A stretch of 60,025 bases of DNA from a virus (IMGVR_UViG_3300009136_000006:1-60025); one strand, 5' to 3'. Counted from the stretch's first letter, positions 1-60,025 are shown. The notes: generated by a model not told the origin, from the letters alone. Numbers and translations are program-made.

Positions 1-128
1 AATGTGTACATCCTCGATGAGAGTTGGAGATTCTTATATTCCCAAACTGCAAGTATGGTTCCGCAGTGGTGGAAAGACTCTTACCGAGTGATTACCTAGT
101 TACGAGTTTTTGTCTCGCTGAAATCAAA

Positions 129-320
129 TTAGTAGTTAGGAAAAGGATTATCCTTTTCTACATCCAATCGTTCCGAAATAAATTCTTCGAATAGTTGACG
201 TTCAGCAGGAGTACGTCTCATCATCTCTTCATATTGGATTGCTCCTCGCATGAAGTATGTGATGTTAATGATATGTTTGATGAGACTTCTAACTTCACCT
301 CTCATAAAATCAAACATCAT
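129..320 (-). CDS. small baseplate hub/tail assembly chaperone (T4 gp51-like; possible -1 frameshift extension of upstream ORF)
   Basis: 63 aa ORF with GAGGAG RBS directly downstream of the gp26-like gene; its frame is open back to the slippery T7 run at 359-365. Confidence 0.6.
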   Translation of the reverse strand: MMFDFMRGEVRSLIKHIINITYFMRGAIQYEEMMRRTPAERQLFEEFISERLDVEKDNPFPNY

Positions 321-352
321 CGTAATCTCCTCTTGATCGCCTGATTTCAGCG

Positions 353-1180
353 TTAGATAAAAAAAGCTAGTGGATTAATTGGTGTACTGATTTCGATTTC
401 TTTCTTACAATCAAGGCACTTTACTTTTGTAGTAAAGTCAGGACCAAAGTCACTAACTTTTCCAACAGAATCGCTTATCTTACGAACCCAGCCTGCTGAT
501 ATTGCTGCTACCCATTCTCTGATAAATTGTTTATCGGTCACATCATCGACGGATTTAATCATTCCTATAATCGTATCATGTACATCTTTTTCGAGTAACT
601 TCAAATCCTCTTCATACTTATCTTCGTTCATGGCAGCTTGATACATGTTGACCACGTTGCCGAATCTAGGTGGGGACATTTCTAATACCTGTCCGTTGTC
701 TAGTGTGAGTTGGTATGATGTCGAAATCGTTGTAGGATCGAGTTTTTTTGAGTTCGTAATGAAAGGACTCATAGGAATTTTGTACGTCTGCTCTTTTGCA
801 TCTGTACAATCGTGAGTATATGTAATTTCCATAATATCTCCGTAAGTCAATCTACGTAAGCATACTAATATGAAATCGATATCTCTTGCTAACAATTCGA
901 GTGGCTTCAATACTGATGGGCAGCAGCGACTAACTACTTCTTCGATTGCTTGACCCGAAAATATTTTATCTGGGGTCTTAAATAAAATTTCATCGTATGT
1001 TACCATCGGATATATGTAAATTTCACCGTTTTCAGTCTCGGGCGATAATTCACCATTTTTGTAAAATACTCCCTGAGATGGTAAAGTAAACGTCTCTCCA
1101 GGAATCCGAATATTCTTAAGCAGTGGATTTTCTTGTGGAGGTGGTTGATTGTTATGTTGTATTGTATTTTCTTCTGACAT
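353..1180 (-). CDS. baseplate hub assembly / tail assembly chaperone (T4 gp26-like)
   Basis: TLPSQG..Y N-terminal motif, DIDFILVCLR, CxxC (CLDC) and FF near the C-terminus; start moved to ATG 1180 (GGAG RBS, late promoter at 1204-1211). Confidence 0.75.
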   Translation of the reverse strand: MSEENTIQHNNQPPPQENPLLKNIRIPGETFTLPSQGVFYKNGELSPETENGEIYIYPMVTYDEILFKTPDKIFSGQAIEEVVSRCCPSVLKPLELLARDIDFILVCLRRLTYGDIMEITYTHDCTDAKEQTYKIPMSPFITNSKKLDPTTISTSYQLTLDNGQVLEMSPPRFGNVVNMYQAAMNEDKYEEDLKLLEKDVHDTIIGMIKSVDDVTDKQFIREWVAAISAGWVRKISDSVGKVSDFGPDFTTKVKCLDCKKEIEISTPINPLAFFI

Positions 1181-1203
1181 TATTGTCTCCGTATAGTATG
1201 TCA

Positions 1204-1244
1204 TATTTATGTAGATGTACTTGCGGGGTTCAATGACATAAATA
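1204..1244. promoter_or_regulatory. divergent pair of late promoters (CATAAATA on each strand)
   Basis: TATTTATG 1204-1211 (minus) and CATAAATA 1237-1244 (plus) between divergent genes; resembles T4 late TATAAATA. Confidence 0.7.
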
Positions 1245-1275
1245 ACAAAGTAAGTAATTTCACAGGAACGTAATA

Positions 1276-3351
1276 ATGGCAATAATGGAACAAGCAGAGG
1301 TGCAAATAGCAGCGAATATATTTGCAAATGAATTTAAAAATGCTGGACTATTCGGTGGAGAGAATAGTGATCTCGGCCGCATGCAACGTCAAATGGACGA
1401 AGCGACCAAAAACAAAATCGAAGCGGACGAAGAGGCTACTGATTCCGTAGAAGAATTTTCAGACAAAGTAGAAAAAGCCAGTGAAACCACAAATAGCTTC
1501 TCGCAAGTATTAAAACGTACATACCAAAACATTGGATCATATTTCTCGGTCGCTGCACTATCGAGAGGTGTTGGGCAAGGTGTACAAGACTTTTCAGCTC
1601 AACTTAAATCTGGTGCAATAGATACGGGTGGCGCACTCGATCAGATGTACAGATCATTTAAACTTGCAGTTGATCCAGAAGTAATGTCTCAACTCCAAAA
1701 TCAAAACCGTGCTGCAGTAATTGCAATGGGTGGTGTTGAAACGTGGGCGACTGGATTAGCGGACGCTCGTGATTCATTATTTAGATATACGGGTGACATA
1801 CCTGAAGCGTTAGCACTTGCTTCTGGTTCATTCGAAACAATGAGACTCGCTGGTGTTGATCCATTAGTTAGTACGTTAATGGACGGACAGGGAAATCTTG
1901 TAGGATTTGGTAAATCACTTCGTGATGTCGCTCAGATGACAAGTATGAACATGAGCGAAGTCAATGAGATGATTAAAGGTTTTGTTGAAACAGATGAAGT
2001 TAGATTTAAATTGGCCGGAAGAAGAGATAAACAAGGAGCATTAGCCGAACTTGCTCAAAGACAACAATTGTTATTATCTTTGGGATACACAGCAGCGGAA
2101 GCTCAACGGGCTGGTACAGCATTAGATCAGTTAGCAGGAAAAGGACCACAAGACAGAATAAAACAAGCAGCTAACGCAATGGCTGCTCTTGGTGCTGCAG
2201 GAATGGGTGCTCAAGGAAGAGAGATCCAAAAAATAATAATGTTGGGCCAACGCCAAGGTGGTATTGGTACTGCAGAAGGCAGTGAAAAATATGCTAAGAT
2301 TATGGGTGAGTACCAAGAACGGATTGCAAAAACTGCAACTGGTTCACTTGCAGGCGAATTTGCTCAAATGGCAATCTATACTAAACTTGGTATGGAACAA
2401 GGGAAAACATTTGTTAATATAGCATCAGAACAACAGAAGACTAATTTAGCAAGAATGAAAGATGAGAAGACTGTTGGTGAAGCACAAGTAGGAGCTACGG
2501 ACTTATTACTAACAGCGAAAATATTGAAGGGAGCAATTTTGGATCATCCTGGAATTGCTTTGATTGCTGGTGGTATTGGATCATCTGTATCACTTTTGAA
2601 ATTTATAGCTGCGCAGTTAGCTATACAGACTGCGTCTGGTGGGATGAAAGGTAAAGTAGCTGGTGGGATGAATAGATTCTTAACCGGAAAAGGTGGAACT
2701 GGAATGAAAGGAAAAGCCTCGTTAGCATCTCGAGCAGGAGCAACAGGAGGCGCAGTAGCAATCGCAGGACTAATGGCTATGACAACAAGTTTTTTCCAAG
2801 GTGCAACGGAACATGCGGCGAAAGAGGGATCTACTGTTAGTGGTATTATCACACACGGATTTGGAGAAATTGGTAATGATATTTTGGGTATACTTGACTC
2901 GATGGGACTTGATGCGACAAAGAATCTTAATAAGGTTGGTAAAGGAATATCAGATTTCATTTTTAACATTTTTCACGGTGGTGATGTTGCTAAAGCTACA
3001 CAAACTGACATGATCGCCGTCAACAAACTCCGAGCACAAAGATGGGCACAATCTACAACTAATACTAATTTATCTCCACAAGTATCTGATGCACAAACCA
3101 AATTAAACGAAGCGTTCATGAACATAGCACGTCAAGGAGGCGACTTGTTCAATGCAAAGGATGCAGTCAATCCACAACTTAATACAATAGAAGAGATATT
3201 GAAAGAATTGAAAATTCCATTAGAAAAGGCAGCGATGTTAAGCGATGCACAAGCACAGTATCTTGCTAATATCGCAAAGGATGGCGAATTAACACAAAAA
3301 GAAATTGCATTGATGAACAAAAGAAACGTATTAGCGAGCATGAGAGAGTAA
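1276..3351 (+). CDS. tape-measure-like / baseplate hub tail length protein
   Basis: 691 aa, Ala/Gly/Gln/Met-rich helical composition with hydrophobic glycine-rich segments; adjacent to the chaperone pair. Confidence 0.6.
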   Translation: MAIMEQAEVQIAANIFANEFKNAGLFGGENSDLGRMQRQMDEATKNKIEADEEATDSVEEFSDKVEKASETTNSFSQVLKRTYQNIGSYFSVAALSRGVGQGVQDFSAQLKSGAIDTGGALDQMYRSFKLAVDPEVMSQLQNQNRAAVIAMGGVETWATGLADARDSLFRYTGDIPEALALASGSFETMRLAGVDPLVSTLMDGQGNLVGFGKSLRDVAQMTSMNMSEVNEMIKGFVETDEVRFKLAGRRDKQGALAELAQRQQLLLSLGYTAAEAQRAGTALDQLAGKGPQDRIKQAANAMAALGAAGMGAQGREIQKIIMLGQRQGGIGTAEGSEKYAKIMGEYQERIAKTATGSLAGEFAQMAIYTKLGMEQGKTFVNIASEQQKTNLARMKDEKTVGEAQVGATDLLLTAKILKGAILDHPGIALIAGGIGSSVSLLKFIAAQLAIQTASGGMKGKVAGGMNRFLTGKGGTGMKGKASLASRAGATGGAVAIAGLMAMTTSFFQGATEHAAKEGSTVSGIITHGFGEIGNDILGILDSMGLDATKNLNKVGKGISDFIFNIFHGGDVAKATQTDMIAVNKLRAQRWAQSTTNTNLSPQVSDAQTKLNEAFMNIARQGGDLFNAKDAVNPQLNTIEEILKELKIPLEKAAMLSDAQAQYLANIAKDGELTQKEIALMNKRNVLASMRE

Positions 3352-3406
3352 ATCGGAATAGCCCGAATACTACACACATAAATAAAGAGATAATAAGAGA
3401 ACATCT

Positions 3407-4978
3407 ATGGCAAAGTGGACAAATCATTTTAAAATCGTAGTACCTAAGAACGATACAATCAGAATGGCTGATAATCAGACATTGGGTGATGCAGGGTCGT
3501 ATGGTAATTACACGTGGTACCAACGTCTCGTTCAAGGATCAGCAGCAAGAATAACAAAATATCGTGAATATGATTTGATGGACAACGATATTGAAGTGGC
3601 TCGTGCGCTGGATACAATTGCTGAGGAAATGACAGGGAACAATCCAAAGACAGATATGCCTCTTGAACTTGATATCCTTACTGAAGAAGAAGAGTCAATT
3701 GACAACAATCTTGTATTAACACTAAAGGCAGCATTAGGACACTGGTCTCGTGTTCACAAGTGGGAAAACAGATTATTTAAAGTCTCTCGTAATATGATCA
3801 AATACGGAGATTGTTTTTTCGAACGTCAAGAAAAATCTAAAAAATGGACGTATCTTCATCCTCGTGGTGTAGTCGGTGCGATCGTTGATGCTGAAGATGC
3901 TACAAAAGTAGTAGGGTGGCAAATAAGAGAAAACATCAAAAAAGCAAAACCGATTTGGGGTGGTGCTCAATCTGGTGACCAAGAAGTAACATCGAAAATC
4001 GTATCAGCACAAAACATCATTCGCTTCACATTGAACGATGACATGTCAGATACAGCTCCTTTCGGCGAATCCGTTCTTACTGCGGTATATCGCGCTTGGA
4101 AACAAAAAGAATTAATAGAAGATGCGATTATCATTTATCGTGTTCAACGCGCACCAGAGCGCAGAGTATTCTACATCGACGTTGGTAAGATGCCTCCACA
4201 ACGTGTTAAAACATATCTTGAACAAATCAAGAATGAAATTAAACAGAAGAAGATTCCTACACAACAAGGTGGTAAGGATGAAGTCGAGTCAGTATATAAT
4301 CCACAATCAATGTCAGAAGACTTCTTCTTTGCACAACGTGCTGATGGTAGAGGATCTCGTGTAGAGACACTTCCTGGTGGAGCAGGTCTTGGTGAACTTG
4401 CTGATCTTGAATACTTTCAAGATAAGGTATGGAGAGGACTTCGTATTCCGATTTCATATATGAGAACAGGGACCGAGAATGCTATCTTCAATGATGGTAA
4501 GGTTGGTGTTGCTTATATCGAAGAATTAAAATTCGCGTTGTATGTGAAACGTCTACAAGGTCACATTGAAGAAACGATCGATTACGAATTCAAGCAGTAT
4601 ATGCAACAAAGCAATATTAATATTGATCCAACAATATATCGTATCGTTCTTCCAGAACCTACAAACTTCACCGTATACAGACAACAAGAAGTTGATGCTG
4701 CATTGCTTAGTTCGTATGGAACAGCCGATGGTGTTGAGTATCTTTCTAAGCGTTTTATTCTTGAGCGTTATCTTCAACTTACTGATGAAGAAATTGTTTC
4801 AAATGAACAGTTGATTCGTGAAGAAAAAGGACTTCCAACCGAAGGAAAAGATCTTGAAAAGGATTTACCAGCCATTTACAATCCTGAAGGAATGGAAGGA
4901 ATGGAAGGTGGTGACTTAGGTGGTGGTGAAGATATGCTTGCTGGTGGAGGCGGAGAAGAAGACGCCCCTGAAATTTAA
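3407..4978 (+). CDS. portal protein (T4 gp20-like)
   Basis: EDAIIIYRVQRAPERRVFYIDVGKMP, EDFFF, VETLPGG motifs; 523 aa; CATAAATA at 3377-3384. Confidence 0.95.
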   Translation: MAKWTNHFKIVVPKNDTIRMADNQTLGDAGSYGNYTWYQRLVQGSAARITKYREYDLMDNDIEVARALDTIAEEMTGNNPKTDMPLELDILTEEEESIDNNLVLTLKAALGHWSRVHKWENRLFKVSRNMIKYGDCFFERQEKSKKWTYLHPRGVVGAIVDAEDATKVVGWQIRENIKKAKPIWGGAQSGDQEVTSKIVSAQNIIRFTLNDDMSDTAPFGESVLTAVYRAWKQKELIEDAIIIYRVQRAPERRVFYIDVGKMPPQRVKTYLEQIKNEIKQKKIPTQQGGKDEVESVYNPQSMSEDFFFAQRADGRGSRVETLPGGAGLGELADLEYFQDKVWRGLRIPISYMRTGTENAIFNDGKVGVAYIEELKFALYVKRLQGHIEETIDYEFKQYMQQSNINIDPTIYRIVLPEPTNFTVYRQQEVDAALLSSYGTADGVEYLSKRFILERYLQLTDEEIVSNEQLIREEKGLPTEGKDLEKDLPAIYNPEGMEGMEGGDLGGGEDMLAGGGGEEDAPEI

Positions 4979-5045
4979 CGGCACCCCCAAAAAATTCTAT
5001 CGTAAATATAATATAACCCATAAATAATAAATTAGGAGACCAGAA

Positions 5046-5234
5046 ATGGACAACAAAGAAAACCTGAAAAATATGATCGACGCAATAATCGACGACAACA
5101 GTGAAAAAGCTGAAGTTGATTTTCACACGTTCTGCACAAACAAGACAAAAGACGTTATTGGTGTTACTTCCGATGATGACGAAGGTGTAGATGATGAAGG
5201 TGTAGAGATCGAAGTAGAAACAGACGAAGACTAA
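5046..5234 (+). CDS. small acidic prohead core protein (gp67/gp68-like position)
   Basis: 62 aa acidic ORF between portal and protease, AGGAG RBS, late promoter at 5019-5026. Confidence 0.6.
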   Translation: MDNKENLKNMIDAIIDDNSEKAEVDFHTFCTNKTKDVIGVTSDDDEGVDDEGVEIEVETDED

Positions 5235-5252
5235 ACAAACTAGGAGTTAATA

Positions 5253-5879
5253 ATGGATTTATTGATCGAGGAACTTACACCAACAGAAAGCCGTCTTATA
5301 AGTGAAGCATCACAAGACGGAAAGGACATGTATCTTTCTGGAATTTTTATGCAAGCAGAATTGAAAAACCGCAACGGTAGAACATATCCGCTTTCAGAAA
5401 TTAATCGTGCAGTAGAAGGCGCACAAAAAAGTATCACGGAACATAATGGTATTTTTGGTGAACTTGATCATCCTCAATCTTTGACTATTAATCTCGATCG
5501 TATCTCACATGCTATTACAGATATGCGAATGGAAGGAAACAACGCAATTGGTCGTGCAAAAATACTTGACACACCAATGGGCGCAATAGCAAAAGAATTA
5601 GTAAGAAGTGGTGTTCGGTTAGGTGTTTCCAGTCGTGGGGCTGGTGCAGTTAACGAAAGTATGGTAGCAGACTTTAACTTTGTTACAGTCGATATCGTAG
5701 CAACTCCTTCTGCTCCAGGTGCGATGCCAGATACGGTTTATGAATCTCTTGAAGCTTCAGCAAACGGTCGTGTGGTATTGACACTATCAGAACAAATTCA
5801 GACAGATCCCGAAGCTCAAGAGTATTTTAAGAGAGCTTTTATCAAATTTTTGAACGAAGGATTGTTCGCAAAAAATTAA
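5253..5879 (+). CDS. prohead protease (T4 gp21-like)
   Basis: KNRNGRTYP, GELDHP, LGVSSRG, DIVATPSAP motifs. Confidence 0.95.
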   Translation: MDLLIEELTPTESRLISEASQDGKDMYLSGIFMQAELKNRNGRTYPLSEINRAVEGAQKSITEHNGIFGELDHPQSLTINLDRISHAITDMRMEGNNAIGRAKILDTPMGAIAKELVRSGVRLGVSSRGAGAVNESMVADFNFVTVDIVATPSAPGAMPDTVYESLEASANGRVVLTLSEQIQTDPEAQEYFKRAFIKFLNEGLFAKN

Positions 5880-5902
5880 GAGTGATTGCTGAAATCATAC
5901 AA

Positions 5903-6054
5903 AACTCACTAGTATAAATACTGGTGAGTTACGGTATACATATAAAAATCATTAAAAATCATGAAAAAAATATGACTTGTAACCCCTTGTTACATAAATA
6001 CTTTTTGTGATCCAAAATAACTATATCGCAAAAATAGTAAACCGATGATAAATA
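5903..6054 (+). promoter_or_regulatory. triple late promoter region upstream of scaffold/capsid operon
   Basis: TATAAATA 5913-5920 (inside inverted repeat 5903-5930), CATAAATA 5993-6000, GATAAATA 6047-6054. Confidence 0.65.
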
Positions 6055-6128
6055 ATCATTGTAAAACAACATGTTAAATATTTAACTAATTATTAATACA
6101 AATTTAAACCCTTAAGGAGTACAAAATA

Positions 6129-7058
6129 ATGAATGAATTGCTTCAAAAACTATTAGAAGCTGAAATCCTTTCTGAAGATACAAAGAAAGAATTGGAAGAA
6201 GCTTTTACAAGCAAACTCGAAGAAGCTGTCGAGTCTGCTAAAGAAGAAGCTACTGCTGACGTTCGTGCAGAACTTACAGAGCAGTGGATTCAAGAAAGAG
6301 ATGCTCTTATCGAGGCAGTGGATGCAAAAGTTTCCGAATTCCTTGATGGTGAAATCTCAGAACTTAAAGAAGACATTGAACGTTTTCGTGATCTCGAAGC
6401 TGAATACGCTGAGAAGCTTGTTGAAGCTAAAGGAGAGATGGGCGAAGAACTTAAAGGTGATCTTGGTGAGTTGGTTGAAAAACTTGACGCTTTCCTTGAA
6501 ATTCGTTTAAGCGCAGAAGTTGAAGAACTTCGTGAAGATATCGACGCTGTTCGTCAGAACCAGTTTGGTCGTAAGATCTTCGAAGCAGTTGCTGAAGAAT
6601 ATGCTCGCAACTATGCAGATGACGAATCACTTGAAGGTACGCTTCGTGAAACAGAATCACGACTTGAAGATACTGAATCAGCTCTTGCTGAATCAGAAAC
6701 TGTTCGTAGTGAACTTGAACGTACAATTAAAATGGAATCAGTCCTTGAGCCACTTGATGGTTCTGCTAAGGAGATTATGGAAACAATTCTTAAGAATGTT
6801 CCTACTAATCAACTTGACGAAGGATATAAGACTTTTATCGGTCGTGTTTTGAAAGAAACTACAGATGATACTTCAGAGAAGGAAGATACAGTACTAGCTG
6901 AAGCAGAAGAAAATGATAATAAAGAAATTAGCGAAGGTGTAGTAATAACTGGAGATAATGACGAAATTATCGAAGAAAATGCAAAAGATCAAACAGATGA
7001 AAAAATGTCAGACGAGTCTATGCACCGTTTGCAACGTCTTGCCGGTCTTGCTAAATAA
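6129..7058 (+). CDS. prohead scaffold protein (T4 gp22-like)
   Basis: Glu-rich coiled coil, FGRKIFEA motif, located between protease and capsid genes. Confidence 0.85.
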   Translation: MNELLQKLLEAEILSEDTKKELEEAFTSKLEEAVESAKEEATADVRAELTEQWIQERDALIEAVDAKVSEFLDGEISELKEDIERFRDLEAEYAEKLVEAKGEMGEELKGDLGELVEKLDAFLEIRLSAEVEELREDIDAVRQNQFGRKIFEAVAEEYARNYADDESLEGTLRETESRLEDTESALAESETVRSELERTIKMESVLEPLDGSAKEIMETILKNVPTNQLDEGYKTFIGRVLKETTDDTSEKEDTVLAEAEENDNKEISEGVVITGDNDEIIEENAKDQTDEKMSDESMHRLQRLAGLAK

Positions 7059-7090
7059 CTTTAACTAGTATAAACTTAGGAGAAATAAAA

Positions 7091-8500
7091 ATGGACGAAA
7101 TGTTCGAAAATTGGTCAGAGACAAAAGCAGCATTGCTTGAAGGACTCTCACAAGATAAAAAGAAGATTGTAGCTCCTCTTCTTGAAAACCAGAAAAACCA
7201 CGTGTTGATGGAAACTGCAGCAGCAGGCGCAACAGTGGCTCATGACGTTGCAGGATTTAGAAAGATTTTAATCCCAATGATTCGTCGTGTAATTCCTGGT
7301 ACAATAGCAAGTGAGTTGGTTGGTGTTCAGCCAATGACAGGTCCAGTTGGACTTGTGTACTCTTTGCGTTACACATATAAGGAATCAGTAACTGATACTT
7401 CTAACAGCCCATTTGGTGCTCAGAGTATTACTGCTGGTGATGAAGCATTTGGTAACACACCTGCTCTTCGTTCTTTCTACTCTGGTGGTGCTTCCGCTGG
7501 TGTTGGTTCTCCAATTCCTGGTGATGCTCAAGCTCAAGCAGCTGGTGCGTCCGGTATTGGTCCATCCTCACCTGGTGACATCGACGGTACAGAAACAACT
7601 GGTGAAGCATGGCCTTCTAGCCTTGATATCTCTGCTACTACAGGCGACCGTTCATTCGGTGGTTCTGGTTCTTTCATTGAAGGATCTGGTGGTCGTAAGA
7701 TGGGTCTTGAAGTAGTTAGTCAGGCAGTTGAAGCTGGCTCACGTAAACTTCAAGCTGGTTGGACAATCGAAGCAATGCAAGATCTTAACGCTCAGCACGG
7801 ACTTGATATTGAGTCAGAAATGTCTCAAGCTCTTTCCGCTGAAATCGTTCAAGAAATTGATGCTGAAATCATCCAAGACCTTCTTGCACTTGCTGGAACT
7901 GTTGATTCATTTGACGGTGCTGGTGCTGGTGTATATGGTGGTGGCAGTTCTGGTAACTATGCTCCTGCATACGTTGGCGATCGTCTTGCTAACATTAGTG
8001 TAATCATCAACCGTGTTGCTAACGAGATTGGTCGTAAGACTCGTCGTGGTGTTGGTAACTTTGTAGTTGTTTCCCCAATGATTGTTTCTGTTCTTCAGTC
8101 TGCAAGCAAGTCAGTATTTGCTCCAGCTGTTGAAGGTTCTTTCAAAGGTCCTAACAACACAATGTTGGTTGGTACACTTAACGGTTCTATTAAGGTTTAT
8201 TCTTACCTTTGGAATCAAGCAGGTGCAGGTCTTGATCTTGGTGCTCCACAGGCTTCAAATGATGACGTTATCCTTGTTGGTTATAAAGGTGGTAACGGAG
8301 AAACTGATACAGGTTACTTCTACTGCCCTTACATTCCATTGATGAGTTCTGGTGTAGTTGTTAACCCAATTACTTTCCAACCAGTTGTTAGCTTGATGAC
8401 TCGCTACGGCAAGACATCTTTCACTAACACTACCTCTTCATTGGGTAACAGTGCTGATTACTACGGAAAAATCAACGTCAACGACCTTGACCTTGTATAA
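7091..8500 (+). CDS. major capsid protein (T4 gp23-like)
   Basis: VGVQPMTGPVGL, SRKLQAGWTIEAMQDL, GYFYCPYIPL, MTRYG motifs; strong codon bias. Confidence 0.97.
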   Translation: MDEMFENWSETKAALLEGLSQDKKKIVAPLLENQKNHVLMETAAAGATVAHDVAGFRKILIPMIRRVIPGTIASELVGVQPMTGPVGLVYSLRYTYKESVTDTSNSPFGAQSITAGDEAFGNTPALRSFYSGGASAGVGSPIPGDAQAQAAGASGIGPSSPGDIDGTETTGEAWPSSLDISATTGDRSFGGSGSFIEGSGGRKMGLEVVSQAVEAGSRKLQAGWTIEAMQDLNAQHGLDIESEMSQALSAEIVQEIDAEIIQDLLALAGTVDSFDGAGAGVYGGGSSGNYAPAYVGDRLANISVIINRVANEIGRKTRRGVGNFVVVSPMIVSVLQSASKSVFAPAVEGSFKGPNNTMLVGTLNGSIKVYSYLWNQAGAGLDLGAPQASNDDVILVGYKGGNGETDTGYFYCPYIPLMSSGVVVNPITFQPVVSLMTRYGKTSFTNTTSSLGNSADYYGKINVNDLDLV

Positions 8501-8530
8501 TCTGTAACGATTACACATAAAGTGACTTTA

Positions 8531-8556
8531 GAGCCCCGATTTATCGGGGCTTTTTT
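8531..8556 (+). terminator. Rho-independent terminator after capsid gene
   Basis: AGCCCCGAT-TT-ATCGGGGCT followed by T run. Confidence 0.9.
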
Positions 8557-8563
8557 GTGCCTG

Positions 8564-8592
8564 TTGACTTTAGGGAATAATATGAGTATAAT
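8564..8592 (+). promoter_or_regulatory. sigma70-type early promoter
   Basis: TTGACT-N17-TATAAT. Confidence 0.85.
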
Positions 8593-8652
8593 ACTATCGA
8601 ACATTCTAACTTCAACTCATAAATATTATAAACTAATATTTGGTAATAATGT

Positions 8653-9000
8653 ATGAAAAAAATGTCATTCAGTGAATACTTGAATTCAAAACAGGTGTTG
8701 CAACAGGCGATCACAGAGTCTCCCGTTCAAACCGTTTCGTATTCTGTTATGAAATATTGTCGTATTCCTGTTGGTGAGTTGAAAGAAGATAAGCAATATA
8801 TCACCCTCAAGCCAAAACAAAAAGTATTGGTAGAATGGAAATACACAAATTATATTACACCAGAAATACTATCGTTACAATTCGAGAACGTTGATGACGT
8901 TGAATTAGACGAGAGTTTCGATCCGTATTGGACGAGTCAACGACTACAAAAGTGGTTAAGCATCAATACAAAGAAAGAAACACCCGAAATATTTTCGTAG
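8653..9000 (+). CDS. hypothetical protein, possible head-packaged protein
   Basis: 115 aa ORF; N-terminus MKKMSFSEYL...AITE resembles T4 capsid-targeting leaders. Confidence 0.6.
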   Translation: MKKMSFSEYLNSKQVLQQAITESPVQTVSYSVMKYCRIPVGELKEDKQYITLKPKQKVLVEWKYTNYITPEILSLQFENVDDVELDESFDPYWTSQRLQKWLSINTKKETPEIFS

Positions 9001-9055
9001 TTGTTTAACTACTTTTGATAAATACCTTTTATACAAATTTACGGAGAATTAATGT

Positions 9056-9946
9056 ATGTCATTATCAACATTTAAAACTTTCTTAATTGAAGAAGCAGAA
9101 GGCAAAAAGAGTAAGAAGCTTTTTAACAAAGCAGATCTTACACGAAACATTAAAAAAGTCGTTAACTTGATGGACAAAAGCTACGATGATTCATTGACTC
9201 TTCTTGAGATGATCGTTTTGACCAAAGAAGTTCTTATCAGTCGTCTTGAGCCATACAGAGATGATCCTGAATACAAAGAACGTAAAAAGAATGACGATGA
9301 GCAAACTACTGATGCTATCTTTGATGAAGTTGAAGATACACTCAGCACTCACTTCCCAAATCACCGTGGACAGATCCTTCGCCAATTCTTAACATTAATT
9401 GTACGTCCAATCCTTGACGAAGTCAAGAGAGTTGGTATTGCAAACGCTGCTAGTTATTTTGATGATAAGCGTTTCGACAAGACTGCTAAAGATTCTTTTG
9501 GTGAATTCCTTCGCCAAATCGAAAACTCTGTTATCGTCCCTAATTCAGAAGACAAGGAAGTTGCTAAAACTGTTCTTGCTGCATGGAGCAAGGAAGCCCG
9601 TCTCAAGCAGAAGGAGGCAAAACTTACTCCTAAGCAACGTAGATTGTCTAGAATTAAGACTGCTGTTGAAAAAGTACAAAAAGATGACGATGTTGATGAC
9701 AAGAAAGATGACAAGGAAGATGTGAAAGAATCAATCGTGTCAGATCTAAAACGAAAAATGCAAGGAAAAGTATCTGGAAAGGCACAAATTAAACGCGTAT
9801 CTCTTTCTGCTCTTCAACGAATGGTTGATGGGATAAAGGATATGGACAAGTATGCAGATTCTCCTGAAGATTTCAAAAGTTATGTTATTGATATGCGCAA
9901 AGATTTAATTGATGCTATTAAAATGATAAAAGCTGTAGAAGACTAA
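9056..9946 (+). CDS. hypothetical charged protein, possible internal head protein
   Basis: 296 aa; leader MSLSTFKTFLIEE; late promoter 9017-9024; GGAG RBS. Confidence 0.65.
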   Translation: MSLSTFKTFLIEEAEGKKSKKLFNKADLTRNIKKVVNLMDKSYDDSLTLLEMIVLTKEVLISRLEPYRDDPEYKERKKNDDEQTTDAIFDEVEDTLSTHFPNHRGQILRQFLTLIVRPILDEVKRVGIANAASYFDDKRFDKTAKDSFGEFLRQIENSVIVPNSEDKEVAKTVLAAWSKEARLKQKEAKLTPKQRRLSRIKTAVEKVQKDDDVDDKKDDKEDVKESIVSDLKRKMQGKVSGKAQIKRVSLSALQRMVDGIKDMDKYADSPEDFKSYVIDMRKDLIDAIKMIKAVED

Positions 9947-9976
9947 ACAAATACCCTTCGTTATTCGTAGTAATAC

Positions 9977-10003
9977 AAAAGAGCTGGTTAATCCAGCTCT
10001 TTT
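9977..10003. terminator. Rho-independent terminator (possibly bidirectional)
   Basis: AAAAGAGCTGG-TTAAT-CCAGCTCTTTT. Confidence 0.85.
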
Positions 10004-10048
10004 CTTTTCTCCCCTCATAAATACTCCAAATTACCAAAGGAGTAACAC

Positions 10049-12955
10049 ATGGGTACGTTTGATTCATTTGCCGACAGTCCATTTCAAATTCGGACCGAAG
10101 GTCAAGAAATAACAATTATTTTTGCGAGAACCGGAGAAACAACCGGACGTATCTCGTGGAATATTCCTCCTCCAGCATTAGGTTGTAATGCTGATCAACA
10201 AGCCTATAATGGTATTGTTGTCACTATAGACAGTACTGGTACTGCGGTATCAAAGCAGCCTGTAGATAAAACAGTCTATACCGCAGATCCTACAGGGAAT
10301 GAAGATTTACATGCTGGTGACAAAATCGGAACATCATTAGTTGTTGGTGCATTCTATGAAGACAAAGTAACAACATTTCTTGACATAACAGGATTAACAT
10401 CTGATCAAGTTGTATATGCTTCGGGTTTTGCTGTTGATGCACAGAACAGATATCACACTGCAGGTGTCCACTCTTATTCTCTTGATTACGAAGGTGGTAA
10501 TGAAAAAGATCCAATAGCAAGTGCACAGTACGTTGTACTTGGAGTCGATGGAACAGATCCAACATTGTTAACTGGTGAAACTGAATACAACTTTACACTC
10601 AACGTTGATGGAACAGAACACGACCTTACGGTGAACGGAACAGATTCTTCAACATATGATCAACTTGTTGCTGCGATTAATAAAGAAATAGCATTAACCG
10701 AAAATCCTATTGAAGATGTTAATCCACCAAACGCTGGTGAGTATTATTGGAATTCTACAACAGAAAGATTGTTTTTGTGGGATGGATACGAAAATGTTGA
10801 ACAAACTGTCATTGCAGAAGACACTGCTCCAAATACACCAGCGACTGGAGATTATTGGTACAACCCAACTACAGAAATATTGTATCAGTGGAATGGTGCT
10901 TCTTGGGATGTTCAAGTATACATAAATTATTATAAAGATCCTACAGCACTGAATGGAAGTGATTATTGGTTTGATGGAACGAATGCATATGTGTGGGATG
11001 GAAACACATGGTGCCAAAATCCATTAAGTAACCAAACAGTAGATCCATCGTTGCCTGTATTGCCTGAATTTGGTACTTATTGGTATGATACTGTAAACCT
11101 TTTTCTTAATAAATGGAACGATCAAACCGTTTCGTGGGATGCTGTCGATGCTATATATTGGGGTGTTGATCCTAATGCGTTGGCCGTTAATACATATTGG
11201 TATGATGAAACAAACGCTGTTGTAAATCAGTGGGATGGTTCAGCTTGGAATTTAATTGCTGCTACAATAAGCAGTACCGAACCACCATTTCCTCCTCCAA
11301 ATTCTTATTGGTATAATCCTGACACTGAAGAATTGAAACAACGCAATCCAGCAAATACTGCTTGGGTCGATTTAACAATTCTTGTTTTTGCAGATGATCC
11401 AACTGATCGTACTTCATGTGGTTTGTGGTGGAACTCTGCTACTGATCTTCTTTACGTTTGGGACATCGTTACAGCAAGTTGGGATCAAGTAACTAACTTT
11501 TTGCAACAAGCAACTGATCCTGCTGCCGCTCCGACATTGCCAGTTGATCATATGTGGTACGAACCTACAACAATGATCTTGTATCGTTGGGATGGTTCAA
11601 TGTGGGTGACTGTAAATTACATTGACTACCCAACTGATCCAACACTTGCTCCAATTGATACTGTATGGTTTGATTCAACAAATTCATTGTGGTATGAAAG
11701 AAGTGGCTCTCCATTATCTTGGATGTTGTTTGATCCTATCGACGCAACTTCGGATCCTTCTATTCCAACAACTGGAACGTTCTGGTTCGATACTACAAAT
11801 ACAATATTGTATCAGTGGACAGGATCGCCTGGTGCTTGGGTTTCAATTCCATTCTCTACTATTCCTTTAACACCAGTTAATGGAACACTATGGTTTAATT
11901 TAAATGATGATGTTATGTATGAATGGAGTAGTACAGCGTGGATTGTCGCGACCTTAATTGCAACAGCAGAAATGTCTGGTGGCGATATAAAATTTACCAG
12001 TGCAACAAAATCGAGTCAGTCTCTTATCATTATAACTGATGGTGACTTATTCTCATCATTGACTCCAGCAGGACAACTTAGTAATATAATAATAGGTGCT
12101 GATGGAATTGATCCAGAACCGATGTATGCTCAACTTGGTGTTGGGACAGATGGGACTGTAGACGAAAGACGCGAATTGATGGATAGCATTCGAGCGCAAC
12201 TTGGTTACCCTGTTGTCGATGTAGAGTTGACAAAATACCAAATGGATACAGCGATAACAGCAGCGTTAGAATCTCTTCGTAAGAGAAGTTCTGCTGCATA
12301 CAACCGCACATTTTTCTTTGTAGATATTCCGGTCGGCGAACAAGCAATTTTCTTAACAGATAAAACTGTAGGTTTTAATAAAGTTGTAAACGTGCTTGGT
12401 GCTTACCGTGTAACATCAGCATTCCTTTCTACAGCTTTTGGTTCAGGTGTTTATGGACAAATCGCTTTGCAACATTTATATACAATGGGAACATTTGACT
12501 TATTGAGTTATCATCTTGTTGCTTCATATATTGAGGAATTAGAAGTAATGTTTGCAACACGATTAGTATACAATTGGAATGAGCAGACAAGATTGTTAGC
12601 ATTCCACCAAACATTTGGTGCGACTGGAACGATAAATGGATTGCCTGGTGGAGTTCAAGCAGAAAGAATTTTACTTGATGCTTCCATTGAAAGAACTGAA
12701 CAAGAATTATTAGCTGATCGTTGGACAAAGTCTTGGATTGAAAAATATGCATCAGCACAAGCTCGATTAATGCTTGCAGAGATCAGAGGAAAATATGCTT
12801 CATTGCCAGGTGCTGGTGGTGGTGTGTCACTTAATGCTGGTGAACTTATCAGCCGTGCCGATATTGATATGGCCGATTGTTATCAGCAACTTGAAGACTA
12901 CGTTGTTAATCCGGTTGAAGAATATGGAATCGGCGTTCAGTTTACAATAGGATAA
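10049..12955 (+). CDS. neck protein gp13-like with large Trp-rich repeat region
   Basis: C-terminal LGYPVVDVELT...Q and LPGAGGGVSLN motifs of gp13; central W-Y/F-x...L-Y-x-W-D/N-G-x-x-W repeats. Confidence 0.8.
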   Translation: MGTFDSFADSPFQIRTEGQEITIIFARTGETTGRISWNIPPPALGCNADQQAYNGIVVTIDSTGTAVSKQPVDKTVYTADPTGNEDLHAGDKIGTSLVVGAFYEDKVTTFLDITGLTSDQVVYASGFAVDAQNRYHTAGVHSYSLDYEGGNEKDPIASAQYVVLGVDGTDPTLLTGETEYNFTLNVDGTEHDLTVNGTDSSTYDQLVAAINKEIALTENPIEDVNPPNAGEYYWNSTTERLFLWDGYENVEQTVIAEDTAPNTPATGDYWYNPTTEILYQWNGASWDVQVYINYYKDPTALNGSDYWFDGTNAYVWDGNTWCQNPLSNQTVDPSLPVLPEFGTYWYDTVNLFLNKWNDQTVSWDAVDAIYWGVDPNALAVNTYWYDETNAVVNQWDGSAWNLIAATISSTEPPFPPPNSYWYNPDTEELKQRNPANTAWVDLTILVFADDPTDRTSCGLWWNSATDLLYVWDIVTASWDQVTNFLQQATDPAAAPTLPVDHMWYEPTTMILYRWDGSMWVTVNYIDYPTDPTLAPIDTVWFDSTNSLWYERSGSPLSWMLFDPIDATSDPSIPTTGTFWFDTTNTILYQWTGSPGAWVSIPFSTIPLTPVNGTLWFNLNDDVMYEWSSTAWIVATLIATAEMSGGDIKFTSATKSSQSLIIITDGDLFSSLTPAGQLSNIIIGADGIDPEPMYAQLGVGTDGTVDERRELMDSIRAQLGYPVVDVELTKYQMDTAITAALESLRKRSSAAYNRTFFFVDIPVGEQAIFLTDKTVGFNKVVNVLGAYRVTSAFLSTAFGSGVYGQIALQHLYTMGTFDLLSYHLVASYIEELEVMFATRLVYNWNEQTRLLAFHQTFGATGTINGLPGGVQAERILLDASIERTEQELLADRWTKSWIEKYASAQARLMLAEIRGKYASLPGAGGGVSLNAGELISRADIDMADCYQQLEDYVVNPVEEYGIGVQFTIG

Positions 12956-12958
12956 AAA

Positions 12959-13288
12959 ATGAAACTACAAGAATTATGCGAAGGTGCAACATACATGAAA
13001 GAAATGTCTGATGACCAACGAGCTAAATATGACGAGTTGATTGATGAGTACAAAGAAATGTCAATGAAAGAAAGACGGGAAACATATAAGCCGTTTGGTA
13101 AGCTTGGAAAATTAACAAAACCAGAACAGGTACTTCGCCACAAAGTATTCGGTACAAATAGACACGATATGTCGTTTGATGCTGAATTCGCTGCAGGACG
13201 GAGAGGTAGTTTGGTCACAGAATACAAATGTATAGAGTGTGGCAAAGTTATTCGTCAAAACCAAAAAGGGAACAGAGTAAATTATTAA
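12959..13288 (+). CDS. hypothetical protein with His/CxxC zinc-binding motif
   Basis: 109 aa, H..H..CIEC; leader MKLQELCE. Confidence 0.6.
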   Translation: MKLQELCEGATYMKEMSDDQRAKYDELIDEYKEMSMKERRETYKPFGKLGKLTKPEQVLRHKVFGTNRHDMSFDAEFAAGRRGSLVTEYKCIECGKVIRQNQKGNRVNY

Positions 13289-13305
13289 AATAATAGGTAA
13301 TTAAA

Positions 13306-13584
13306 ATGAAATTAAAAAGAAAATTCAACGAAGAACTTAGCAAAATTACAGAAGCTGAAGATGTTCGTAAACGCCAGCAAAGAATTATAGCAAAGGCGGC
13401 AGATAGAATTGCTACAGATATTGAACAAGTTGCTGAAGAATTAACTGATCCTGGTGCTCAAAACCCAGACAAGAGACACGTTTTAGAAAACATACATTAT
13501 GTGCTGGAAGATATATTTGATCAACTTGAAGTTAATGGCTGGGACGTTGACGGAATGTTAAAAGACGATTACGTTGCTGACTAA
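13306..13584 (+). CDS. hypothetical helical protein
   Basis: 92 aa ORF with AGGT RBS; leader ending KITE. Confidence 0.6.
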   Translation: MKLKRKFNEELSKITEAEDVRKRQQRIIAKAADRIATDIEQVAEELTDPGAQNPDKRHVLENIHYVLEDIFDQLEVNGWDVDGMLKDDYVAD

Positions 13585-13594
13585 AGGAATTTAA

Positions 13595-15166
13595 ATGGCT
13601 TCATGTAAGGAAAATCCTGATGGTACTAAATGTCCTGATACTGGTGACTCAACATCCGACTGCGCTCCATGGCAGTTAACGAAAAGTAATGACAATTGCT
13701 TTATCGATGAAGTAGTTGACGAAAACCTTAATATTGGCGGCGCTGATATTAATGTATTCAAGCTTCTTGGTGTTCACGAACAAGGACAATTAATAGACCT
13801 AACAGAAAACGGTAGTGCGATCTCTAATGGAGATTGGACAGGGTTTCCTGCGTCTAATGCGTTTGATATCTTCGTATCTGAATGGAGATCGTCACAACAA
13901 GGAACTAATGTCCCTGCGACTGCATTCATCGGTTATGATTTCGGTGAAATTAAATTAGACAACAACAGACTTCGTTATGGAATAGACACATCAGTAAGAC
14001 ATAACATTGCAAAAATTAATATCAAACAAGGAGCAGTAGCAAAGAATAGAGCGACTCGTGTTCGCATGGAACGATCATCTGATAGCGTTACTTGGTACGG
14101 TGTAGGAATTTTTACTCTTCCAGATGACGATGAACTTAATACAGTTGAGTTTAATCATACAGTACCATCACGTTACTGGAGAATGCGACCAATTGATTTT
14201 AATGGTGGTGTAAACGATCAATGGATTGTTCAGGCGTTTGAGATGATGGATTACGACAGAACCTCAATCGATGATATTCAGGATGACATTTGGCTCGAAA
14301 ATAGAGATCGAGATTATGCATCCGAAAGTGTATTGATTAAAGGTTCATATGATTTGCTTGATCACCAAACAGAACTTTCTCGTTTTGGTATTGAGCTTCC
14401 GAGTCAACAATTTTATATTGTCGTAAGTTTTTCATCATCAGTAGCACAACTTGGACGTCCTCTTGTTATTGGTGATATACTTGAAATGCCAAGTGAATTA
14501 CAATATGATCCATTGCTGCAGCCAGTCAAAAAATATCTTGAAGTTACAGACGTTGCTTGGAGTACTGAAGGTTACACACCTGGATGGGTTCCAGTGTTGC
14601 AAAGAATTATTGCATCACCAATGCTTGCATCTCAAGAAACTCAAGACATCTTTGGAGGACTTGCTCCAAACATTGACGATATGGGATTGTCGGATACAGA
14701 CGATGGACAAAATCCAATCTTCCAAGATATTTCGAATGTTAGTCAATCAATCGAAGCGGAAGCTTTTGATGACACTCCTGAACGGGGTGGTGACGTAAAT
14801 GACATACATCAATTTTCACAAGAAGAAATTGACTCGGCTGCAGATCAGGGCGTTTCTAATATAAACAAACTTGGTGTCAACCCAACAGGGTTATATGTTG
14901 AAGATGCTATGCCTCCAAATGGATATGAATATTCACAAGGAGATACATTACCAGCAGAACCTACTGATGGTGATTACCATAGATTAACATACACAGGAAT
15001 ATCTCAGGACATTCCTGCAAGATTGTTTAGATGGTCGGTATCTAAAGGAAGATGGATATATATGGAAACAGACAAAAGAGCTCAGTACAATAATACAAAA
15101 CCGATATTACAGGAATTTTTGTCTAGTACGACAGCACAACCACCTGGCGAAGTTGAAAACGATTAA
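13595..15166 (+). CDS. neck/head-closure protein gp14-like with inserted discoidin-like domain
   Basis: LENRDRDY, LSRFGI, LGRPLVIGDILEMP motifs; ASNAFD...RYWRMRP segment resembles F5/8-type C domain; located between gp13 and gp15. Confidence 0.7.
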   Translation: MASCKENPDGTKCPDTGDSTSDCAPWQLTKSNDNCFIDEVVDENLNIGGADINVFKLLGVHEQGQLIDLTENGSAISNGDWTGFPASNAFDIFVSEWRSSQQGTNVPATAFIGYDFGEIKLDNNRLRYGIDTSVRHNIAKINIKQGAVAKNRATRVRMERSSDSVTWYGVGIFTLPDDDELNTVEFNHTVPSRYWRMRPIDFNGGVNDQWIVQAFEMMDYDRTSIDDIQDDIWLENRDRDYASESVLIKGSYDLLDHQTELSRFGIELPSQQFYIVVSFSSSVAQLGRPLVIGDILEMPSELQYDPLLQPVKKYLEVTDVAWSTEGYTPGWVPVLQRIIASPMLASQETQDIFGGLAPNIDDMGLSDTDDGQNPIFQDISNVSQSIEAEAFDDTPERGGDVNDIHQFSQEEIDSAADQGVSNINKLGVNPTGLYVEDAMPPNGYEYSQGDTLPAEPTDGDYHRLTYTGISQDIPARLFRWSVSKGRWIYMETDKRAQYNNTKPILQEFLSSTTAQPPGEVEND

Positions 15167-15178
15167 GAGAAAAACATT

Positions 15179-15943
15179 ATGACAATGAGTACATATTATT
15201 ACGATAAGCAAATAAAAAAGTACATGACTCAATTCATGGCGATATTTGCTGGTATGGAAGTTAGTATTGGGAAGAATGAAGATTCAGACGAAGAGCAATT
15301 AATATCCGTTCCAATTCAGTACGGTAACAAAGATCGAGTTGTTGCTTGGATTTTCGGCGACCAAACACAAAACAAACCTCTTCGCCTTCCTATGATGAGT
15401 GCCTACATTAACGGAATCAATATGTCACCTGAATCACGCAAAGGTGTTGGACAAACTAAGAGACAGACATATCTTCCCCGTCAAGGCGTCTTTCCTGATG
15501 ATATTACCACAGTTCATCAGTATATGCCAATACCGTACAAGATATCTGCTGAGCTTTCAATATACGCAAGTAATTCGGAACAACACTTTCAAATACTTGA
15601 ACAAATTCTAATGTTGTTCGATCCAATTGTACAAATACAAATATCCGATGGTGTATTTGATTGGACAAAATTAACAACGGTTGAACTAGATAATATTAAT
15701 TTTGATCAAAATTATCCTGCAGGACAAGAGAGACGAATGATCATTTCTACGCTATCGTTTATATTCCCTGTATACATTTCAGCACCTGCTAATTTGCGTA
15801 ATGATTGGATCAAAGACATATATGTTCGAATAGGAGCAGTATCGACAAGTGCGGAGACAAATCAAGAAATGATTGACGATTTAGATGCTCAAGGACTAGA
15901 ATACGAAAAATGGTTCACGTTAGATGACATTAATTTGCCATAA
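15179..15943 (+). CDS. tail terminator / sheath stabilizer (T4 gp15-like)
   Basis: YYYDKQIKKY..QF, VPIQYG, LPMMS, PIPY, QILEQIL..F.P motifs. Confidence 0.88.
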   Translation: MTMSTYYYDKQIKKYMTQFMAIFAGMEVSIGKNEDSDEEQLISVPIQYGNKDRVVAWIFGDQTQNKPLRLPMMSAYINGINMSPESRKGVGQTKRQTYLPRQGVFPDDITTVHQYMPIPYKISAELSIYASNSEQHFQILEQILMLFDPIVQIQISDGVFDWTKLTTVELDNINFDQNYPAGQERRMIISTLSFIFPVYISAPANLRNDWIKDIYVRIGAVSTSAETNQEMIDDLDAQGLEYEKWFTLDDINLP

Positions 15944-16023
15944 AAATGGGGTTGGGTTATAAATACATTCAGACTTAAAAAGTTAAACAGGAAACAAACA
16001 AAAATGGTTAAGGAGATATAATA

Positions 16024-18543
16024 ATGGCTACATTAGTAAGTCCAGGCGTAAGTGTAACGGTAACGGATGAAAGTTTTTTCATTCCAGCAGCCGCATCCAC
16101 TGTACCGTTAATTTTTATTGCTACTGCTGCTGAAAAGGTTCAATCTGATGGACTTTCACCGGCGGCTGGTACTTATGAGAACGATGTTGTTCGAACTGTA
16201 ACATCTCTGACACAAAGTCTCGAGTTGTATGGAGTTCCATTATTTCTCGAAGATGCAAGTGGTCAGCAACTTCATGGTGATTCTCGTAACGAATATGGTC
16301 TTTTTGGACTAAACCAATTCTTAGGAATAGGTAACAGAGCTTTCGTAGTTCGCGCAAACGTTAACACAAACGACGATATTGACGCCGTTCGTGATTCTTG
16401 GGACTCCAAGATGACAACTAGCGGAATTACACTTGAAATTCTCGCACAAAACTTTATAAACGAATACAACGATGCAAACGGATTGATTCCAGCAGATTCT
16501 GGATATAAGACAACTATCACAACCAGTGAATTTATTTCATTATCCGAATCAGCAACTTCTGATATTTGGGATCTTAGTACTTTTAGTCCTCTCAGAGAGG
16601 ACTTCTTTGATGATGCCGGTGATCCTTCTTCAGCAACAGCTGGTGAGCAAACAGTTAACATGTCACTTAGTGACCAAGATGAAGTTGCACAAGTAACTCA
16701 GGTTGTTACAAATGGTGACAACAACGCAAATCGTCATGAAGGTAATTACTTTACTCTTCATTCAACAACTACTGATTACTACGTTTGGTATAATCTTAAT
16801 GGTGGTTCACCAGCAACAGTTGATCCTGGCCTTGCTGGATACACTGGCATTCCAGTAACATATGATTTAGATGATTCAGCAACAGTAATTGCTAATAAAA
16901 CTAGAGCAGCAATTAACGCTCTTGGTGGTTCACCATCAGCAGTATTCACAGCGACAAATATTACAAACACTGTAACAATTACTAATGACGTAGCTGGTGA
17001 TGCTACGAATGCAGTTGACGGTGGAGCTTCTCCATCCGAAGCAACTGGTTTCGTAATTACTACAAACACTGAAGGTGTTGACGCAGCAATTTACTCTGCT
17101 GTCGCATCTGGACTTGCGAATGATGCAACAGCATACACAGCAACAATTCTTGTTGATGGTACTGCTAACGTTGTAAGTATCGTAGGTAGCACAGCACAAA
17201 CATACGCTGACGTAATTACACAACTTGATATCAATCTTACTGGCGCAACATCTGCATTAGTATCACAAGGCGGTTCACCTGCGTTGTACGATATCGTTAT
17301 CACAAGCAGCACAACTGGTGCGACTTCTACAATCAGTATTACAGACGGAGCAACGATTCCATTGTTCGCAACATTAACTGATTTTGATAGTTTTGCAGAT
17401 CCTGTTGATGGCGTTTCTCCTGACTCAGCATTACTTGTTTATGCTAACGGATATTCACAACCATCTACTGGAACATATTCTGGTCTTGAAGGAATTGCAA
17501 ATAACTGGACAAGTGGTGGAACAGTATCTGATGAGTGGACACCTGCAGAAGCAGAAGCAACTCTTAATGGCGCGGCTGATGATTTCAAATTTACAGTAGA
17601 ATTTAAGAACGGAACAAGTCTTGGTGCAAACGACTCAGCACGTAGAGCAACTATCGTAACAGCTCTTCAAGCAACAGTCAACAGCAACACAGAAGTTCGT
17701 TCTGAAAACTTTGAATACAACTTGATCCTTTGCCCTGGTTATCACGAATTGGCTGACGAAATGTTAGCTCTTTCAGCGTTCATCAGTAACGAAGCCCTTG
17801 TTATTGGTGAAACACCAATGAACATGGATCCACAAGAAGTGGTTGCATGGGCAGGAACAACTGGACGTCAAAGTTCAACAGATATTGCTTACTACTACCC
17901 ACATTGTGAAGCTTCAAACCTTGACGGAGTAAACGTCTTTGTTGGAGCAAGTGGTACAGCTCTTCGCACATACGCATACAGTGATGAAGTTAGCCAATTG
18001 TGGTTCGCTCCTGCTGGAACACGTCGCGGATTGATTACAGGTGTAACTGAAATTGGTTACGTAACTGGTGATCTTGGATCTGCAACAACAATCGTTCCAT
18101 TGCACGCAAACCTTGGACAACGTGATGACATGTACAAATACTTCACTAACCTCAACCCACTTGTATTCTTCCCAGGAAGAGGATTGTTGGTTTGGGGACA
18201 GAAGACTTCTGCACCAGCAGCAAGTGCTCTTGACCGTGTAAGCGTTTCACGTCTTATTATGTACATCAGACGTCAATTGCGTAAGAATACTTTGGCATTT
18301 GTATTCGAACCAAATGATCAGCTTACAAGAGATAATCTTAAATCAGCTGTTGATGGATTCTTAGGTGACATCGTTATTAAACGAGGACTTTATGACTTTG
18401 CAACAGTTTGTGACGAAAGTAACAACACACCTGATCGTATTGATCGAAACGAAATGTATATTGATGTAGCTCTCAAGCCTGTCAAGGCAGCGGAATTCAT
18501 CTACATACCGATCCGCGTGGTTGCAACAGGTGCAGAGATTTAA
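16024..18543 (+). CDS. contractile tail sheath protein (T4 gp18-like) with insertion domains
   Basis: LVSPGVSVTVTDES start; WFAPAGTRRG, VWGQKT, FEPND, CDESNNTP, KAAEFIYI; TATAAATA at 15958-15965. Confidence 0.96.
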   Translation: MATLVSPGVSVTVTDESFFIPAAASTVPLIFIATAAEKVQSDGLSPAAGTYENDVVRTVTSLTQSLELYGVPLFLEDASGQQLHGDSRNEYGLFGLNQFLGIGNRAFVVRANVNTNDDIDAVRDSWDSKMTTSGITLEILAQNFINEYNDANGLIPADSGYKTTITTSEFISLSESATSDIWDLSTFSPLREDFFDDAGDPSSATAGEQTVNMSLSDQDEVAQVTQVVTNGDNNANRHEGNYFTLHSTTTDYYVWYNLNGGSPATVDPGLAGYTGIPVTYDLDDSATVIANKTRAAINALGGSPSAVFTATNITNTVTITNDVAGDATNAVDGGASPSEATGFVITTNTEGVDAAIYSAVASGLANDATAYTATILVDGTANVVSIVGSTAQTYADVITQLDINLTGATSALVSQGGSPALYDIVITSSTTGATSTISITDGATIPLFATLTDFDSFADPVDGVSPDSALLVYANGYSQPSTGTYSGLEGIANNWTSGGTVSDEWTPAEAEATLNGAADDFKFTVEFKNGTSLGANDSARRATIVTALQATVNSNTEVRSENFEYNLILCPGYHELADEMLALSAFISNEALVIGETPMNMDPQEVVAWAGTTGRQSSTDIAYYYPHCEASNLDGVNVFVGASGTALRTYAYSDEVSQLWFAPAGTRRGLITGVTEIGYVTGDLGSATTIVPLHANLGQRDDMYKYFTNLNPLVFFPGRGLLVWGQKTSAPAASALDRVSVSRLIMYIRRQLRKNTLAFVFEPNDQLTRDNLKSAVDGFLGDIVIKRGLYDFATVCDESNNTPDRIDRNEMYIDVALKPVKAAEFIYIPIRVVATGAEI

Positions 18544-18599
18544 TAGAATTCCATACATTTGGATATAAATAGTTAAAACAGGAAAAGGGAAATATAGAC

Positions 18600-19193
18600 A
18601 TGGCGACAATTAATGACATTGGAATCCCAGGCGTTGGTTCAGGTATTCTTCAACCAAAGCTAAAGAATAAATGGCGAGTAACATTTGCGAACTTAGGTGG
18701 TGGTGTAGATTCACAACCGCTTTCAATGCAAGCAATTACAATGACCCGTCCAACGCTTAACTTTGAAGAAATTCAACTTGATCGTTATAATTCAAGAGCA
18801 TGGGTAGCAGGTAAGCATACATTCGAACCTGTCACACTAACAATTGAAGATGACATTACAGGTACGGCTTCTCAGGTAGTTAACGAACAACTTCAAGCAC
18901 AACAGTGGTTGATCGGAGCAGAAGGACAATGGTTAGCATCAGCAGGTGAAGGTGCAGCATACAAATTTGTATCTTATCTTGATCTTCTTGATGGTAATGA
19001 CCAACCAGTTGAAAAGTGGACACTTGAAGGTTGCTGGTTACAGAACGTCGATTATACTGATTTGGATTACTCAGCAAGTGAAGCAGTTCAAATCACTATG
19101 GCAATTCGTTATGACCACGCCCGTCAGGATATCGGTGGATATTCTAGAGGAGAGGGTGTAGCTACTGGTGGTGCTGGTACAACTCAGAGCTAA
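18600..19193 (+). CDS. tail tube protein (T4 gp19-like)
   Basis: QPKLKNKWRVTF, AGKHTFEP, EKWTLEGCW, LDYS..EAVQI...IRYD; follows sheath; TATAAATA at 18564-18571. Confidence 0.9.
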   Translation: MATINDIGIPGVGSGILQPKLKNKWRVTFANLGGGVDSQPLSMQAITMTRPTLNFEEIQLDRYNSRAWVAGKHTFEPVTLTIEDDITGTASQVVNEQLQAQQWLIGAEGQWLASAGEGAAYKFVSYLDLLDGNDQPVEKWTLEGCWLQNVDYTDLDYSASEAVQITMAIRYDHARQDIGGYSRGEGVATGGAGTTQS

Positions 19194-19196
19194 ATA

Positions 19197-19285
19197 ACAG
19201 GGAGTACACGGAAGTAACGCCAGATAAGGACATATGGCGACATGGACGTAAAATTTAAAAAGAGGAATTTTTATTCCTCTTTTTT
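19197..19285 (+). ncRNA. candidate CsrA/RsmA-binding small RNA or 3' UTR element
   Basis: four tandem GGA hairpin motifs (ACAGGGAGT, ACACGGAAGT, ATAAGGACAT inside a CGCCA/TGGCG stem, ACATGGACGT) followed by a terminator. Confidence 0.6.
19257..19285 (+). terminator. Rho-independent terminator
   Basis: AAAAAGAGGAAT-TTTT-ATTCCTCTTTTTT. Confidence 0.85.
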
Positions 19286-19352
19286 ATTGCGTGTGTGTTT
19301 TTTAAGTTTACTACTCATAAATACACTGAAACGACAATAGGAGTTTATAACA

Positions 19353-20651
19353 GTGGCATTAGATCCCAGAAGATTTTTAGTAGCGAATTGTTCTAAAGAC
19401 AGAGCTTCACATATTAAGAAAACAACAGAAGCGAACATTTTCAATGACACAGCAAGACTTGTTGGTGGACTTGAAGGATTGGGTGATGTAAGTGAAGGAC
19501 TTCGTGCGTTGACAGGAGTATCTGATGTCATCGGTCTCGGCGGCGCAAGTCCGTTACCCGAAGGAAGTTCAACAGAACTCGGTGGTGATTTTGTTTTAAC
19601 TGAAGTTGCAATAAATCCTCGTGCCATTAGACAAAATGCTTCATTAAGTCCGGATGTTGTCAACAGAGGTGTTGGCGCAGCGGAACAGGTTTGGGAACAG
19701 GTTGAAGCTGGTAATTACAATGACATTACTGATCTTCCACAAGCAGCCGCAGATTTATTAAACTTAAAGACGTTTGCTGATAAAATCTTCACACCAACGT
19801 CAGGCGTATCACAACCAGATAGCATTTATTGTCAAGCATCTCCGTATGCGATGGATTTGATAGCTCGTCCTCCTAAAAATAAATTTATGTTCATTGTGCA
19901 GTTCAACTTCAGCCCTGCATATGAACAGTTAGGCGAAAGACTTAAAACGTTTACTTTTGTGGTAAAACAAAGCGATCGTCCGACCGTTGCATTTGATTAT
20001 GAAGAAGTTAATCTGTATAACTTCAAAACAAAAGCAATCAAGAGATCTACGTATAATCCAATAAATATGAGATTCTATGATGATCAATCGAATGAAGTAA
20101 TGCAATTCTATAACTCTTATCTTCGTGCAATGGTTCCAGTATCTAATATGTCACGTGATCAACAAACATTACTTGAGACTTCAGGATTGGCTTTTGAACA
20201 ACTAAATCAAGGAGCAGCACTTGGTGTTCCTACTCATCCATATTCAGCATCTGTAGGTCCACTCTTAGACAACGAGAAAACTGTACTTAAAGAAGTAACA
20301 CTGTATCATGTATTTGGTAATGGACACCTGTTAAACGTATACAGATTCCTCTCACCCAAGATTATGGAGCTGCAACTCGATGAGTTAAATATGGCTGATT
20401 CTGGTGAAGGAAACGAAATAGCATTACAGTTATCATATGATGCATTATACATTGAAGCTAATCAATCTACAAACGTTGGACTTAATCCAGAAACAAACAT
20501 CGAACATCTTACTCGTGGCGGTAATTATCCGTTACATTACATCAATCCTAAGAATGAGAAACCGCCTAGTGACTCTATTCCGTTTGGTAATGATGCGACT
20601 GAAAGTACTAACACAGAACTTCTGTCTCAACGAGATTTCTTTGATTTTTAA
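19353..20651 (+). CDS. tail tube-like / baseplate tube initiator paralog
   Basis: C-terminal PKNKFMFIVQF, DRPTVAFDYEEVNLYN, YNPINMRFYDD, LSYD resemble the tube fold; GTG start with AGGAG RBS and late promoter 19316-19323. Confidence 0.65.
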   Translation: MALDPRRFLVANCSKDRASHIKKTTEANIFNDTARLVGGLEGLGDVSEGLRALTGVSDVIGLGGASPLPEGSSTELGGDFVLTEVAINPRAIRQNASLSPDVVNRGVGAAEQVWEQVEAGNYNDITDLPQAAADLLNLKTFADKIFTPTSGVSQPDSIYCQASPYAMDLIARPPKNKFMFIVQFNFSPAYEQLGERLKTFTFVVKQSDRPTVAFDYEEVNLYNFKTKAIKRSTYNPINMRFYDDQSNEVMQFYNSYLRAMVPVSNMSRDQQTLLETSGLAFEQLNQGAALGVPTHPYSASVGPLLDNEKTVLKEVTLYHVFGNGHLLNVYRFLSPKIMELQLDELNMADSGEGNEIALQLSYDALYIEANQSTNVGLNPETNIEHLTRGGNYPLHYINPKNEKPPSDSIPFGNDATESTNTELLSQRDFFDF

Positions 20652-20657
20652 TAAGCT

Positions 20658-21095
20658 ATGGCGAGAAATTTCAAACAAGGGTACTACCAGCCGAAAAATA
20701 CTGATAAATACACTGGCGACTTAAATAAAATAATTTATCGTTCGTCGTGGGAATTAACGTTTATGCAGTTCCTTGATAACAACCCCAGCATACATCGTTG
20801 GGCATCGGAACCGTTTCCAATTCCGTACGTTAAACCAACTACGGGTCGGGTGCATCGTTACTTTCCTGATTTTTTTGTTGAATACCTTGATAAAGATGGT
20901 AACGCGAAAAAAGAAATAATTGAAGTTAAACCAGCACAACAAACAAGGAGAACTCGTTCGCGCAATCCAAAGACTAAATTGTATGAAGATATTACATACG
21001 CAATTAATATCGCAAAGTGGCAGGCTGCAAAACAGTTTTGTGACGATAACGATATAACTTTTAGGATTTTAACAGAGAACGAAATATACAAATGA
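20658..21095 (+). CDS. head completion nuclease (T4 gp4-like, TnsA-type PD-(D/E)xK)
   Basis: YRSSWE, WASE, HRYFPDF, IIEVKP, N.AKW.AA, FRILTE motifs. Confidence 0.92.
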   Translation: MARNFKQGYYQPKNTDKYTGDLNKIIYRSSWELTFMQFLDNNPSIHRWASEPFPIPYVKPTTGRVHRYFPDFFVEYLDKDGNAKKEIIEVKPAQQTRRTRSRNPKTKLYEDITYAINIAKWQAAKQFCDDNDITFRILTENEIYK

Positions 21096-21553
21096 GCGAA
21101 ACAAAAGAAGTAACACACCCATTAGAAGCGGCTTTTAACATCGAGGAAGGAACAACGATTGTTGAGTATGAAGAACCTACATCAACAGCACTTGTTAAGC
21201 ACGAAGAATATGATAAGAAAGATGTTGAAATTGAAGATCAATTTCAGGAAGTGTACGACAAGGCAATGGACGCGTTTGAAGCGCAGTCAGATATTACAGA
21301 ACAAGTAGAAGGAAAGTACGCAGCAAGAAATGCTGAAGTTGCGTCAGTCTTCCTAAATACAGCATTGAATGCTGCTAAAGAAAAAGGTGGACAGAAAAGC
21401 AATAAAGACAAATTAGCATTAGCAAAAAAGAATGTTGGAACACCAGATACGGTTAATAATAATTTAATTATGGATCGTAATGATTTAATTAGAATGCTCA
21501 ACGGTGAAGAAGATGCACCGATAAAGGATATTACCAATGAAGATGAAGCTTAA
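21092..21553 (+). CDS. putative terminase small subunit
   Basis: 153 aa helical protein, ARNAEVA and VNNNLIMDRNDL resemble gp16-type motifs; upstream of large terminase. Confidence 0.65.
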   Translation: MSETKEVTHPLEAAFNIEEGTTIVEYEEPTSTALVKHEEYDKKDVEIEDQFQEVYDKAMDAFEAQSDITEQVEGKYAARNAEVASVFLNTALNAAKEKGGQKSNKDKLALAKKNVGTPDTVNNNLIMDRNDLIRMLNGEEDAPIKDITNEDEA

Positions 21554-23006
21554 TTTACATAAACAAATTGACTTGTTAGCAGAAGTCAAAATGAATGATG
21601 CTGAGTTGTTAAAACCAAATGCTACGACTGGTGATCAACGTATTGATATTTTGTTAAAACGTATTCAAGCAGGTCAGCCTGTTGAGTTAAATAATGGTAA
21701 ATCTATTATTATTGATAAAGTCAAATCAAAAGCATTTATCAACATTCTAAAACTGGATGACGAAGATGATATAATCGACGGTCTTAAACAAGGAAACAAA
21801 TATTTAGATCTCATTGCTGACAAAGAAGGAAACACATACAAACTTACTGATTTGTCAAAGGCAGATTATTTTGGTGGTGGAGCTGGTTCGATGAAACCAA
21901 CTGCTACTTCAACTGCTCATCAAGAATCAGCACAAGCAATGGCAATCGCTGTTGCAGTTATGCTTAGAAGAAAATTAAAACCTGAAGATTTGACTGAAGA
22001 AAATTTTAAAAAGGCTGCAGCAAAATATGATGTAGATTCTTCTGTGAAGGATGCACTCGCAGTTATAACAAATCCAAATTGGGTTAAGAGTCTTGTTAAT
22101 ACTACAAATGAACTTCGCGGTGAAATTAATCTTGGTGGTAAAGTAATCCATCGTGGATCGAGTTGGGTTAAAGAACTTGAAGGAAAGTTCAATGAAGTTA
22201 ACAAAGACGAAGCAGGTCGAATTTTTCCAGGAAAAGATAAATGGAATCCAGCTGATATATGGCTTGTTAAAAAAGGAACCAAACTTCCAGACAATATCAA
22301 AAACTTACAGGCACTCAATGCTTGGATAGAGAAGATGTTTGAAGAAGACAAAATCGTTGGTGTCTCGTTGAAACAAACTCCTAAAGGTACACAATCAAAA
22401 ATATATAACCTTGGAAATGATATCGATGATCTTCTTAATATTTCAATCACCGATTTGCTTGTTTCTAAAACTAACAAATTGTTCCGAAGCAAAGATGCAT
22501 CAATTATGTTTGAACAAGCACCACTCTCTAGTCTAATAAACGAAAAGGCAAACGAATTTGTTGTTCGATCTTTTAAGGCACAAGACAATGTTGCTGGAGA
22601 AATTTCCGGCAGATATGCTGCAGGTGGTAAGATTGGCTTTGGACTTGTAAATCGTATTCTTTCTAGTATGAACCTCGATCAAGTTACTCATCGTAATGAT
22701 CTAAGACCATTGCTCGATAAAAAGAATAAAGACGATAAAGAAAAGTATTACAAAAAGATTTTTAATAAAATCATTGCAATGGCTAAGACGATAGATCCAG
22801 CAGTTGCGAGTGCAGCAAAGAAAGATTTTTCAAACCTTGCTAAAACATTAGACTTTAATCGTCTTGCTACAAAATATCAAGCTGTTGAAACATTAGCAAT
22901 TATCAAAGCTGCACCAAAGAAGAAACAAGAAGAGTTTATTCAAAAGGTTGTTCAATACGCAAGTAGTCGCTCTGATCTGTCATCGGTATACATCAAAGTG
23001 TGGTAA
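21537..23006 (+). CDS. putative PD-(D/E)xK-like endonuclease
   Basis: 489 aa Lys-rich; QES...DKWNPADIWL...VGVSLKQ pattern. Confidence 0.55.
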   Translation: MKMKLNLHKQIDLLAEVKMNDAELLKPNATTGDQRIDILLKRIQAGQPVELNNGKSIIIDKVKSKAFINILKLDDEDDIIDGLKQGNKYLDLIADKEGNTYKLTDLSKADYFGGGAGSMKPTATSTAHQESAQAMAIAVAVMLRRKLKPEDLTEENFKKAAAKYDVDSSVKDALAVITNPNWVKSLVNTTNELRGEINLGGKVIHRGSSWVKELEGKFNEVNKDEAGRIFPGKDKWNPADIWLVKKGTKLPDNIKNLQALNAWIEKMFEEDKIVGVSLKQTPKGTQSKIYNLGNDIDDLLNISITDLLVSKTNKLFRSKDASIMFEQAPLSSLINEKANEFVVRSFKAQDNVAGEISGRYAAGGKIGFGLVNRILSSMNLDQVTHRNDLRPLLDKKNKDDKEKYYKKIFNKIIAMAKTIDPAVASAAKKDFSNLAKTLDFNRLATKYQAVETLAIIKAAPKKKQEEFIQKVVQYASSRSDLSSVYIKVW

Positions 23007-23036
23007 CTCCTTCATTTCTGCCCCTAAATAATAATT

Positions 23037-24614
23037 ATGGGCAAGAAGCGAAACGACAAAATCAAAAGAGCAAATCAGGAAACTGAATTTACTCCCGAAC
23101 AAGTACTCGAACTTAAAAAGTGTACGGAAGATCCTGTATACTTTGCAAAAACTTATGTAAAAATTCAGCATCCAAAAAAAGGTGCTATACCTTTTCATCT
23201 ATACGATTATCAGATTGAAATGATGCGTGCGTTTATGGAGAATCGATACAATGTTATCCTTTCTGCTCGACAAACTGGTAAGTCCATCACCTCTGCTATA
23301 TACATTCTTTGGTTTGCAATATTCAACTTCGATAAAACGATTCTAATAGCGTCAAACAAAAACAAAGGTGCGATGGAAATGATTCGTCGTATTCGTTACG
23401 CATATGAAAATCTTCCTGTGTGGCTTAAACCTGGTGTTATGGATGATGGATGGAACAAGCACAGCATAGCATTTGATAATGATTCAAGAATAGACTCAAC
23501 AGCAACTTCCGAAGATTCTGGTCGTGGTGATTCTTTGTCATTGTTGTACTTAGACGAATTCGCGTTTGTTAAGGACAATATACAGGATGAGTTTTGGACT
23601 TCCATTTTGCCTACATTGTCAACAGGTGGTAGCTGTATTATGTCATCTACACCAAATGGAGATTCAGATCTATTTGCAACACTATGGCGTTCAGCAAATG
23701 TTAATAAGGAAATGTCTTTTGAAGATGAAGAGACTGGTGAAATTCAGAACTTAACATTTACTCCGATGCACATTAAATGGGATCAGCCGCCTGGCAGAAA
23801 CGAACAATTCAAAAAACAACAAATTGCTCTTATTGGTGAGCAGAAATGGAGACAGGAATATCTTTGTGAATTCTTATCTTCTGATGCGTTGTTAATTGAT
23901 TCTGTTGTATTGTCACAGATGACTCCTTTCGTTGAAAAGATTATTCCAGTTTTCGAGAAGCGTGGTGTTAAATTTTACCACCAAATAAAACCTGGCGGGA
24001 CATATCTCATAGGAGTAGATCCAGCAACTGGAACAGGAGAAGACTTTAGTGTTATTCAAATATTTAATTTTCCTGAATTAGATCAAGTTGCCGAGTACAG
24101 ATCAAACTCGATGTCGTCACCGGAAATGTATAAGATGTTGAAAAACATTATTCTGTTTTTGGAACAGAGACAATGCAACATTTACTTTTCCGTTGAAAAT
24201 AATGGTGTCGGTGAGGGAATAATATCATTGTACGAAGCAGATGAAAATCCTCCAGAACTATCTGAATTTGTTTCTGAAGAGGGAGCAAAACGAAGAGGGT
24301 TTACTACAACGCGAAAAACAAAAATGCGTGCTTGTCTTAGTATGAAAGAGATGATTGAAAAAAGCACACTTCAAGTAAATTCAAAGGTGTTGTTGCAGGA
24401 ATTAAAAACATTCACAAGAAAAGGTCGTTCGTATGAAGCACAGCGTGGAAGTACTGATGACAGCATTTCAGCAATACTAATCGTCATTCGAATTCTCGAG
24501 GAAATTGCGACATATGAACAAGAGGCATACGATAAATTGTATGCAATGGACGATGATGATGAGTGGGGTCGTGGCGGTGGTGAAGATGACGGTCCAATGC
24601 CAATGTCGTTTTAA
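23037..24614 (+). CDS. terminase large subunit (T4 gp17-like)
   Basis: LYDYQ, ARQTGKS Walker A, LYLDEFAF Walker B, SSTPNG, IGVDPATG nuclease motif, DDSI. Confidence 0.96.
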   Translation: MGKKRNDKIKRANQETEFTPEQVLELKKCTEDPVYFAKTYVKIQHPKKGAIPFHLYDYQIEMMRAFMENRYNVILSARQTGKSITSAIYILWFAIFNFDKTILIASNKNKGAMEMIRRIRYAYENLPVWLKPGVMDDGWNKHSIAFDNDSRIDSTATSEDSGRGDSLSLLYLDEFAFVKDNIQDEFWTSILPTLSTGGSCIMSSTPNGDSDLFATLWRSANVNKEMSFEDEETGEIQNLTFTPMHIKWDQPPGRNEQFKKQQIALIGEQKWRQEYLCEFLSSDALLIDSVVLSQMTPFVEKIIPVFEKRGVKFYHQIKPGGTYLIGVDPATGTGEDFSVIQIFNFPELDQVAEYRSNSMSSPEMYKMLKNIILFLEQRQCNIYFSVENNGVGEGIISLYEADENPPELSEFVSEEGAKRRGFTTTRKTKMRACLSMKEMIEKSTLQVNSKVLLQELKTFTRKGRSYEAQRGSTDDSISAILIVIRILEEIATYEQEAYDKLYAMDDDDEWGRGGGEDDGPMPMSF

Positions 24615-24706
24615 TAGGTTAATTTCACTAACTTGTTGATTTGTGGGGAGTTTCCTAATTTTATCTATAGGGCCGTAACTCTTTGATTTATAAGGGATTA
24701 TTATTG

Positions 24707-24735
24707 TTGACTTTAGGGGCAAATTATAGTATAAT
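24707..24735 (+). promoter_or_regulatory. sigma70-type early promoter
   Basis: TTGACT-N17-TATAAT. Confidence 0.85.
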
Positions 24736-24759
24736 ATACCTATATTAAGGAATATTACT

Positions 24760-26049
24760 ATGACTGAACAAACCGCAGAAACAGTAGAGATACCCACTTA
24801 CCGAATTCCAGTGTGGAATCTACCTGTTCTCGAAGCACGAGTTGCTAAATTGAGCAAACGCGCTATCAAATTAGGTTGTGATCCTCTGTCAATTACTATT
24901 CACGAAGAAGAAATGGTTGATGATCCGAAAATTCCTGCAATGGTTAGATCGGATATGAAGGCCAAAAACCTCACTATTCCCCAAATCAAAATCTGTGTCG
25001 TAACAATTGATGGTGCGACTCCGAAACTTGCTGGTTGGAAATTTGTTGGTACTTTGGATCATTATTCTCTTCCTGGCAAAGTGATCGTTAACACCGTTCC
25101 TGGTGAGACAGTTCCACAAGAATTTCATACTGGTGATCCGCTTTGTGGTCACTGTAACAAAATTCGTCGTCGTAAAGAGACGTTTGTTGTTGAAAACGAA
25201 GAAGGTGAAACGCTTCAAGTTGGACGTCAATGCATTAAAGATTTCCTCGGTCATAATCCTGCCCAACTTATTGGTTGGTTGCAAGCATTGTACGAGTTGA
25301 CTGGTGAATTGGACGATGAAGAAAACGAGCGTTTTCACGGTGGTCGTGCTGAGTATTACTACGATCTTATACAAATCCTTACAACAACTGCCGCCGTCAT
25401 TCGTAATCACGGTTGGACTCCTCGTAGTGCTGAAACTATGGAGCGTCAAGCGACTTCTGGTCGTGTATCATATGTTGTTAATCGTCCTTGGTCAGCAAAA
25501 GAAGTTCCTGCGTGGGAAGCATATATTGCAGAACTGAAAATTTGTGATGACGATAACAAAGAAGCACTTGATTCAATCGAATGGTTGACAACTCAAGAAG
25601 ATAATAACGAATATATGCACAATCTGAAAATGATTGGTGAAGCTGGTCAATTGACTCCCCGTCTTCTTGGTTATGCTTGTTCAATCGTTTCAGCGTTTCA
25701 ACGTGCTGCAGACAAATTAGCGTACGAAAAATCAGAAGCAAAACTGAAATTGAATGAGCATTTTCCTTCTGAGATCAAATCTCGAATTGGTGTTAACGTA
25801 GAAATCGTTAAAATCCGTCTCATTGATGGTCAATGGGGAACTGTTCGTTTGCTGAATATGCGCGATGAAGATGGTCGCACACTCACTTGGTTTGCAAACG
25901 CTGATCCTGATGTTGTTGCAGGTGGTAAATACCGCATTGTTGGCACCATCAAGAAATTCGACGAATATAACGAGTGGAAACAGACAATTTTGACTCGTGT
26001 TAAAATTACGGACGAATTAGGCGACGATTGGACCGTAGTTCAAGCATAA
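24760..26049 (+). CDS. hypothetical early protein with Zn-binding motif and C-terminal OB-fold-like domain
   Basis: CGHC...VGRQC; C-terminal GTIKKFDEYNEWKQTILTRVK. Confidence 0.65.
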   Translation: MTEQTAETVEIPTYRIPVWNLPVLEARVAKLSKRAIKLGCDPLSITIHEEEMVDDPKIPAMVRSDMKAKNLTIPQIKICVVTIDGATPKLAGWKFVGTLDHYSLPGKVIVNTVPGETVPQEFHTGDPLCGHCNKIRRRKETFVVENEEGETLQVGRQCIKDFLGHNPAQLIGWLQALYELTGELDDEENERFHGGRAEYYYDLIQILTTTAAVIRNHGWTPRSAETMERQATSGRVSYVVNRPWSAKEVPAWEAYIAELKICDDDNKEALDSIEWLTTQEDNNEYMHNLKMIGEAGQLTPRLLGYACSIVSAFQRAADKLAYEKSEAKLKLNEHFPSEIKSRIGVNVEIVKIRLIDGQWGTVRLLNMRDEDGRTLTWFANADPDVVAGGKYRIVGTIKKFDEYNEWKQTILTRVKITDELGDDWTVVQA

Positions 26050-26055
26050 TATTTG

Positions 26056-26084
26056 TTGACATTCTTCTGTAAATAGGGGATAAT
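26056..26084 (+). promoter_or_regulatory. perfect-consensus sigma70 early promoter
   Basis: TTGACA-N17-TATAAT. Confidence 0.9.
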
Positions 26085-26107
26085 AGGGGCATAAAGAGGA
26101 GAAATAC

Positions 26108-26539
26108 GTGTCAACATTACAATTAGCGATATCAATCACCGCAAAAGCATTCGAAGGTAAAACTGATCGAGGCGGACAACCATATATGCTTCATTGCTTA
26201 ACAGTTATGAATGCAGTTGGTCCTGACGATCAAGATTTAATGTCGGCTGCTGTTATGCACGATTTAGTCGAAGATACCGATTGGACGTTCGAAGACCTCG
26301 AAGAAAGAGGATTTTCAGATCGTGTTCTTTCGGCATTGATATTGGTGACGCATGAAGATGGTATTACGTACGAGCAATATATCAGACGTGCAGCAATTAG
26401 TGAAGATGCTCGAAAGATCAAAATGGCAGATCTTCGACACAATTCCGACATTCACAGAATGAAAGGATTGAGAGACAAAGATTTTGAAAGATTAAAGAAG
26501 TATCATAAATCATATGCATACTTGAGAGATTATAAATGA
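26108..26539 (+). CDS. HD-domain small alarmone hydrolase-like protein (RelA/SpoT HD, Mesh1-like)
   Basis: GQPYMLH, AAVMHDLVEDT, KIKMADLRHN motifs; 143 aa; GAGGAG RBS. Confidence 0.85.
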   Translation: MSTLQLAISITAKAFEGKTDRGGQPYMLHCLTVMNAVGPDDQDLMSAAVMHDLVEDTDWTFEDLEERGFSDRVLSALILVTHEDGITYEQYIRRAAISEDARKIKMADLRHNSDIHRMKGLRDKDFERLKKYHKSYAYLRDYK

Positions 26540-27720
26540 ACGATTTAAGAACTACATTCATTCGTTGGTACAACAACGAATTCCACCAGACTGAAATGTT
26601 TCAGAAGATGAATGGTCTTGCTGAAAATTCACCTTGGCATCGTGAGGATTCTATCGGAATTCACACTGATATGGTTGTGTGCGAATACATTTCAAACACA
26701 CATTATGAATCTGTTGATGTTGATTGCTTAACTCCTGTCGATTTGAACGAATGGGATGGACACGATTTGCTTGGTGCTCTTGCTTGTGCTTTTCACGATG
26801 TTGGTAAGCCAGAGGCATCAGCACGTAACGGAATTAAGTGGAAGCCAGAACGTGGCAACTATTTGTCTTTTGGATCACACGAACAGATTTCTGCTCGTAT
26901 GTGGGAAGGATATGCTGTTAAGCAATGGGCACATTTGGTTGAATTGTTCGAATTGACACCTCGTGACATTTACACTGTCGCATGGATGATCGAACATCAC
27001 CTGCCTTGGGGAGTTAAGAAGCCCGAAAAGAGACGTGCACTTGCTCAAACTGTATTCGAATTGGATATTGTTGATGCGTTCACTTCGTTTTTGGTTGCTG
27101 ATACTTGGGGTCGCATTTCTGATGATGGTCCTGAAAAGAAGCAAAAGGTATTAGATTGGATCGGCGAGTTCCTTGAACTTGTTGGTGATTGTGAACGTGT
27201 TTCAGGTCCAAACACTGATCGTCCAACTTTGATGGTGCCAATTGCAGCATCTGGTTCTGGTAAGTCTACGTTTCGTAACACTCTTCCTGATTCCACTGAG
27301 ATCTTTTCAATGGATGATTTGAGAATTGAATTGTACTTGGATTACTTAGATCCTGATGCCGATTTCACTGACGAAGATTACAATCGTGCGTACACTTTGT
27401 CTACAGAAGATAAAGGATTTGCTCAGGCTGTTCAGAAGAAATTCAACGAATTGCTTGATACAGGTAACTCAATCTTCTGTGATAACACGAATACTTCGGC
27501 TCGTCGTCGTAGACATTACTGTGTTGATGCTCGTCGTCGTGGATATCACGTACAGGCTATTTTGATGCCGATTACTTTCGAGCAGTTGATGGATCGTCAA
27601 GAAACTCGTACAGACAAGACAGTACCGTATGGAGCAGTGAAGGCACAATACATGGGATTGCAAATGCCATCTTATGGTGATTTTGATTCCGTTATTGTTC
27701 TCGATTCAAACCTCTACTAA
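26536..27720 (+). CDS. HD phosphohydrolase fused to P-loop polynucleotide kinase
   Basis: PWHRE..H, FHDVGK, HH, AD.WGR (CCA-enzyme-type HD); ASGSGKST, SMDDLR, DNTN...RR kinase motifs. Confidence 0.85.
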   Translation: MNDLRTTFIRWYNNEFHQTEMFQKMNGLAENSPWHREDSIGIHTDMVVCEYISNTHYESVDVDCLTPVDLNEWDGHDLLGALACAFHDVGKPEASARNGIKWKPERGNYLSFGSHEQISARMWEGYAVKQWAHLVELFELTPRDIYTVAWMIEHHLPWGVKKPEKRRALAQTVFELDIVDAFTSFLVADTWGRISDDGPEKKQKVLDWIGEFLELVGDCERVSGPNTDRPTLMVPIAASGSGKSTFRNTLPDSTEIFSMDDLRIELYLDYLDPDADFTDEDYNRAYTLSTEDKGFAQAVQKKFNELLDTGNSIFCDNTNTSARRRRHYCVDARRRGYHVQAILMPITFEQLMDRQETRTDKTVPYGAVKAQYMGLQMPSYGDFDSVIVLDSNLY

Positions 27721-27723
27721 CAT

Positions 27724-27745
27724 AAACTGCCCTTCGGGGCAGTTT
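27724..27745 (+). terminator. terminator hairpin with cUUCGg tetraloop
   Basis: AAACTGCCC-TTCG-GGGCAGTTT. Confidence 0.85.
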
Positions 27746-27761
27746 CCTCATAAATACCACG

Positions 27762-28331
27762 ATGAATGATAATTTCAAATTTTTACGTGGGGCAAGACTT
27801 CTTCAATGGTCAGAAGATGACCTGATCGAAGTAACACTACAAGATCTCGAACGTGATACCGTATTTGGTTTCCCGAATACTACAAAGCGTCAACACGCAA
27901 CTGGTCCGGTTCACATTACAAAAACTAAATTGATCCCCGCTGTTCCTACAAATGATTTGATGTGTCACGCAACCGCAGCAAGTGAAGGAAAAAACTACAA
28001 TCCAAAGTTGTTGTTTTTGCAAGTTCAATACGATGACCAAGATACTAATGAGAATATTACATTCAACGGAAGTGATGGTAAGCAGTATAATATTACACCA
28101 ATATCATTAGCAAGAAGTAATGTAAAAGTTAATTGTGATTGTTTAGATTTTCGTTGGAGATTTTCTGTATGGAACGATAACAGTGATGCATTGTACGGTG
28201 AACCACCTCCACCGTATCAGAGAAAGACTACAACACGTCCACCAGCGAATCCGAATCGGACTCCTGGAATCTGTAAACATATTATCAAGCTAACGCAAGA
28301 ATTACGTCAGACTGGATTGCTTGGTCGTTAA
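27762..28331 (+). CDS. SWIM zinc finger protein
   Basis: VNCDCLDF...GICKHI; late promoter 27749-27756. Confidence 0.75.
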   Translation: MNDNFKFLRGARLLQWSEDDLIEVTLQDLERDTVFGFPNTTKRQHATGPVHITKTKLIPAVPTNDLMCHATAASEGKNYNPKLLFLQVQYDDQDTNENITFNGSDGKQYNITPISLARSNVKVNCDCLDFRWRFSVWNDNSDALYGEPPPPYQRKTTTRPPANPNRTPGICKHIIKLTQELRQTGLLGR

Positions 28332-28654
28332 TCGTCTTCGCGATCGTATTGACTAATTAAATCGATCAAGCCACGTTTGAATGAAGCGTAACCTGCTGCT
28401 GGTCGTTCATTCTTCATTTCGTCTAACAACAGTTTCAGATCTTCGATTAGCTCATCACCCCAAGTCAAATCTTCATCCTCGCCATCGTATTGACTCATTA
28501 AATCAACTACTCCATTTTTGAGCGAAATTGCACCTGCTGCAGGTCGTTCTTTCTCTGTTTCATCTAACAACAATTTCAAGTCTTCGATAAGTTCATCGCC
28601 CCAAGTCAAATCATCGTCATCAAGGTTTTCGTTTAATATTTCATATAGTTTCAT
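28328..28654 (-). CDS. small acidic protein made of two 47-aa repeats
   Basis: DLTWGDELIEDLKLLLDE..ERPAAG...SQYD occurs twice; leader MKLYEILNE. Confidence 0.75.
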   Translation of the reverse strand: MKLYEILNENLDDDDLTWGDELIEDLKLLLDETEKERPAAGAISLKNGVVDLMSQYDGEDEDLTWGDELIEDLKLLLDEMKNERPAAGYASFKRGLIDLISQYDREDD

Positions 28655-28655
28655 T

Positions 28656-29573
28656 TTATTTTCCTTTGACGATGTCGTGAACTTTCTGTGCTTGTTCAGA
28701 TAATTTTGGTTCTTCTTCTAACTTCTTGATAGCGCCTGCTAAGTTAGACTTACGAGTTTTAGTTGGTTTGTCTTCAACTGATTCGTGATAGTCAGCACCT
28801 TGTCTTTTGGCTGCGACTTTCTCTTGCCACGCTTCGTGATCTGCGATGTCTCTACCTTCTGAATATCCTTTGTAATATTCATCAGCATATGGACCAAACG
28901 ATGCTTCCGCATCTTTCTTTGGTCGCTCTTTCTTTCCATCATCCAATCCCATTTCAAATGCTTTCTGACCACCACCTTCAATAATTGGATCGACTTTCGC
29001 TGCTACTTCATCATCAAGTTTCTTTGCATCTTTTTTCTTCTTCTTCGAGGAGGTAGATGCAATCGCTTCTTTAACAAGTAAAGCTTTTTCAATTTCTTCT
29101 TCTGACTTAGGAGGAGTTAACTTCTTTTCAAGTGCTTTCTTCTTTAAGAATTTCTCGGCAAGGTCGTCCATTTCATCCTTCTTAGCTTGCTTCTCAGGAT
29201 TATCTTCTTTAACAGTAACCTTCCCGACGACTGGTGTGACAACTGGTGCTGTTGGACGAGTCTTGCTAACTTCTGTTGTTTTAACTTCTGGCTCTGCTGT
29301 GACATTAAGTGAACCACGATATGGTTCGAAGAAGTATCCATCAACTATAACTTCAATGTGAAAATTATATGATGTGTGAGGTAAGTGCGGAAGAGGTGGA
29401 ATATCAACTGACCATTTATTATCTTCTTCCGCAGTACAAGCGAATCCAAACTCTACTTGACCTGTTTCGATAACAAATTTTACAGCCATGTCCTTGTCAC
29501 TTACACCTTGAATTGTAATATCAAATTCAAGAGGATTAGATCGTGTGTTGACAATGTTTACGACATTTTCCAT
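28656..29573 (-). CDS. hypothetical late protein (beta-rich N-terminus, charged C-terminus)
   Basis: 305 aa, GGAG RBS, late promoter-like TATTTATT at 29595-29602. Confidence 0.65.
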   Translation of the reverse strand: MENVVNIVNTRSNPLEFDITIQGVSDKDMAVKFVIETGQVEFGFACTAEEDNKWSVDIPPLPHLPHTSYNFHIEVIVDGYFFEPYRGSLNVTAEPEVKTTEVSKTRPTAPVVTPVVGKVTVKEDNPEKQAKKDEMDDLAEKFLKKKALEKKLTPPKSEEEIEKALLVKEAIASTSSKKKKKDAKKLDDEVAAKVDPIIEGGGQKAFEMGLDDGKKERPKKDAEASFGPYADEYYKGYSEGRDIADHEAWQEKVAAKRQGADYHESVEDKPTKTRKSNLAGAIKKLEEEPKLSEQAQKVHDIVKGK

Positions 29574-29600
29574 ATGTTTCTCCGTTTAGACAGGTATTTA

Positions 29601-30089
29601 TTAGTCTTCGTCTTTGTTTCGAAGGTTTTTCACGAATGTTGTGATACGTGATGGAGTCTTTTTTATGTTGGATACGACAATGCCAAATCGTGATGCACGA
29701 ACGTTATGAACGGTGATAAGAATTCTGCTCTTAATTGTATTAACAACATTCAATACATTAACGATGATATCACCACGTTTCTTACTAACAATATAGTTAC
29801 GCTCTGTTACTTTGCCACGAAACGTTACAATAATCTTAACAGGGATTTGAGGTTCTTTTGGAAACTGATATAGTGGGTCAACAGGCTTGTAAAATGTTTG
29901 AATTTCGCCTGGTGCTAATGGACGTGAACCGCCACCTCCACCACCAACTGGAGGAGGTTCGGGTGGAATAATCGGACTACCACCAACAATAATCTTGATA
30001 AAACCAAGATTAAAGATGTTGCCGATTACTAATCCGGTTTGATCACACCCCAGACCAAATGTGATTACTCCTGGTGCGACATCTGCCAT
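29601..30089 (-). CDS. hypothetical virion-associated protein
   Basis: 162 aa; Pro/Gly linker; GGAG RBS; within structural operon. Confidence 0.6.
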   Translation of the reverse strand: MADVAPGVITFGLGCDQTGLVIGNIFNLGFIKIIVGGSPIIPPEPPPVGGGGGGSRPLAPGEIQTFYKPVDPLYQFPKEPQIPVKIIVTFRGKVTERNYIVSKKRGDIIVNVLNVVNTIKSRILITVHNVRASRFGIVVSNIKKTPSRITTFVKNLRNKDED

Positions 30090-30104
30090 TACGTTTAGCT
30101 CCCC

Positions 30105-30689
30105 TTATACTGGAACAGCATATCCTCTAAATGTCGTAATCGCAACTTGCCAAAAACTTGCATCAGATAATGGAGTTATATAGAATTCACCACCATTAGC
30201 AACAAAATCAGCACCCGAAAATAACGGAATCGCGAAATTAAATGATTGTGCAGTGCTATTTCCCTTTGCAAAAACACCGGTCTCTTGAAATATAACACCA
30301 GCTCCACCACCAACATCTAGCTCTAATTCAAACCGATTTGTGATTGCTACATCTGACCATCCTGTTACCGCCATACGAACCATTCCCCATTCTCCAACAG
30401 TGCCCGGAACTAATCTATTTGTTCCTGTATCCCAAAACTCACTACCATGTGATGATTGAGTATCTAGTACACCGTCACAAGTCATTTTTGTTCTAACACC
30501 AGCAGCAATTGCTCGCTTACTACCAAATGTATATGTGCTGTCTAAATGAAAATCCCATTGATGCCCTTGAATAGAATCGATACTAACGATAAAATCTCTT
30601 ATGTCTTGAGCCGTAATCGATCCGTTCGTTTGACCATCATTAAATAGTTGTGTCAATAATTCATTTTGTGTTCTAATTGTATCTGCCAT
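30105..30689 (-). CDS. putative virion structural protein
   Basis: 194 aa; ITAQDIRD N-terminal motif, beta-rich C-terminus. Confidence 0.55.
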   Translation of the reverse strand: MADTIRTQNELLTQLFNDGQTNGSITAQDIRDFIVSIDSIQGHQWDFHLDSTYTFGSKRAIAAGVRTKMTCDGVLDTQSSHGSEFWDTGTNRLVPGTVGEWGMVRMAVTGWSDVAITNRFELELDVGGGAGVIFQETGVFAKGNSTAQSFNFAIPLFSGADFVANGGEFYITPLSDASFWQVAITTFRGYAVPV

Positions 30690-30719
30690 TATTAAGTACC
30701 TGTATTATTCCTTTATTTA

Positions 30720-31547
30720 TTAATCGAACTCTGCTGAGAACTCATTACTAAATGGATTACCGAGTGCAGGAATTCGTTCAAAGATAGATGTTATTGATGA
30801 AATGCCGTTTTCATCTTTAAGATCGTACACTCTTATTGGTGTTATTTGATCATCATCGTATACTGTTAACGTAAATGCTGTTTCATCAATTAACGTTCTG
30901 TTCTTGTGATATTTAAGAATTTCATCAACAACAAGAAGGATATTGGATACGTCTACAGTAATAATATCAAGTTTAGTATCTAATAATGATACTTGACTAT
31001 CAATACTACCTACTATCATATTAGTATCATTAACAGTTTCTTGAATGTCATCAGTTGTAACAATAATCTCATCAACGTTTTCATCAACAATATCAATCTT
31101 AGCTTCAATTGTATTCATTTGATCAGTAATAACAGTTTGTGTTAATGAAGAAGTCTGAAGTCGAATTGAAGTATTGAAATTACCAAATGTTACAGAAAAG
31201 ATATCCAAGTTAGGATCTTGAGCAAACAGGTTACCAACTAATGTATATATAATGTCCTCTTCCGGCGGTTTAATTCTCCACCCACCTTGCTGTGGACTAC
31301 CTGCAGAAGAAGTGTGTTGATTTTGTAGAAAGTAATAGTCACCAGCTTCCAAACCACCACCGAGATCGTCACCACCGATTGTACGAAACATTTGTGGATA
31401 CTTTGCGTTATCGCCCAATAATATCCATTCTTTCCAGTATGAATATAGTTCTATTTGGACACTGGCACTTCTGGCACCGTCATATGGAGAACCTGCTCCA
31501 GATTCAAGAGTTACAAGAAGATTTGGACCGTCTATTAAAATCGGCAT
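30720..31547 (-). CDS. putative virion structural protein with coiled coil
   Basis: 275 aa; LYSYWKEW motif shared with 32127..34769 (IYSFAKEEW); heptad region; C-terminal FSNEFSAEFD. Confidence 0.6.
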   Translation of the reverse strand: MPILIDGPNLLVTLESGAGSPYDGARSASVQIELYSYWKEWILLGDNAKYPQMFRTIGGDDLGGGLEAGDYYFLQNQHTSSAGSPQQGGWRIKPPEEDIIYTLVGNLFAQDPNLDIFSVTFGNFNTSIRLQTSSLTQTVITDQMNTIEAKIDIVDENVDEIIVTTDDIQETVNDTNMIVGSIDSQVSLLDTKLDIITVDVSNILLVVDEILKYHKNRTLIDETAFTLTVYDDDQITPIRVYDLKDENGISSITSIFERIPALGNPFSNEFSAEFD

Positions 31548-31552
31548 AAGTC

Positions 31553-31714
31553 TTACTCTTCATCTGGTGTTGCAAGAATCTTTACAATTTCCTGACGAAT
31601 AACGTTGTAATCTTTCACTAACGAATTTACATCATACCCTTCAGGCGGGTTGTCGATGTAATGTTCTATTACCTTTTCAATGTTGTTAATCGCTCGTTCA
31701 ATATCTCTCTTCAT
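31553..31714 (-). CDS. small hypothetical protein (53 aa, not in ORF track)
   Basis: manual translation MKRDIERAINNIEKVIEHYIDNPPEGYDVNSLVKDYNVIRQEIVKILATPDEE; fills the gap between neighbours. Confidence 0.6.
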   Translation of the reverse strand: MKRDIERAINNIEKVIEHYIDNPPEGYDVNSLVKDYNVIRQEIVKILATPDEE

Positions 31715-31726
31715 TATTATTTCTCA

Positions 31727-32023
31727 TTATGCCTGACGAGTAAATGCTGGAGGAGATTTAACACCTGTCGCACGATCATATCCACCCTTTCGCTCATCCC
31801 ATTCATCTTCAACAATTATTTCAAGAGGATGATTTGGGTCAACATCCCACGTAAACGTAAATGTTTTCCACGACATACCAAATTGGAATTGAGATTCCAT
31901 GTATTGTTTAAGATCGTCATTAACAACGTCTTTGTTTTCGCGAATACGGAACATTCTATAACGAACGTTTCTGCGGAAGTCACGTGTGTTTGGTGGGAGA
32001 TTTAAATCTTCTTTATCTAGCAT
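31727..32023 (-). CDS. hypothetical protein
   Basis: 98 aa; late promoter TATAAATA (minus) at 32101-32108. Confidence 0.6.
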   Translation of the reverse strand: MLDKEDLNLPPNTRDFRRNVRYRMFRIRENKDVVNDDLKQYMESQFQFGMSWKTFTFTWDVDPNHPLEIIVEDEWDERKGGYDRATGVKSPPAFTRQA

Positions 32024-32126
32024 TTTATACCCTTTTTATTATTATAAATCAGCACGATCCCGTTTCCAGAATCGTGCTGAATGTTTAACTTACTCAGAAG
32101 TATTTATAACTATCAAAAAGGTCCTA

Positions 32127-34769
32127 TTATGTAGAATAGTTACGTTCAAGAGCCGCAACAAGACTGAAGTTGTTTGTCTTCGTACTCTCAAGTGTTCCGG
32201 TTGTTATAACGAACTGAGCTGTATTCAATCCAATAGCAACAACTGTTACCGGAGCATCTACACCCGCTGATCCAGCACCACGTTGAACGTTGAAGTCGTA
32301 GTCAAATGTGAACGCAACTGATGGAGCACCACTAACTGTACCAGTAATTGGAATACTATCAGCATCCTGAACTATGATCGCATCTTTAGTACCATAATCG
32401 CGAGCAAGGTTATCACCGGCGTCATCAGTAGTAAAGAACATCCAGTACTTTGCATCACTGTCATTCTGAAGGTTGTTGTTAAAGCTGATAACACCTGTTG
32501 CAACGAATGCATACAAACGACCAGTTCCTGTTGCATCACCGAACGTTACGTTGTTCAAATCAGCAGGAGCAATATCATCAATGTGCATATTTGTTGTTGT
32601 ACCCGTTGGCGCTGCAAACGACATTAACAAGTCAGTTATATCACCACGATTTACACCATCACCAAAGTCGATGTCAGTATTTTGACGAAGTTGGTGTTGT
32701 ACGAACTGATAAGCTTCAGATGCGAGACCACCATTACCAAATAAGCGCCATCCAAATCCGTAAACTACAGATGAGATTGTACGCTTGAATGGGGTGTTAA
32801 CTGCAATTGTAGCAGTAGTGTCGTTGGTATCAGCAGTAAGTATATCAGTACCTACAAGAGTAATTACGCTTGAAGTAGCAGATGCAACCGTATATAAACC
32901 ATCATTTGCTGGAACTGTAGAGTTTGCAACAGTAACAATATCACCAGCTGTAACAGCACCCCAAGGAGTTCCTGTTGATGTGATTGTATCTGGATTTGCA
33001 TCAGCAAAATCAAAACCTGCGCCGCCATCAAGTGCTGCAGCGACAAGAACATCAAATTTGAATTCAAGGTACATTCCAGGCTCTGTAACATAGAAATCAA
33101 TACCTGTAAGTGTACCACCAGTAAATGCTCTATCAGTTGTATCCAATGTTAATTGGTTATCCGTATCGTTTGAAATAACTTTATATACGCCAGAGTGTTC
33201 ATTTGATGGTTCATTAATAACAACCATATCACCTGCAGCAATACCAGCACCAGTAAAGCCACCAGTTGCGGATGACAATGTACCAGTTACTGTTGAAACA
33301 TCGGCAATAACACCATCGGTTTGTTGTGGATGAATATCAGAAGTTTCAACTGTAAATGTAATACCTGTATCACCAGTGAATGTTCCATCAGCAATTGACA
33401 ATGTTAATTCGTTAGCACCTACAACAGCAACGATATCATATACTCCTGCATCAGTACCTGCTAGTGTAAGTGAGTCACCAATTCGTACTCCATCAGCGAC
33501 AAAAGAAGCAGTAGCAGAAGTAAATGTTCCTGTACCTGCAACAGTCACACCGTCCACTTGAGCACCAGTAATTGGCTTATCAACAACAGCATTTGTATAC
33601 GGTGTTGTCGAACGAATTGCGCCATCAGTAGCTGTAATCGCAGCGTCATCTGCGTGAGCAAGTGGGAATCGGTTAACAATTGTTTGGATTGTTGTTACAC
33701 CAATATCCGATATTTGTGATCCGGAATATGTCTTAGTCTTTTTACGTACGAACAATTTCAAGAACGTTCTACGATCATCATCTGGAGAACCAGCTGTATC
33801 CAATGTTAAGATAGCTTGGTTAACCGCACCTGTCAAAACGAAGTCGACGGGAGCAGTTGATGTACTAATTTGTTGGTAGTATACCTGTGCGTCAGCATCT
33901 AGTGTTCCCAACGTGATGATTCCAGCATATTCAAAATCTGTTGCTGATGCGTTGTCTTTATCAGCCCATCCACCAGTTCTGATATAGTGAATAGTTTCGT
34001 CTGTATCGGTAGGACCGTTGAACCAAGTCCAATCGAAGTGAGCGGCACCACCACCGATTTCCATCTGCTCCGATGTGATCGCTTCGAATGGAAATTCGTG
34101 CTTGATCAAATCGTCGCGGTTAAATTGCATTGAGTCCACTCGCCACTCTTCCTTAGCGAACGAATAAATTGACTGAAGTGTCGCACCATCTGCAGCAGAG
34201 CCACCTGATGGATCGTGAATGTTATAAGCAATAACTTCAAAGCTTGGAGAACCAACTACACCGTATGCATCAAATGCTGTGAAGCCAGTAAACGCATCAA
34301 CAGTAACTGTAGTTGTTCCAACTGTATTAATGTTGTAGTGACCGGCGTTTGGTCCACTGTAAATACATAAAATATCATTAACGGAAACACCTGCTGAACC
34401 AAAGTCTTTTGTAAGATCTTCAAATATGAGAGACGCACCAGCTGTTTGTCCTTCAGAGAAGTTAAATGTTATTGTATTTTCTGTTGCTGCGAAATCTCTG
34501 TCAACCGTAACAGTGTTTGCTGTCAAAAATGCAATAATTTCGTAGCTTCCGATATTGTTTCCACTCTCTATAATAATATGAGCGCCAACATCATTTGCAG
34601 CAAACGCGTATGATGTACTTGTAAACGTAGGATCATTGATTGTTACATCACCATCAACACCATCATTATATGTTAATGCTCCAACCGGAAAAAAAGCAAT
34701 TTCCTGTGGGTTCGTACCAAAAATTATTTGTTGACGATCTAAATTGTCTGGGTCGACGATAATTGCCAT
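32127..34769 (-). CDS. large virion structural protein with repeated beta-barrel-like modules
   Basis: 880 aa Thr/Gly/Asp-rich; repeated F...GV..GD.....N.G.Y.I..V modules; late promoter 34817-34824. Confidence 0.7.
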   Translation of the reverse strand: MAIIVDPDNLDRQQIIFGTNPQEIAFFPVGALTYNDGVDGDVTINDPTFTSTSYAFAANDVGAHIIIESGNNIGSYEIIAFLTANTVTVDRDFAATENTITFNFSEGQTAGASLIFEDLTKDFGSAGVSVNDILCIYSGPNAGHYNINTVGTTTVTVDAFTGFTAFDAYGVVGSPSFEVIAYNIHDPSGGSAADGATLQSIYSFAKEEWRVDSMQFNRDDLIKHEFPFEAITSEQMEIGGGAAHFDWTWFNGPTDTDETIHYIRTGGWADKDNASATDFEYAGIITLGTLDADAQVYYQQISTSTAPVDFVLTGAVNQAILTLDTAGSPDDDRRTFLKLFVRKKTKTYSGSQISDIGVTTIQTIVNRFPLAHADDAAITATDGAIRSTTPYTNAVVDKPITGAQVDGVTVAGTGTFTSATASFVADGVRIGDSLTLAGTDAGVYDIVAVVGANELTLSIADGTFTGDTGITFTVETSDIHPQQTDGVIADVSTVTGTLSSATGGFTGAGIAAGDMVVINEPSNEHSGVYKVISNDTDNQLTLDTTDRAFTGGTLTGIDFYVTEPGMYLEFKFDVLVAAALDGGAGFDFADANPDTITSTGTPWGAVTAGDIVTVANSTVPANDGLYTVASATSSVITLVGTDILTADTNDTTATIAVNTPFKRTISSVVYGFGWRLFGNGGLASEAYQFVQHQLRQNTDIDFGDGVNRGDITDLLMSFAAPTGTTTNMHIDDIAPADLNNVTFGDATGTGRLYAFVATGVISFNNNLQNDSDAKYWMFFTTDDAGDNLARDYGTKDAIIVQDADSIPITGTVSGAPSVAFTFDYDFNVQRGAGSAGVDAPVTVVAIGLNTAQFVITTGTLESTKTNNFSLVAALERNYST

Positions 34770-34852
34770 TACTACTTCTCCGTATTAAAATTAATTATAA
34801 ATTTGTTTGTTGTGTTTATTTATAGGTAAACTCTTAAAATGTACCTTTTCTG

Positions 34853-36715
34853 TTATGGTGGATTACTGTATACTCGATCGACAGCTTGTTGTACTGGAAT
34901 GTTTTGGTCTGCTCCACTCAACACAATATCTACAATACGAATATCTTTAAAGTCCAAATGAAAAACAACTAGATATGCGTCTACATCACTTGCAGCATTA
35001 TAATTGTATGTAAATGTTCCTCTGACTGTTAACGTGAATGTTGCATTGCTGTTTCCAGCATCAGTAACAGATGCTGGTGATGGTGGATCAACAGAATAGT
35101 CGCCAGCTGTTGTAATTGATACGGCTGTAATCACGCCACCAGTTTCTGCCGTTACGGTTAATGTTGCTGCCGTTCCAGTTCCACCAACAACTGTTAACAC
35201 GTCACTAACACTATAACCAGTTCCTCCATCGAATATCTTGGCAACTACTACTTCACCGTTTTGATTTTCAATTCCAGCAAGTTCTGTTTTAGTAGTATCA
35301 TATACTCTAACTTCTGAGTTTGTGACAATATTAGAAACAGAGAAGGTAATTGGATTAACAATATCTGTAGTTGCTCCACTTCCGTTTAATACAGTAGGAG
35401 AGTCACCACCAAGAACATTAATTGTTACTAATCCACCTGAGTCATTAAACACAGCGGCAGTGTCAGACGCATCTAATCCATATCCATTATATGTAAAATT
35501 AGTAAAATCATATGTCCCTGTAGCAGTAATATAAATGGCGTGTCCAACGATTGGAGAGCCTGTTCCATCACCATAGTTAAATATTAAATCTTCCCAGTTT
35601 GCAGATCCGTCTGCATCTAATAGTATTCCGCCATCTATGTTGGTTGTATCAGAAATAGTATTACCAGTAAATGTAACATCACCAGGATCAATTTGTCCTG
35701 ATTCAGTAAAAACATTGTTTGTTATATTATGACCTGTTGCATCAGCAGCATTGGAAAACGTTACCGAGTTACCAAGACCAACAAAAGCGTTAGCGTCTAA
35801 CGTTAATGTATCAAGATTGCCACCAGAAAAATCCATTGAGACTAGCGGTCCAGCAGTTGTGATTGTGCAACCCGATAGCGAGAATAAATTTGTTACACCA
35901 GCACTGCCTGCCACGTTAATATAATATTTGTCGTCACTAATGTTTCTGTCTTCAAAAGAGAGAACGCGGCCTACATCTTCGAAATAACAATCTGTTATTG
36001 GAGAGCTTGCATCACCAAAGTTTAGTGGACCTTGAGCACTATACAATCCTGTACTCAATGTTCGTATAATTCCGTGTGCTTTGCCATCTGCCGATGATTG
36101 GTCTTCATTAACAATTTCTTGCAAGGTACCTCGCGCACCTGTTGTGCCGCCTGATATTCTAAGCCCATCATTCCCATAACGAATAATATCTGTCGCAACG
36201 TTTACACCACCACCCAATCCCTTTGATAGTGTAGTAAAATCTGAGCCTATTTGAGTAATGTTTGTTAAGTCAAGGGCTGCGAATGTGCCTGCTATTTCCT
36301 CTGTGTGTCCGGCGGTGTCCATTGCAGATGCTTGTGATCCGTCAAGAACCAAGCAATCCCAGTCAACTTGGATTCCTGTCCCTGCATCCAGATGTGCAAA
36401 AACTTTTCGATTATTGCCTGCCATCATAAATGAAACTTGATCTGTGCCATCGCCTAACATTAATGCGTTGGGTGGTGGTGACGTATCCCACGGATCCTGC
36501 AATGCAAAGTTGTTAGACCACACATATATTAGCATATCAGACATATCAACTGCTGTTTTTGTGGCATAAAGCTGACCTGTTGCAATGTTCAATGTATCAA
36601 TAATTGAATTCGCTGCTTCAGCAAATACTGTAGAGAGTGCATCACCTGTATTCCAATCTGTGATGGTATCGGCATCGTCCCATGTAGTTCTTGTATCTGT
36701 TACTGTTACTGACAT
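34853..36715 (-). CDS. virion structural protein, beta-helix-like central region
   Basis: 620 aa Thr/Asp/Gly/Asn-rich; GGTGYSVSD...GDYSVDP motif typical of tail/baseplate proteins. Confidence 0.65.
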   Translation of the reverse strand: MSVTVTDTRTTWDDADTITDWNTGDALSTVFAEAANSIIDTLNIATGQLYATKTAVDMSDMLIYVWSNNFALQDPWDTSPPPNALMLGDGTDQVSFMMAGNNRKVFAHLDAGTGIQVDWDCLVLDGSQASAMDTAGHTEEIAGTFAALDLTNITQIGSDFTTLSKGLGGGVNVATDIIRYGNDGLRISGGTTGARGTLQEIVNEDQSSADGKAHGIIRTLSTGLYSAQGPLNFGDASSPITDCYFEDVGRVLSFEDRNISDDKYYINVAGSAGVTNLFSLSGCTITTAGPLVSMDFSGGNLDTLTLDANAFVGLGNSVTFSNAADATGHNITNNVFTESGQIDPGDVTFTGNTISDTTNIDGGILLDADGSANWEDLIFNYGDGTGSPIVGHAIYITATGTYDFTNFTYNGYGLDASDTAAVFNDSGGLVTINVLGGDSPTVLNGSGATTDIVNPITFSVSNIVTNSEVRVYDTTKTELAGIENQNGEVVVAKIFDGGTGYSVSDVLTVVGGTGTAATLTVTAETGGVITAVSITTAGDYSVDPPSPASVTDAGNSNATFTLTVRGTFTYNYNAASDVDAYLVVFHLDFKDIRIVDIVLSGADQNIPVQQAVDRVYSNPP

Positions 36716-37140
36716 TTTGTCTGCCTATCATACATTACTGCGACTAAGATTTGATGCGGCCACATAACGCCGTTATTAACAACTGTCTGTAATCGCACAG
36801 ACAAATCACCTTCACGCTTACGCTCCATAGGAGATCGACCTGCGTTACCAAAAAAATATACTGCGTTTTCTGGATGCTCAAATTCATCTAAAGTTGTTTC
36901 GCCTTTCTCATCTACGAACACTCGTACACAATCCTCGCTAAATTCTTCGACCATATTTGCTACCTTCTCATATTCAGTTAAATGCATCTTACGGTGATTT
37001 TCGTTGTGAGTTATTCCTGTAACAGGGGACATTGCCCAATCCGCAATACCAAATTCACGAAGAGGAAATGTCCACAGATGAGATTCACACAAAGGAGTGT
37101 TCCAATTTAATTCCCAAATCCCTGCGACTTTGACCGTCAT
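36706..37140 (-). CDS. SPOUT (SpoU/TrmL-like) methyltransferase-fold protein, divergent
   Basis: TTLDEFEHPENAVYFFGNAG...VRLQT...VAVMYDR resembles the SpoU knot region; 144 aa. Confidence 0.6.
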   Translation of the reverse strand: MTVKVAGIWELNWNTPLCESHLWTFPLREFGIADWAMSPVTGITHNENHRKMHLTEYEKVANMVEEFSEDCVRVFVDEKGETTLDEFEHPENAVYFFGNAGRSPMERKREGDLSVRLQTVVNNGVMWPHQILVAVMYDRQTKCQ

Positions 37141-37183
37141 GATCTAAACACCCTCTTATTTGTTGCTTTATGCGTATAGGTTA

Positions 37184-37229
37184 TATTTATGAACGAAACC
37201 TATATAGGTTAAAGTCCTTTGTATAAATA
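37184..37229. promoter_or_regulatory. divergent pair of late promoters
   Basis: TATTTATG 37184-37191 (minus), TATAAATA 37222-37229 (plus). Confidence 0.7.
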
Positions 37230-37260
37230 TAAGAAGACTATTATCCAAGAGGTTTCCAGA

Positions 37261-40200
37261 ATGAAAGTATCATTTCGTCAAGGCATTATCAGACATCCAG
37301 TAAGCAACGGTTTGCAAGACTTTTTGCGAGTCAATGGATCATATGTTGATTTAGTAGCTGACAACGGTGATATTGATATTAATTTTGCGCACATATTAGC
37401 AAATTATTACTACACTGAATCGAACACAGTATCACAAGCTTGGGGACCGTTTACAGCAAGTACAGATCAATGGTTATACTGGGATATTGATTTATTAACT
37501 GGTGCTCGTACGTTTGGAATTACTTTACTCGAGCCAATTACATCTGATTCAGAACCAACTTCACCAGCCGATGATCAACATTGGTTTGATAGTGTATCTA
37601 CCACAATGTTTGTATATTCGAGTGGTGCATGGAATGCTCGTGTTCGAGTATTTTCAGCAATGTTCAATGGTGTTAACGTATTCACATCGATGTCAGGTGG
37701 ATTGTTGCAATATCCGTTCGCAGGTTCACAAGTTAGCTTAGGAACAGAAACAAACTTCTCAGGAAGAATTGTTTTTGATGGAACTGGTGCAGTCGTAACG
37801 AAAACATCAACTGAACTTTTTACAACAGAAGATCAATTCTTCGCTGAAGGATCAGATATTAGTGCTGTTCGATTAGAGTCAAATGTTCATCAGGCAACGA
37901 CATATGAAACGATTGGTGCTTACAATATTGTAAAATACATGTCTGATGGAAGAATTCAATTAGCGGCATATAATGATATCGGTGATACAGTTGTTGGTGT
38001 TGTTCCAGAAGCAACACTTCAAGGAAATATTGGAACAGTTATAGTTCAAGGCTCCATTAAAAATATTAGTTGGACATGGACAACAGTTAACGCTCCATTA
38101 TGGATTAATGACAGTGGAGAGTTAACAGAAACAGATTTGAGCATATCCGATCCATCAGGACACCCAGTTAAGCACGTTCCAGTCGGTCGTGTTATATCAT
38201 CAAACGAAATTATTTTTGAACAAGGTCTTGGTGGAATAGGAAGACAAGGTCCGCAAGGCGATGCTGGTCTGGATGGTGGATCTGCTTGGGGAACAATCGC
38301 TGGAACATTATCAGATCAAACAGATTTACAAACAGAATTAAATGCAAAGGCGGATAACAGTCACACACAAGCGGCGACTACTGTTACTGTCACTGCTGCA
38401 GGAAATATCTCATCAGCAAACGTTCAAGCTGCACTGGAAGAATTAGATACGGAGAAACTTGCTGTCACTGGTGGTACACTTACTGGATCGTTGATACTTG
38501 ATGGTGATCCATCAGTCGCACTTGGTGCTGCAACTAAACAATATGTTGATAATTCTACGAGTCCTCCAGCAGGCGCAAATACACAACTACAATATAATAG
38601 CAGTGGTGCATTTGGAGCGAGTGCTAACTTAACTTATGATGGAACAGCCATTGATTTAGATGGAAGAATTGAGTTATCGAGTGCAACTTCTGGAACACCA
38701 AATGTTCGTTTTGAACAAACTGGTGAAACAGCCGACGAAGGAAACTGGGAAATAAAAGTTACAGATAATGAATTTTCAATTCATGCAGCAAACGATGCCT
38801 ACGATTCAATATCAGAAATGATAAAAGCTGAAAGAGGAACAGGAGAGTTAGTTTCAGTTTTAAATATTGGATCAACAGAAGTTGATCAATTAGAATTATC
38901 TGCTGCGACCGTAGTTAATGTTAATACACCGCTGGTCTCGTTAGCAAGTGATACAGCATCAGCAGGATTTAATATTCCAGAAGGCGTTGCTCCAACGTCT
39001 CCAGTCGATGGTGATATGTGGGTTACCATTGATGATATATTTGCACAAATTAATGGTACAAGCGAATCACTTCTTGGTGGAGGTGGAGGTGTTCCAGCAG
39101 GCGGAACCGTAGGTCAGTTTTTGATTAAACAATCTGCAACAGACGGCGATGCTATATGGGATGATTTAGGTGCTTCGGTGGCTGGCAGTGAATATTGCCC
39201 AGGTTATGGATATACATTTATAAATGTAGGTAGCTTTAGTGTTCCTGGTGTTGATGTTACTAACCTTATAGCAACTGGTCGAAACTTAAAATTTATCGAA
39301 GGAACAACATTTACATACGGCGAAGTAGTATCTAGTTCATTTGGTGGCGGTGTCACTACCGTAATAATGGACATGAATGGCGCAGAAGAATTAACTGCTG
39401 GAGTTACTGAATTTTGTATGGTAACTGGAGCAACAACTTGGAGCCCAGCGGCCGCTGATCCATTTTCCGGTAATGCAATTCAGGATATAGTCAGTGGTTC
39501 CGTTGGCGGCACAATATACTGGGTTATAGTCGGCAATGGCGGCAGAATAGCGTATAGCACAGACGGTGGTCTTACATGGACTACAAGTTCATCCGGCACA
39601 GTAGAAAACTTATATCAAGTAGATTTTAATCCTAATGCTGAGACATTTGTAGCGGTAGGTAACGGAGAAGTAATCACACGTAGCACAGACGGTATTAACT
39701 GGACAGCAGACACCGTTCAAGTTAATACAATAAAAACAGACGGCGACGGCGATGTTCTTGGCGTTATTTACCATCCTAAACTTGGTGTCGATGAATGGAT
39801 GATTGCATTCCAATCAGCAGCAGTAGGCACAATAGCTATGGCTTATAGTACAGACGACGGCGTTACGTGGACTGTTTTTGAAACATCGTTAGTGACAAAC
39901 GCAACGAGTATTCGTGACAGCGGCCTGAATGTTTTTCGGACGACTGCTAATGTATTACAAGGCGTAATGTACGCAAGCTCAGCTGACGACGTGTATTACG
40001 TTACAGACAGAACCGACATTTCTGACCAAGTCTTAATAAACAACAGCGGCCGCGCAAAAGTCACAGCCTTAATATCAAGAGACTGGACATTGGGCGGAGG
40101 ATTAGCACATTTTCAAGGTTTTGCTGATGGCGAAATTGCACGAAGTACGAGCAACTTTGAAACCACTCCTAACACTACATTTGGCACAAGTGCTATTAGA

Positions 40201-41427
40201 GCCTTTGCTTGGTCAAACACACACAATCGAGTGGTAGCTGTAGGAGATGACGGCAAAATTGCTACTATCGAAGAGTCCAATATGGGCAGCGGCGAAGGTC
40301 CGTTCTCTTTAGTAGCTAACGGCTCAAACCCATTATCAAACTTTACTGAAGTCCATTGGGATGAAACTGATGGGTTATTTATTGCGGTCAATGACGCAGG
40401 ACAAATATTACGATCAACTAATGGACTTGGTACTGGAGCATCTTTTGAATATTCTGGTTGGACTGCTATCGCAGCTGATCCATTCTCTGGTGGAAACATT
40501 GATTTTATTGTTACTGGTACAATTGGCATAACTGAATGGTGGATGATAGCTGGAAGCACACAACTATATACATCGACTGATGCCGGCATAACTTGGACTG
40601 TAAGAACAACAAATCTTACTACATCAATTACAGCACTTTCCTATGATTCAACCAACGAGGTATTCGTAGCAGGAACCTCTGACGGAGACTTTTCTTGGAC
40701 ATCCAATGGAACGGCGTGGACACTTGACAACACGTCGGTTACTGCAATTAAAGCCGCCGGAAGCGGTCGTATCAACTCAATGGTTTGGGACATCGCTGGG
40801 GGTTTATGGCAGTTTATAGTTGATCACAATGCGACTTCTGTTGGCACCTATAGTTGCACTGGAACTTTTACAGGATTTGCAATTCACGAAGGCTCAACGA
40901 CAGCGAACATGGGTTACCGTAATACAGGCGTTTACCAAACCGGGATTGCATCCCGCTCAATTTGGTCTGGTGGTACCACAATAGGACAATATTGGTCTGG
41001 TGCTACTGATACAGGACCATCGGCTCACGCAAGCATGGTAGAAACTATTACTGCTGTTTTTGGTAAACCAGGAACGTTAGGCGATGCCGCTGATATTTTT
41101 TACGGCGATAATAACGGCGATATAGAGTTATGGGCTACTGCAAAAAGAACTGGATGGCAAGGGGCGTTGGTTGGATCGGTAAATGGTATTGCTTGGTCGT
41201 CGGTATCAGACAGAATGATAGCAGTTGGTAACGCTGGCGAAATTAAAACCATAGCTGGAGCGGCTATCGAATCAGGCGGTTGGTTTAATGTTGTCACACC
41301 ATTTAGCGGTAACATAAATGCAGTAGCATATAGCGCATCAGACGACATATTTATTTGCGTTTGCGCCGACGGTGTAATAGCAAGATCAACAGATGGTATC
41401 AGCTATCTTGCAGGATCACCAGCATAA
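37261..41427 (+). CDS. large fibre/adhesin protein with two BNR/Asp-box beta-propeller-like modules
   Basis: start moved to ATG 37261 (GAGGT RBS; aligns with paralog); short collagen-like GxxG stretch, ATKQYVD, STDGGLTW/STDDGVTW/STDAGITW boxes. Confidence 0.75.
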   Translation: MKVSFRQGIIRHPVSNGLQDFLRVNGSYVDLVADNGDIDINFAHILANYYYTESNTVSQAWGPFTASTDQWLYWDIDLLTGARTFGITLLEPITSDSEPTSPADDQHWFDSVSTTMFVYSSGAWNARVRVFSAMFNGVNVFTSMSGGLLQYPFAGSQVSLGTETNFSGRIVFDGTGAVVTKTSTELFTTEDQFFAEGSDISAVRLESNVHQATTYETIGAYNIVKYMSDGRIQLAAYNDIGDTVVGVVPEATLQGNIGTVIVQGSIKNISWTWTTVNAPLWINDSGELTETDLSISDPSGHPVKHVPVGRVISSNEIIFEQGLGGIGRQGPQGDAGLDGGSAWGTIAGTLSDQTDLQTELNAKADNSHTQAATTVTVTAAGNISSANVQAALEELDTEKLAVTGGTLTGSLILDGDPSVALGAATKQYVDNSTSPPAGANTQLQYNSSGAFGASANLTYDGTAIDLDGRIELSSATSGTPNVRFEQTGETADEGNWEIKVTDNEFSIHAANDAYDSISEMIKAERGTGELVSVLNIGSTEVDQLELSAATVVNVNTPLVSLASDTASAGFNIPEGVAPTSPVDGDMWVTIDDIFAQINGTSESLLGGGGGVPAGGTVGQFLIKQSATDGDAIWDDLGASVAGSEYCPGYGYTFINVGSFSVPGVDVTNLIATGRNLKFIEGTTFTYGEVVSSSFGGGVTTVIMDMNGAEELTAGVTEFCMVTGATTWSPAAADPFSGNAIQDIVSGSVGGTIYWVIVGNGGRIAYSTDGGLTWTTSSSGTVENLYQVDFNPNAETFVAVGNGEVITRSTDGINWTADTVQVNTIKTDGDGDVLGVIYHPKLGVDEWMIAFQSAAVGTIAMAYSTDDGVTWTVFETSLVTNATSIRDSGLNVFRTTANVLQGVMYASSADDVYYVTDRTDISDQVLINNSGRAKVTALISRDWTLGGGLAHFQGFADGEIARSTSNFETTPNTTFGTSAIRAFAWSNTHNRVVAVGDDGKIATIEESNMGSGEGPFSLVANGSNPLSNFTEVHWDETDGLFIAVNDAGQILRSTNGLGTGASFEYSGWTAIAADPFSGGNIDFIVTGTIGITEWWMIAGSTQLYTSTDAGITWTVRTTNLTTSITALSYDSTNEVFVAGTSDGDFSWTSNGTAWTLDNTSVTAIKAAGSGRINSMVWDIAGGLWQFIVDHNATSVGTYSCTGTFTGFAIHEGSTTANMGYRNTGVYQTGIASRSIWSGGTTIGQYWSGATDTGPSAHASMVETITAVFGKPGTLGDAADIFYGDNNGDIELWATAKRTGWQGALVGSVNGIAWSSVSDRMIAVGNAGEIKTIAGAAIESGGWFNVVTPFSGNINAVAYSASDDIFICVCADGVIARSTDGISYLAGSPA

Positions 41428-41456
41428 CATAAATAAGGCATTAAGAGGGCATATAA

Positions 41457-43826
41457 GTGAGAGTACCATTTAGACAAGGAATCATTCGTTATCCATACAG
41501 CGGATCGTTGCAAAACTTTCTTCAGATTAATGGAAGTTACATTAATTTAAACGCTGCCAATGGACAAACTGAAGTAACACTTGCTCATCGCGGAACAAAT
41601 TACCTTCACATTGAAAACAGTACGGTTACGAATGCTTGGGGACCTTTCACTGCGAGTACAGATCAGTGGTTGTATTGGGATATTGATTTATTAACTGGTG
41701 CTCGTACATTTGGAATTACATTAGTTGAACCAGTATTCAGTGCGACTGAACCAACATCTCCTGTCGCAGATCTTCATTGGTTTGATTTAACAAATAATTT
41801 TATGAACGTATACTCAGGCGGTTCATTTTCTGAAGTCGTCCGAGTGTTTGCTGCCAAATTTGACGGGAATGTAACATTCTCTCCAGTTGCAGCAGGTTTA
41901 ACAAATCTTCCATACGCTGGAACACAAGTAGGATTAAATATTAGCAACTTCTCTGGAAGAATCATTTTTGATAATCTTGGAAGTGTTATAACAAGAGAAA
42001 ATAGCGAACTGTTTACAACCGAAGATCAATTCTTCGCAGCAGGTGCTCAAATAAATGCAGTTCGCTTGGAGTCAAATGTTCACTATGTAGAAGCAAGTGA
42101 AACACTTGGTGCATGGACTGTTGTTAAATATACAACAGGTGGATTGGTAACACCAGCTGAATATGGCGATACTGGAAGTTCAACAATTGCGATCGTTCTT
42201 CAAGACACAGCTGTCGGAGAAGTCGCAGCAACAATAATTCAAGGTGTCGTTAAAAGTTCTATTTGGACTTGGCCAACAATAGGTACAGAATTATGGGTTA
42301 GCACGAATGGTTTACTGGTAGATGTCGATCCAAGTATATCTGATCCATTAACATATCCTGTTAAACAAGTTCCTGTCGCTCGTGTTCTTTCAACAACAGA
42401 AATTATCTTTGAACAAGGATTGGGTGGAATAGGAAGACAAGGAGTAAAAGGAGATGATGGATTAGACGGTGGATCAGCATGGGGAACTATTGCTGGAACA
42501 CTATCTGATCAAACTGACTTGCAAGCTGAATTAAACGGCAAGGCTGACAACAGCCACACTCAAGCAGCGACAAGTGTTACATTTCAGGCTGCTGGAAATC
42601 TTTCGTCTGCAAATGTTCAAGCCGCACTGGAAGAATTAGATACAGAGAAAGTAGCAGTCGCTGGTAGTACAATGACTGGACTTCTTATTTTAAGTGGAGA
42701 TCCTTCAAACGTATTAGGAGCTGTAACAAAACAATACGCTGACGCAATAGATAATGCAAAAGTTGCGATTGCAGGTGACACCATGACTGGATTGTTAACA
42801 CTCAGTGGTGATCCTTCAACAAGTCTCCAAGCAGCTACAAAACAATATGTTGATAACTTACTTGGTGGAAGTGATCTTGGTGATTTGTCAGACGTCACAA
42901 TTACAAGTCCATCCCAAAGTCAAGCATTGGTATATGCAGGAAGTCCTGCGATATGGATTAACGGAGACATAATCGCTTCGACAGTTCCCGTTACTCCTTT
43001 TGGTGGTAGTCCAACTGGAATTCAATCAACTAACGTACAAGACGCATTAGAAGAATTGAATGCTGATATTATAGCAAACACTGCTGGTCTTCAACCTTAT
43101 GATCTTGCTGGTCAAGTTGTTGGATTACCTGATGCAGGTGCAACAGTTTTTCGTTTCTTATCGGTACGAGATTTTACAATTCCGACATCAGGTTCACTCG
43201 CAATGGCAGATGTTGCATCAACAGGTTCTGCTGTGTTCGATGTTGACGTTAATAATACAACAGAAATGTCAATTACATTCGCCACATCAGCTACTGGAAC
43301 AGTTACTATGATCGGTTCACCAGCAGTAGATTTAATTATTAATACTGGTGACGTAATTACAATCGTCGCGCCTGATCCTCAAGATGCAACTTTATCAGAT
43401 ATTGAAATGACATTATTTGGATATATTGATCCGTTGTATGTCGCACCAGTTCCTGATTTTACTCCAGGCGTAGAAGGTTTTACTATTACAGAAGGCAATG
43501 TCGCATTTGATTTTGGTTATTCCGATACAACCGATCACACAGGAATGGGATCAGTCGCTCCGACAACAACATCCGGCCCGTTTGATTTGAAAGCAGCATA
43601 TATTCAAAACCTCGGAATTTATTTCAATATTCGTATTTCAGGCAATCACGCAGAAGCAGCTATAACTCAAGTTGAACTTGTCGGATATGAAACTGTTACA
43701 ACAGCAGGTGATTTGATTTCTCATAGTTATGATGCCGGAGATGATTATACGTGGTGGCAGTGGACTGTCGCAGGTGCGCACTGGAACGGCAGTGGGACAG
43801 AGGATATCAACATAACATTCTCTTAA
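41457..43826 (+). CDS. fibre protein, paralog of 37261..41427 with a different C-terminus
   Basis: first ~430 aa align with the upstream gene; TKQY repeats, LGDLSDV motif; late promoter 41428-41435. Confidence 0.75.
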   Translation: MRVPFRQGIIRYPYSGSLQNFLQINGSYINLNAANGQTEVTLAHRGTNYLHIENSTVTNAWGPFTASTDQWLYWDIDLLTGARTFGITLVEPVFSATEPTSPVADLHWFDLTNNFMNVYSGGSFSEVVRVFAAKFDGNVTFSPVAAGLTNLPYAGTQVGLNISNFSGRIIFDNLGSVITRENSELFTTEDQFFAAGAQINAVRLESNVHYVEASETLGAWTVVKYTTGGLVTPAEYGDTGSSTIAIVLQDTAVGEVAATIIQGVVKSSIWTWPTIGTELWVSTNGLLVDVDPSISDPLTYPVKQVPVARVLSTTEIIFEQGLGGIGRQGVKGDDGLDGGSAWGTIAGTLSDQTDLQAELNGKADNSHTQAATSVTFQAAGNLSSANVQAALEELDTEKVAVAGSTMTGLLILSGDPSNVLGAVTKQYADAIDNAKVAIAGDTMTGLLTLSGDPSTSLQAATKQYVDNLLGGSDLGDLSDVTITSPSQSQALVYAGSPAIWINGDIIASTVPVTPFGGSPTGIQSTNVQDALEELNADIIANTAGLQPYDLAGQVVGLPDAGATVFRFLSVRDFTIPTSGSLAMADVASTGSAVFDVDVNNTTEMSITFATSATGTVTMIGSPAVDLIINTGDVITIVAPDPQDATLSDIEMTLFGYIDPLYVAPVPDFTPGVEGFTITEGNVAFDFGYSDTTDHTGMGSVAPTTTSGPFDLKAAYIQNLGIYFNIRISGNHAEAAITQVELVGYETVTTAGDLISHSYDAGDDYTWWQWTVAGAHWNGSGTEDINITFS

Positions 43827-43833
43827 TTAATCG

Positions 43834-43862
43834 TTGACCTTTGGGGTAACTCATTGTATAAT
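43834..43862 (+). promoter_or_regulatory. sigma70-type early promoter
   Basis: TTGACC-N17-TATAAT. Confidence 0.8.
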
Positions 43863-43890
43863 GGGTACTAACTTAAATGAGGTTAGTGAT

Positions 43891-44538
43891 ATGCTCTATA
43901 CAGATGAACATCTACAAGAAAATCCCGACTCCATTCACAACATGTCAGAATTTGACGTTGACGAATTTATAACGCAATACAAAGGAAAACGTAAAATACT
44001 ATCTCGTGATGATGTGGTAATGAAAAAGAGAGAGTTTATCGCAGCAGAAAAGTTACGAAATACCATTCAAACCAAAAAACCACTAACTATGAAAAGAATA
44101 AAGAAGATTATGTTTATTCTTTCATATCCTGATGCTGTTAACGATGTTTGGGGATTAGGTCGGACAATTAGCAACGAAATTCACGATCTTCCAAAAATTT
44201 GGACTGGGTATCAAAGTCAAGCAAGTATCGAATCAGAGAAGTTTGTGTATGAACACTTTTACCCAAGACAACACGCAGGTGAGTTTATTGTTGAGGAATA
44301 CATACGGTTGGGTGATGATTTCACAATTTCATACTTAGTTGAACTTCTACGTCAATTTTGTAGTGTACACAAAACAACGAAGAAAGAAAACGAAGATTTG
44401 ATGAAATATCAAACAAAAGAAAACTTATTTAAATGGAAAAAATCTTACAAGAAAGCTGTAAGTAAAATGATTCAAGTTAGTACAGAAAGTCACTGGTATG
44501 ACCTTATGTTTGAAGAGATTTTATCCGACTTAAAATAG
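43891..44538 (+). CDS. hypothetical protein with HNH-like (His-Me finger) motif
   Basis: EHFYPR...VHKTTKKENEDL; start moved to ATG 43891 (GAGGT RBS, downstream of promoter). Confidence 0.55.
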   Translation: MLYTDEHLQENPDSIHNMSEFDVDEFITQYKGKRKILSRDDVVMKKREFIAAEKLRNTIQTKKPLTMKRIKKIMFILSYPDAVNDVWGLGRTISNEIHDLPKIWTGYQSQASIESEKFVYEHFYPRQHAGEFIVEEYIRLGDDFTISYLVELLRQFCSVHKTTKKENEDLMKYQTKENLFKWKKSYKKAVSKMIQVSTESHWYDLMFEEILSDLK

Positions 44539-44558
44539 GTAACCTTTTACCTCTCAAG

Positions 44559-44619
44559 CATAAATACCCTTAGAGAAAACAATTTAATTGTTGACTCTAA
44601 GTATTGTTTGTAGTATGCT
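44559..44619 (+). promoter_or_regulatory. tandem late and early promoters for the SSB operon
   Basis: CATAAATA 44559-44566; TTGACT-N17-TATGCT 44591-44619. Confidence 0.75.
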
Positions 44620-44641
44620 TCAATAAGTACAAAAAGCATCA

Positions 44642-44698
44642 AGTCAGGGAAAGGGTTTTCTGACTAAAAAGTTAAACACTTAGTGTACCCTTTAAGTG
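44642..44698 (+). promoter_or_regulatory. candidate structured RNA leader (kissing-loop/pseudoknot) of the SSB gene
   Basis: stems AGTCAG/CTGACT and CACTTA/TAAGTG with complementary loops AAGGGT and ACCCTT. Confidence 0.6.
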
Positions 44699-44751
44699 AA
44701 AATAATATCGTTAATTAAAGCGAAAATAATAAGAAGAGAAAGGAGAACACA

Positions 44752-45627
44752 ATGACTCTATCTATTGATCAACTCAAAGCAGCATTTAAAACCCCCGAAC
44801 GTACAGAAGGCAGCAATATGCCTAACAACTATTATCCTTTTTGGAATATGGAAGTTGGCGAATCTTGCACAGTCCGTTTCTTACCTGACGCAGACTCAGA
44901 CAATCCACTTGGCTTTCTTGTAGAGAAAGTAATGCATAACCTTGAAATTAATGGTGACCGTAAATCTGTCCCATGTCTTTCAATGTTTCAAGAAGATTGC
45001 CCAGTATGTGCAGTTTCTTCTGCATTCTACAAAGCAGAAGACAAAGCAAACGGTTCAAAGTATTGGAAGAAGAAGCAGCATCTTGCGCAAGCATTGATTG
45101 TTGAAGACCCACTTCCAGCAGACGAAGCTACACAGGAAAAGCATGAGGGTAAAGTTCGTTACATCGCACTTGGATGGCAGATCTTTAACATCATCAAAGA
45201 AGCGTTTGAAAGCGGTGAACTTGATGAAGTACCTTTTGCATACGAAGGCGGATGTAACTTCATCATCAAGAAGACTAAGCAAGGCGAATATGCAAGTTAT
45301 GCAGTAGGTTCAAAATTCGCACGTACAGCAACAGATCTTGATGAAGATACAATCGCAAACTTCGATCTGTCAACACTTGCTGACCTTTTGCCAAAAAATC
45401 CTGGCAGAGAAAAGATTGAAACTATGTTGGAAGCAGCATTAACAGGTGGTGAGTATACTGAAAGTTCTACTCCATCCACATCAACTGAAACAGAAACAGA
45501 AACTCCAGCTAAAACCGAAGCAGTGGTCGAAACTAAAGCAGAAGTTACTGATGACACTTCAGATGTTGATGACGAAGCTGACGATATCCTTGCTCAAATT
45601 CGCAGTCGAAAGAAAGCAAAGGCGTAA
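44752..45627 (+). CDS. single-stranded DNA-binding protein (T4 gp32-like)
   Basis: VRFLPD, H...C...CPVC zinc site, G.NFIIKK, Y..SKF, acidic tail. Confidence 0.9.
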   Translation: MTLSIDQLKAAFKTPERTEGSNMPNNYYPFWNMEVGESCTVRFLPDADSDNPLGFLVEKVMHNLEINGDRKSVPCLSMFQEDCPVCAVSSAFYKAEDKANGSKYWKKKQHLAQALIVEDPLPADEATQEKHEGKVRYIALGWQIFNIIKEAFESGELDEVPFAYEGGCNFIIKKTKQGEYASYAVGSKFARTATDLDEDTIANFDLSTLADLLPKNPGREKIETMLEAALTGGEYTESSTPSTSTETETETPAKTEAVVETKAEVTDDTSDVDDEADDILAQIRSRKKAKA

Positions 45628-45630
45628 TAT

Positions 45631-45672
45631 AAGGGGTGAAGTGAGAGGCGCAATGTCTCTCACTCCCTTTTC
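45631..45672 (+). terminator. strong hairpin between SSB and recombinase genes (terminator or processing site)
   Basis: AAGGGG.(bulge).AGTGAGAG pairs with TTCTCTCACT-like TCTCTCACTCCCCTT, followed by a short T run. Confidence 0.6.
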
Positions 45673-45687
45673 TCATAGGAGTACAAT

Positions 45688-46776
45688 ATGAAATTTCTAA
45701 CAGATTTCGAAAAGACCATTGACAAAGTGGCAGGTGTTGGAGGTTCGTCTCAACCACCTAGATATTTTTATTCGTTCGGCAATTATGTATTGAACCGAAT
45801 TATGGCTGGTAGTTTTCTAAAGGGTGTTCCTCAAGGAAGAATTACTGGTTTAGCAGGACCATCAGGCGCAGGTAAAAGTTTCATTATTGGTAACCTTGTC
45901 CGAGCAGCACAACAAGCTGGTGCGTACATTCTTGTTATCGATTCTGAGAATGCACTTGATGATAATTTTATGCAAGCAATTGGTGTAGATACTGAAAACA
46001 ACTACAACTACAAAGCAGTAACAACAATCCCACAAGTAACAAAAATCGTTTCAACATTTCTTAGTGGATACAAAAAAGAATATGGAGACGATCCTGATGC
46101 TCCTCAAGTTTTCATTGCAATTGATTCTCTCGATATGTTGATGACCGAAACTGAATTGGATCATTACGACAAAGGAAATTCAAAGGGTGATCAAGGACAA
46201 CGAAACAAGCAAATGAAAGCAATGTTGCGTACGTTTGTTCAAGACATCAAAATGTTGAATGTTTCAATGGCTGTTACGTGTCAGGTTTATCGCAATCAAG
46301 ATTTGAAAAATGGTGAAGGAACTTGGATCGTAAGTGACGCAGTTCGTTACTCATTATCACAAATCGTTCTGTTGACCAAATTGAAATTGAAAGACGAAAA
46401 TGCTGGTGTCGGAGTGTTCTTGGGTATTCGAATGAAGTGTCAAGGATACAAGACTCGATTCACCAAACCATTCCAGTCAGTTACAATTGAAGTACCTTAC
46501 GACAAAGGAATGGATCCGTATTCAGGTCTAATTGAAGTATGTGTTTCAATGGGTCTTCTCGTTAAGAAAGGATCTCGATTGTCACTTAAAGGTCAAGAGA
46601 AATCTTGGTATGCAAAAGAGTTCGCAACATATGCTGGTGATTTGTTGGTTCAAGCCGAAAAAGAAACAAGTGCAATTCTTTCAGTCGCTGAGTCTGATGA
46701 CGAGGAAGAAGACGAAGATGCAATCAAGAAACTTACGGCTAAATCTCGTCGCAAGAAAAAGGCAGGAATAGAATAA
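45688..46776 (+). CDS. uvsX: RecA-like recombinase (UvsX-like)
   Basis: GRITGLAGPSGAGKS Walker A, IDSENA, IDSL Walker B, KTRF.KPF. Confidence 0.92.
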   Translation: MKFLTDFEKTIDKVAGVGGSSQPPRYFYSFGNYVLNRIMAGSFLKGVPQGRITGLAGPSGAGKSFIIGNLVRAAQQAGAYILVIDSENALDDNFMQAIGVDTENNYNYKAVTTIPQVTKIVSTFLSGYKKEYGDDPDAPQVFIAIDSLDMLMTETELDHYDKGNSKGDQGQRNKQMKAMLRTFVQDIKMLNVSMAVTCQVYRNQDLKNGEGTWIVSDAVRYSLSQIVLLTKLKLKDENAGVGVFLGIRMKCQGYKTRFTKPFQSVTIEVPYDKGMDPYSGLIEVCVSMGLLVKKGSRLSLKGQEKSWYAKEFATYAGDLLVQAEKETSAILSVAESDDEEEDEDAIKKLTAKSRRKKKAGIE

Positions 46777-47000
46777 TGGGTTGGAATGGTGGAACAGAAA
46801 TCTTCGACGTAGTTGTCGAAGATATTCTATTTGAACTTGGAGACGAGGCGCTTGAAAACAAAATCATCGTCAATCTACTCAATGTTCTTGAAGGTCAAGA
46901 TTGGGATAACGTTTATGAAAGTGAATATTATGAGCATCCAAGAATCCGAGCAATTCTCAAAGAGCGAGATCCCGCACTTTACGACGACGAGGATGAATAA
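46776..47000 (+). CDS. small acidic hypothetical protein
   Basis: 74 aa, translationally coupled (TAATG) to the recombinase. Confidence 0.65.
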   Translation: MGWNGGTEIFDVVVEDILFELGDEALENKIIVNLLNVLEGQDWDNVYESEYYEHPRIRAILKERDPALYDDEDE

Positions 47001-47008
47001 CTAAACTG

Positions 47009-47037
47009 TTGACTTCATTCCCATTTTGGGGTATAAT
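47009..47037 (+). promoter_or_regulatory. sigma70-type early promoter
   Basis: TTGACT-N17-TATAAT. Confidence 0.85.
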
Positions 47038-47093
47038 ATATCTGTACCGATATATTTTAGGAATATATCTATGTAGATATATTTGGAGATAAC

Positions 47094-48155
47094 ATGAAGA
47101 TTAAAAACGCACAAGAAATGATGAAAGAGAACATGCTGGTTAAACACTATGCAGGTTCAATTTCATATGGGACAAATCTACCAACATCCGATGTTGACTT
47201 TCGTGGTGTTTTTTGTGCTGATCCTGTTAACATTCTGACACCATTTTTCCCTGTTCGTGAATGCGAAGACAAAGATGAGGAAGACACGAAACTATTTGAA
47301 CTTTCTCACTTCATGAAACTTTGCCTCGATTGTAATCCCAACGTTATTGAAACGCTTTGGGTTGATCCTGACGACATCACATTTCGAACAGAAGCATACG
47401 ATCTACTTCGTAGTCATCGTCATGCACTGTTGTCTTCTAAGATTGCGTTTACCACAAGTGGATACGCTTTGTCTCAATTGAAGAGAATCAAAGGTCACAA
47501 TAAGTGGATCAATCAACCTCAAAGTGAACAACCACCAAGGCAAATTGATTTTGTTTCTTTAGTCCAAAACTTTACAGATGAAAAAATGTTCAAAGCTGAC
47601 ATGGAACGGTTTCGTGGTGGACACAGATTAATTCCTTACGGTGATAACACATACGGTGTTATTGAATCTCAAGGATACGAAACATCTGATAAAGACTTTC
47701 GGTTAAATACGAATGCTGATGAATCTGTTATTGGACTAACAGGTCCTGAGCGTGTTCCGTTAATCATTGTCAAATTCAATAAGTTGGAATACAACCAGGC
47801 ACTTGAGAAACATAAACAGTACTGGTCTTGGAAAGAAAATCGTAACGAGGCTCGAGGTGAACTTGAGGAACAACATGGTTACGATACAAAACACGCTATG
47901 CATCTTGTTCGACTTCTTCGAATGGGAATTGAAGCACTGCGTGATGAAGAAATTGTAGTTAAGCGTCCTGATGCGGAAGAGTTATTACGAATCCGCGATG
48001 GCGCATGGACATATGAGGAAATTGTTAAATATGCTGAGGCTATGGATAACGAGGTTCGTATGGTGTTGTATCAAAGTACTAATCTTCGCAAAAAACCTGA
48101 TCTTAAATTTGCTGCGAAGTTGCTTATGGACGTACAAGAAACCATCTGGAAATAA
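47094..48155 (+). CDS. Pol-beta superfamily nucleotidyltransferase (T4 NrdC.11/RlaP-like)
   Basis: GSISYGTNLPTSDVDFRG, NPNVIETLW, YDTKHAMHLVRLL, LLRIRDG motifs. Confidence 0.88.
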   Translation: MKIKNAQEMMKENMLVKHYAGSISYGTNLPTSDVDFRGVFCADPVNILTPFFPVRECEDKDEEDTKLFELSHFMKLCLDCNPNVIETLWVDPDDITFRTEAYDLLRSHRHALLSSKIAFTTSGYALSQLKRIKGHNKWINQPQSEQPPRQIDFVSLVQNFTDEKMFKADMERFRGGHRLIPYGDNTYGVIESQGYETSDKDFRLNTNADESVIGLTGPERVPLIIVKFNKLEYNQALEKHKQYWSWKENRNEARGELEEQHGYDTKHAMHLVRLLRMGIEALRDEEIVVKRPDAEELLRIRDGAWTYEEIVKYAEAMDNEVRMVLYQSTNLRKKPDLKFAAKLLMDVQETIWK

Positions 48156-48156
48156 T

Positions 48157-48681
48157 ATGCGAGACGTAAATTCTATTGAAGAAATGTTCATTAAACGATA
48201 TAATGCCTATCGAAAACATACGATGGGTATTATTAAATCAATGGAGCATGTAACAAAAGGAATCGAACTCACATTAGTTGATGAAGAGTATGAAACGCTT
48301 GCGTGGGAAGAAGTTCAATACATTCCAGAAGATCAGATAGTCGTGTTAAGCGGAAATATCAAATTAACGGTTGGTGACGATATACAACTCGATACAGGAA
48401 AAGTTGTAACTGTGACCGAAGAAAATGTTGATGGACTTCGTCGAATTGTTCGTGTTGGAATCCCTGTTAAACTTGCATTAGATGGATCTGCTGAGGACGT
48501 TTTCGAATTTCTAAAAGGTAGTGAAACAAAAAATTATACTTTGCTCGAAGATCAAGGTGTTGATCCAGCGGACAAAGATGATACAGCAATATACAATCAA
48601 GATTATTCAGCAGAAATTGATTTGACTGATGAACAATACGAAAGTATGAAACTAACCCCACCAAGTAAGAAAGTACATTGA
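48157..48681 (+). CDS. hypothetical protein
   Basis: start moved to ATG 48157, just after the upstream stop. Confidence 0.65.
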   Translation: MRDVNSIEEMFIKRYNAYRKHTMGIIKSMEHVTKGIELTLVDEEYETLAWEEVQYIPEDQIVVLSGNIKLTVGDDIQLDTGKVVTVTEENVDGLRRIVRVGIPVKLALDGSAEDVFEFLKGSETKNYTLLEDQGVDPADKDDTAIYNQDYSAEIDLTDEQYESMKLTPPSKKVH

Positions 48682-49136
48682 GCATTATAGCAGAACTTGG
48701 AGATGGTAATGAAAATCTCAAAACAATTTTAGATCGGTACGATGCCGCTCTTGAAGATGTTGAGGAGAATTTGATTATCAAAGGAAAGAAGTTAGAGCAC
48801 GCAAACCGCGAACATCCTGGTTGGCAGAGTTACTATGACGAACGGAGAATCGAACTGCACACATTAGTTAAATATTTTGAAGCACAAGTGAACAAAGTTC
48901 GAGGAAAACTGTTTAAGGATTATACGGAAACTTACTCAAGAGAATTAACTGATCGAGGGAAAGACAAATATATTGATAAAGAAGAATCGTATCTGAACAT
49001 ATATGAAGTTTATCTTGAAGTAAAGGAAACGCACGATCAATTCGTTCGCGTTGTTGATGCATTCAAGTCGCGTGGATTCGCTTTAAATAATATTACTAAG
49101 ATTAGGGTTGCAGCGATGGAAGATGCAGTTATCTGA
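48678..49136 (+). CDS. uvsY: recombination mediator (UvsY-like)
   Basis: 152 aa helical; DKYID.E, AFKSRGFALNNI motifs; upstream of UvsW-like helicase. Confidence 0.75.
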   Translation: MSIIAELGDGNENLKTILDRYDAALEDVEENLIIKGKKLEHANREHPGWQSYYDERRIELHTLVKYFEAQVNKVRGKLFKDYTETYSRELTDRGKDKYIDKEESYLNIYEVYLEVKETHDQFVRVVDAFKSRGFALNNITKIRVAAMEDAVI

Positions 49137-49264
49137 TACTATATTAGCACACATTTGCGTAGATGGAGTATACCGAAAGTATCCTTCCATCTTGTGTAGT
49201 TTATGCAAACCAAATGAAGGAACAGATCTTATCCTTCCAGAAGAAGAAATTAATAATAAAAACG

Positions 49265-50785
49265 ATGCAATCCAGACAAGTAAAAATAAAAATATTAGAT
49301 GAAGTAAATTGTGTAGTTGTTGGATTAACACCTGACCACTCATTATATTTCTTTGAAGAATATGCCAGACATGCTCCAAATTATTTCTTCAATCCCAAAT
49401 TCAAACTTGGTTCTTGGGATGGTAAGATTCGTTATTTCCATAAAACGGGAAAGACGTATACATACTTGCTGTCTTCAATCATTCCAGCATTATCCGCGTT
49501 CGGTTATAAAATTGAACTTGATGATCAGCGGTTAGGAAAACCATCTGAACCTCCATTAATAGATAAACATTATTTCAGTCACATTGATGATCCTGAAACT
49601 GGTAAACCAATAGTCCTTCGTCCATATCAAGTTGACATGGTCAATGAATTGATAACGTCTGGTGGTGGAATCGGTGTAGCAGGAACTGGTGCTGGTAAAA
49701 CAATAATGAATGCCGCCCTTGTCGAATCGTATGGTAAACTTGGATTGAAATCAATTACGGTTGTACCAAATACTGATTTGATTCAACAAACAAAAGACGA
49801 GTTTATCTATTGGGGATTAGATACTGGTGAGTATAGTGGCGACATTAAAGACATCAAACACGAACACGTAATATCAACCTGGCAAGCATTACAGAACAAC
49901 AAAAAGATAATTAGTGAATTTGATTTAGTTGTAGTTGATGAATGTCACGGATTGAAAGGTCAAGTATTAACCGACCTTCTTAACAATCACGGAAAAGGAA
50001 TATTATATCGGTTCGGATTAACAGCAACAATTCCAAAACCAGAAACTGATGCAATGGCTGTTCGTATTGCTGTTGGAGATGTTCAGTATACAATTCCTGC
50101 TCATGTCTTACAAGCACAAGGATACCTTGCATCAATTCATATTAACATCATGCAATTGGAAGAAGATTTTACTGAACAATATGAACGTTATTTGGTCGAG
50201 TGGGATGAAATGTCTGATACGTCAAAAACTCTGCACAAGAAGATGACGTATATTCAATTTAAAGATTCATACTTTCCAGAATATGCTGCTGAAAAAAGAT
50301 ACCTTCAATCTAACAAAGAACGACTTGAATGGATTACAATGTACATTGAAGCGAAACGTGATATGAAAAAGGGGAACGTTTTCTGTTTGGTAGATGGTAT
50401 TAACTTTGGTAAAAAGTTGGCAAAGATGATTCCAGAAGCTATTTTTGTTTACGGAAAAGATAAAAAGGCAGCAAGGAAACAAATATATGAATTGTTTAGA
50501 GACAATGATAACCTTGTTGTAATTGCGACTGTTAATATCGCAAGTACAGGATTAAACATTAAACGAATATTTAATCTGATATTCATCGATGTCGGGAAAT
50601 CTTTTATTCGGGTAATTCAAACGATTGGACGTGGATTGAGAAAAGCACCAGACAAAGACCATGTGGATGCTACAGATATTTGTACCGATTTGAAATACGG
50701 TAAAAAACATGTTAGGGAAAGAATAAAGTTTTATAAGGAAGCAAAATACCCACACAAGAAGAGAAAAGTTGATTACACTAATTAG
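49265..50785 (+). CDS. uvsW: SF2 DNA helicase (UvsW-like)
   Basis: WDGKIR, LRPYQ, GTGAGKT, VDECH, GLTAT, QTIGRGLR; start uncertain (49163-49265). Confidence 0.92.
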   Translation: MQSRQVKIKILDEVNCVVVGLTPDHSLYFFEEYARHAPNYFFNPKFKLGSWDGKIRYFHKTGKTYTYLLSSIIPALSAFGYKIELDDQRLGKPSEPPLIDKHYFSHIDDPETGKPIVLRPYQVDMVNELITSGGGIGVAGTGAGKTIMNAALVESYGKLGLKSITVVPNTDLIQQTKDEFIYWGLDTGEYSGDIKDIKHEHVISTWQALQNNKKIISEFDLVVVDECHGLKGQVLTDLLNNHGKGILYRFGLTATIPKPETDAMAVRIAVGDVQYTIPAHVLQAQGYLASIHINIMQLEEDFTEQYERYLVEWDEMSDTSKTLHKKMTYIQFKDSYFPEYAAEKRYLQSNKERLEWITMYIEAKRDMKKGNVFCLVDGINFGKKLAKMIPEAIFVYGKDKKAARKQIYELFRDNDNLVVIATVNIASTGLNIKRIFNLIFIDVGKSFIRVIQTIGRGLRKAPDKDHVDATDICTDLKYGKKHVRERIKFYKEAKYPHKKRKVDYTN

Positions 50786-50814
50786 TTGACTTTTTCCCAA
50801 AAGTAATCTATAAT
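50786..50814 (+). promoter_or_regulatory. sigma70-type early promoter
   Basis: TTGACT-N17-TATAAT. Confidence 0.85.
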
Positions 50815-50843
50815 GTAGCAATAATAATAAAAATAGGCAACAT

Positions 50844-51332
50844 ATGTTAATATTCGATGACAATTCTGAAGCAATAATATTAGAAAGCATTTACTCCCCA
50901 ACATTAACTGAATACTTTTGGGTGATTGATTTATCCATATTGGATTTTACTCTGACACCGCTTCTTGTGTTGGAAGAAATCATTAGTCCATCAGTGACAT
51001 TAAATATTCGAGGATTCAATTTTATTGTCCCATCAAATTGGAACATCCTTGTTTTCTCTGAAGAAACTCAACAACTTGACATCGTTCCTGTTGGAGATAT
51101 TGCTGGAAGAGAGTTCACTGCACTTGTCGGAGGACCAAACGTTCACGGATCTGAGGCAGGATTAGTCACGGTGGTCGATTACACACCAGAACATCAACAC
51201 GTAGCACCATCTTTGAATAAACATCAAATGCTTTGTCATCCTATAGGCCCAGAAGAATGGGTTAATATTGCCCCTGCTGATACATACAATAAATATCTAA
51301 AAGAATTAGTCACAGGCGACATATTAACATAG
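50844..51332 (+). CDS. hypothetical beta-rich protein, possible degenerate Hint fold
   Basis: 162 aa; VTLNIRGFNFIVPSNWNILV resembles Hint block B spacing but lacks the TxxH residues. Confidence 0.6.
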   Translation: MLIFDDNSEAIILESIYSPTLTEYFWVIDLSILDFTLTPLLVLEEIISPSVTLNIRGFNFIVPSNWNILVFSEETQQLDIVPVGDIAGREFTALVGGPNVHGSEAGLVTVVDYTPEHQHVAPSLNKHQMLCHPIGPEEWVNIAPADTYNKYLKELVTGDILT

Positions 51333-51342
51333 GAGAGATGAC

Positions 51343-51762
51343 ATGGATGATTTAGAATCATTTGAGAGTAAACCAACAATAACATTTGACGAATTTAAAG
51401 CATGGTTATCAGGATTAGTAGTGGGTAAAGGTGGCGCTGTACCCGACATTAACGACTGGAAGAAGATCAAGAAAATGATGGATAAAGTAGTTGAGGCAGA
51501 ACCATATCAACCAATATTTCCACAAATTCCACTCATTCCTGGCAGACCTGAAAATCCATTCACGCATCCAATATTTCCATACGATGATTCTGGTACACCG
51601 TTCAATCCATGGATTGAACCAACGACGACACCTGTTTTACCGAATCAAGATTGGACAATAACATGTGGAGATACGTTAGTTTGGGCAAATCCAGATAATG
51701 TAAAGACAACTACTACCTTTGATATTGATGCATCAAACGAATTACAATTAAACGAGAAATAA
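51343..51762 (+). CDS. hypothetical Pro-rich protein
   Basis: N-terminal EFKAWLSG...W.KI domain shared with next ORF; AGGAG RBS. Confidence 0.65.
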   Translation: MDDLESFESKPTITFDEFKAWLSGLVVGKGGAVPDINDWKKIKKMMDKVVEAEPYQPIFPQIPLIPGRPENPFTHPIFPYDDSGTPFNPWIEPTTTPVLPNQDWTITCGDTLVWANPDNVKTTTTFDIDASNELQLNEK

Positions 51763-51763
51763 A

Positions 51764-52168
51764 ATGGCAGAAGAAAATAAAAATAATATATCGCTCGAAG
51801 AATTTAGAGCATGGTTACAAGGTGTAGAAGAAATGCAAGAAGATGATTGGGCTCCTAACACTACTCAGTGGAAAAAGATCCGCGAAAAGATTGATAATAT
51901 CGCTGCATCACAACAAGCATTCGTTCCTTATCCAACGCATCAACCAATGTCGCAAGGAGTAATTCATCACCAGCCACAACCTGGTGTTTTAATGCAAGAT
52001 GAAGAAGGTGGAGTAATTCCTGGTCCGAGTGCGCTTGATACGCAACTTCGAGCACCAACGAAAAATATAGAGTTGAATCCAGACGCGCCAATTGCAAAAG
52101 GACAAGAGCAAGTAAAGACGCCGAATATCGACACAGCTGATGGTGATTACAAGAGTGCATTCGCATAA
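51764..52168 (+). CDS. hypothetical protein, paralog of previous ORF
   Basis: EFRAWLQG...WKKI domain. Confidence 0.65.
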   Translation: MAEENKNNISLEEFRAWLQGVEEMQEDDWAPNTTQWKKIREKIDNIAASQQAFVPYPTHQPMSQGVIHHQPQPGVLMQDEEGGVIPGPSALDTQLRAPTKNIELNPDAPIAKGQEQVKTPNIDTADGDYKSAFA

Positions 52169-52712
52169 AACAGAACTGAATGATCGAACGTTATGGTTCG
52201 ATGGGGATTCTACAATCTCAGCCGATCAACTAACCAGCTTGTTATCAATTTTAAGTGGTGACACTAGTGGGTTATTTGTAGATGAGATAACTGATGATAT
52301 CAAACAATTCAATGTACTTGTATCGTCCGATCAACAAATTAAAATAAAGGATGACATCACAAAACTGGATACAACATGGAACATTCCACAAGAATATCTT
52401 GACCTTAATCTTGCAACATATTTTGTTGATAGATTTGAGGATGAATATCAATTAGATGGTGATCATTCTGAGCAGTATTGGAAAACCCGCGCAACTCGCA
52501 TATCAGACGAAATAAAATTATATAAAGGATTAAAATTAGAAAACGTATTACGGACGATTATTTATATCATAAATACCCTTGATTCGAAAAAAGTCGTGTG
52601 GGGCGTTGGTCGTGGTAGTAGTGTATCATCGTACTTATTGTATCTAATTGGGGTACATAATGTCGATAGTGTTGAGCATGAGCTTGACATAACCGATTTT
52701 CTTCGAATATAA
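52140..52712 (+). CDS. DNA polymerase III alpha (DnaE) fragment, palm-proximal piece
   Basis: RISDEI.LY, WGVGRGSSVSSYLLYLIGVHNVD matches DnaE G.GRGS..GS...Y.L.IT.VDP; only 190 aa. Confidence 0.8.
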   Translation: MVITRVHSHKTELNDRTLWFDGDSTISADQLTSLLSILSGDTSGLFVDEITDDIKQFNVLVSSDQQIKIKDDITKLDTTWNIPQEYLDLNLATYFVDRFEDEYQLDGDHSEQYWKTRATRISDEIKLYKGLKLENVLRTIIYIINTLDSKKVVWGVGRGSSVSSYLLYLIGVHNVDSVEHELDITDFLRI

Positions 52713-52730
52713 ATATAAGGAGAACACTAA

Positions 52731-52952
52731 ATGCCAAGAAAAACTAGAAGTGCGAAAGGCGTAATGATTGATTTTGATTTGTTGAAGATCAAACAGCAAA
52801 TTGCATCAGCACCGCCAACAACCGATGTAAAAAAGCGTGAAGATTTTATCGACCGTAAACTTCGTCGTCGTGTCAAAAGAATAAAAAAGGTTGAGCCAGT
52901 TGTAGAAGACGTAGTAGAAACAGAAACAGAAGATAAAAAAGAAGAGGAATAA
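52731..52952 (+). CDS. small hypothetical protein
   Basis: 73 aa, RSAKGVMIDFDLL; AAGGAG RBS; TATAAATA at 52708-52715. Confidence 0.7.
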   Translation: MPRKTRSAKGVMIDFDLLKIKQQIASAPPTTDVKKREDFIDRKLRRRVKRIKKVEPVVEDVVETETEDKKEEE

Positions 52953-52955
52953 AAC

Positions 52956-53264
52956 ATGCTAACACCACTATTCGACGGAATTTTGTTTATTTTTGTAGAC
53001 GATCTTAAAAAAGGTTTCTTTCAAACAAAAACAGATTGGGGATTTCAATTAAGAGGAAATTCTGATGACTCTGCGCAAAGTGGACGATGGGGCAAAGTTG
53101 TCGCTGTCGGTCCTGATGTACCAGAAGATGAAGTAGAAAATGGAACATTCATTTTCGTTGAACCGTTGATGTGGACAAAAGGAGTTAAGCATGACGATGT
53201 GGAAGTTTGGAAAACGGACATTACAAAAGTAATGGCTGTTTCCAGTGACTATCCAAAAGACTAA
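52956..53264 (+). CDS. GroES-like co-chaperonin (T4 gp31 analogue)
   Basis: LTPLFDGIL, KTDWGFQL mobile-loop-like segment, GKVVAVGPD; 102 aa. Confidence 0.8.
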   Translation: MLTPLFDGILFIFVDDLKKGFFQTKTDWGFQLRGNSDDSAQSGRWGKVVAVGPDVPEDEVENGTFIFVEPLMWTKGVKHDDVEVWKTDITKVMAVSSDYPKD

Positions 53265-53293
53265 AAACATTATTTAAAGGGAGTTTAATTGTA

Positions 53294-54952
53294 ATGTGGT
53301 TTGGAATCTTCACCTTATTCACTGCTTTAACAATCAGTGTAATTGCTGCGTGGTATAGTATCATTGGCTTGACTGCAATTTTTGCAGCGGCCTTCCTGCC
53401 TATCGTTCTGATGGGTGGTAGCTTAGAAGTTGGTAAAGTTGTCACTGCTGTTTGGTTGCACCAAAACTGGCAACGAGCTAATAATTTAATGCGATCATAT
53501 TTAATAACGGCGACAGTTGTGTTGATGCTCGTTACAAGTATGGGTATATTTGGATTCCTGAGTAAAGCTCACATTGAACAAACTGCAGCATCAGAAGAGA
53601 ATGTTGCAAAGATCGAACAATATACAAATGAAGCTACTCGTCAGGGGCAAATCATTGAACGATCAACTATTAAAATCGATTCATTAGAAAGTGCTGGTGC
53701 ATCAACTGATACAAAATTCCAAGCGCAAATCGATCAAGAACAGATTCGGATTGATTCAGCGTATGAAAGAATTCAACCAGCACTCGCCGAACAAAACGTT
53801 ATAATCGCTGACCAAACAAAACTTTATCAAGAACAACTCGACAAAGTAAAAGCAAATCTTATTTTGTACGAACGATATATTGATGAAGGTGAGATCAAAA
53901 AGGCACAATCGTTAATCGGTACAAAACCTGATGGAAGTTGGAAAGGACTTACTGTTATTGCTGCTGAAAAGTGGGTAGGGAAACAAGAAAAAGAACTTGC
54001 AAGACTTATTGCTAAGATTGAAGACGTGTCACAAAACAATTCAGCAATTCTCGCAGCGAGAGCTGAGATTACTCGTTTGCGTCAAAGTGCAGAAAGTCAA
54101 ATTGCACAATCAAATACACTCATTAACAGATTACGTAGCAAAATTGGTACTACAGAAACAACAAACGTTGAAGCACTTGTCGATGAGCACTATGCAAAAA
54201 TTACCAACGCGAACGCAGAGATTGAAAGATTGACAACTGCGAGATATGAATTAGAAGGGGAGTACAGAAAGTTAGAAGCTGAAGTAGGCCCAATCAAATA
54301 TATCGCAGAGTTTGTGTATGGTCAGGAAGCTGATCGTGAACTGTTAGAAGAAGCAGTCAAATGGGTTATCATCATGTTAATATTTGTATTCGATCCACTT
54401 GCTATTTGTTTAATACTTGCAGGTGCTCAACAAATTCAATGGTCAATGAAAACCAAACCCAAAGAACAAGCAGTCACATTAGGTCCAGCACCTGGTGTTC
54501 CGCCTGTTAATGATGTTGTTCTCGATTCTCCTGATGTTCCATTTACAGTAGTTGATGATGCGGAGGTATCAGAATTTGTATTGGATGACACAAAAGAAGA
54601 ATATCCATCATTTGATAGTTTCACGGATGAAGAAACACATGAAGAGCCTGAACCTACAATTGAAACAATAGAAGAGCCAACGCAATCTATTGTCGACAGC
54701 ATGGAAAAACTTGAACCTAAAGCTGAGACAGAACAGCAAAAGAATACCAGATTAAAGAAAGCATTACAACAAAACAACCAAGAAAGAGAACAGTTGATTG
54801 AGGCAACAAAGAAAGAAGATCGTCTTCCACAATTGGAGCCAATAAAACAAAAATCGGAAATCAAAACAACTGATGTGTTACCCCCAATTAAAGTAGCAGA
54901 CTTTAATTCGGTTGCTGGAACAGGAAAACCGTTCGAGAAGAAACACAAATAG
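53294..54952 (+). CDS. membrane-anchored coiled-coil protein
   Basis: three N-terminal hydrophobic helices, GIFGFLSKAH, long coiled coil, EVGPIKYIA, FVFDPLA helix, acidic tail. Confidence 0.75.
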   Translation: MWFGIFTLFTALTISVIAAWYSIIGLTAIFAAAFLPIVLMGGSLEVGKVVTAVWLHQNWQRANNLMRSYLITATVVLMLVTSMGIFGFLSKAHIEQTAASEENVAKIEQYTNEATRQGQIIERSTIKIDSLESAGASTDTKFQAQIDQEQIRIDSAYERIQPALAEQNVIIADQTKLYQEQLDKVKANLILYERYIDEGEIKKAQSLIGTKPDGSWKGLTVIAAEKWVGKQEKELARLIAKIEDVSQNNSAILAARAEITRLRQSAESQIAQSNTLINRLRSKIGTTETTNVEALVDEHYAKITNANAEIERLTTARYELEGEYRKLEAEVGPIKYIAEFVYGQEADRELLEEAVKWVIIMLIFVFDPLAICLILAGAQQIQWSMKTKPKEQAVTLGPAPGVPPVNDVVLDSPDVPFTVVDDAEVSEFVLDDTKEEYPSFDSFTDEETHEEPEPTIETIEEPTQSIVDSMEKLEPKAETEQQKNTRLKKALQQNNQEREQLIEATKKEDRLPQLEPIKQKSEIKTTDVLPPIKVADFNSVAGTGKPFEKKHK

Positions 54953-54955
54953 TTG

Positions 54956-54984
54956 TTGACTTTGCATACGGAGTATTGTATGCT
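54956..54984 (+). promoter_or_regulatory. sigma70-type early promoter
   Basis: TTGACT-N17-TATGCT. Confidence 0.75.
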
Positions 54985-55028
54985 ACCTATTGAAAGTACT
55001 GTATGTCAATAGGATAATAATAACAATA

Positions 55029-55961
55029 ATGAATACACAATTACAAAAACTTTGGGTCGAGAAATACAGACCCTCCAACTTAGAAGATTATATCTTCCAG
55101 TCAGCAAACCAAAAAGTATCTTTTGAGAAGATGCTGGACGAAAAAAGCATTCCAAATCTCCTTCTTTCTGGAGTTCAGGGGTCAGGCAAAACAACAATGG
55201 CTCTGATCCTATTACAACAACTTGATCTCGACGAGACAGATATTCTGATCATTAATGCATCAGATGAAAACTCTGTTGATACAATGCGAGATAAGTTGAA
55301 AAGCTTTATATCAACGTTTGCAATCGGTCCTTTTAAAGTTGTACTTCTTGAAGAAGCTGATTACATAACTCACAACGGACAAGCGATATTACGTCGAATG
55401 ATGGAAGAGTTTTCAGATTCAGCCAGATTTATTCTTACGTGCAACTACGAACACAAAATCATTCCACAAGTTTCGTCTCGTTGTCAGCATTATCGTTTTA
55501 AGTCATTCGACAAAGACGATATTGCAGAAAGAGTTGTTGAGATTCTTGCAACAGAACACATAAAGTTCAATCTCGAACTAATTGACAAATATGTAGCAGC
55601 AGGTTATCCAGATGTACGAAAGATCATTCAACTTCTTCAACAAAATTCTGTTGATGGAGTTTTACTGGAACCAACTTCCACAGACGAGGCAGGAGATTAT
55701 AAGTTTCAGTTACTTGATTTAATTGAACGTGATCTTTGGTTTGACATTCGTAAGCTATTATGCGGAGCAGTTTCAGCAGAAGAGTGGGAAGATGTATACA
55801 GATTTTTATATGAAAATTTAGAGAAGGGTGCTAAGTTTTCAAATCAGGAAAAATGGGAGGCAGGAATTGTTATTATTGCTGATCACCTATACAAACATGG
55901 TGTTGTAGCAGACCCAGAAATAAATGCATGTGCAATGTTTATAAGACTTGCAACAATTTAA
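55029..55961 (+). CDS. clamp loader ATPase subunit (T4 gp44 / RFC-like)
   Basis: LWVEKYRP, GVQGSGKTT, INASDE, EEAD, FILTCN, SRC motifs. Confidence 0.94.
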   Translation: MNTQLQKLWVEKYRPSNLEDYIFQSANQKVSFEKMLDEKSIPNLLLSGVQGSGKTTMALILLQQLDLDETDILIINASDENSVDTMRDKLKSFISTFAIGPFKVVLLEEADYITHNGQAILRRMMEEFSDSARFILTCNYEHKIIPQVSSRCQHYRFKSFDKDDIAERVVEILATEHIKFNLELIDKYVAAGYPDVRKIIQLLQQNSVDGVLLEPTSTDEAGDYKFQLLDLIERDLWFDIRKLLCGAVSAEEWEDVYRFLYENLEKGAKFSNQEKWEAGIVIIADHLYKHGVVADPEINACAMFIRLATI

Positions 55962-55974
55962 TAGGAGAATGATA

Positions 55975-56907
55975 ATGAATAAAGAAAGTATCAAGAATGG
56001 TTGGGAAAGATTTGTAGACGAAAACAAACAAGAAGAACTTACATTTGATAATGGGCCTACATCTGGTGGTTATGCATTTCAGCCTGTACCCGCAACTATC
56101 GACGATAATATTTTAACGATTAATGGCGGTGACGATTTGGATATGCTGGTTAGTATTCAACGTGATGGTACTCTCGAATATGGTAAAAATTATAATCCAG
56201 ATGAAGCTGCAAAAGTCTTTTGGGATTGTCTTTCCATGTACTCGCCAACCGCAGAACTGATGAAAGAGATTGAAGAACTAAAAGCACAACTTGCTGACGC
56301 AACAAGAGTTCCAAATGAAATTATTGGACTTGCACCTCCATCAAATGAAAATATTGGTATGGCAGGTCCAGATGTTCGAGGCGGAGGTGCGAAACTTCAA
56401 TTTGTGGGTGAGCCTGTAACCGATAGAACAGATTGGGTTCAAGACGACTGGGTGGTAGACGAACAAGGTAAAGCTCAGATTAGAGATGGTGGGTGGGAAG
56501 AAGAACCTAACACAGTTGACGTCAAAATAGAGAATGTAAACTTGGGTAGCATTTGGTATAATCAAAACGAACAAGATGCGGGAATGTATTACGTCGATCC
56601 TGATGGTAAAGAAATGCTGTTAAGTGATTGGGCTGAATATTATGATCAGAAAGAAGGTGAGAAAGAAGTTGCTGAAACTTGGGACGATATTGCGAAATTT
56701 GATATCGATAATGGACATTGGGGTGTGATAACAACATACGATCCACTTTCGTTACAAGAAGACTTCATCTTTCCCTCACAATGTCCCGCCAAAGGTTCAC
56801 AAGTAGAAACTCTTCCTGAAACTACCGCAGAAGAACTTTTGCAGAAGATTAGAGATATGGCAAAAGAAGAAACACCATACGAACGAGCAATGAAGGTAGT
56901 AGAATAA
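55975..56907 (+). CDS. hypothetical acidic protein
   Basis: ORF with AGGAG RBS; C-terminal YERAMKVV. Confidence 0.65.
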   Translation: MNKESIKNGWERFVDENKQEELTFDNGPTSGGYAFQPVPATIDDNILTINGGDDLDMLVSIQRDGTLEYGKNYNPDEAAKVFWDCLSMYSPTAELMKEIEELKAQLADATRVPNEIIGLAPPSNENIGMAGPDVRGGGAKLQFVGEPVTDRTDWVQDDWVVDEQGKAQIRDGGWEEEPNTVDVKIENVNLGSIWYNQNEQDAGMYYVDPDGKEMLLSDWAEYYDQKEGEKEVAETWDDIAKFDIDNGHWGVITTYDPLSLQEDFIFPSQCPAKGSQVETLPETTAEELLQKIRDMAKEETPYERAMKVVE

Positions 56908-57272
56908 TGGCTAGAAAAAAGAAACCAGAAAACGAGACTGATCAGGAAGCACGACTTCGACAATTGTTTGAATCGATTGCGAACGATGCAACCAGAAGCG
57001 AAAAGACATCTTGGAATCGCAAGATGAACAACATGGTTAAGTTGATTGCTTTGTTACGACCAATCGAACAAGAGATTCTTGATCTGATGGCATCGAAGTT
57101 ACCGATTGCTGATGACATTGCTGCACTTCGTCAAGAGATGGTCAAAGAATGTATTCATCCTCTCGAACAGTTGATTAATAAAGAAGATCACATCGAATGT
57201 AAATTTTGTAATCGTAAAATTAATACCACCGGATTCTGGTGGGATGGAATAACGCGTGACACAGAAGACTAG
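56907..57272 (+). CDS. hypothetical protein with C-terminal zinc ribbon
   Basis: CIHP...CKFC; coupled TAATG start. Confidence 0.65.
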   Translation: MARKKKPENETDQEARLRQLFESIANDATRSEKTSWNRKMNNMVKLIALLRPIEQEILDLMASKLPIADDIAALRQEMVKECIHPLEQLINKEDHIECKFCNRKINTTGFWWDGITRDTED

Positions 57273-57729
57273 AAAGCTTGATATATTTCGCGTATTAGAC
57301 AACACAAGTAAAAAGAATGTTGACTTCTACGCAGACTTAACCGAAGAAGAACAAAAGGGATATGTCCCACTTGTTACGATGCGGTGGCTGACTGGAACAA
57401 AGGACGCAAGACAAATTTATTTTATCAATGAACTTGTTAACCCTTTTGTGTTTGCGTTTACTAAACACAAAGAATTATTGTATCAGTTGATGACATGTTG
57501 CACAACCGGAAAGGTGCAACGATATTATTGGAACAAAGCACAATCAAAAAAGAGTACAAGTACACCAGCAATTATTAGTGTGATTAAAGAGTTCTTTAAT
57601 TATAGTACGATACACGCAATTGAATCACTACCACTATTGGCAAACGAAGATATTTTAGAATATGCTGAACAATTGGGTAGACAGAAAGAAGACATCGCAA
57701 AAATTAAAAAAGAATTGAAGACTCGATGA
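57256..57729 (+). CDS. clamp loader small subunit (T4 gp62-like)
   Basis: YVPLVTMRWL, INELVN, HKELLYQL, IKEFFNYS pattern; near gp44-like gene. Confidence 0.65.
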   Translation: MTQKTRKLDIFRVLDNTSKKNVDFYADLTEEEQKGYVPLVTMRWLTGTKDARQIYFINELVNPFVFAFTKHKELLYQLMTCCTTGKVQRYYWNKAQSKKSTSTPAIISVIKEFFNYSTIHAIESLPLLANEDILEYAEQLGRQKEDIAKIKKELKTR

Positions 57730-58406
57730 ACAAAGAAAGATTTAGTTGTAATTATTGTACTGCAACATTCGTAACAGAAGATCGTTATGTTAAGCATTAC
57801 TGCAAACAAATGCAACGGATAGACGAACTGCAAACTCCAACTGGACAAGCAGCGTGGGCGTTTTATCAACGGTGGATGAAAGCATATCGTCGGATGGTGC
57901 CACATATTGATTCTTTCTCCAAATCAAAATATTATCAATCGTTTGTTAGATTCGCCGAAAGTGTCAAGAGGTTAAATATTCCTGATCCTGAAGCGTTTAT
58001 CAATCTGATGAAAGAGAAAGATATTTCACCAACGATTTGGACAAACGATCAAGTGTATGCTTTATATCTCGAATTCCTTGATCGTCGAGCAACTCCAATT
58101 AGTCAAGCGAAGATAACAATCAACACAATATTTAATATTGCTGACGCTGCTGACTGTGAAACTGGAGAAGTGTTTAACGTACTTGAACCAAACGAAGTGA
58201 TCATGCTTCTTCGAGAAAGACGGTTATCTCCGTGGATTTTATTATTCAGTAGAAAATTTAAGGAAATGCTTATTAATCGCGTTAGTGATGAGCAACGAAT
58301 CATAATGGAATCTATTATTAGACCACAATATTGGACGATTAAATTTAGTAAGCATCCTGAAGATGTTGTCACAATGAGAAAGTACGTCGAAGAGTTAGAT
58401 ATTTAA
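57726..58406 (+). CDS. C2H2-type zinc finger protein
   Basis: FSCNYCTATF......KHYC; RLSPWILL. Confidence 0.7.
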   Translation: MNKERFSCNYCTATFVTEDRYVKHYCKQMQRIDELQTPTGQAAWAFYQRWMKAYRRMVPHIDSFSKSKYYQSFVRFAESVKRLNIPDPEAFINLMKEKDISPTIWTNDQVYALYLEFLDRRATPISQAKITINTIFNIADAADCETGEVFNVLEPNEVIMLLRERRLSPWILLFSRKFKEMLINRVSDEQRIIMESIIRPQYWTIKFSKHPEDVVTMRKYVEELDI

Positions 58407-58521
58407 TACCCCAAACTTCCTGTTTGGCTCCTACCATAAATATAACATTAGCGGATTTATGCCCTCGCATAAATACCACTTATACGTATGTTTAACATAT
58501 TTTAAGGAGAGCGTATTACAA

Positions 58522-59685
58522 ATGTCAGCAATTTATATCATAACGCACACGGATCCAGCAGTAGGTGCAATTACAGTCGCTCCGAACAAGTTTGATGGAC
58601 CAGAATCAACATATGGTGAAAGTACTAACCTTACTTTGTATGGTGCTGGATCGTTGCAATACGGTTCAGAATTCAACGAAAACTTTGTAAAGCTGCTGGA
58701 AAATTTTTCCAGTCCAGGAATTCTTGCTGGAAGTCCACCTTCGTGGGTTCCTGCAACTCTTGTTGGTAGCCCTGGAACTGAAGTCATTGCTGATGTTACT
58801 ACGAATTACTTTAATCCAGCAACAGTTCAAGTTGGACAAACTTGGTTTAACTCTTCAGCTCAAAAATTGATGGTATATGATGGAACTGACTGGATTGTTA
58901 ATGGTCGTGTTTCATCAGGACCTCAAGCACCAAGCGGAAAACAGATTGGTGATTTGTGGTTTGACACTAGCGCAAATGCACTTAAAGCATTAGAATCTAC
59001 TGGTCCTGATGTTTGGTCTGGTGTAGCTGGTGACTATCTTCTTAAAGCTGGTGATACGATGTCAGGCGATCTTCAGATGTCATCGAACGAGGTGCTTGGA
59101 TTGCCTGCATCTCCTTCAGCAACTGGTGCTGCTTCAAAAGAATATGTTGACACACAAGATGCACTCAAACTTAATTTAGCTGGTGGAACATTGACGGGAG
59201 ATTTAACTCTTGATGGGGATCCAACATCAAATCTTCATTCTGCGACAAAACAATATGTAGATACAGGAACAGCTTTATTGCAAAAAGTTTATCCGCTTAA
59301 TTCACTTTATATGTCAGTCGCATCTACAAATCCTAACACTATTCTTGGGTTTGGAACTTGGACAGCAATATTAGGACAATTTTTGGTTGGAACTGGTGAT
59401 AACGGAGACGGATTTAACTATGGATCTGGTGGTGCTACTGGTGGTGATAAAGATGCGGTTGTCGTATCTCACAGTCACGGATCCGCTGGATCTCACACCC
59501 ACTCCACTTCAGGTGGTGGTACACCAGCAAATACAGGAGCGAGTGGTGACACGAAAGCAGTACTTGACCAACCTGGCAATACTGGGTCGTCTGGATCTCA
59601 CACTCACCCATCAGCTGGTGTGTCTGGAACTGATATGAACATTCCACCATATTTTGCAATTTATATTTGGCAGAGAACAGCATAA
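58522..59685 (+). CDS. tail fibre / baseplate wedge-like protein
   Basis: YG...NENFVKLLENFS, GQTWFN, ATKQYVD, YPLNSLYMS...NP.T.LGFGTW, HSH/HTH tip, NIPPYFAIYIWQRTA; start moved to ATG 58522 (AAGGAG RBS). Confidence 0.8.
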   Translation: MSAIYIITHTDPAVGAITVAPNKFDGPESTYGESTNLTLYGAGSLQYGSEFNENFVKLLENFSSPGILAGSPPSWVPATLVGSPGTEVIADVTTNYFNPATVQVGQTWFNSSAQKLMVYDGTDWIVNGRVSSGPQAPSGKQIGDLWFDTSANALKALESTGPDVWSGVAGDYLLKAGDTMSGDLQMSSNEVLGLPASPSATGAASKEYVDTQDALKLNLAGGTLTGDLTLDGDPTSNLHSATKQYVDTGTALLQKVYPLNSLYMSVASTNPNTILGFGTWTAILGQFLVGTGDNGDGFNYGSGGATGGDKDAVVVSHSHGSAGSHTHSTSGGGTPANTGASGDTKAVLDQPGNTGSSGSHTHPSAGVSGTDMNIPPYFAIYIWQRTA

Positions 59686-60025
59686 TGACTACACTTTACG
59701 TAATTTCACATACAGATACTGCATTAGATGATATTGTTATAAACAGAACATCAGAAAATGTAGATACAAATTTAAGTTTATATGGTTCGGGTAGAATTGA
59801 ATATGGTGAAGGATGGGATACAAACTTTCTTCATCTTCTAGAAAATTTTTCAAGTACAGGAGTGCAAGCAGGAAGTCCTCTTGCATATGAACCAGATCCA
59901 GCTTACTTTGATAAAGCAAAAGTTCAAATTGGACAAACTTGGTATAATAAATCAATCGATAAATTGATGGTATATGATGGATCGTCTTGGATTATTAATG
60001 GGCGAGTTTCATCAGGTCCTCAAGC
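59685..60025 (+). CDS. paralogous fibre protein, truncated by window end
   Basis: manual translation MTTLYVISHTD...NLSLYGSGRIEYG...FLHLLENFSSTGVQAGSPLAY...GQTWYN...NGRVSSGPQ. Confidence 0.8.
   Translation, partial: MTTLYVISHTDTALDDIVINRTSENVDTNLSLYGSGRIEYGEGWDTNFLHLLENFSSTGVQAGSPLAYEPDPAYFDKAKVQIGQTWYNKSIDKLMVYDGSSWIINGRVSSGPQ

What the first reader, a model, noticed from the sequence alone, without database searches (positions are those of the whole stretch)
7091..60025. Virion-wide Gly-Ser-Pro tag: candidate post-translational modification site on capsid, neck, sheath and fibres
Seen: GSP occurs 19 times in 11 predicted virion proteins. Capsid VGSPIP; neck gp13 SGSPLS, TGSPGA; sheath GGSPAT, GGSPSA, GGSPAL; 29601 GGSPII; 30720 AGSPYD, AGSPQQ; 32127 VGSPSF, AGSPDD; 34853 TGSPIV; 37261 ends LAGSPA-stop; 41457 AGSPAI, GGSPTG, IGSPAV; 58522 AGSPPS, VGSPGT; 59685 AGSPLA. 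I found none in portal, protease, terminase or the replication and early proteins. Codons vary (ggttctcca, ggatcgcct, ggttcacca, ggaagtcct, ggtagccct), using both TCN and AGY serine, so this is not a DNA repeat and selection appears to act on the peptide. In gp13 the tag sits in the turn of otherwise regular repeats (LYQWTGSPGAW versus LYQWNGASW), and once it is a bare C-terminal appendage. A rough composition estimate gives only about 3 expected. Inference: a recognition site for a phage-encoded O-glycosyltransferase, kinase or other transferase, or a docking site for a decoration protein, coating the whole particle. Virion glycosylation is known in some mycobacteriophages; I know of no such shared tag in T4-like phages. 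No modifying enzyme can be assigned within this window.
Basis: partly seen in the sequence, partly recalled or inferred. Interest (0 to 1): 0.9.

Follow-up and report, generated by a model that had tools for sequence, protein, structure and literature searches.

The report
Gly-Ser-Pro motif studding phage virion proteins
A three-residue motif, Gly-Ser-Pro, has been inserted again and again into loops of the capsid, neck, sheath and fibre proteins of this uncultured jumbo phage and some of its relatives, which looks like a recognition site for an unknown protein-modifying or binding factor.

Summary
The window holds 19 GSP in 11 of 58 ORFs against 3.6 expected. GSP ranks 1 of 8000 tripeptides, and no shuffle reached 19, whether whole-protein or local-block. 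Paralogy, low complexity and DNA repeats do not explain it.

The excess replicates independently. GSP is also the top tripeptide in four related metagenomic phage contigs (observed/expected 4.4-11). Thirteen other relatives, including XacN1 and a complete 350-kb genome, show none (0.8-2.15).

The trait is polyphyletic, with at least 3 changes on a marker tree; sister phages differ 15 vs 5 over the same orthologues. Half of the alignable sites (97 of 195) sit on gaps in GSP-poor homologues, against 21.5% of control tripeptides. The three sites I could place in models lie in beta-hairpin loops.

All three positions are specific: Ser 5.4x but Thr 1.1x.

So peptide-level selection on a surface-loop motif is shown. 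The modification reading is only inferred. I found no glycosyltransferase or kinase in the window or in about 530 kb of GSP-rich contigs, all of which are fragments. A Ser-directed modification sequon is my best guess (about 0.4). A purely structural loop module is the main rival (about 0.3).

The parts
7505..7513 (+). GSP site, major capsid protein (ORF 7091-8500), residue 139
   Evidence: It lies in a variable-length loop. GSP is kept in 3 of 3 closest homologues that have the loop (L100, L147, L137); L113/L114 have ASP; more distant ones lack the loop. The segment 127-200 is not alignable to T4 gp23.
11705..11713 (+). GSP site, Ad2/gp13-like neck protein (ORF 10049-12955), residue 553
   Evidence: In the AF2 model it is in the loop between strands E547-552 and E557-561. 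It falls on a gap in cultured relatives.
11822..11830 (+). GSP site, gp13-like protein, residue 592
   Evidence: Loop between E586-590 and E597-600. Gap in relatives.
16804..16812 (+). GSP site, tail sheath (ORF 16024-18543), residue 261
   Evidence: It lies in insertion domain 200-361, which most relatives lack. P0002 and P0003 keep it. The model is low-confidence here.
16927..16935 (+). GSP site, tail sheath, residue 302
   Evidence: P0002 keeps it with different flanks. Low-confidence model region.
17272..17280 (+). GSP site, tail sheath, residue 417
   Evidence: Hairpin loop between E408-414 and E422-428. Kept in L002, L100 and P0002 with changed flanks.
29973..29981 (-). GSP site, ORF 29601-30089 (162 aa, unknown), residue 37
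   Evidence: No PHROG or Pfam hit. The G001 orthologue lacks the site.
31485..31493 (-). GSP site, ORF 30720-31547 (Syn5 gp55-like), residue 19
   Evidence: Gap in panel homologues.
31293..31301 (-). GSP site, ORF 30720-31547, residue 83
   Evidence: Homologues have GLSP or GLTP nearby.
34245..34253 (-). GSP site, ORF 32127-34769 (Syn5 gp53-like structural protein), residue 173
   Evidence: Shared with the G001 orthologue.
33783..33791 (-). GSP site, ORF 32127-34769, residue 327
   Evidence: Syn5 gp53 has GGT plus a 2-residue gap at this place. Shared with G001.
35552..35560 (-). GSP site, ORF 34853-36715 (620 aa), residue 386
   Evidence: Homologue in G001, and beside the gp53-like gene of virus Rctr197k.
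41413..41421 (+). GSP site three residues from the C-terminus of the 1402-aa fibre-like ORF 37219-41427 (ends GSPA-stop)
   Evidence: The N-terminal 430 aa are 61% identical to ORF 41457.
42939..42947 (+). GSP site, fibre-like ORF 41457-43826, residue 495
43005..43013 (+). GSP site, ORF 41457-43826, residue 517
   Evidence: It sits inside the widespread fibre motif ...P.G.I.STNVQxAIEEL. Only 1 of 19 instances of that motif found in 112 homologues carries GSP, and it is this one, as an extra loop segment.
43314..43322 (+). GSP site, ORF 41457-43826, residue 620
58729..58737 (+). GSP site, tail protein ORF 58459-59685, residue 91
   Evidence: Cultured relatives have GI, GAP or GFP here. Paralogous to the 59667 site.
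58765..58773 (+). GSP site, ORF 58459-59685, residue 103
   Evidence: Gap in relatives.
59871..59879 (+). GSP site, ORF 59667-60023 (runs off the window), residue 69
   Evidence: Relatives have GNP, GAP or GFP at the aligned place.

Best explanation
Shown: GSP is a positively selected short linear motif. It is installed largely by 2-6-residue loop insertions on the outward-facing virion proteins (capsid outer loop, neck, sheath, fibre/baseplate-like proteins) of a polyphyletic subset of an uncultured clade of XacN1-related jumbo myoviruses.

Inferred: the motif is a sequon. A Ser-directed transferase, most plausibly a cytoplasmic O-glycosyltransferase encoded by the phage or the host, would recognise G-S-P at the start of strand-loop-strand turns and modify the serine as virion proteins fold. 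This would coat every exposed surface of the particle. Lineages that have the enzyme accumulate sites; sister lineages without it do not. Neither the enzyme nor the chemistry is identified.
For: (1) Enrichment is robust: 19 vs 3.6, rank 1 of 8000, and 0 of 1000 and 0 of 4x400 shuffles reach it.

(2) It replicates independently. GSP is rank 1 of 8000 in G001 (29 vs 4.1), G002 (73 vs 10.1), G004 (46 vs 10.4) and G014 (75 vs 6.8). G003 is intermediate (12 vs 3.4). 13 other genomes or contigs have observed/expected 0.8-2.15.

(3) Every position is specific. Over 242 sites, G.P has S at 5.4x but T at 1.1x.SP has G at 5.4x, and GS. has P at 5.1x. All are about 1.0x in GSP-poor genomes.

(4) The trait is bimodal and labile. 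A 2519-column marker tree needs at least 3 changes. G014 (11x) is sister to G005 (1.35x) with 100% SH-aLRT. Over the same orthologues the counts are G014 vs G005 15 vs 5, G004 vs G005 23 vs 5, window vs G006 9 vs 1, and window vs G008 7 vs 0. One 975-aa protein has 10 sites where its 53%-identical orthologue has 0.

(5) Sites arise as loop insertions: 97 of 195 on gaps, against 21.5% of controls, Fisher p 7e-18.

(6) Sites turn over while density persists. In 80 sheath homologues (window excluded) GSP occupies 27 alignment columns, rank 1 of 2974 tripeptides relative to expectation; the other five orders occupy 1-10 columns. Window and G001 share 7 sites of 16 and 12.

(7) 3 of 3 sites that could be placed in models lie in beta-hairpin loops. 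This is the acceptor geometry reported for the Aah/TibC O-heptosyltransferases (PMC3835316, passages).

(8) There is precedent in the family. The XacN1 paper reports two glycosyltransferases and at least two virion glycoproteins (PMC5852040, passages). Its GT/carbamoyltransferase cluster is found only in the three phages that carry Thr-Pro-rich tracts.

(9) Tag-like placements occur: one site is a C-terminal GSPA-stop, and one sheath carries tandem AGSP repeats (L146).
Against: - No transferase was found. There are no PHROG, Pfam or NCBIfam enzyme hits of that kind in the window. The five GSP-rich contigs gave 0 of 5 for GT2, GT1/4 (two models), GT9 and Pkinase. They also have no XacN1-type GT next to the conserved ORF329 homologue.
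- Subtractive comparison found no sizeable gene family shared by GSP-rich genomes and absent from GSP-poor ones.
- Site conservation between window and G001 (7 of 16) is not clearly above the 33% baseline for any tripeptide.
- In the gp13-like repeats, GSPxxW is a regular longer variant of the DG[SNA]xW turn, which reads as structure.
- Many O-glycosyltransferases also accept Thr, yet GTP is not enriched.
- Exposure was not computed. Two of three sheath sites lie in model regions with pLDDT below 50.
Confidence: 0.4

Rival explanations
1. GSP is a purely structural loop module and carries no covalent modification. Gly (positive phi), Ser and Pro would make a rigid turn that ends one beta-strand and starts the next. 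Lineages under some physical pressure (protease load, temperature, aggregation of huge beta-rich proteins) would favour it when loops are lengthened.
For: - 3 of 3 sites placed in models are hairpin loops followed by strands.
- GSPxxW is a recurrent alternative to the DGSxW turn in the gp13-like repeats of several phages, with Trp at +3 enriched 5.2x.
- Flanks favour small residues at -1.
- No enzyme was found.
Against: - General turn preferences would also admit Thr, Asp and Asn before Pro. Here GTP, GDP and GNP are 1.1x, 0.7x and 0.9x.
- It gives no reason for a bimodal, polyphyletic distribution with 10 vs 0 sites between 53%-identical orthologues.
- It gives no reason for a bare C-terminal GSPA.
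- The other orders of the same three residues are not enriched.
Confidence: 0.3
2. GSP is a non-covalent recognition motif: a docking site for a decoration or cement protein, an assembly chaperone or a prolyl isomerase that acts on many virion proteins.
For: - The motif is restricted to assembled, exposed virion parts.
- Small lineage-restricted ORFs of unknown function exist. The 9056-9946 family lies between the capsid and neck genes in window, G001 and G002 only. A 102-157-aa ORF is shared by G002, G004 and G014 only.
Against: - No candidate family is shared by all GSP-rich contigs.
- The 9056-9946 protein has no informative match in Pfam, PHROGs, NCBIfam or the ESM Atlas.
- Three residues are little surface for specific binding.
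- Sites turn over rapidly, unlike fixed docking sites.
Confidence: 0.12
3. Proline, not serine, is the target: prolyl hydroxylation by a 2OG-Fe(II) oxygenase, possibly followed by glycosylation.
For: A PF13640 (prolyl-4-hydroxylase-type) gene is present in GSP-rich G002. Pro is as strictly required as Ser.
Against: PF13640 was found in 1 of 5 GSP-rich contigs. It was also found in 3 of 16 GSP-poor records above the cut-off (G007, G009, G010), so it does not track the trait. None is in the window.
Confidence: 0.05
4. There is no function: the pattern is a mutational by-product (templated micro-insertions that happen to encode G-S-P) or a statistical accident of a scan over many windows.
For: Half of the sites are insertions. 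The scan examined very many windows, so a p of 1e-8 alone could arise somewhere by chance.
Against: - It replicates as the top tripeptide in four other contigs, largely at non-homologous positions.
- Serine is encoded by both TCN and AGY, and codon use matches the genome's, so no common DNA template is visible.
- 91 of 195 sites are substitutions rather than insertions.
Confidence: 0.06

Closest known systems
Virion glycosylation in phages: mycobacteriophage capsid and tail-tube glycosylation (recalled; only search listings that cite it were seen), and the XacN1 virion glycoproteins with phage glycosyltransferases (PMC5852040, passages)
   Same: Structural proteins of the particle would carry a modification made in the infected cell. 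XacN1 is the nearest cultured relative by capsid (68.6% identity).
   Different: Those systems come with recognisable phage glycosyltransferase genes, and none was found here. No dispersed tripeptide sequon is described for them. XacN1-type phages carry long (V/L)TP(T/S) tracts rather than GSP. Which XacN1 proteins are glycosylated is given only in a supplement I could not see.
Aah/TibC autotransporter O-heptosyltransferases (PMC3835316, passages)
   Same: They glycosylate mainly Ser residues of beta-rich surface proteins. [quoted passage not shown] That this occurs in the cytoplasm is recalled, not seen in the passages.
   Different: Aah has no sequence consensus, whereas here the tripeptide is strict. 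No GT9 gene was found in the window or in five GSP-rich contigs.
Sequon-type modification sites on viral surface proteins (N-X-S/T glycan shields; established knowledge, recalled)
   Same: A short motif over-represented on exposed surfaces. Positions turn over while density is kept. The motif is often gained by loop insertions.
   Different: Different residues and chemistry. These are non-enveloped phage particles assembled in the bacterial cytoplasm. No modification has been demonstrated.
Pro/Thr- or Pro/Ala/Ser-rich low-complexity linkers
   Same: Same residue classes. One relative's sheath has tandem AGSP repeats (L146).
   Different: In the window the sites are single, dispersed and embedded in ordinary sequence. 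Block shuffles that keep local composition give only 3.8-4.8. Spacing is not periodic.

Membership tests
Phage virion O-glycosylation system | Phage-encoded glycosyltransferase gene(s) | tested here: inconclusive
   None among the 58 window ORFs (55 scanned with PHROGs, 20 with Pfam and 10 with NCBIfam, the last two overlapping). 0 of 5 GSP-rich contigs for PF00535, PF00534, PF13692 and PF01075. No homologue of XacN1 ORF328, ORF333 or ORF334. The window and these contigs are fragments (18-44% complete), so absence is not established.
Phage virion O-glycosylation system | Glycan mass on virion proteins | not testable with these tools
   Needs mass spectrometry or glycan staining of particles. 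The phage is uncultured.
Aah/TibC-type Ser O-glycosylation | [quoted passage not shown] | tested here: met
   Sheath 417 lies between E408-414 and E422-428. gp13-like 553 lies between E547-552 and E557-561, and 592 between E586-590 and E597-600. This is 3 of 3 assessable sites out of 19. The models have moderate confidence (mean pLDDT 71.6 and 63.4).
Aah/TibC-type Ser O-glycosylation | GT9-like heptosyltransferase encoded with the substrate | tested here: not met
   PF01075 gave 0 of 5 GSP-rich contigs, and there is none in the window.
Sequon-type surface modification site | Motif over-represented with position-specific residue requirements | tested here: met
Sequon-type surface modification site | Motif density co-varies with presence of the modifying enzyme | tested here: inconclusive
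   No co-varying family of enzyme size was found. The genomes of GSP-rich phages are incomplete.
Low-complexity linker or collagen-like repeat | Tandem or periodic arrangement, locally biased composition | tested here: not met
   The contexts are unrelated. Block shuffles do not reproduce the excess. Gaps between sites are irregular.
Signature of a shared (paralogous) domain | Sites lie at equivalent positions of homologous domains | tested here: not met
   Self-BLAST links only 58459:91 with 59667:69. By contrast, dispersed tripeptide excesses in control windows of relatives (3 of 21 windows) all come from paralogous small-gene families with extended shared context.

The most novel reading that the evidence does not exclude
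A particle-wide modification code in tailed phages. G-S-P would be a sequon read by an as yet unrecognised cytoplasmic Ser transferase, either a novel-fold phage protein or a host enzyme. That enzyme would decorate capsid, neck, sheath and fibres alike. The trait is gained and lost between sister phages, and on gain dozens of sequons are written into surface loops by micro-insertions. That would be a phage counterpart of a viral glycan shield.
Probability: 0.3. Interest if true: 0.9.

Novelty: new variant of a known kind. Interest (0 to 1): 0.78.

Why it matters
If the serine is modified, this would be the first defined sequon for modification of a tailed-phage particle. It would also show that whole virion surfaces can be rewritten quickly by short insertions. 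That bears on phage stability, adsorption, recognition by bacterial defence and by animal immune systems, and on engineering of phage surfaces.

Even if unmodified, a three-residue motif enriched 4-11 fold, present in some phages and absent in their sisters, marks a strong unknown selective agent acting on virion surfaces.

It also gives a simple sequence statistic (GSP observed/expected) with which to sort uncultured jumbo phages and to look for the responsible gene by phylogenetic profiling.

I found nothing in print. 'Gly-Ser-Pro' with 'phage' returned 3 unrelated papers. Searches on virion glycosylation and modification described no such motif (listings only).

Tried and rejected
- DNA repeat or restriction-site explanation: rejected. 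Both serine codon families are used and codon use equals the genome's.
- Global, per-protein, dipeptide and local-composition explanations: rejected.
- Paralogous domains, collagen-like or linker repeats: rejected.
- Chance from scanning many windows: rejected by replication.
- Cupin_2 gene next to the gp13-like gene in G001, G002 and G004 looked specific to GSP-rich contigs. It is absent from the window's syntenic place, and it dropped out once more GSP-poor genomes were added.
- DUF488, peptide deformylase and cytidylyltransferase-like ORFs likewise dropped out.
- 2OG oxygenase PF13640 does not track the trait.
- ORFs 9056-9946 and 21537-23006: Pfam, PHROGs, NCBIfam and the ESM Atlas gave nothing usable.
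- Megablast of the structural region against GenBank phages found no match. Sheath scans of IMG/VR and of metagenome contigs gave only 3 relatives each.
- The sheath model is too uncertain in the insertion domain (residues 200-361, pLDDT below 50) to place sites 261 and 302.
- Solvent exposure could not be computed because model coordinates are not returned.
- Complex prediction, read laying, the Rfam tools and the search of protein representatives were not used.
- Of 17 long related records, 14 were fetched. G010, G011 and G013 were not, G012 lacks its first 24 kb, and G014 lacks its last 293 bases.

Full report
**What the window is.** The 60,025-base window is the whole held record. It is a fragment of a jumbo T4-like myovirus. 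The capsid protein is 68.6% identical to Xanthomonas phage XacN1, about 58% to Xoo-sp13 and the Stenotrophomonas phages CM1/RAS14, and 47% to Ralstonia phage RsoM2USA. There is no nucleotide-level match in GenBank phages.

PHROGs give baseplate hub, portal, prohead protease, major capsid protein (7091-8500), a 968-aa Ad2/gp13-like neck protein (10049-12955), sheath stabiliser, an 839-aa sheath (16024-18543), tube, head closure, terminase, and a replication/recombination block at 44.7-58.4 kb. Most ORFs between 28.6 and 44.5 kb have no family.

- Composition predicts 3.5-3.6. GSP is rank 1 of 8000 tripeptides (p 9.8e-9).
- 0 of 1000 per-protein shuffles reached 19 (max 10).
- A dipeptide-based expectation is 6.4-7.1, and GSP still ranks first.
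- Shuffling within blocks of 8-40 residues keeps local composition and gives 3.8-4.8; 0 of 400 per block size reached 19.
- GPS, SGP, SPG, PGS and PSG occur 4, 5, 5, 0 and 4 times.
- Serine uses TCN 12 times and AGY 7 times, and all three codon sets mirror genome usage.
- Self-BLAST links only one pair of sites.

As a control I cut four related genomes into 21 windows of similar size. Ten had a top tripeptide from Thr-Pro low complexity. Three had a dispersed excess at p of 1e-8 or lower, and all three came from paralogous small-gene families with long shared context. The window's sites share no such context.

One correction: zero GSP in the other 47 ORFs is not significant by itself (1.44 expected, P = 0.24).

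**Relatives without the motif.** Whole genomes of XacN1, Xoo-sp13, RAS14 and RsoM2USA show 22 vs 24.3, 19 vs 19.9, 17 vs 18.0 and 14 vs 17.5 (ranks above 4000).

Six GSP-bearing ORFs have no BLASTP homologue in those four genomes. At the 9 window sites that can be aligned, none of the four relatives has GSP. Most sites fall on gaps; two align with GNP, GAP or GFP.

**Relatives with the motif.** Homologues of the sheath insertion region include P0002, which keeps all three sites despite changed flanks, and P0012, with 5 GSP against 0.24 expected.

A panel of 103 loci around the sheath gene gave 128 vs 68.2 in 1044 distinct ORFs. The excess is concentrated in sheath (53 vs 12.9) and gp13-like proteins (23 vs 9.3). 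Terminase (0 vs 3.6) and tube (0 vs 2.5) have none.

Counting alignment columns rather than sequences damps shared ancestry. On that count, GSP occupies 27 columns in 80 sheaths with the window excluded. That is rank 1 of 2974 tripeptides relative to expectation; the other five orders occupy 1-10 columns. In gp13-like proteins the signal is weaker (11 columns, rank 89 of 2369).

**Whole related contigs.** I fetched 14 of 17 long related records. GSP is again the top tripeptide of 8000 in four of them:

| Record | Size | GSP observed | Expected |
|---|---|---|---|
| G001 | 68 kb | 29 | 4.1 |
| G002 | 155 kb | 73 | 10.1 |
| G004 | 148 kb | 46 | 10.4 |
| G014 | 100 kb | 75 | 6.8 |

G003 is intermediate (12 vs 3.4). 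G005-G009, G012 and G015-G017 are not enriched (observed/expected 0.8-2.15). These include a complete 350-kb genome and a 90%-complete one.

GSP-dense proteins are large fibre- or baseplate-like ORFs with 5-14 sites each and irregular spacing. Over the 242 sites the flanks are weak: small residues at -1, Ala or Pro at +1, Trp at +3. The core is strict: G.P has Ser 5.4x and Thr 1.1x.SP has Gly 5.4x, GS. has Pro 5.1x. All are about 1.0x in GSP-poor genomes.

**Evolution.** I built a tree from sheath, terminase, gp14-like and gp13-like proteins (2519 columns). It places window+G001 with G002+G003 in one clade (95% SH-aLRT). G004 and G014 fall in another clade, interleaved with GSP-poor G008 and G005. 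G014 and G005 are sisters (100%). At least 3 changes are needed.

The contrast holds over the same orthologues:

| Comparison | GSP-rich | GSP-poor |
|---|---|---|
| G014 vs G005 | 15 | 5 |
| G004 vs G005 | 23 | 5 |
| window vs G006 | 9 | 1 |
| window vs G008 | 7 | 0 |
| window vs XacN1 | 6 | 1 |

. A 975-aa G014 protein has 10 sites where its 53%-identical G005 orthologue has none. Typical changes are TAG----AV becoming YSGSPLIAIA and GVA------GED becoming GAAGSPQIIGQD.

Of 195 alignable sites in GSP-rich phages, 97 lie on gaps in the best GSP-poor homologue, against 21.5% of control tripeptides (Fisher 7e-18). Another 91 are substitutions and 7 are identical. 42 further sites lie in proteins with no such homologue, and 5 lie outside the aligned span.

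Window and its closest relative G001 (70% identity over the markers) have 16 and 12 sites in orthologues and share 7. The baseline for any tripeptide is 33%, so site-by-site conservation is modest and turnover is real.

**Where the sites sit.**

- *Sheath.* In the sheath model (mean pLDDT 71.6), site 417 is in the loop between two strands. Sites 261 and 302 lie in an insertion domain modelled below pLDDT 50.
- *Neck protein.* In the gp13-like model (mean pLDDT 63.4) about eleven 'yWyD..t..LY.WDG..W' repeats form small sheets, and both GSPs are hairpin loops. GSPxxW is a two-residue-longer variant of the usual DG[SNA]xW turn.
- *Capsid.* The capsid site lies in a variable loop within residues 127-200, which do not align with T4 gp23. 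By position this is probably the insertion-domain region, which in T4 forms protrusions on the outer capsid surface (PMC9546572, passages). That mapping is an inference. Within the loop, GSP is the conserved element in 3 of 3 closest homologues that have it.
- *Fibre.* In fibre ORF 41457 one site is an extra segment inside the widespread '...P.G.I.STNVQxAIEEL' motif: 1 of 19 motif instances in 112 homologues.
- *gp53-like protein.* Syn5 gp53 has GGT plus a gap where ORF 32127 has AGSPD.

**Search for a writer or reader.** No glycosyltransferase or protein kinase appears among the window's ORFs. The five GSP-rich contigs (about 530 kb) gave 0 of 5 for PF00535, PF00534, PF13692, PF01075 and PF00069.

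PF13640 occurs in G002, but also in GSP-poor G007, G009 and G010.

Subtracting 13 GSP-poor genomes leaves only small unknown ORFs. One is the 9056-9946 family (window, G001, G002). Another is a 102-157-aa ORF (G002, G004, G014) that would lie just beyond the window's left end.

All GSP-rich records are 18-44% complete, so this is absence of evidence only.

**Context from the family.** The XacN1 paper reports two glycosyltransferases and at least two virion glycoproteins (PMC5852040, passages; the supplement was not seen). Homologues of its ORF333/ORF334 cluster occur only in Xoo-sp13 and RAS14. Those, with XacN1, are the three phages whose big proteins carry long (V/L)TP(T/S) tracts. So glycosylated Ser/Thr-Pro-rich virion proteins are plausible in this group, but that is a parallel and not evidence about GSP.

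**Verdict.**

- Shown: GSP is a strict, peptide-level, positively selected motif. It is written largely by micro-insertions into loops of outward-facing virion proteins, in a polyphyletic subset of this clade.
- Inferred: it is read by something lineage-specific.
- I favour a Ser-directed modification sequon (0.4) over a purely structural loop module (0.3), a docking motif (0.12), prolyl hydroxylation (0.05) or a non-functional by-product (0.06).

Noticed in passing
Relatives W01 (Xoo-sp13), W02 (XacN1), W03 (RAS14); e.g. Xoo-sp13 108622-111639, XacN1 272200-280671: These three cultured phages carry very long (V/L)-T-P-(T/S) low-complexity tracts in many large proteins (TPT 300 vs 44 expected in Xoo-sp13), including homologues of window ORFs 58459 and 59667. 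The same three phages, and no other genome examined, hold the XacN1 ORF333 carbamoyltransferase / ORF334 glycosyltransferase cluster. The XacN1 paper reports virion glycoproteins.
   Followed up: partly
window 30720-36715, minus strand: ORFs 32127-34769, 34853-36715 and 30720-31547 resemble Synechococcus podovirus Syn5 genes 53, 54 (weak) and 55. Their transcription order in the window (34853, 32127, 30720) puts the 54-like gene ahead of the 53-like one, differing from the order in Syn5 and in virus Rctr197k, which is 53, 54, 55. This is a structural cassette shared between a T7-like cyanophage and this jumbo myovirus. I recall Syn5 gp53/gp54 as the 'horn' proteins, but no call confirmed that.
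   Followed up: partly
window 37219-38550 and 41457-42745: The two fibre-like ORFs share a 61%-identical N-terminal 430 aa and then diverge completely, so they are paralogous fibres with exchanged distal parts. A segment of 58459 (170-272) is related to both.
   Followed up: no
window 10049-12955: The 968-aa neck (Ad2/gp13-like) protein contains about eleven copies of a Trp-rich repeat 'yWyD..t..LY.WDG..W', each modelled as three short strands. This accounts for the second-ranked tripeptide WFD.
   Followed up: partly
window 16600-17100 (sheath residues about 200-361): The window's sheath has an extra insertion domain that most relatives lack. Its best outside matches include non-sheath 'beta strand repeat-containing' proteins of 1000-1300 aa (P0004-P0007), which suggests a shuffled surface module.
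   Followed up: no
L146:4194-6095 (sheath of an IMG/VR contig): A sheath loop carries tandem AGSPA / AHAGSP repeats (six GSP within about 30 residues). This is a low-complexity version of the motif.
   Followed up: no
G001 50292-50771, G002 38338-38784, G004 25821-26213; window 12959-13584: A Cupin_2 protein is encoded between the gp13-like and gp14-like genes in three relatives. The window has two unrelated small ORFs at that place, one with a CxxC pair.
   Followed up: partly
window 55948-56907: A 319-aa ORF in the replication block shares a 31-residue stretch (48% identity) with the portal protein (residues 293-323) and a weak Portal_T4 Pfam hit. It had no homologue in any of the 18 other genomes compared.
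   Followed up: no
G004 136669-137265, G014 691-1269: Two of the related phage contigs encode a peptide deformylase (Pfam E-value 6e-42).
   Followed up: no
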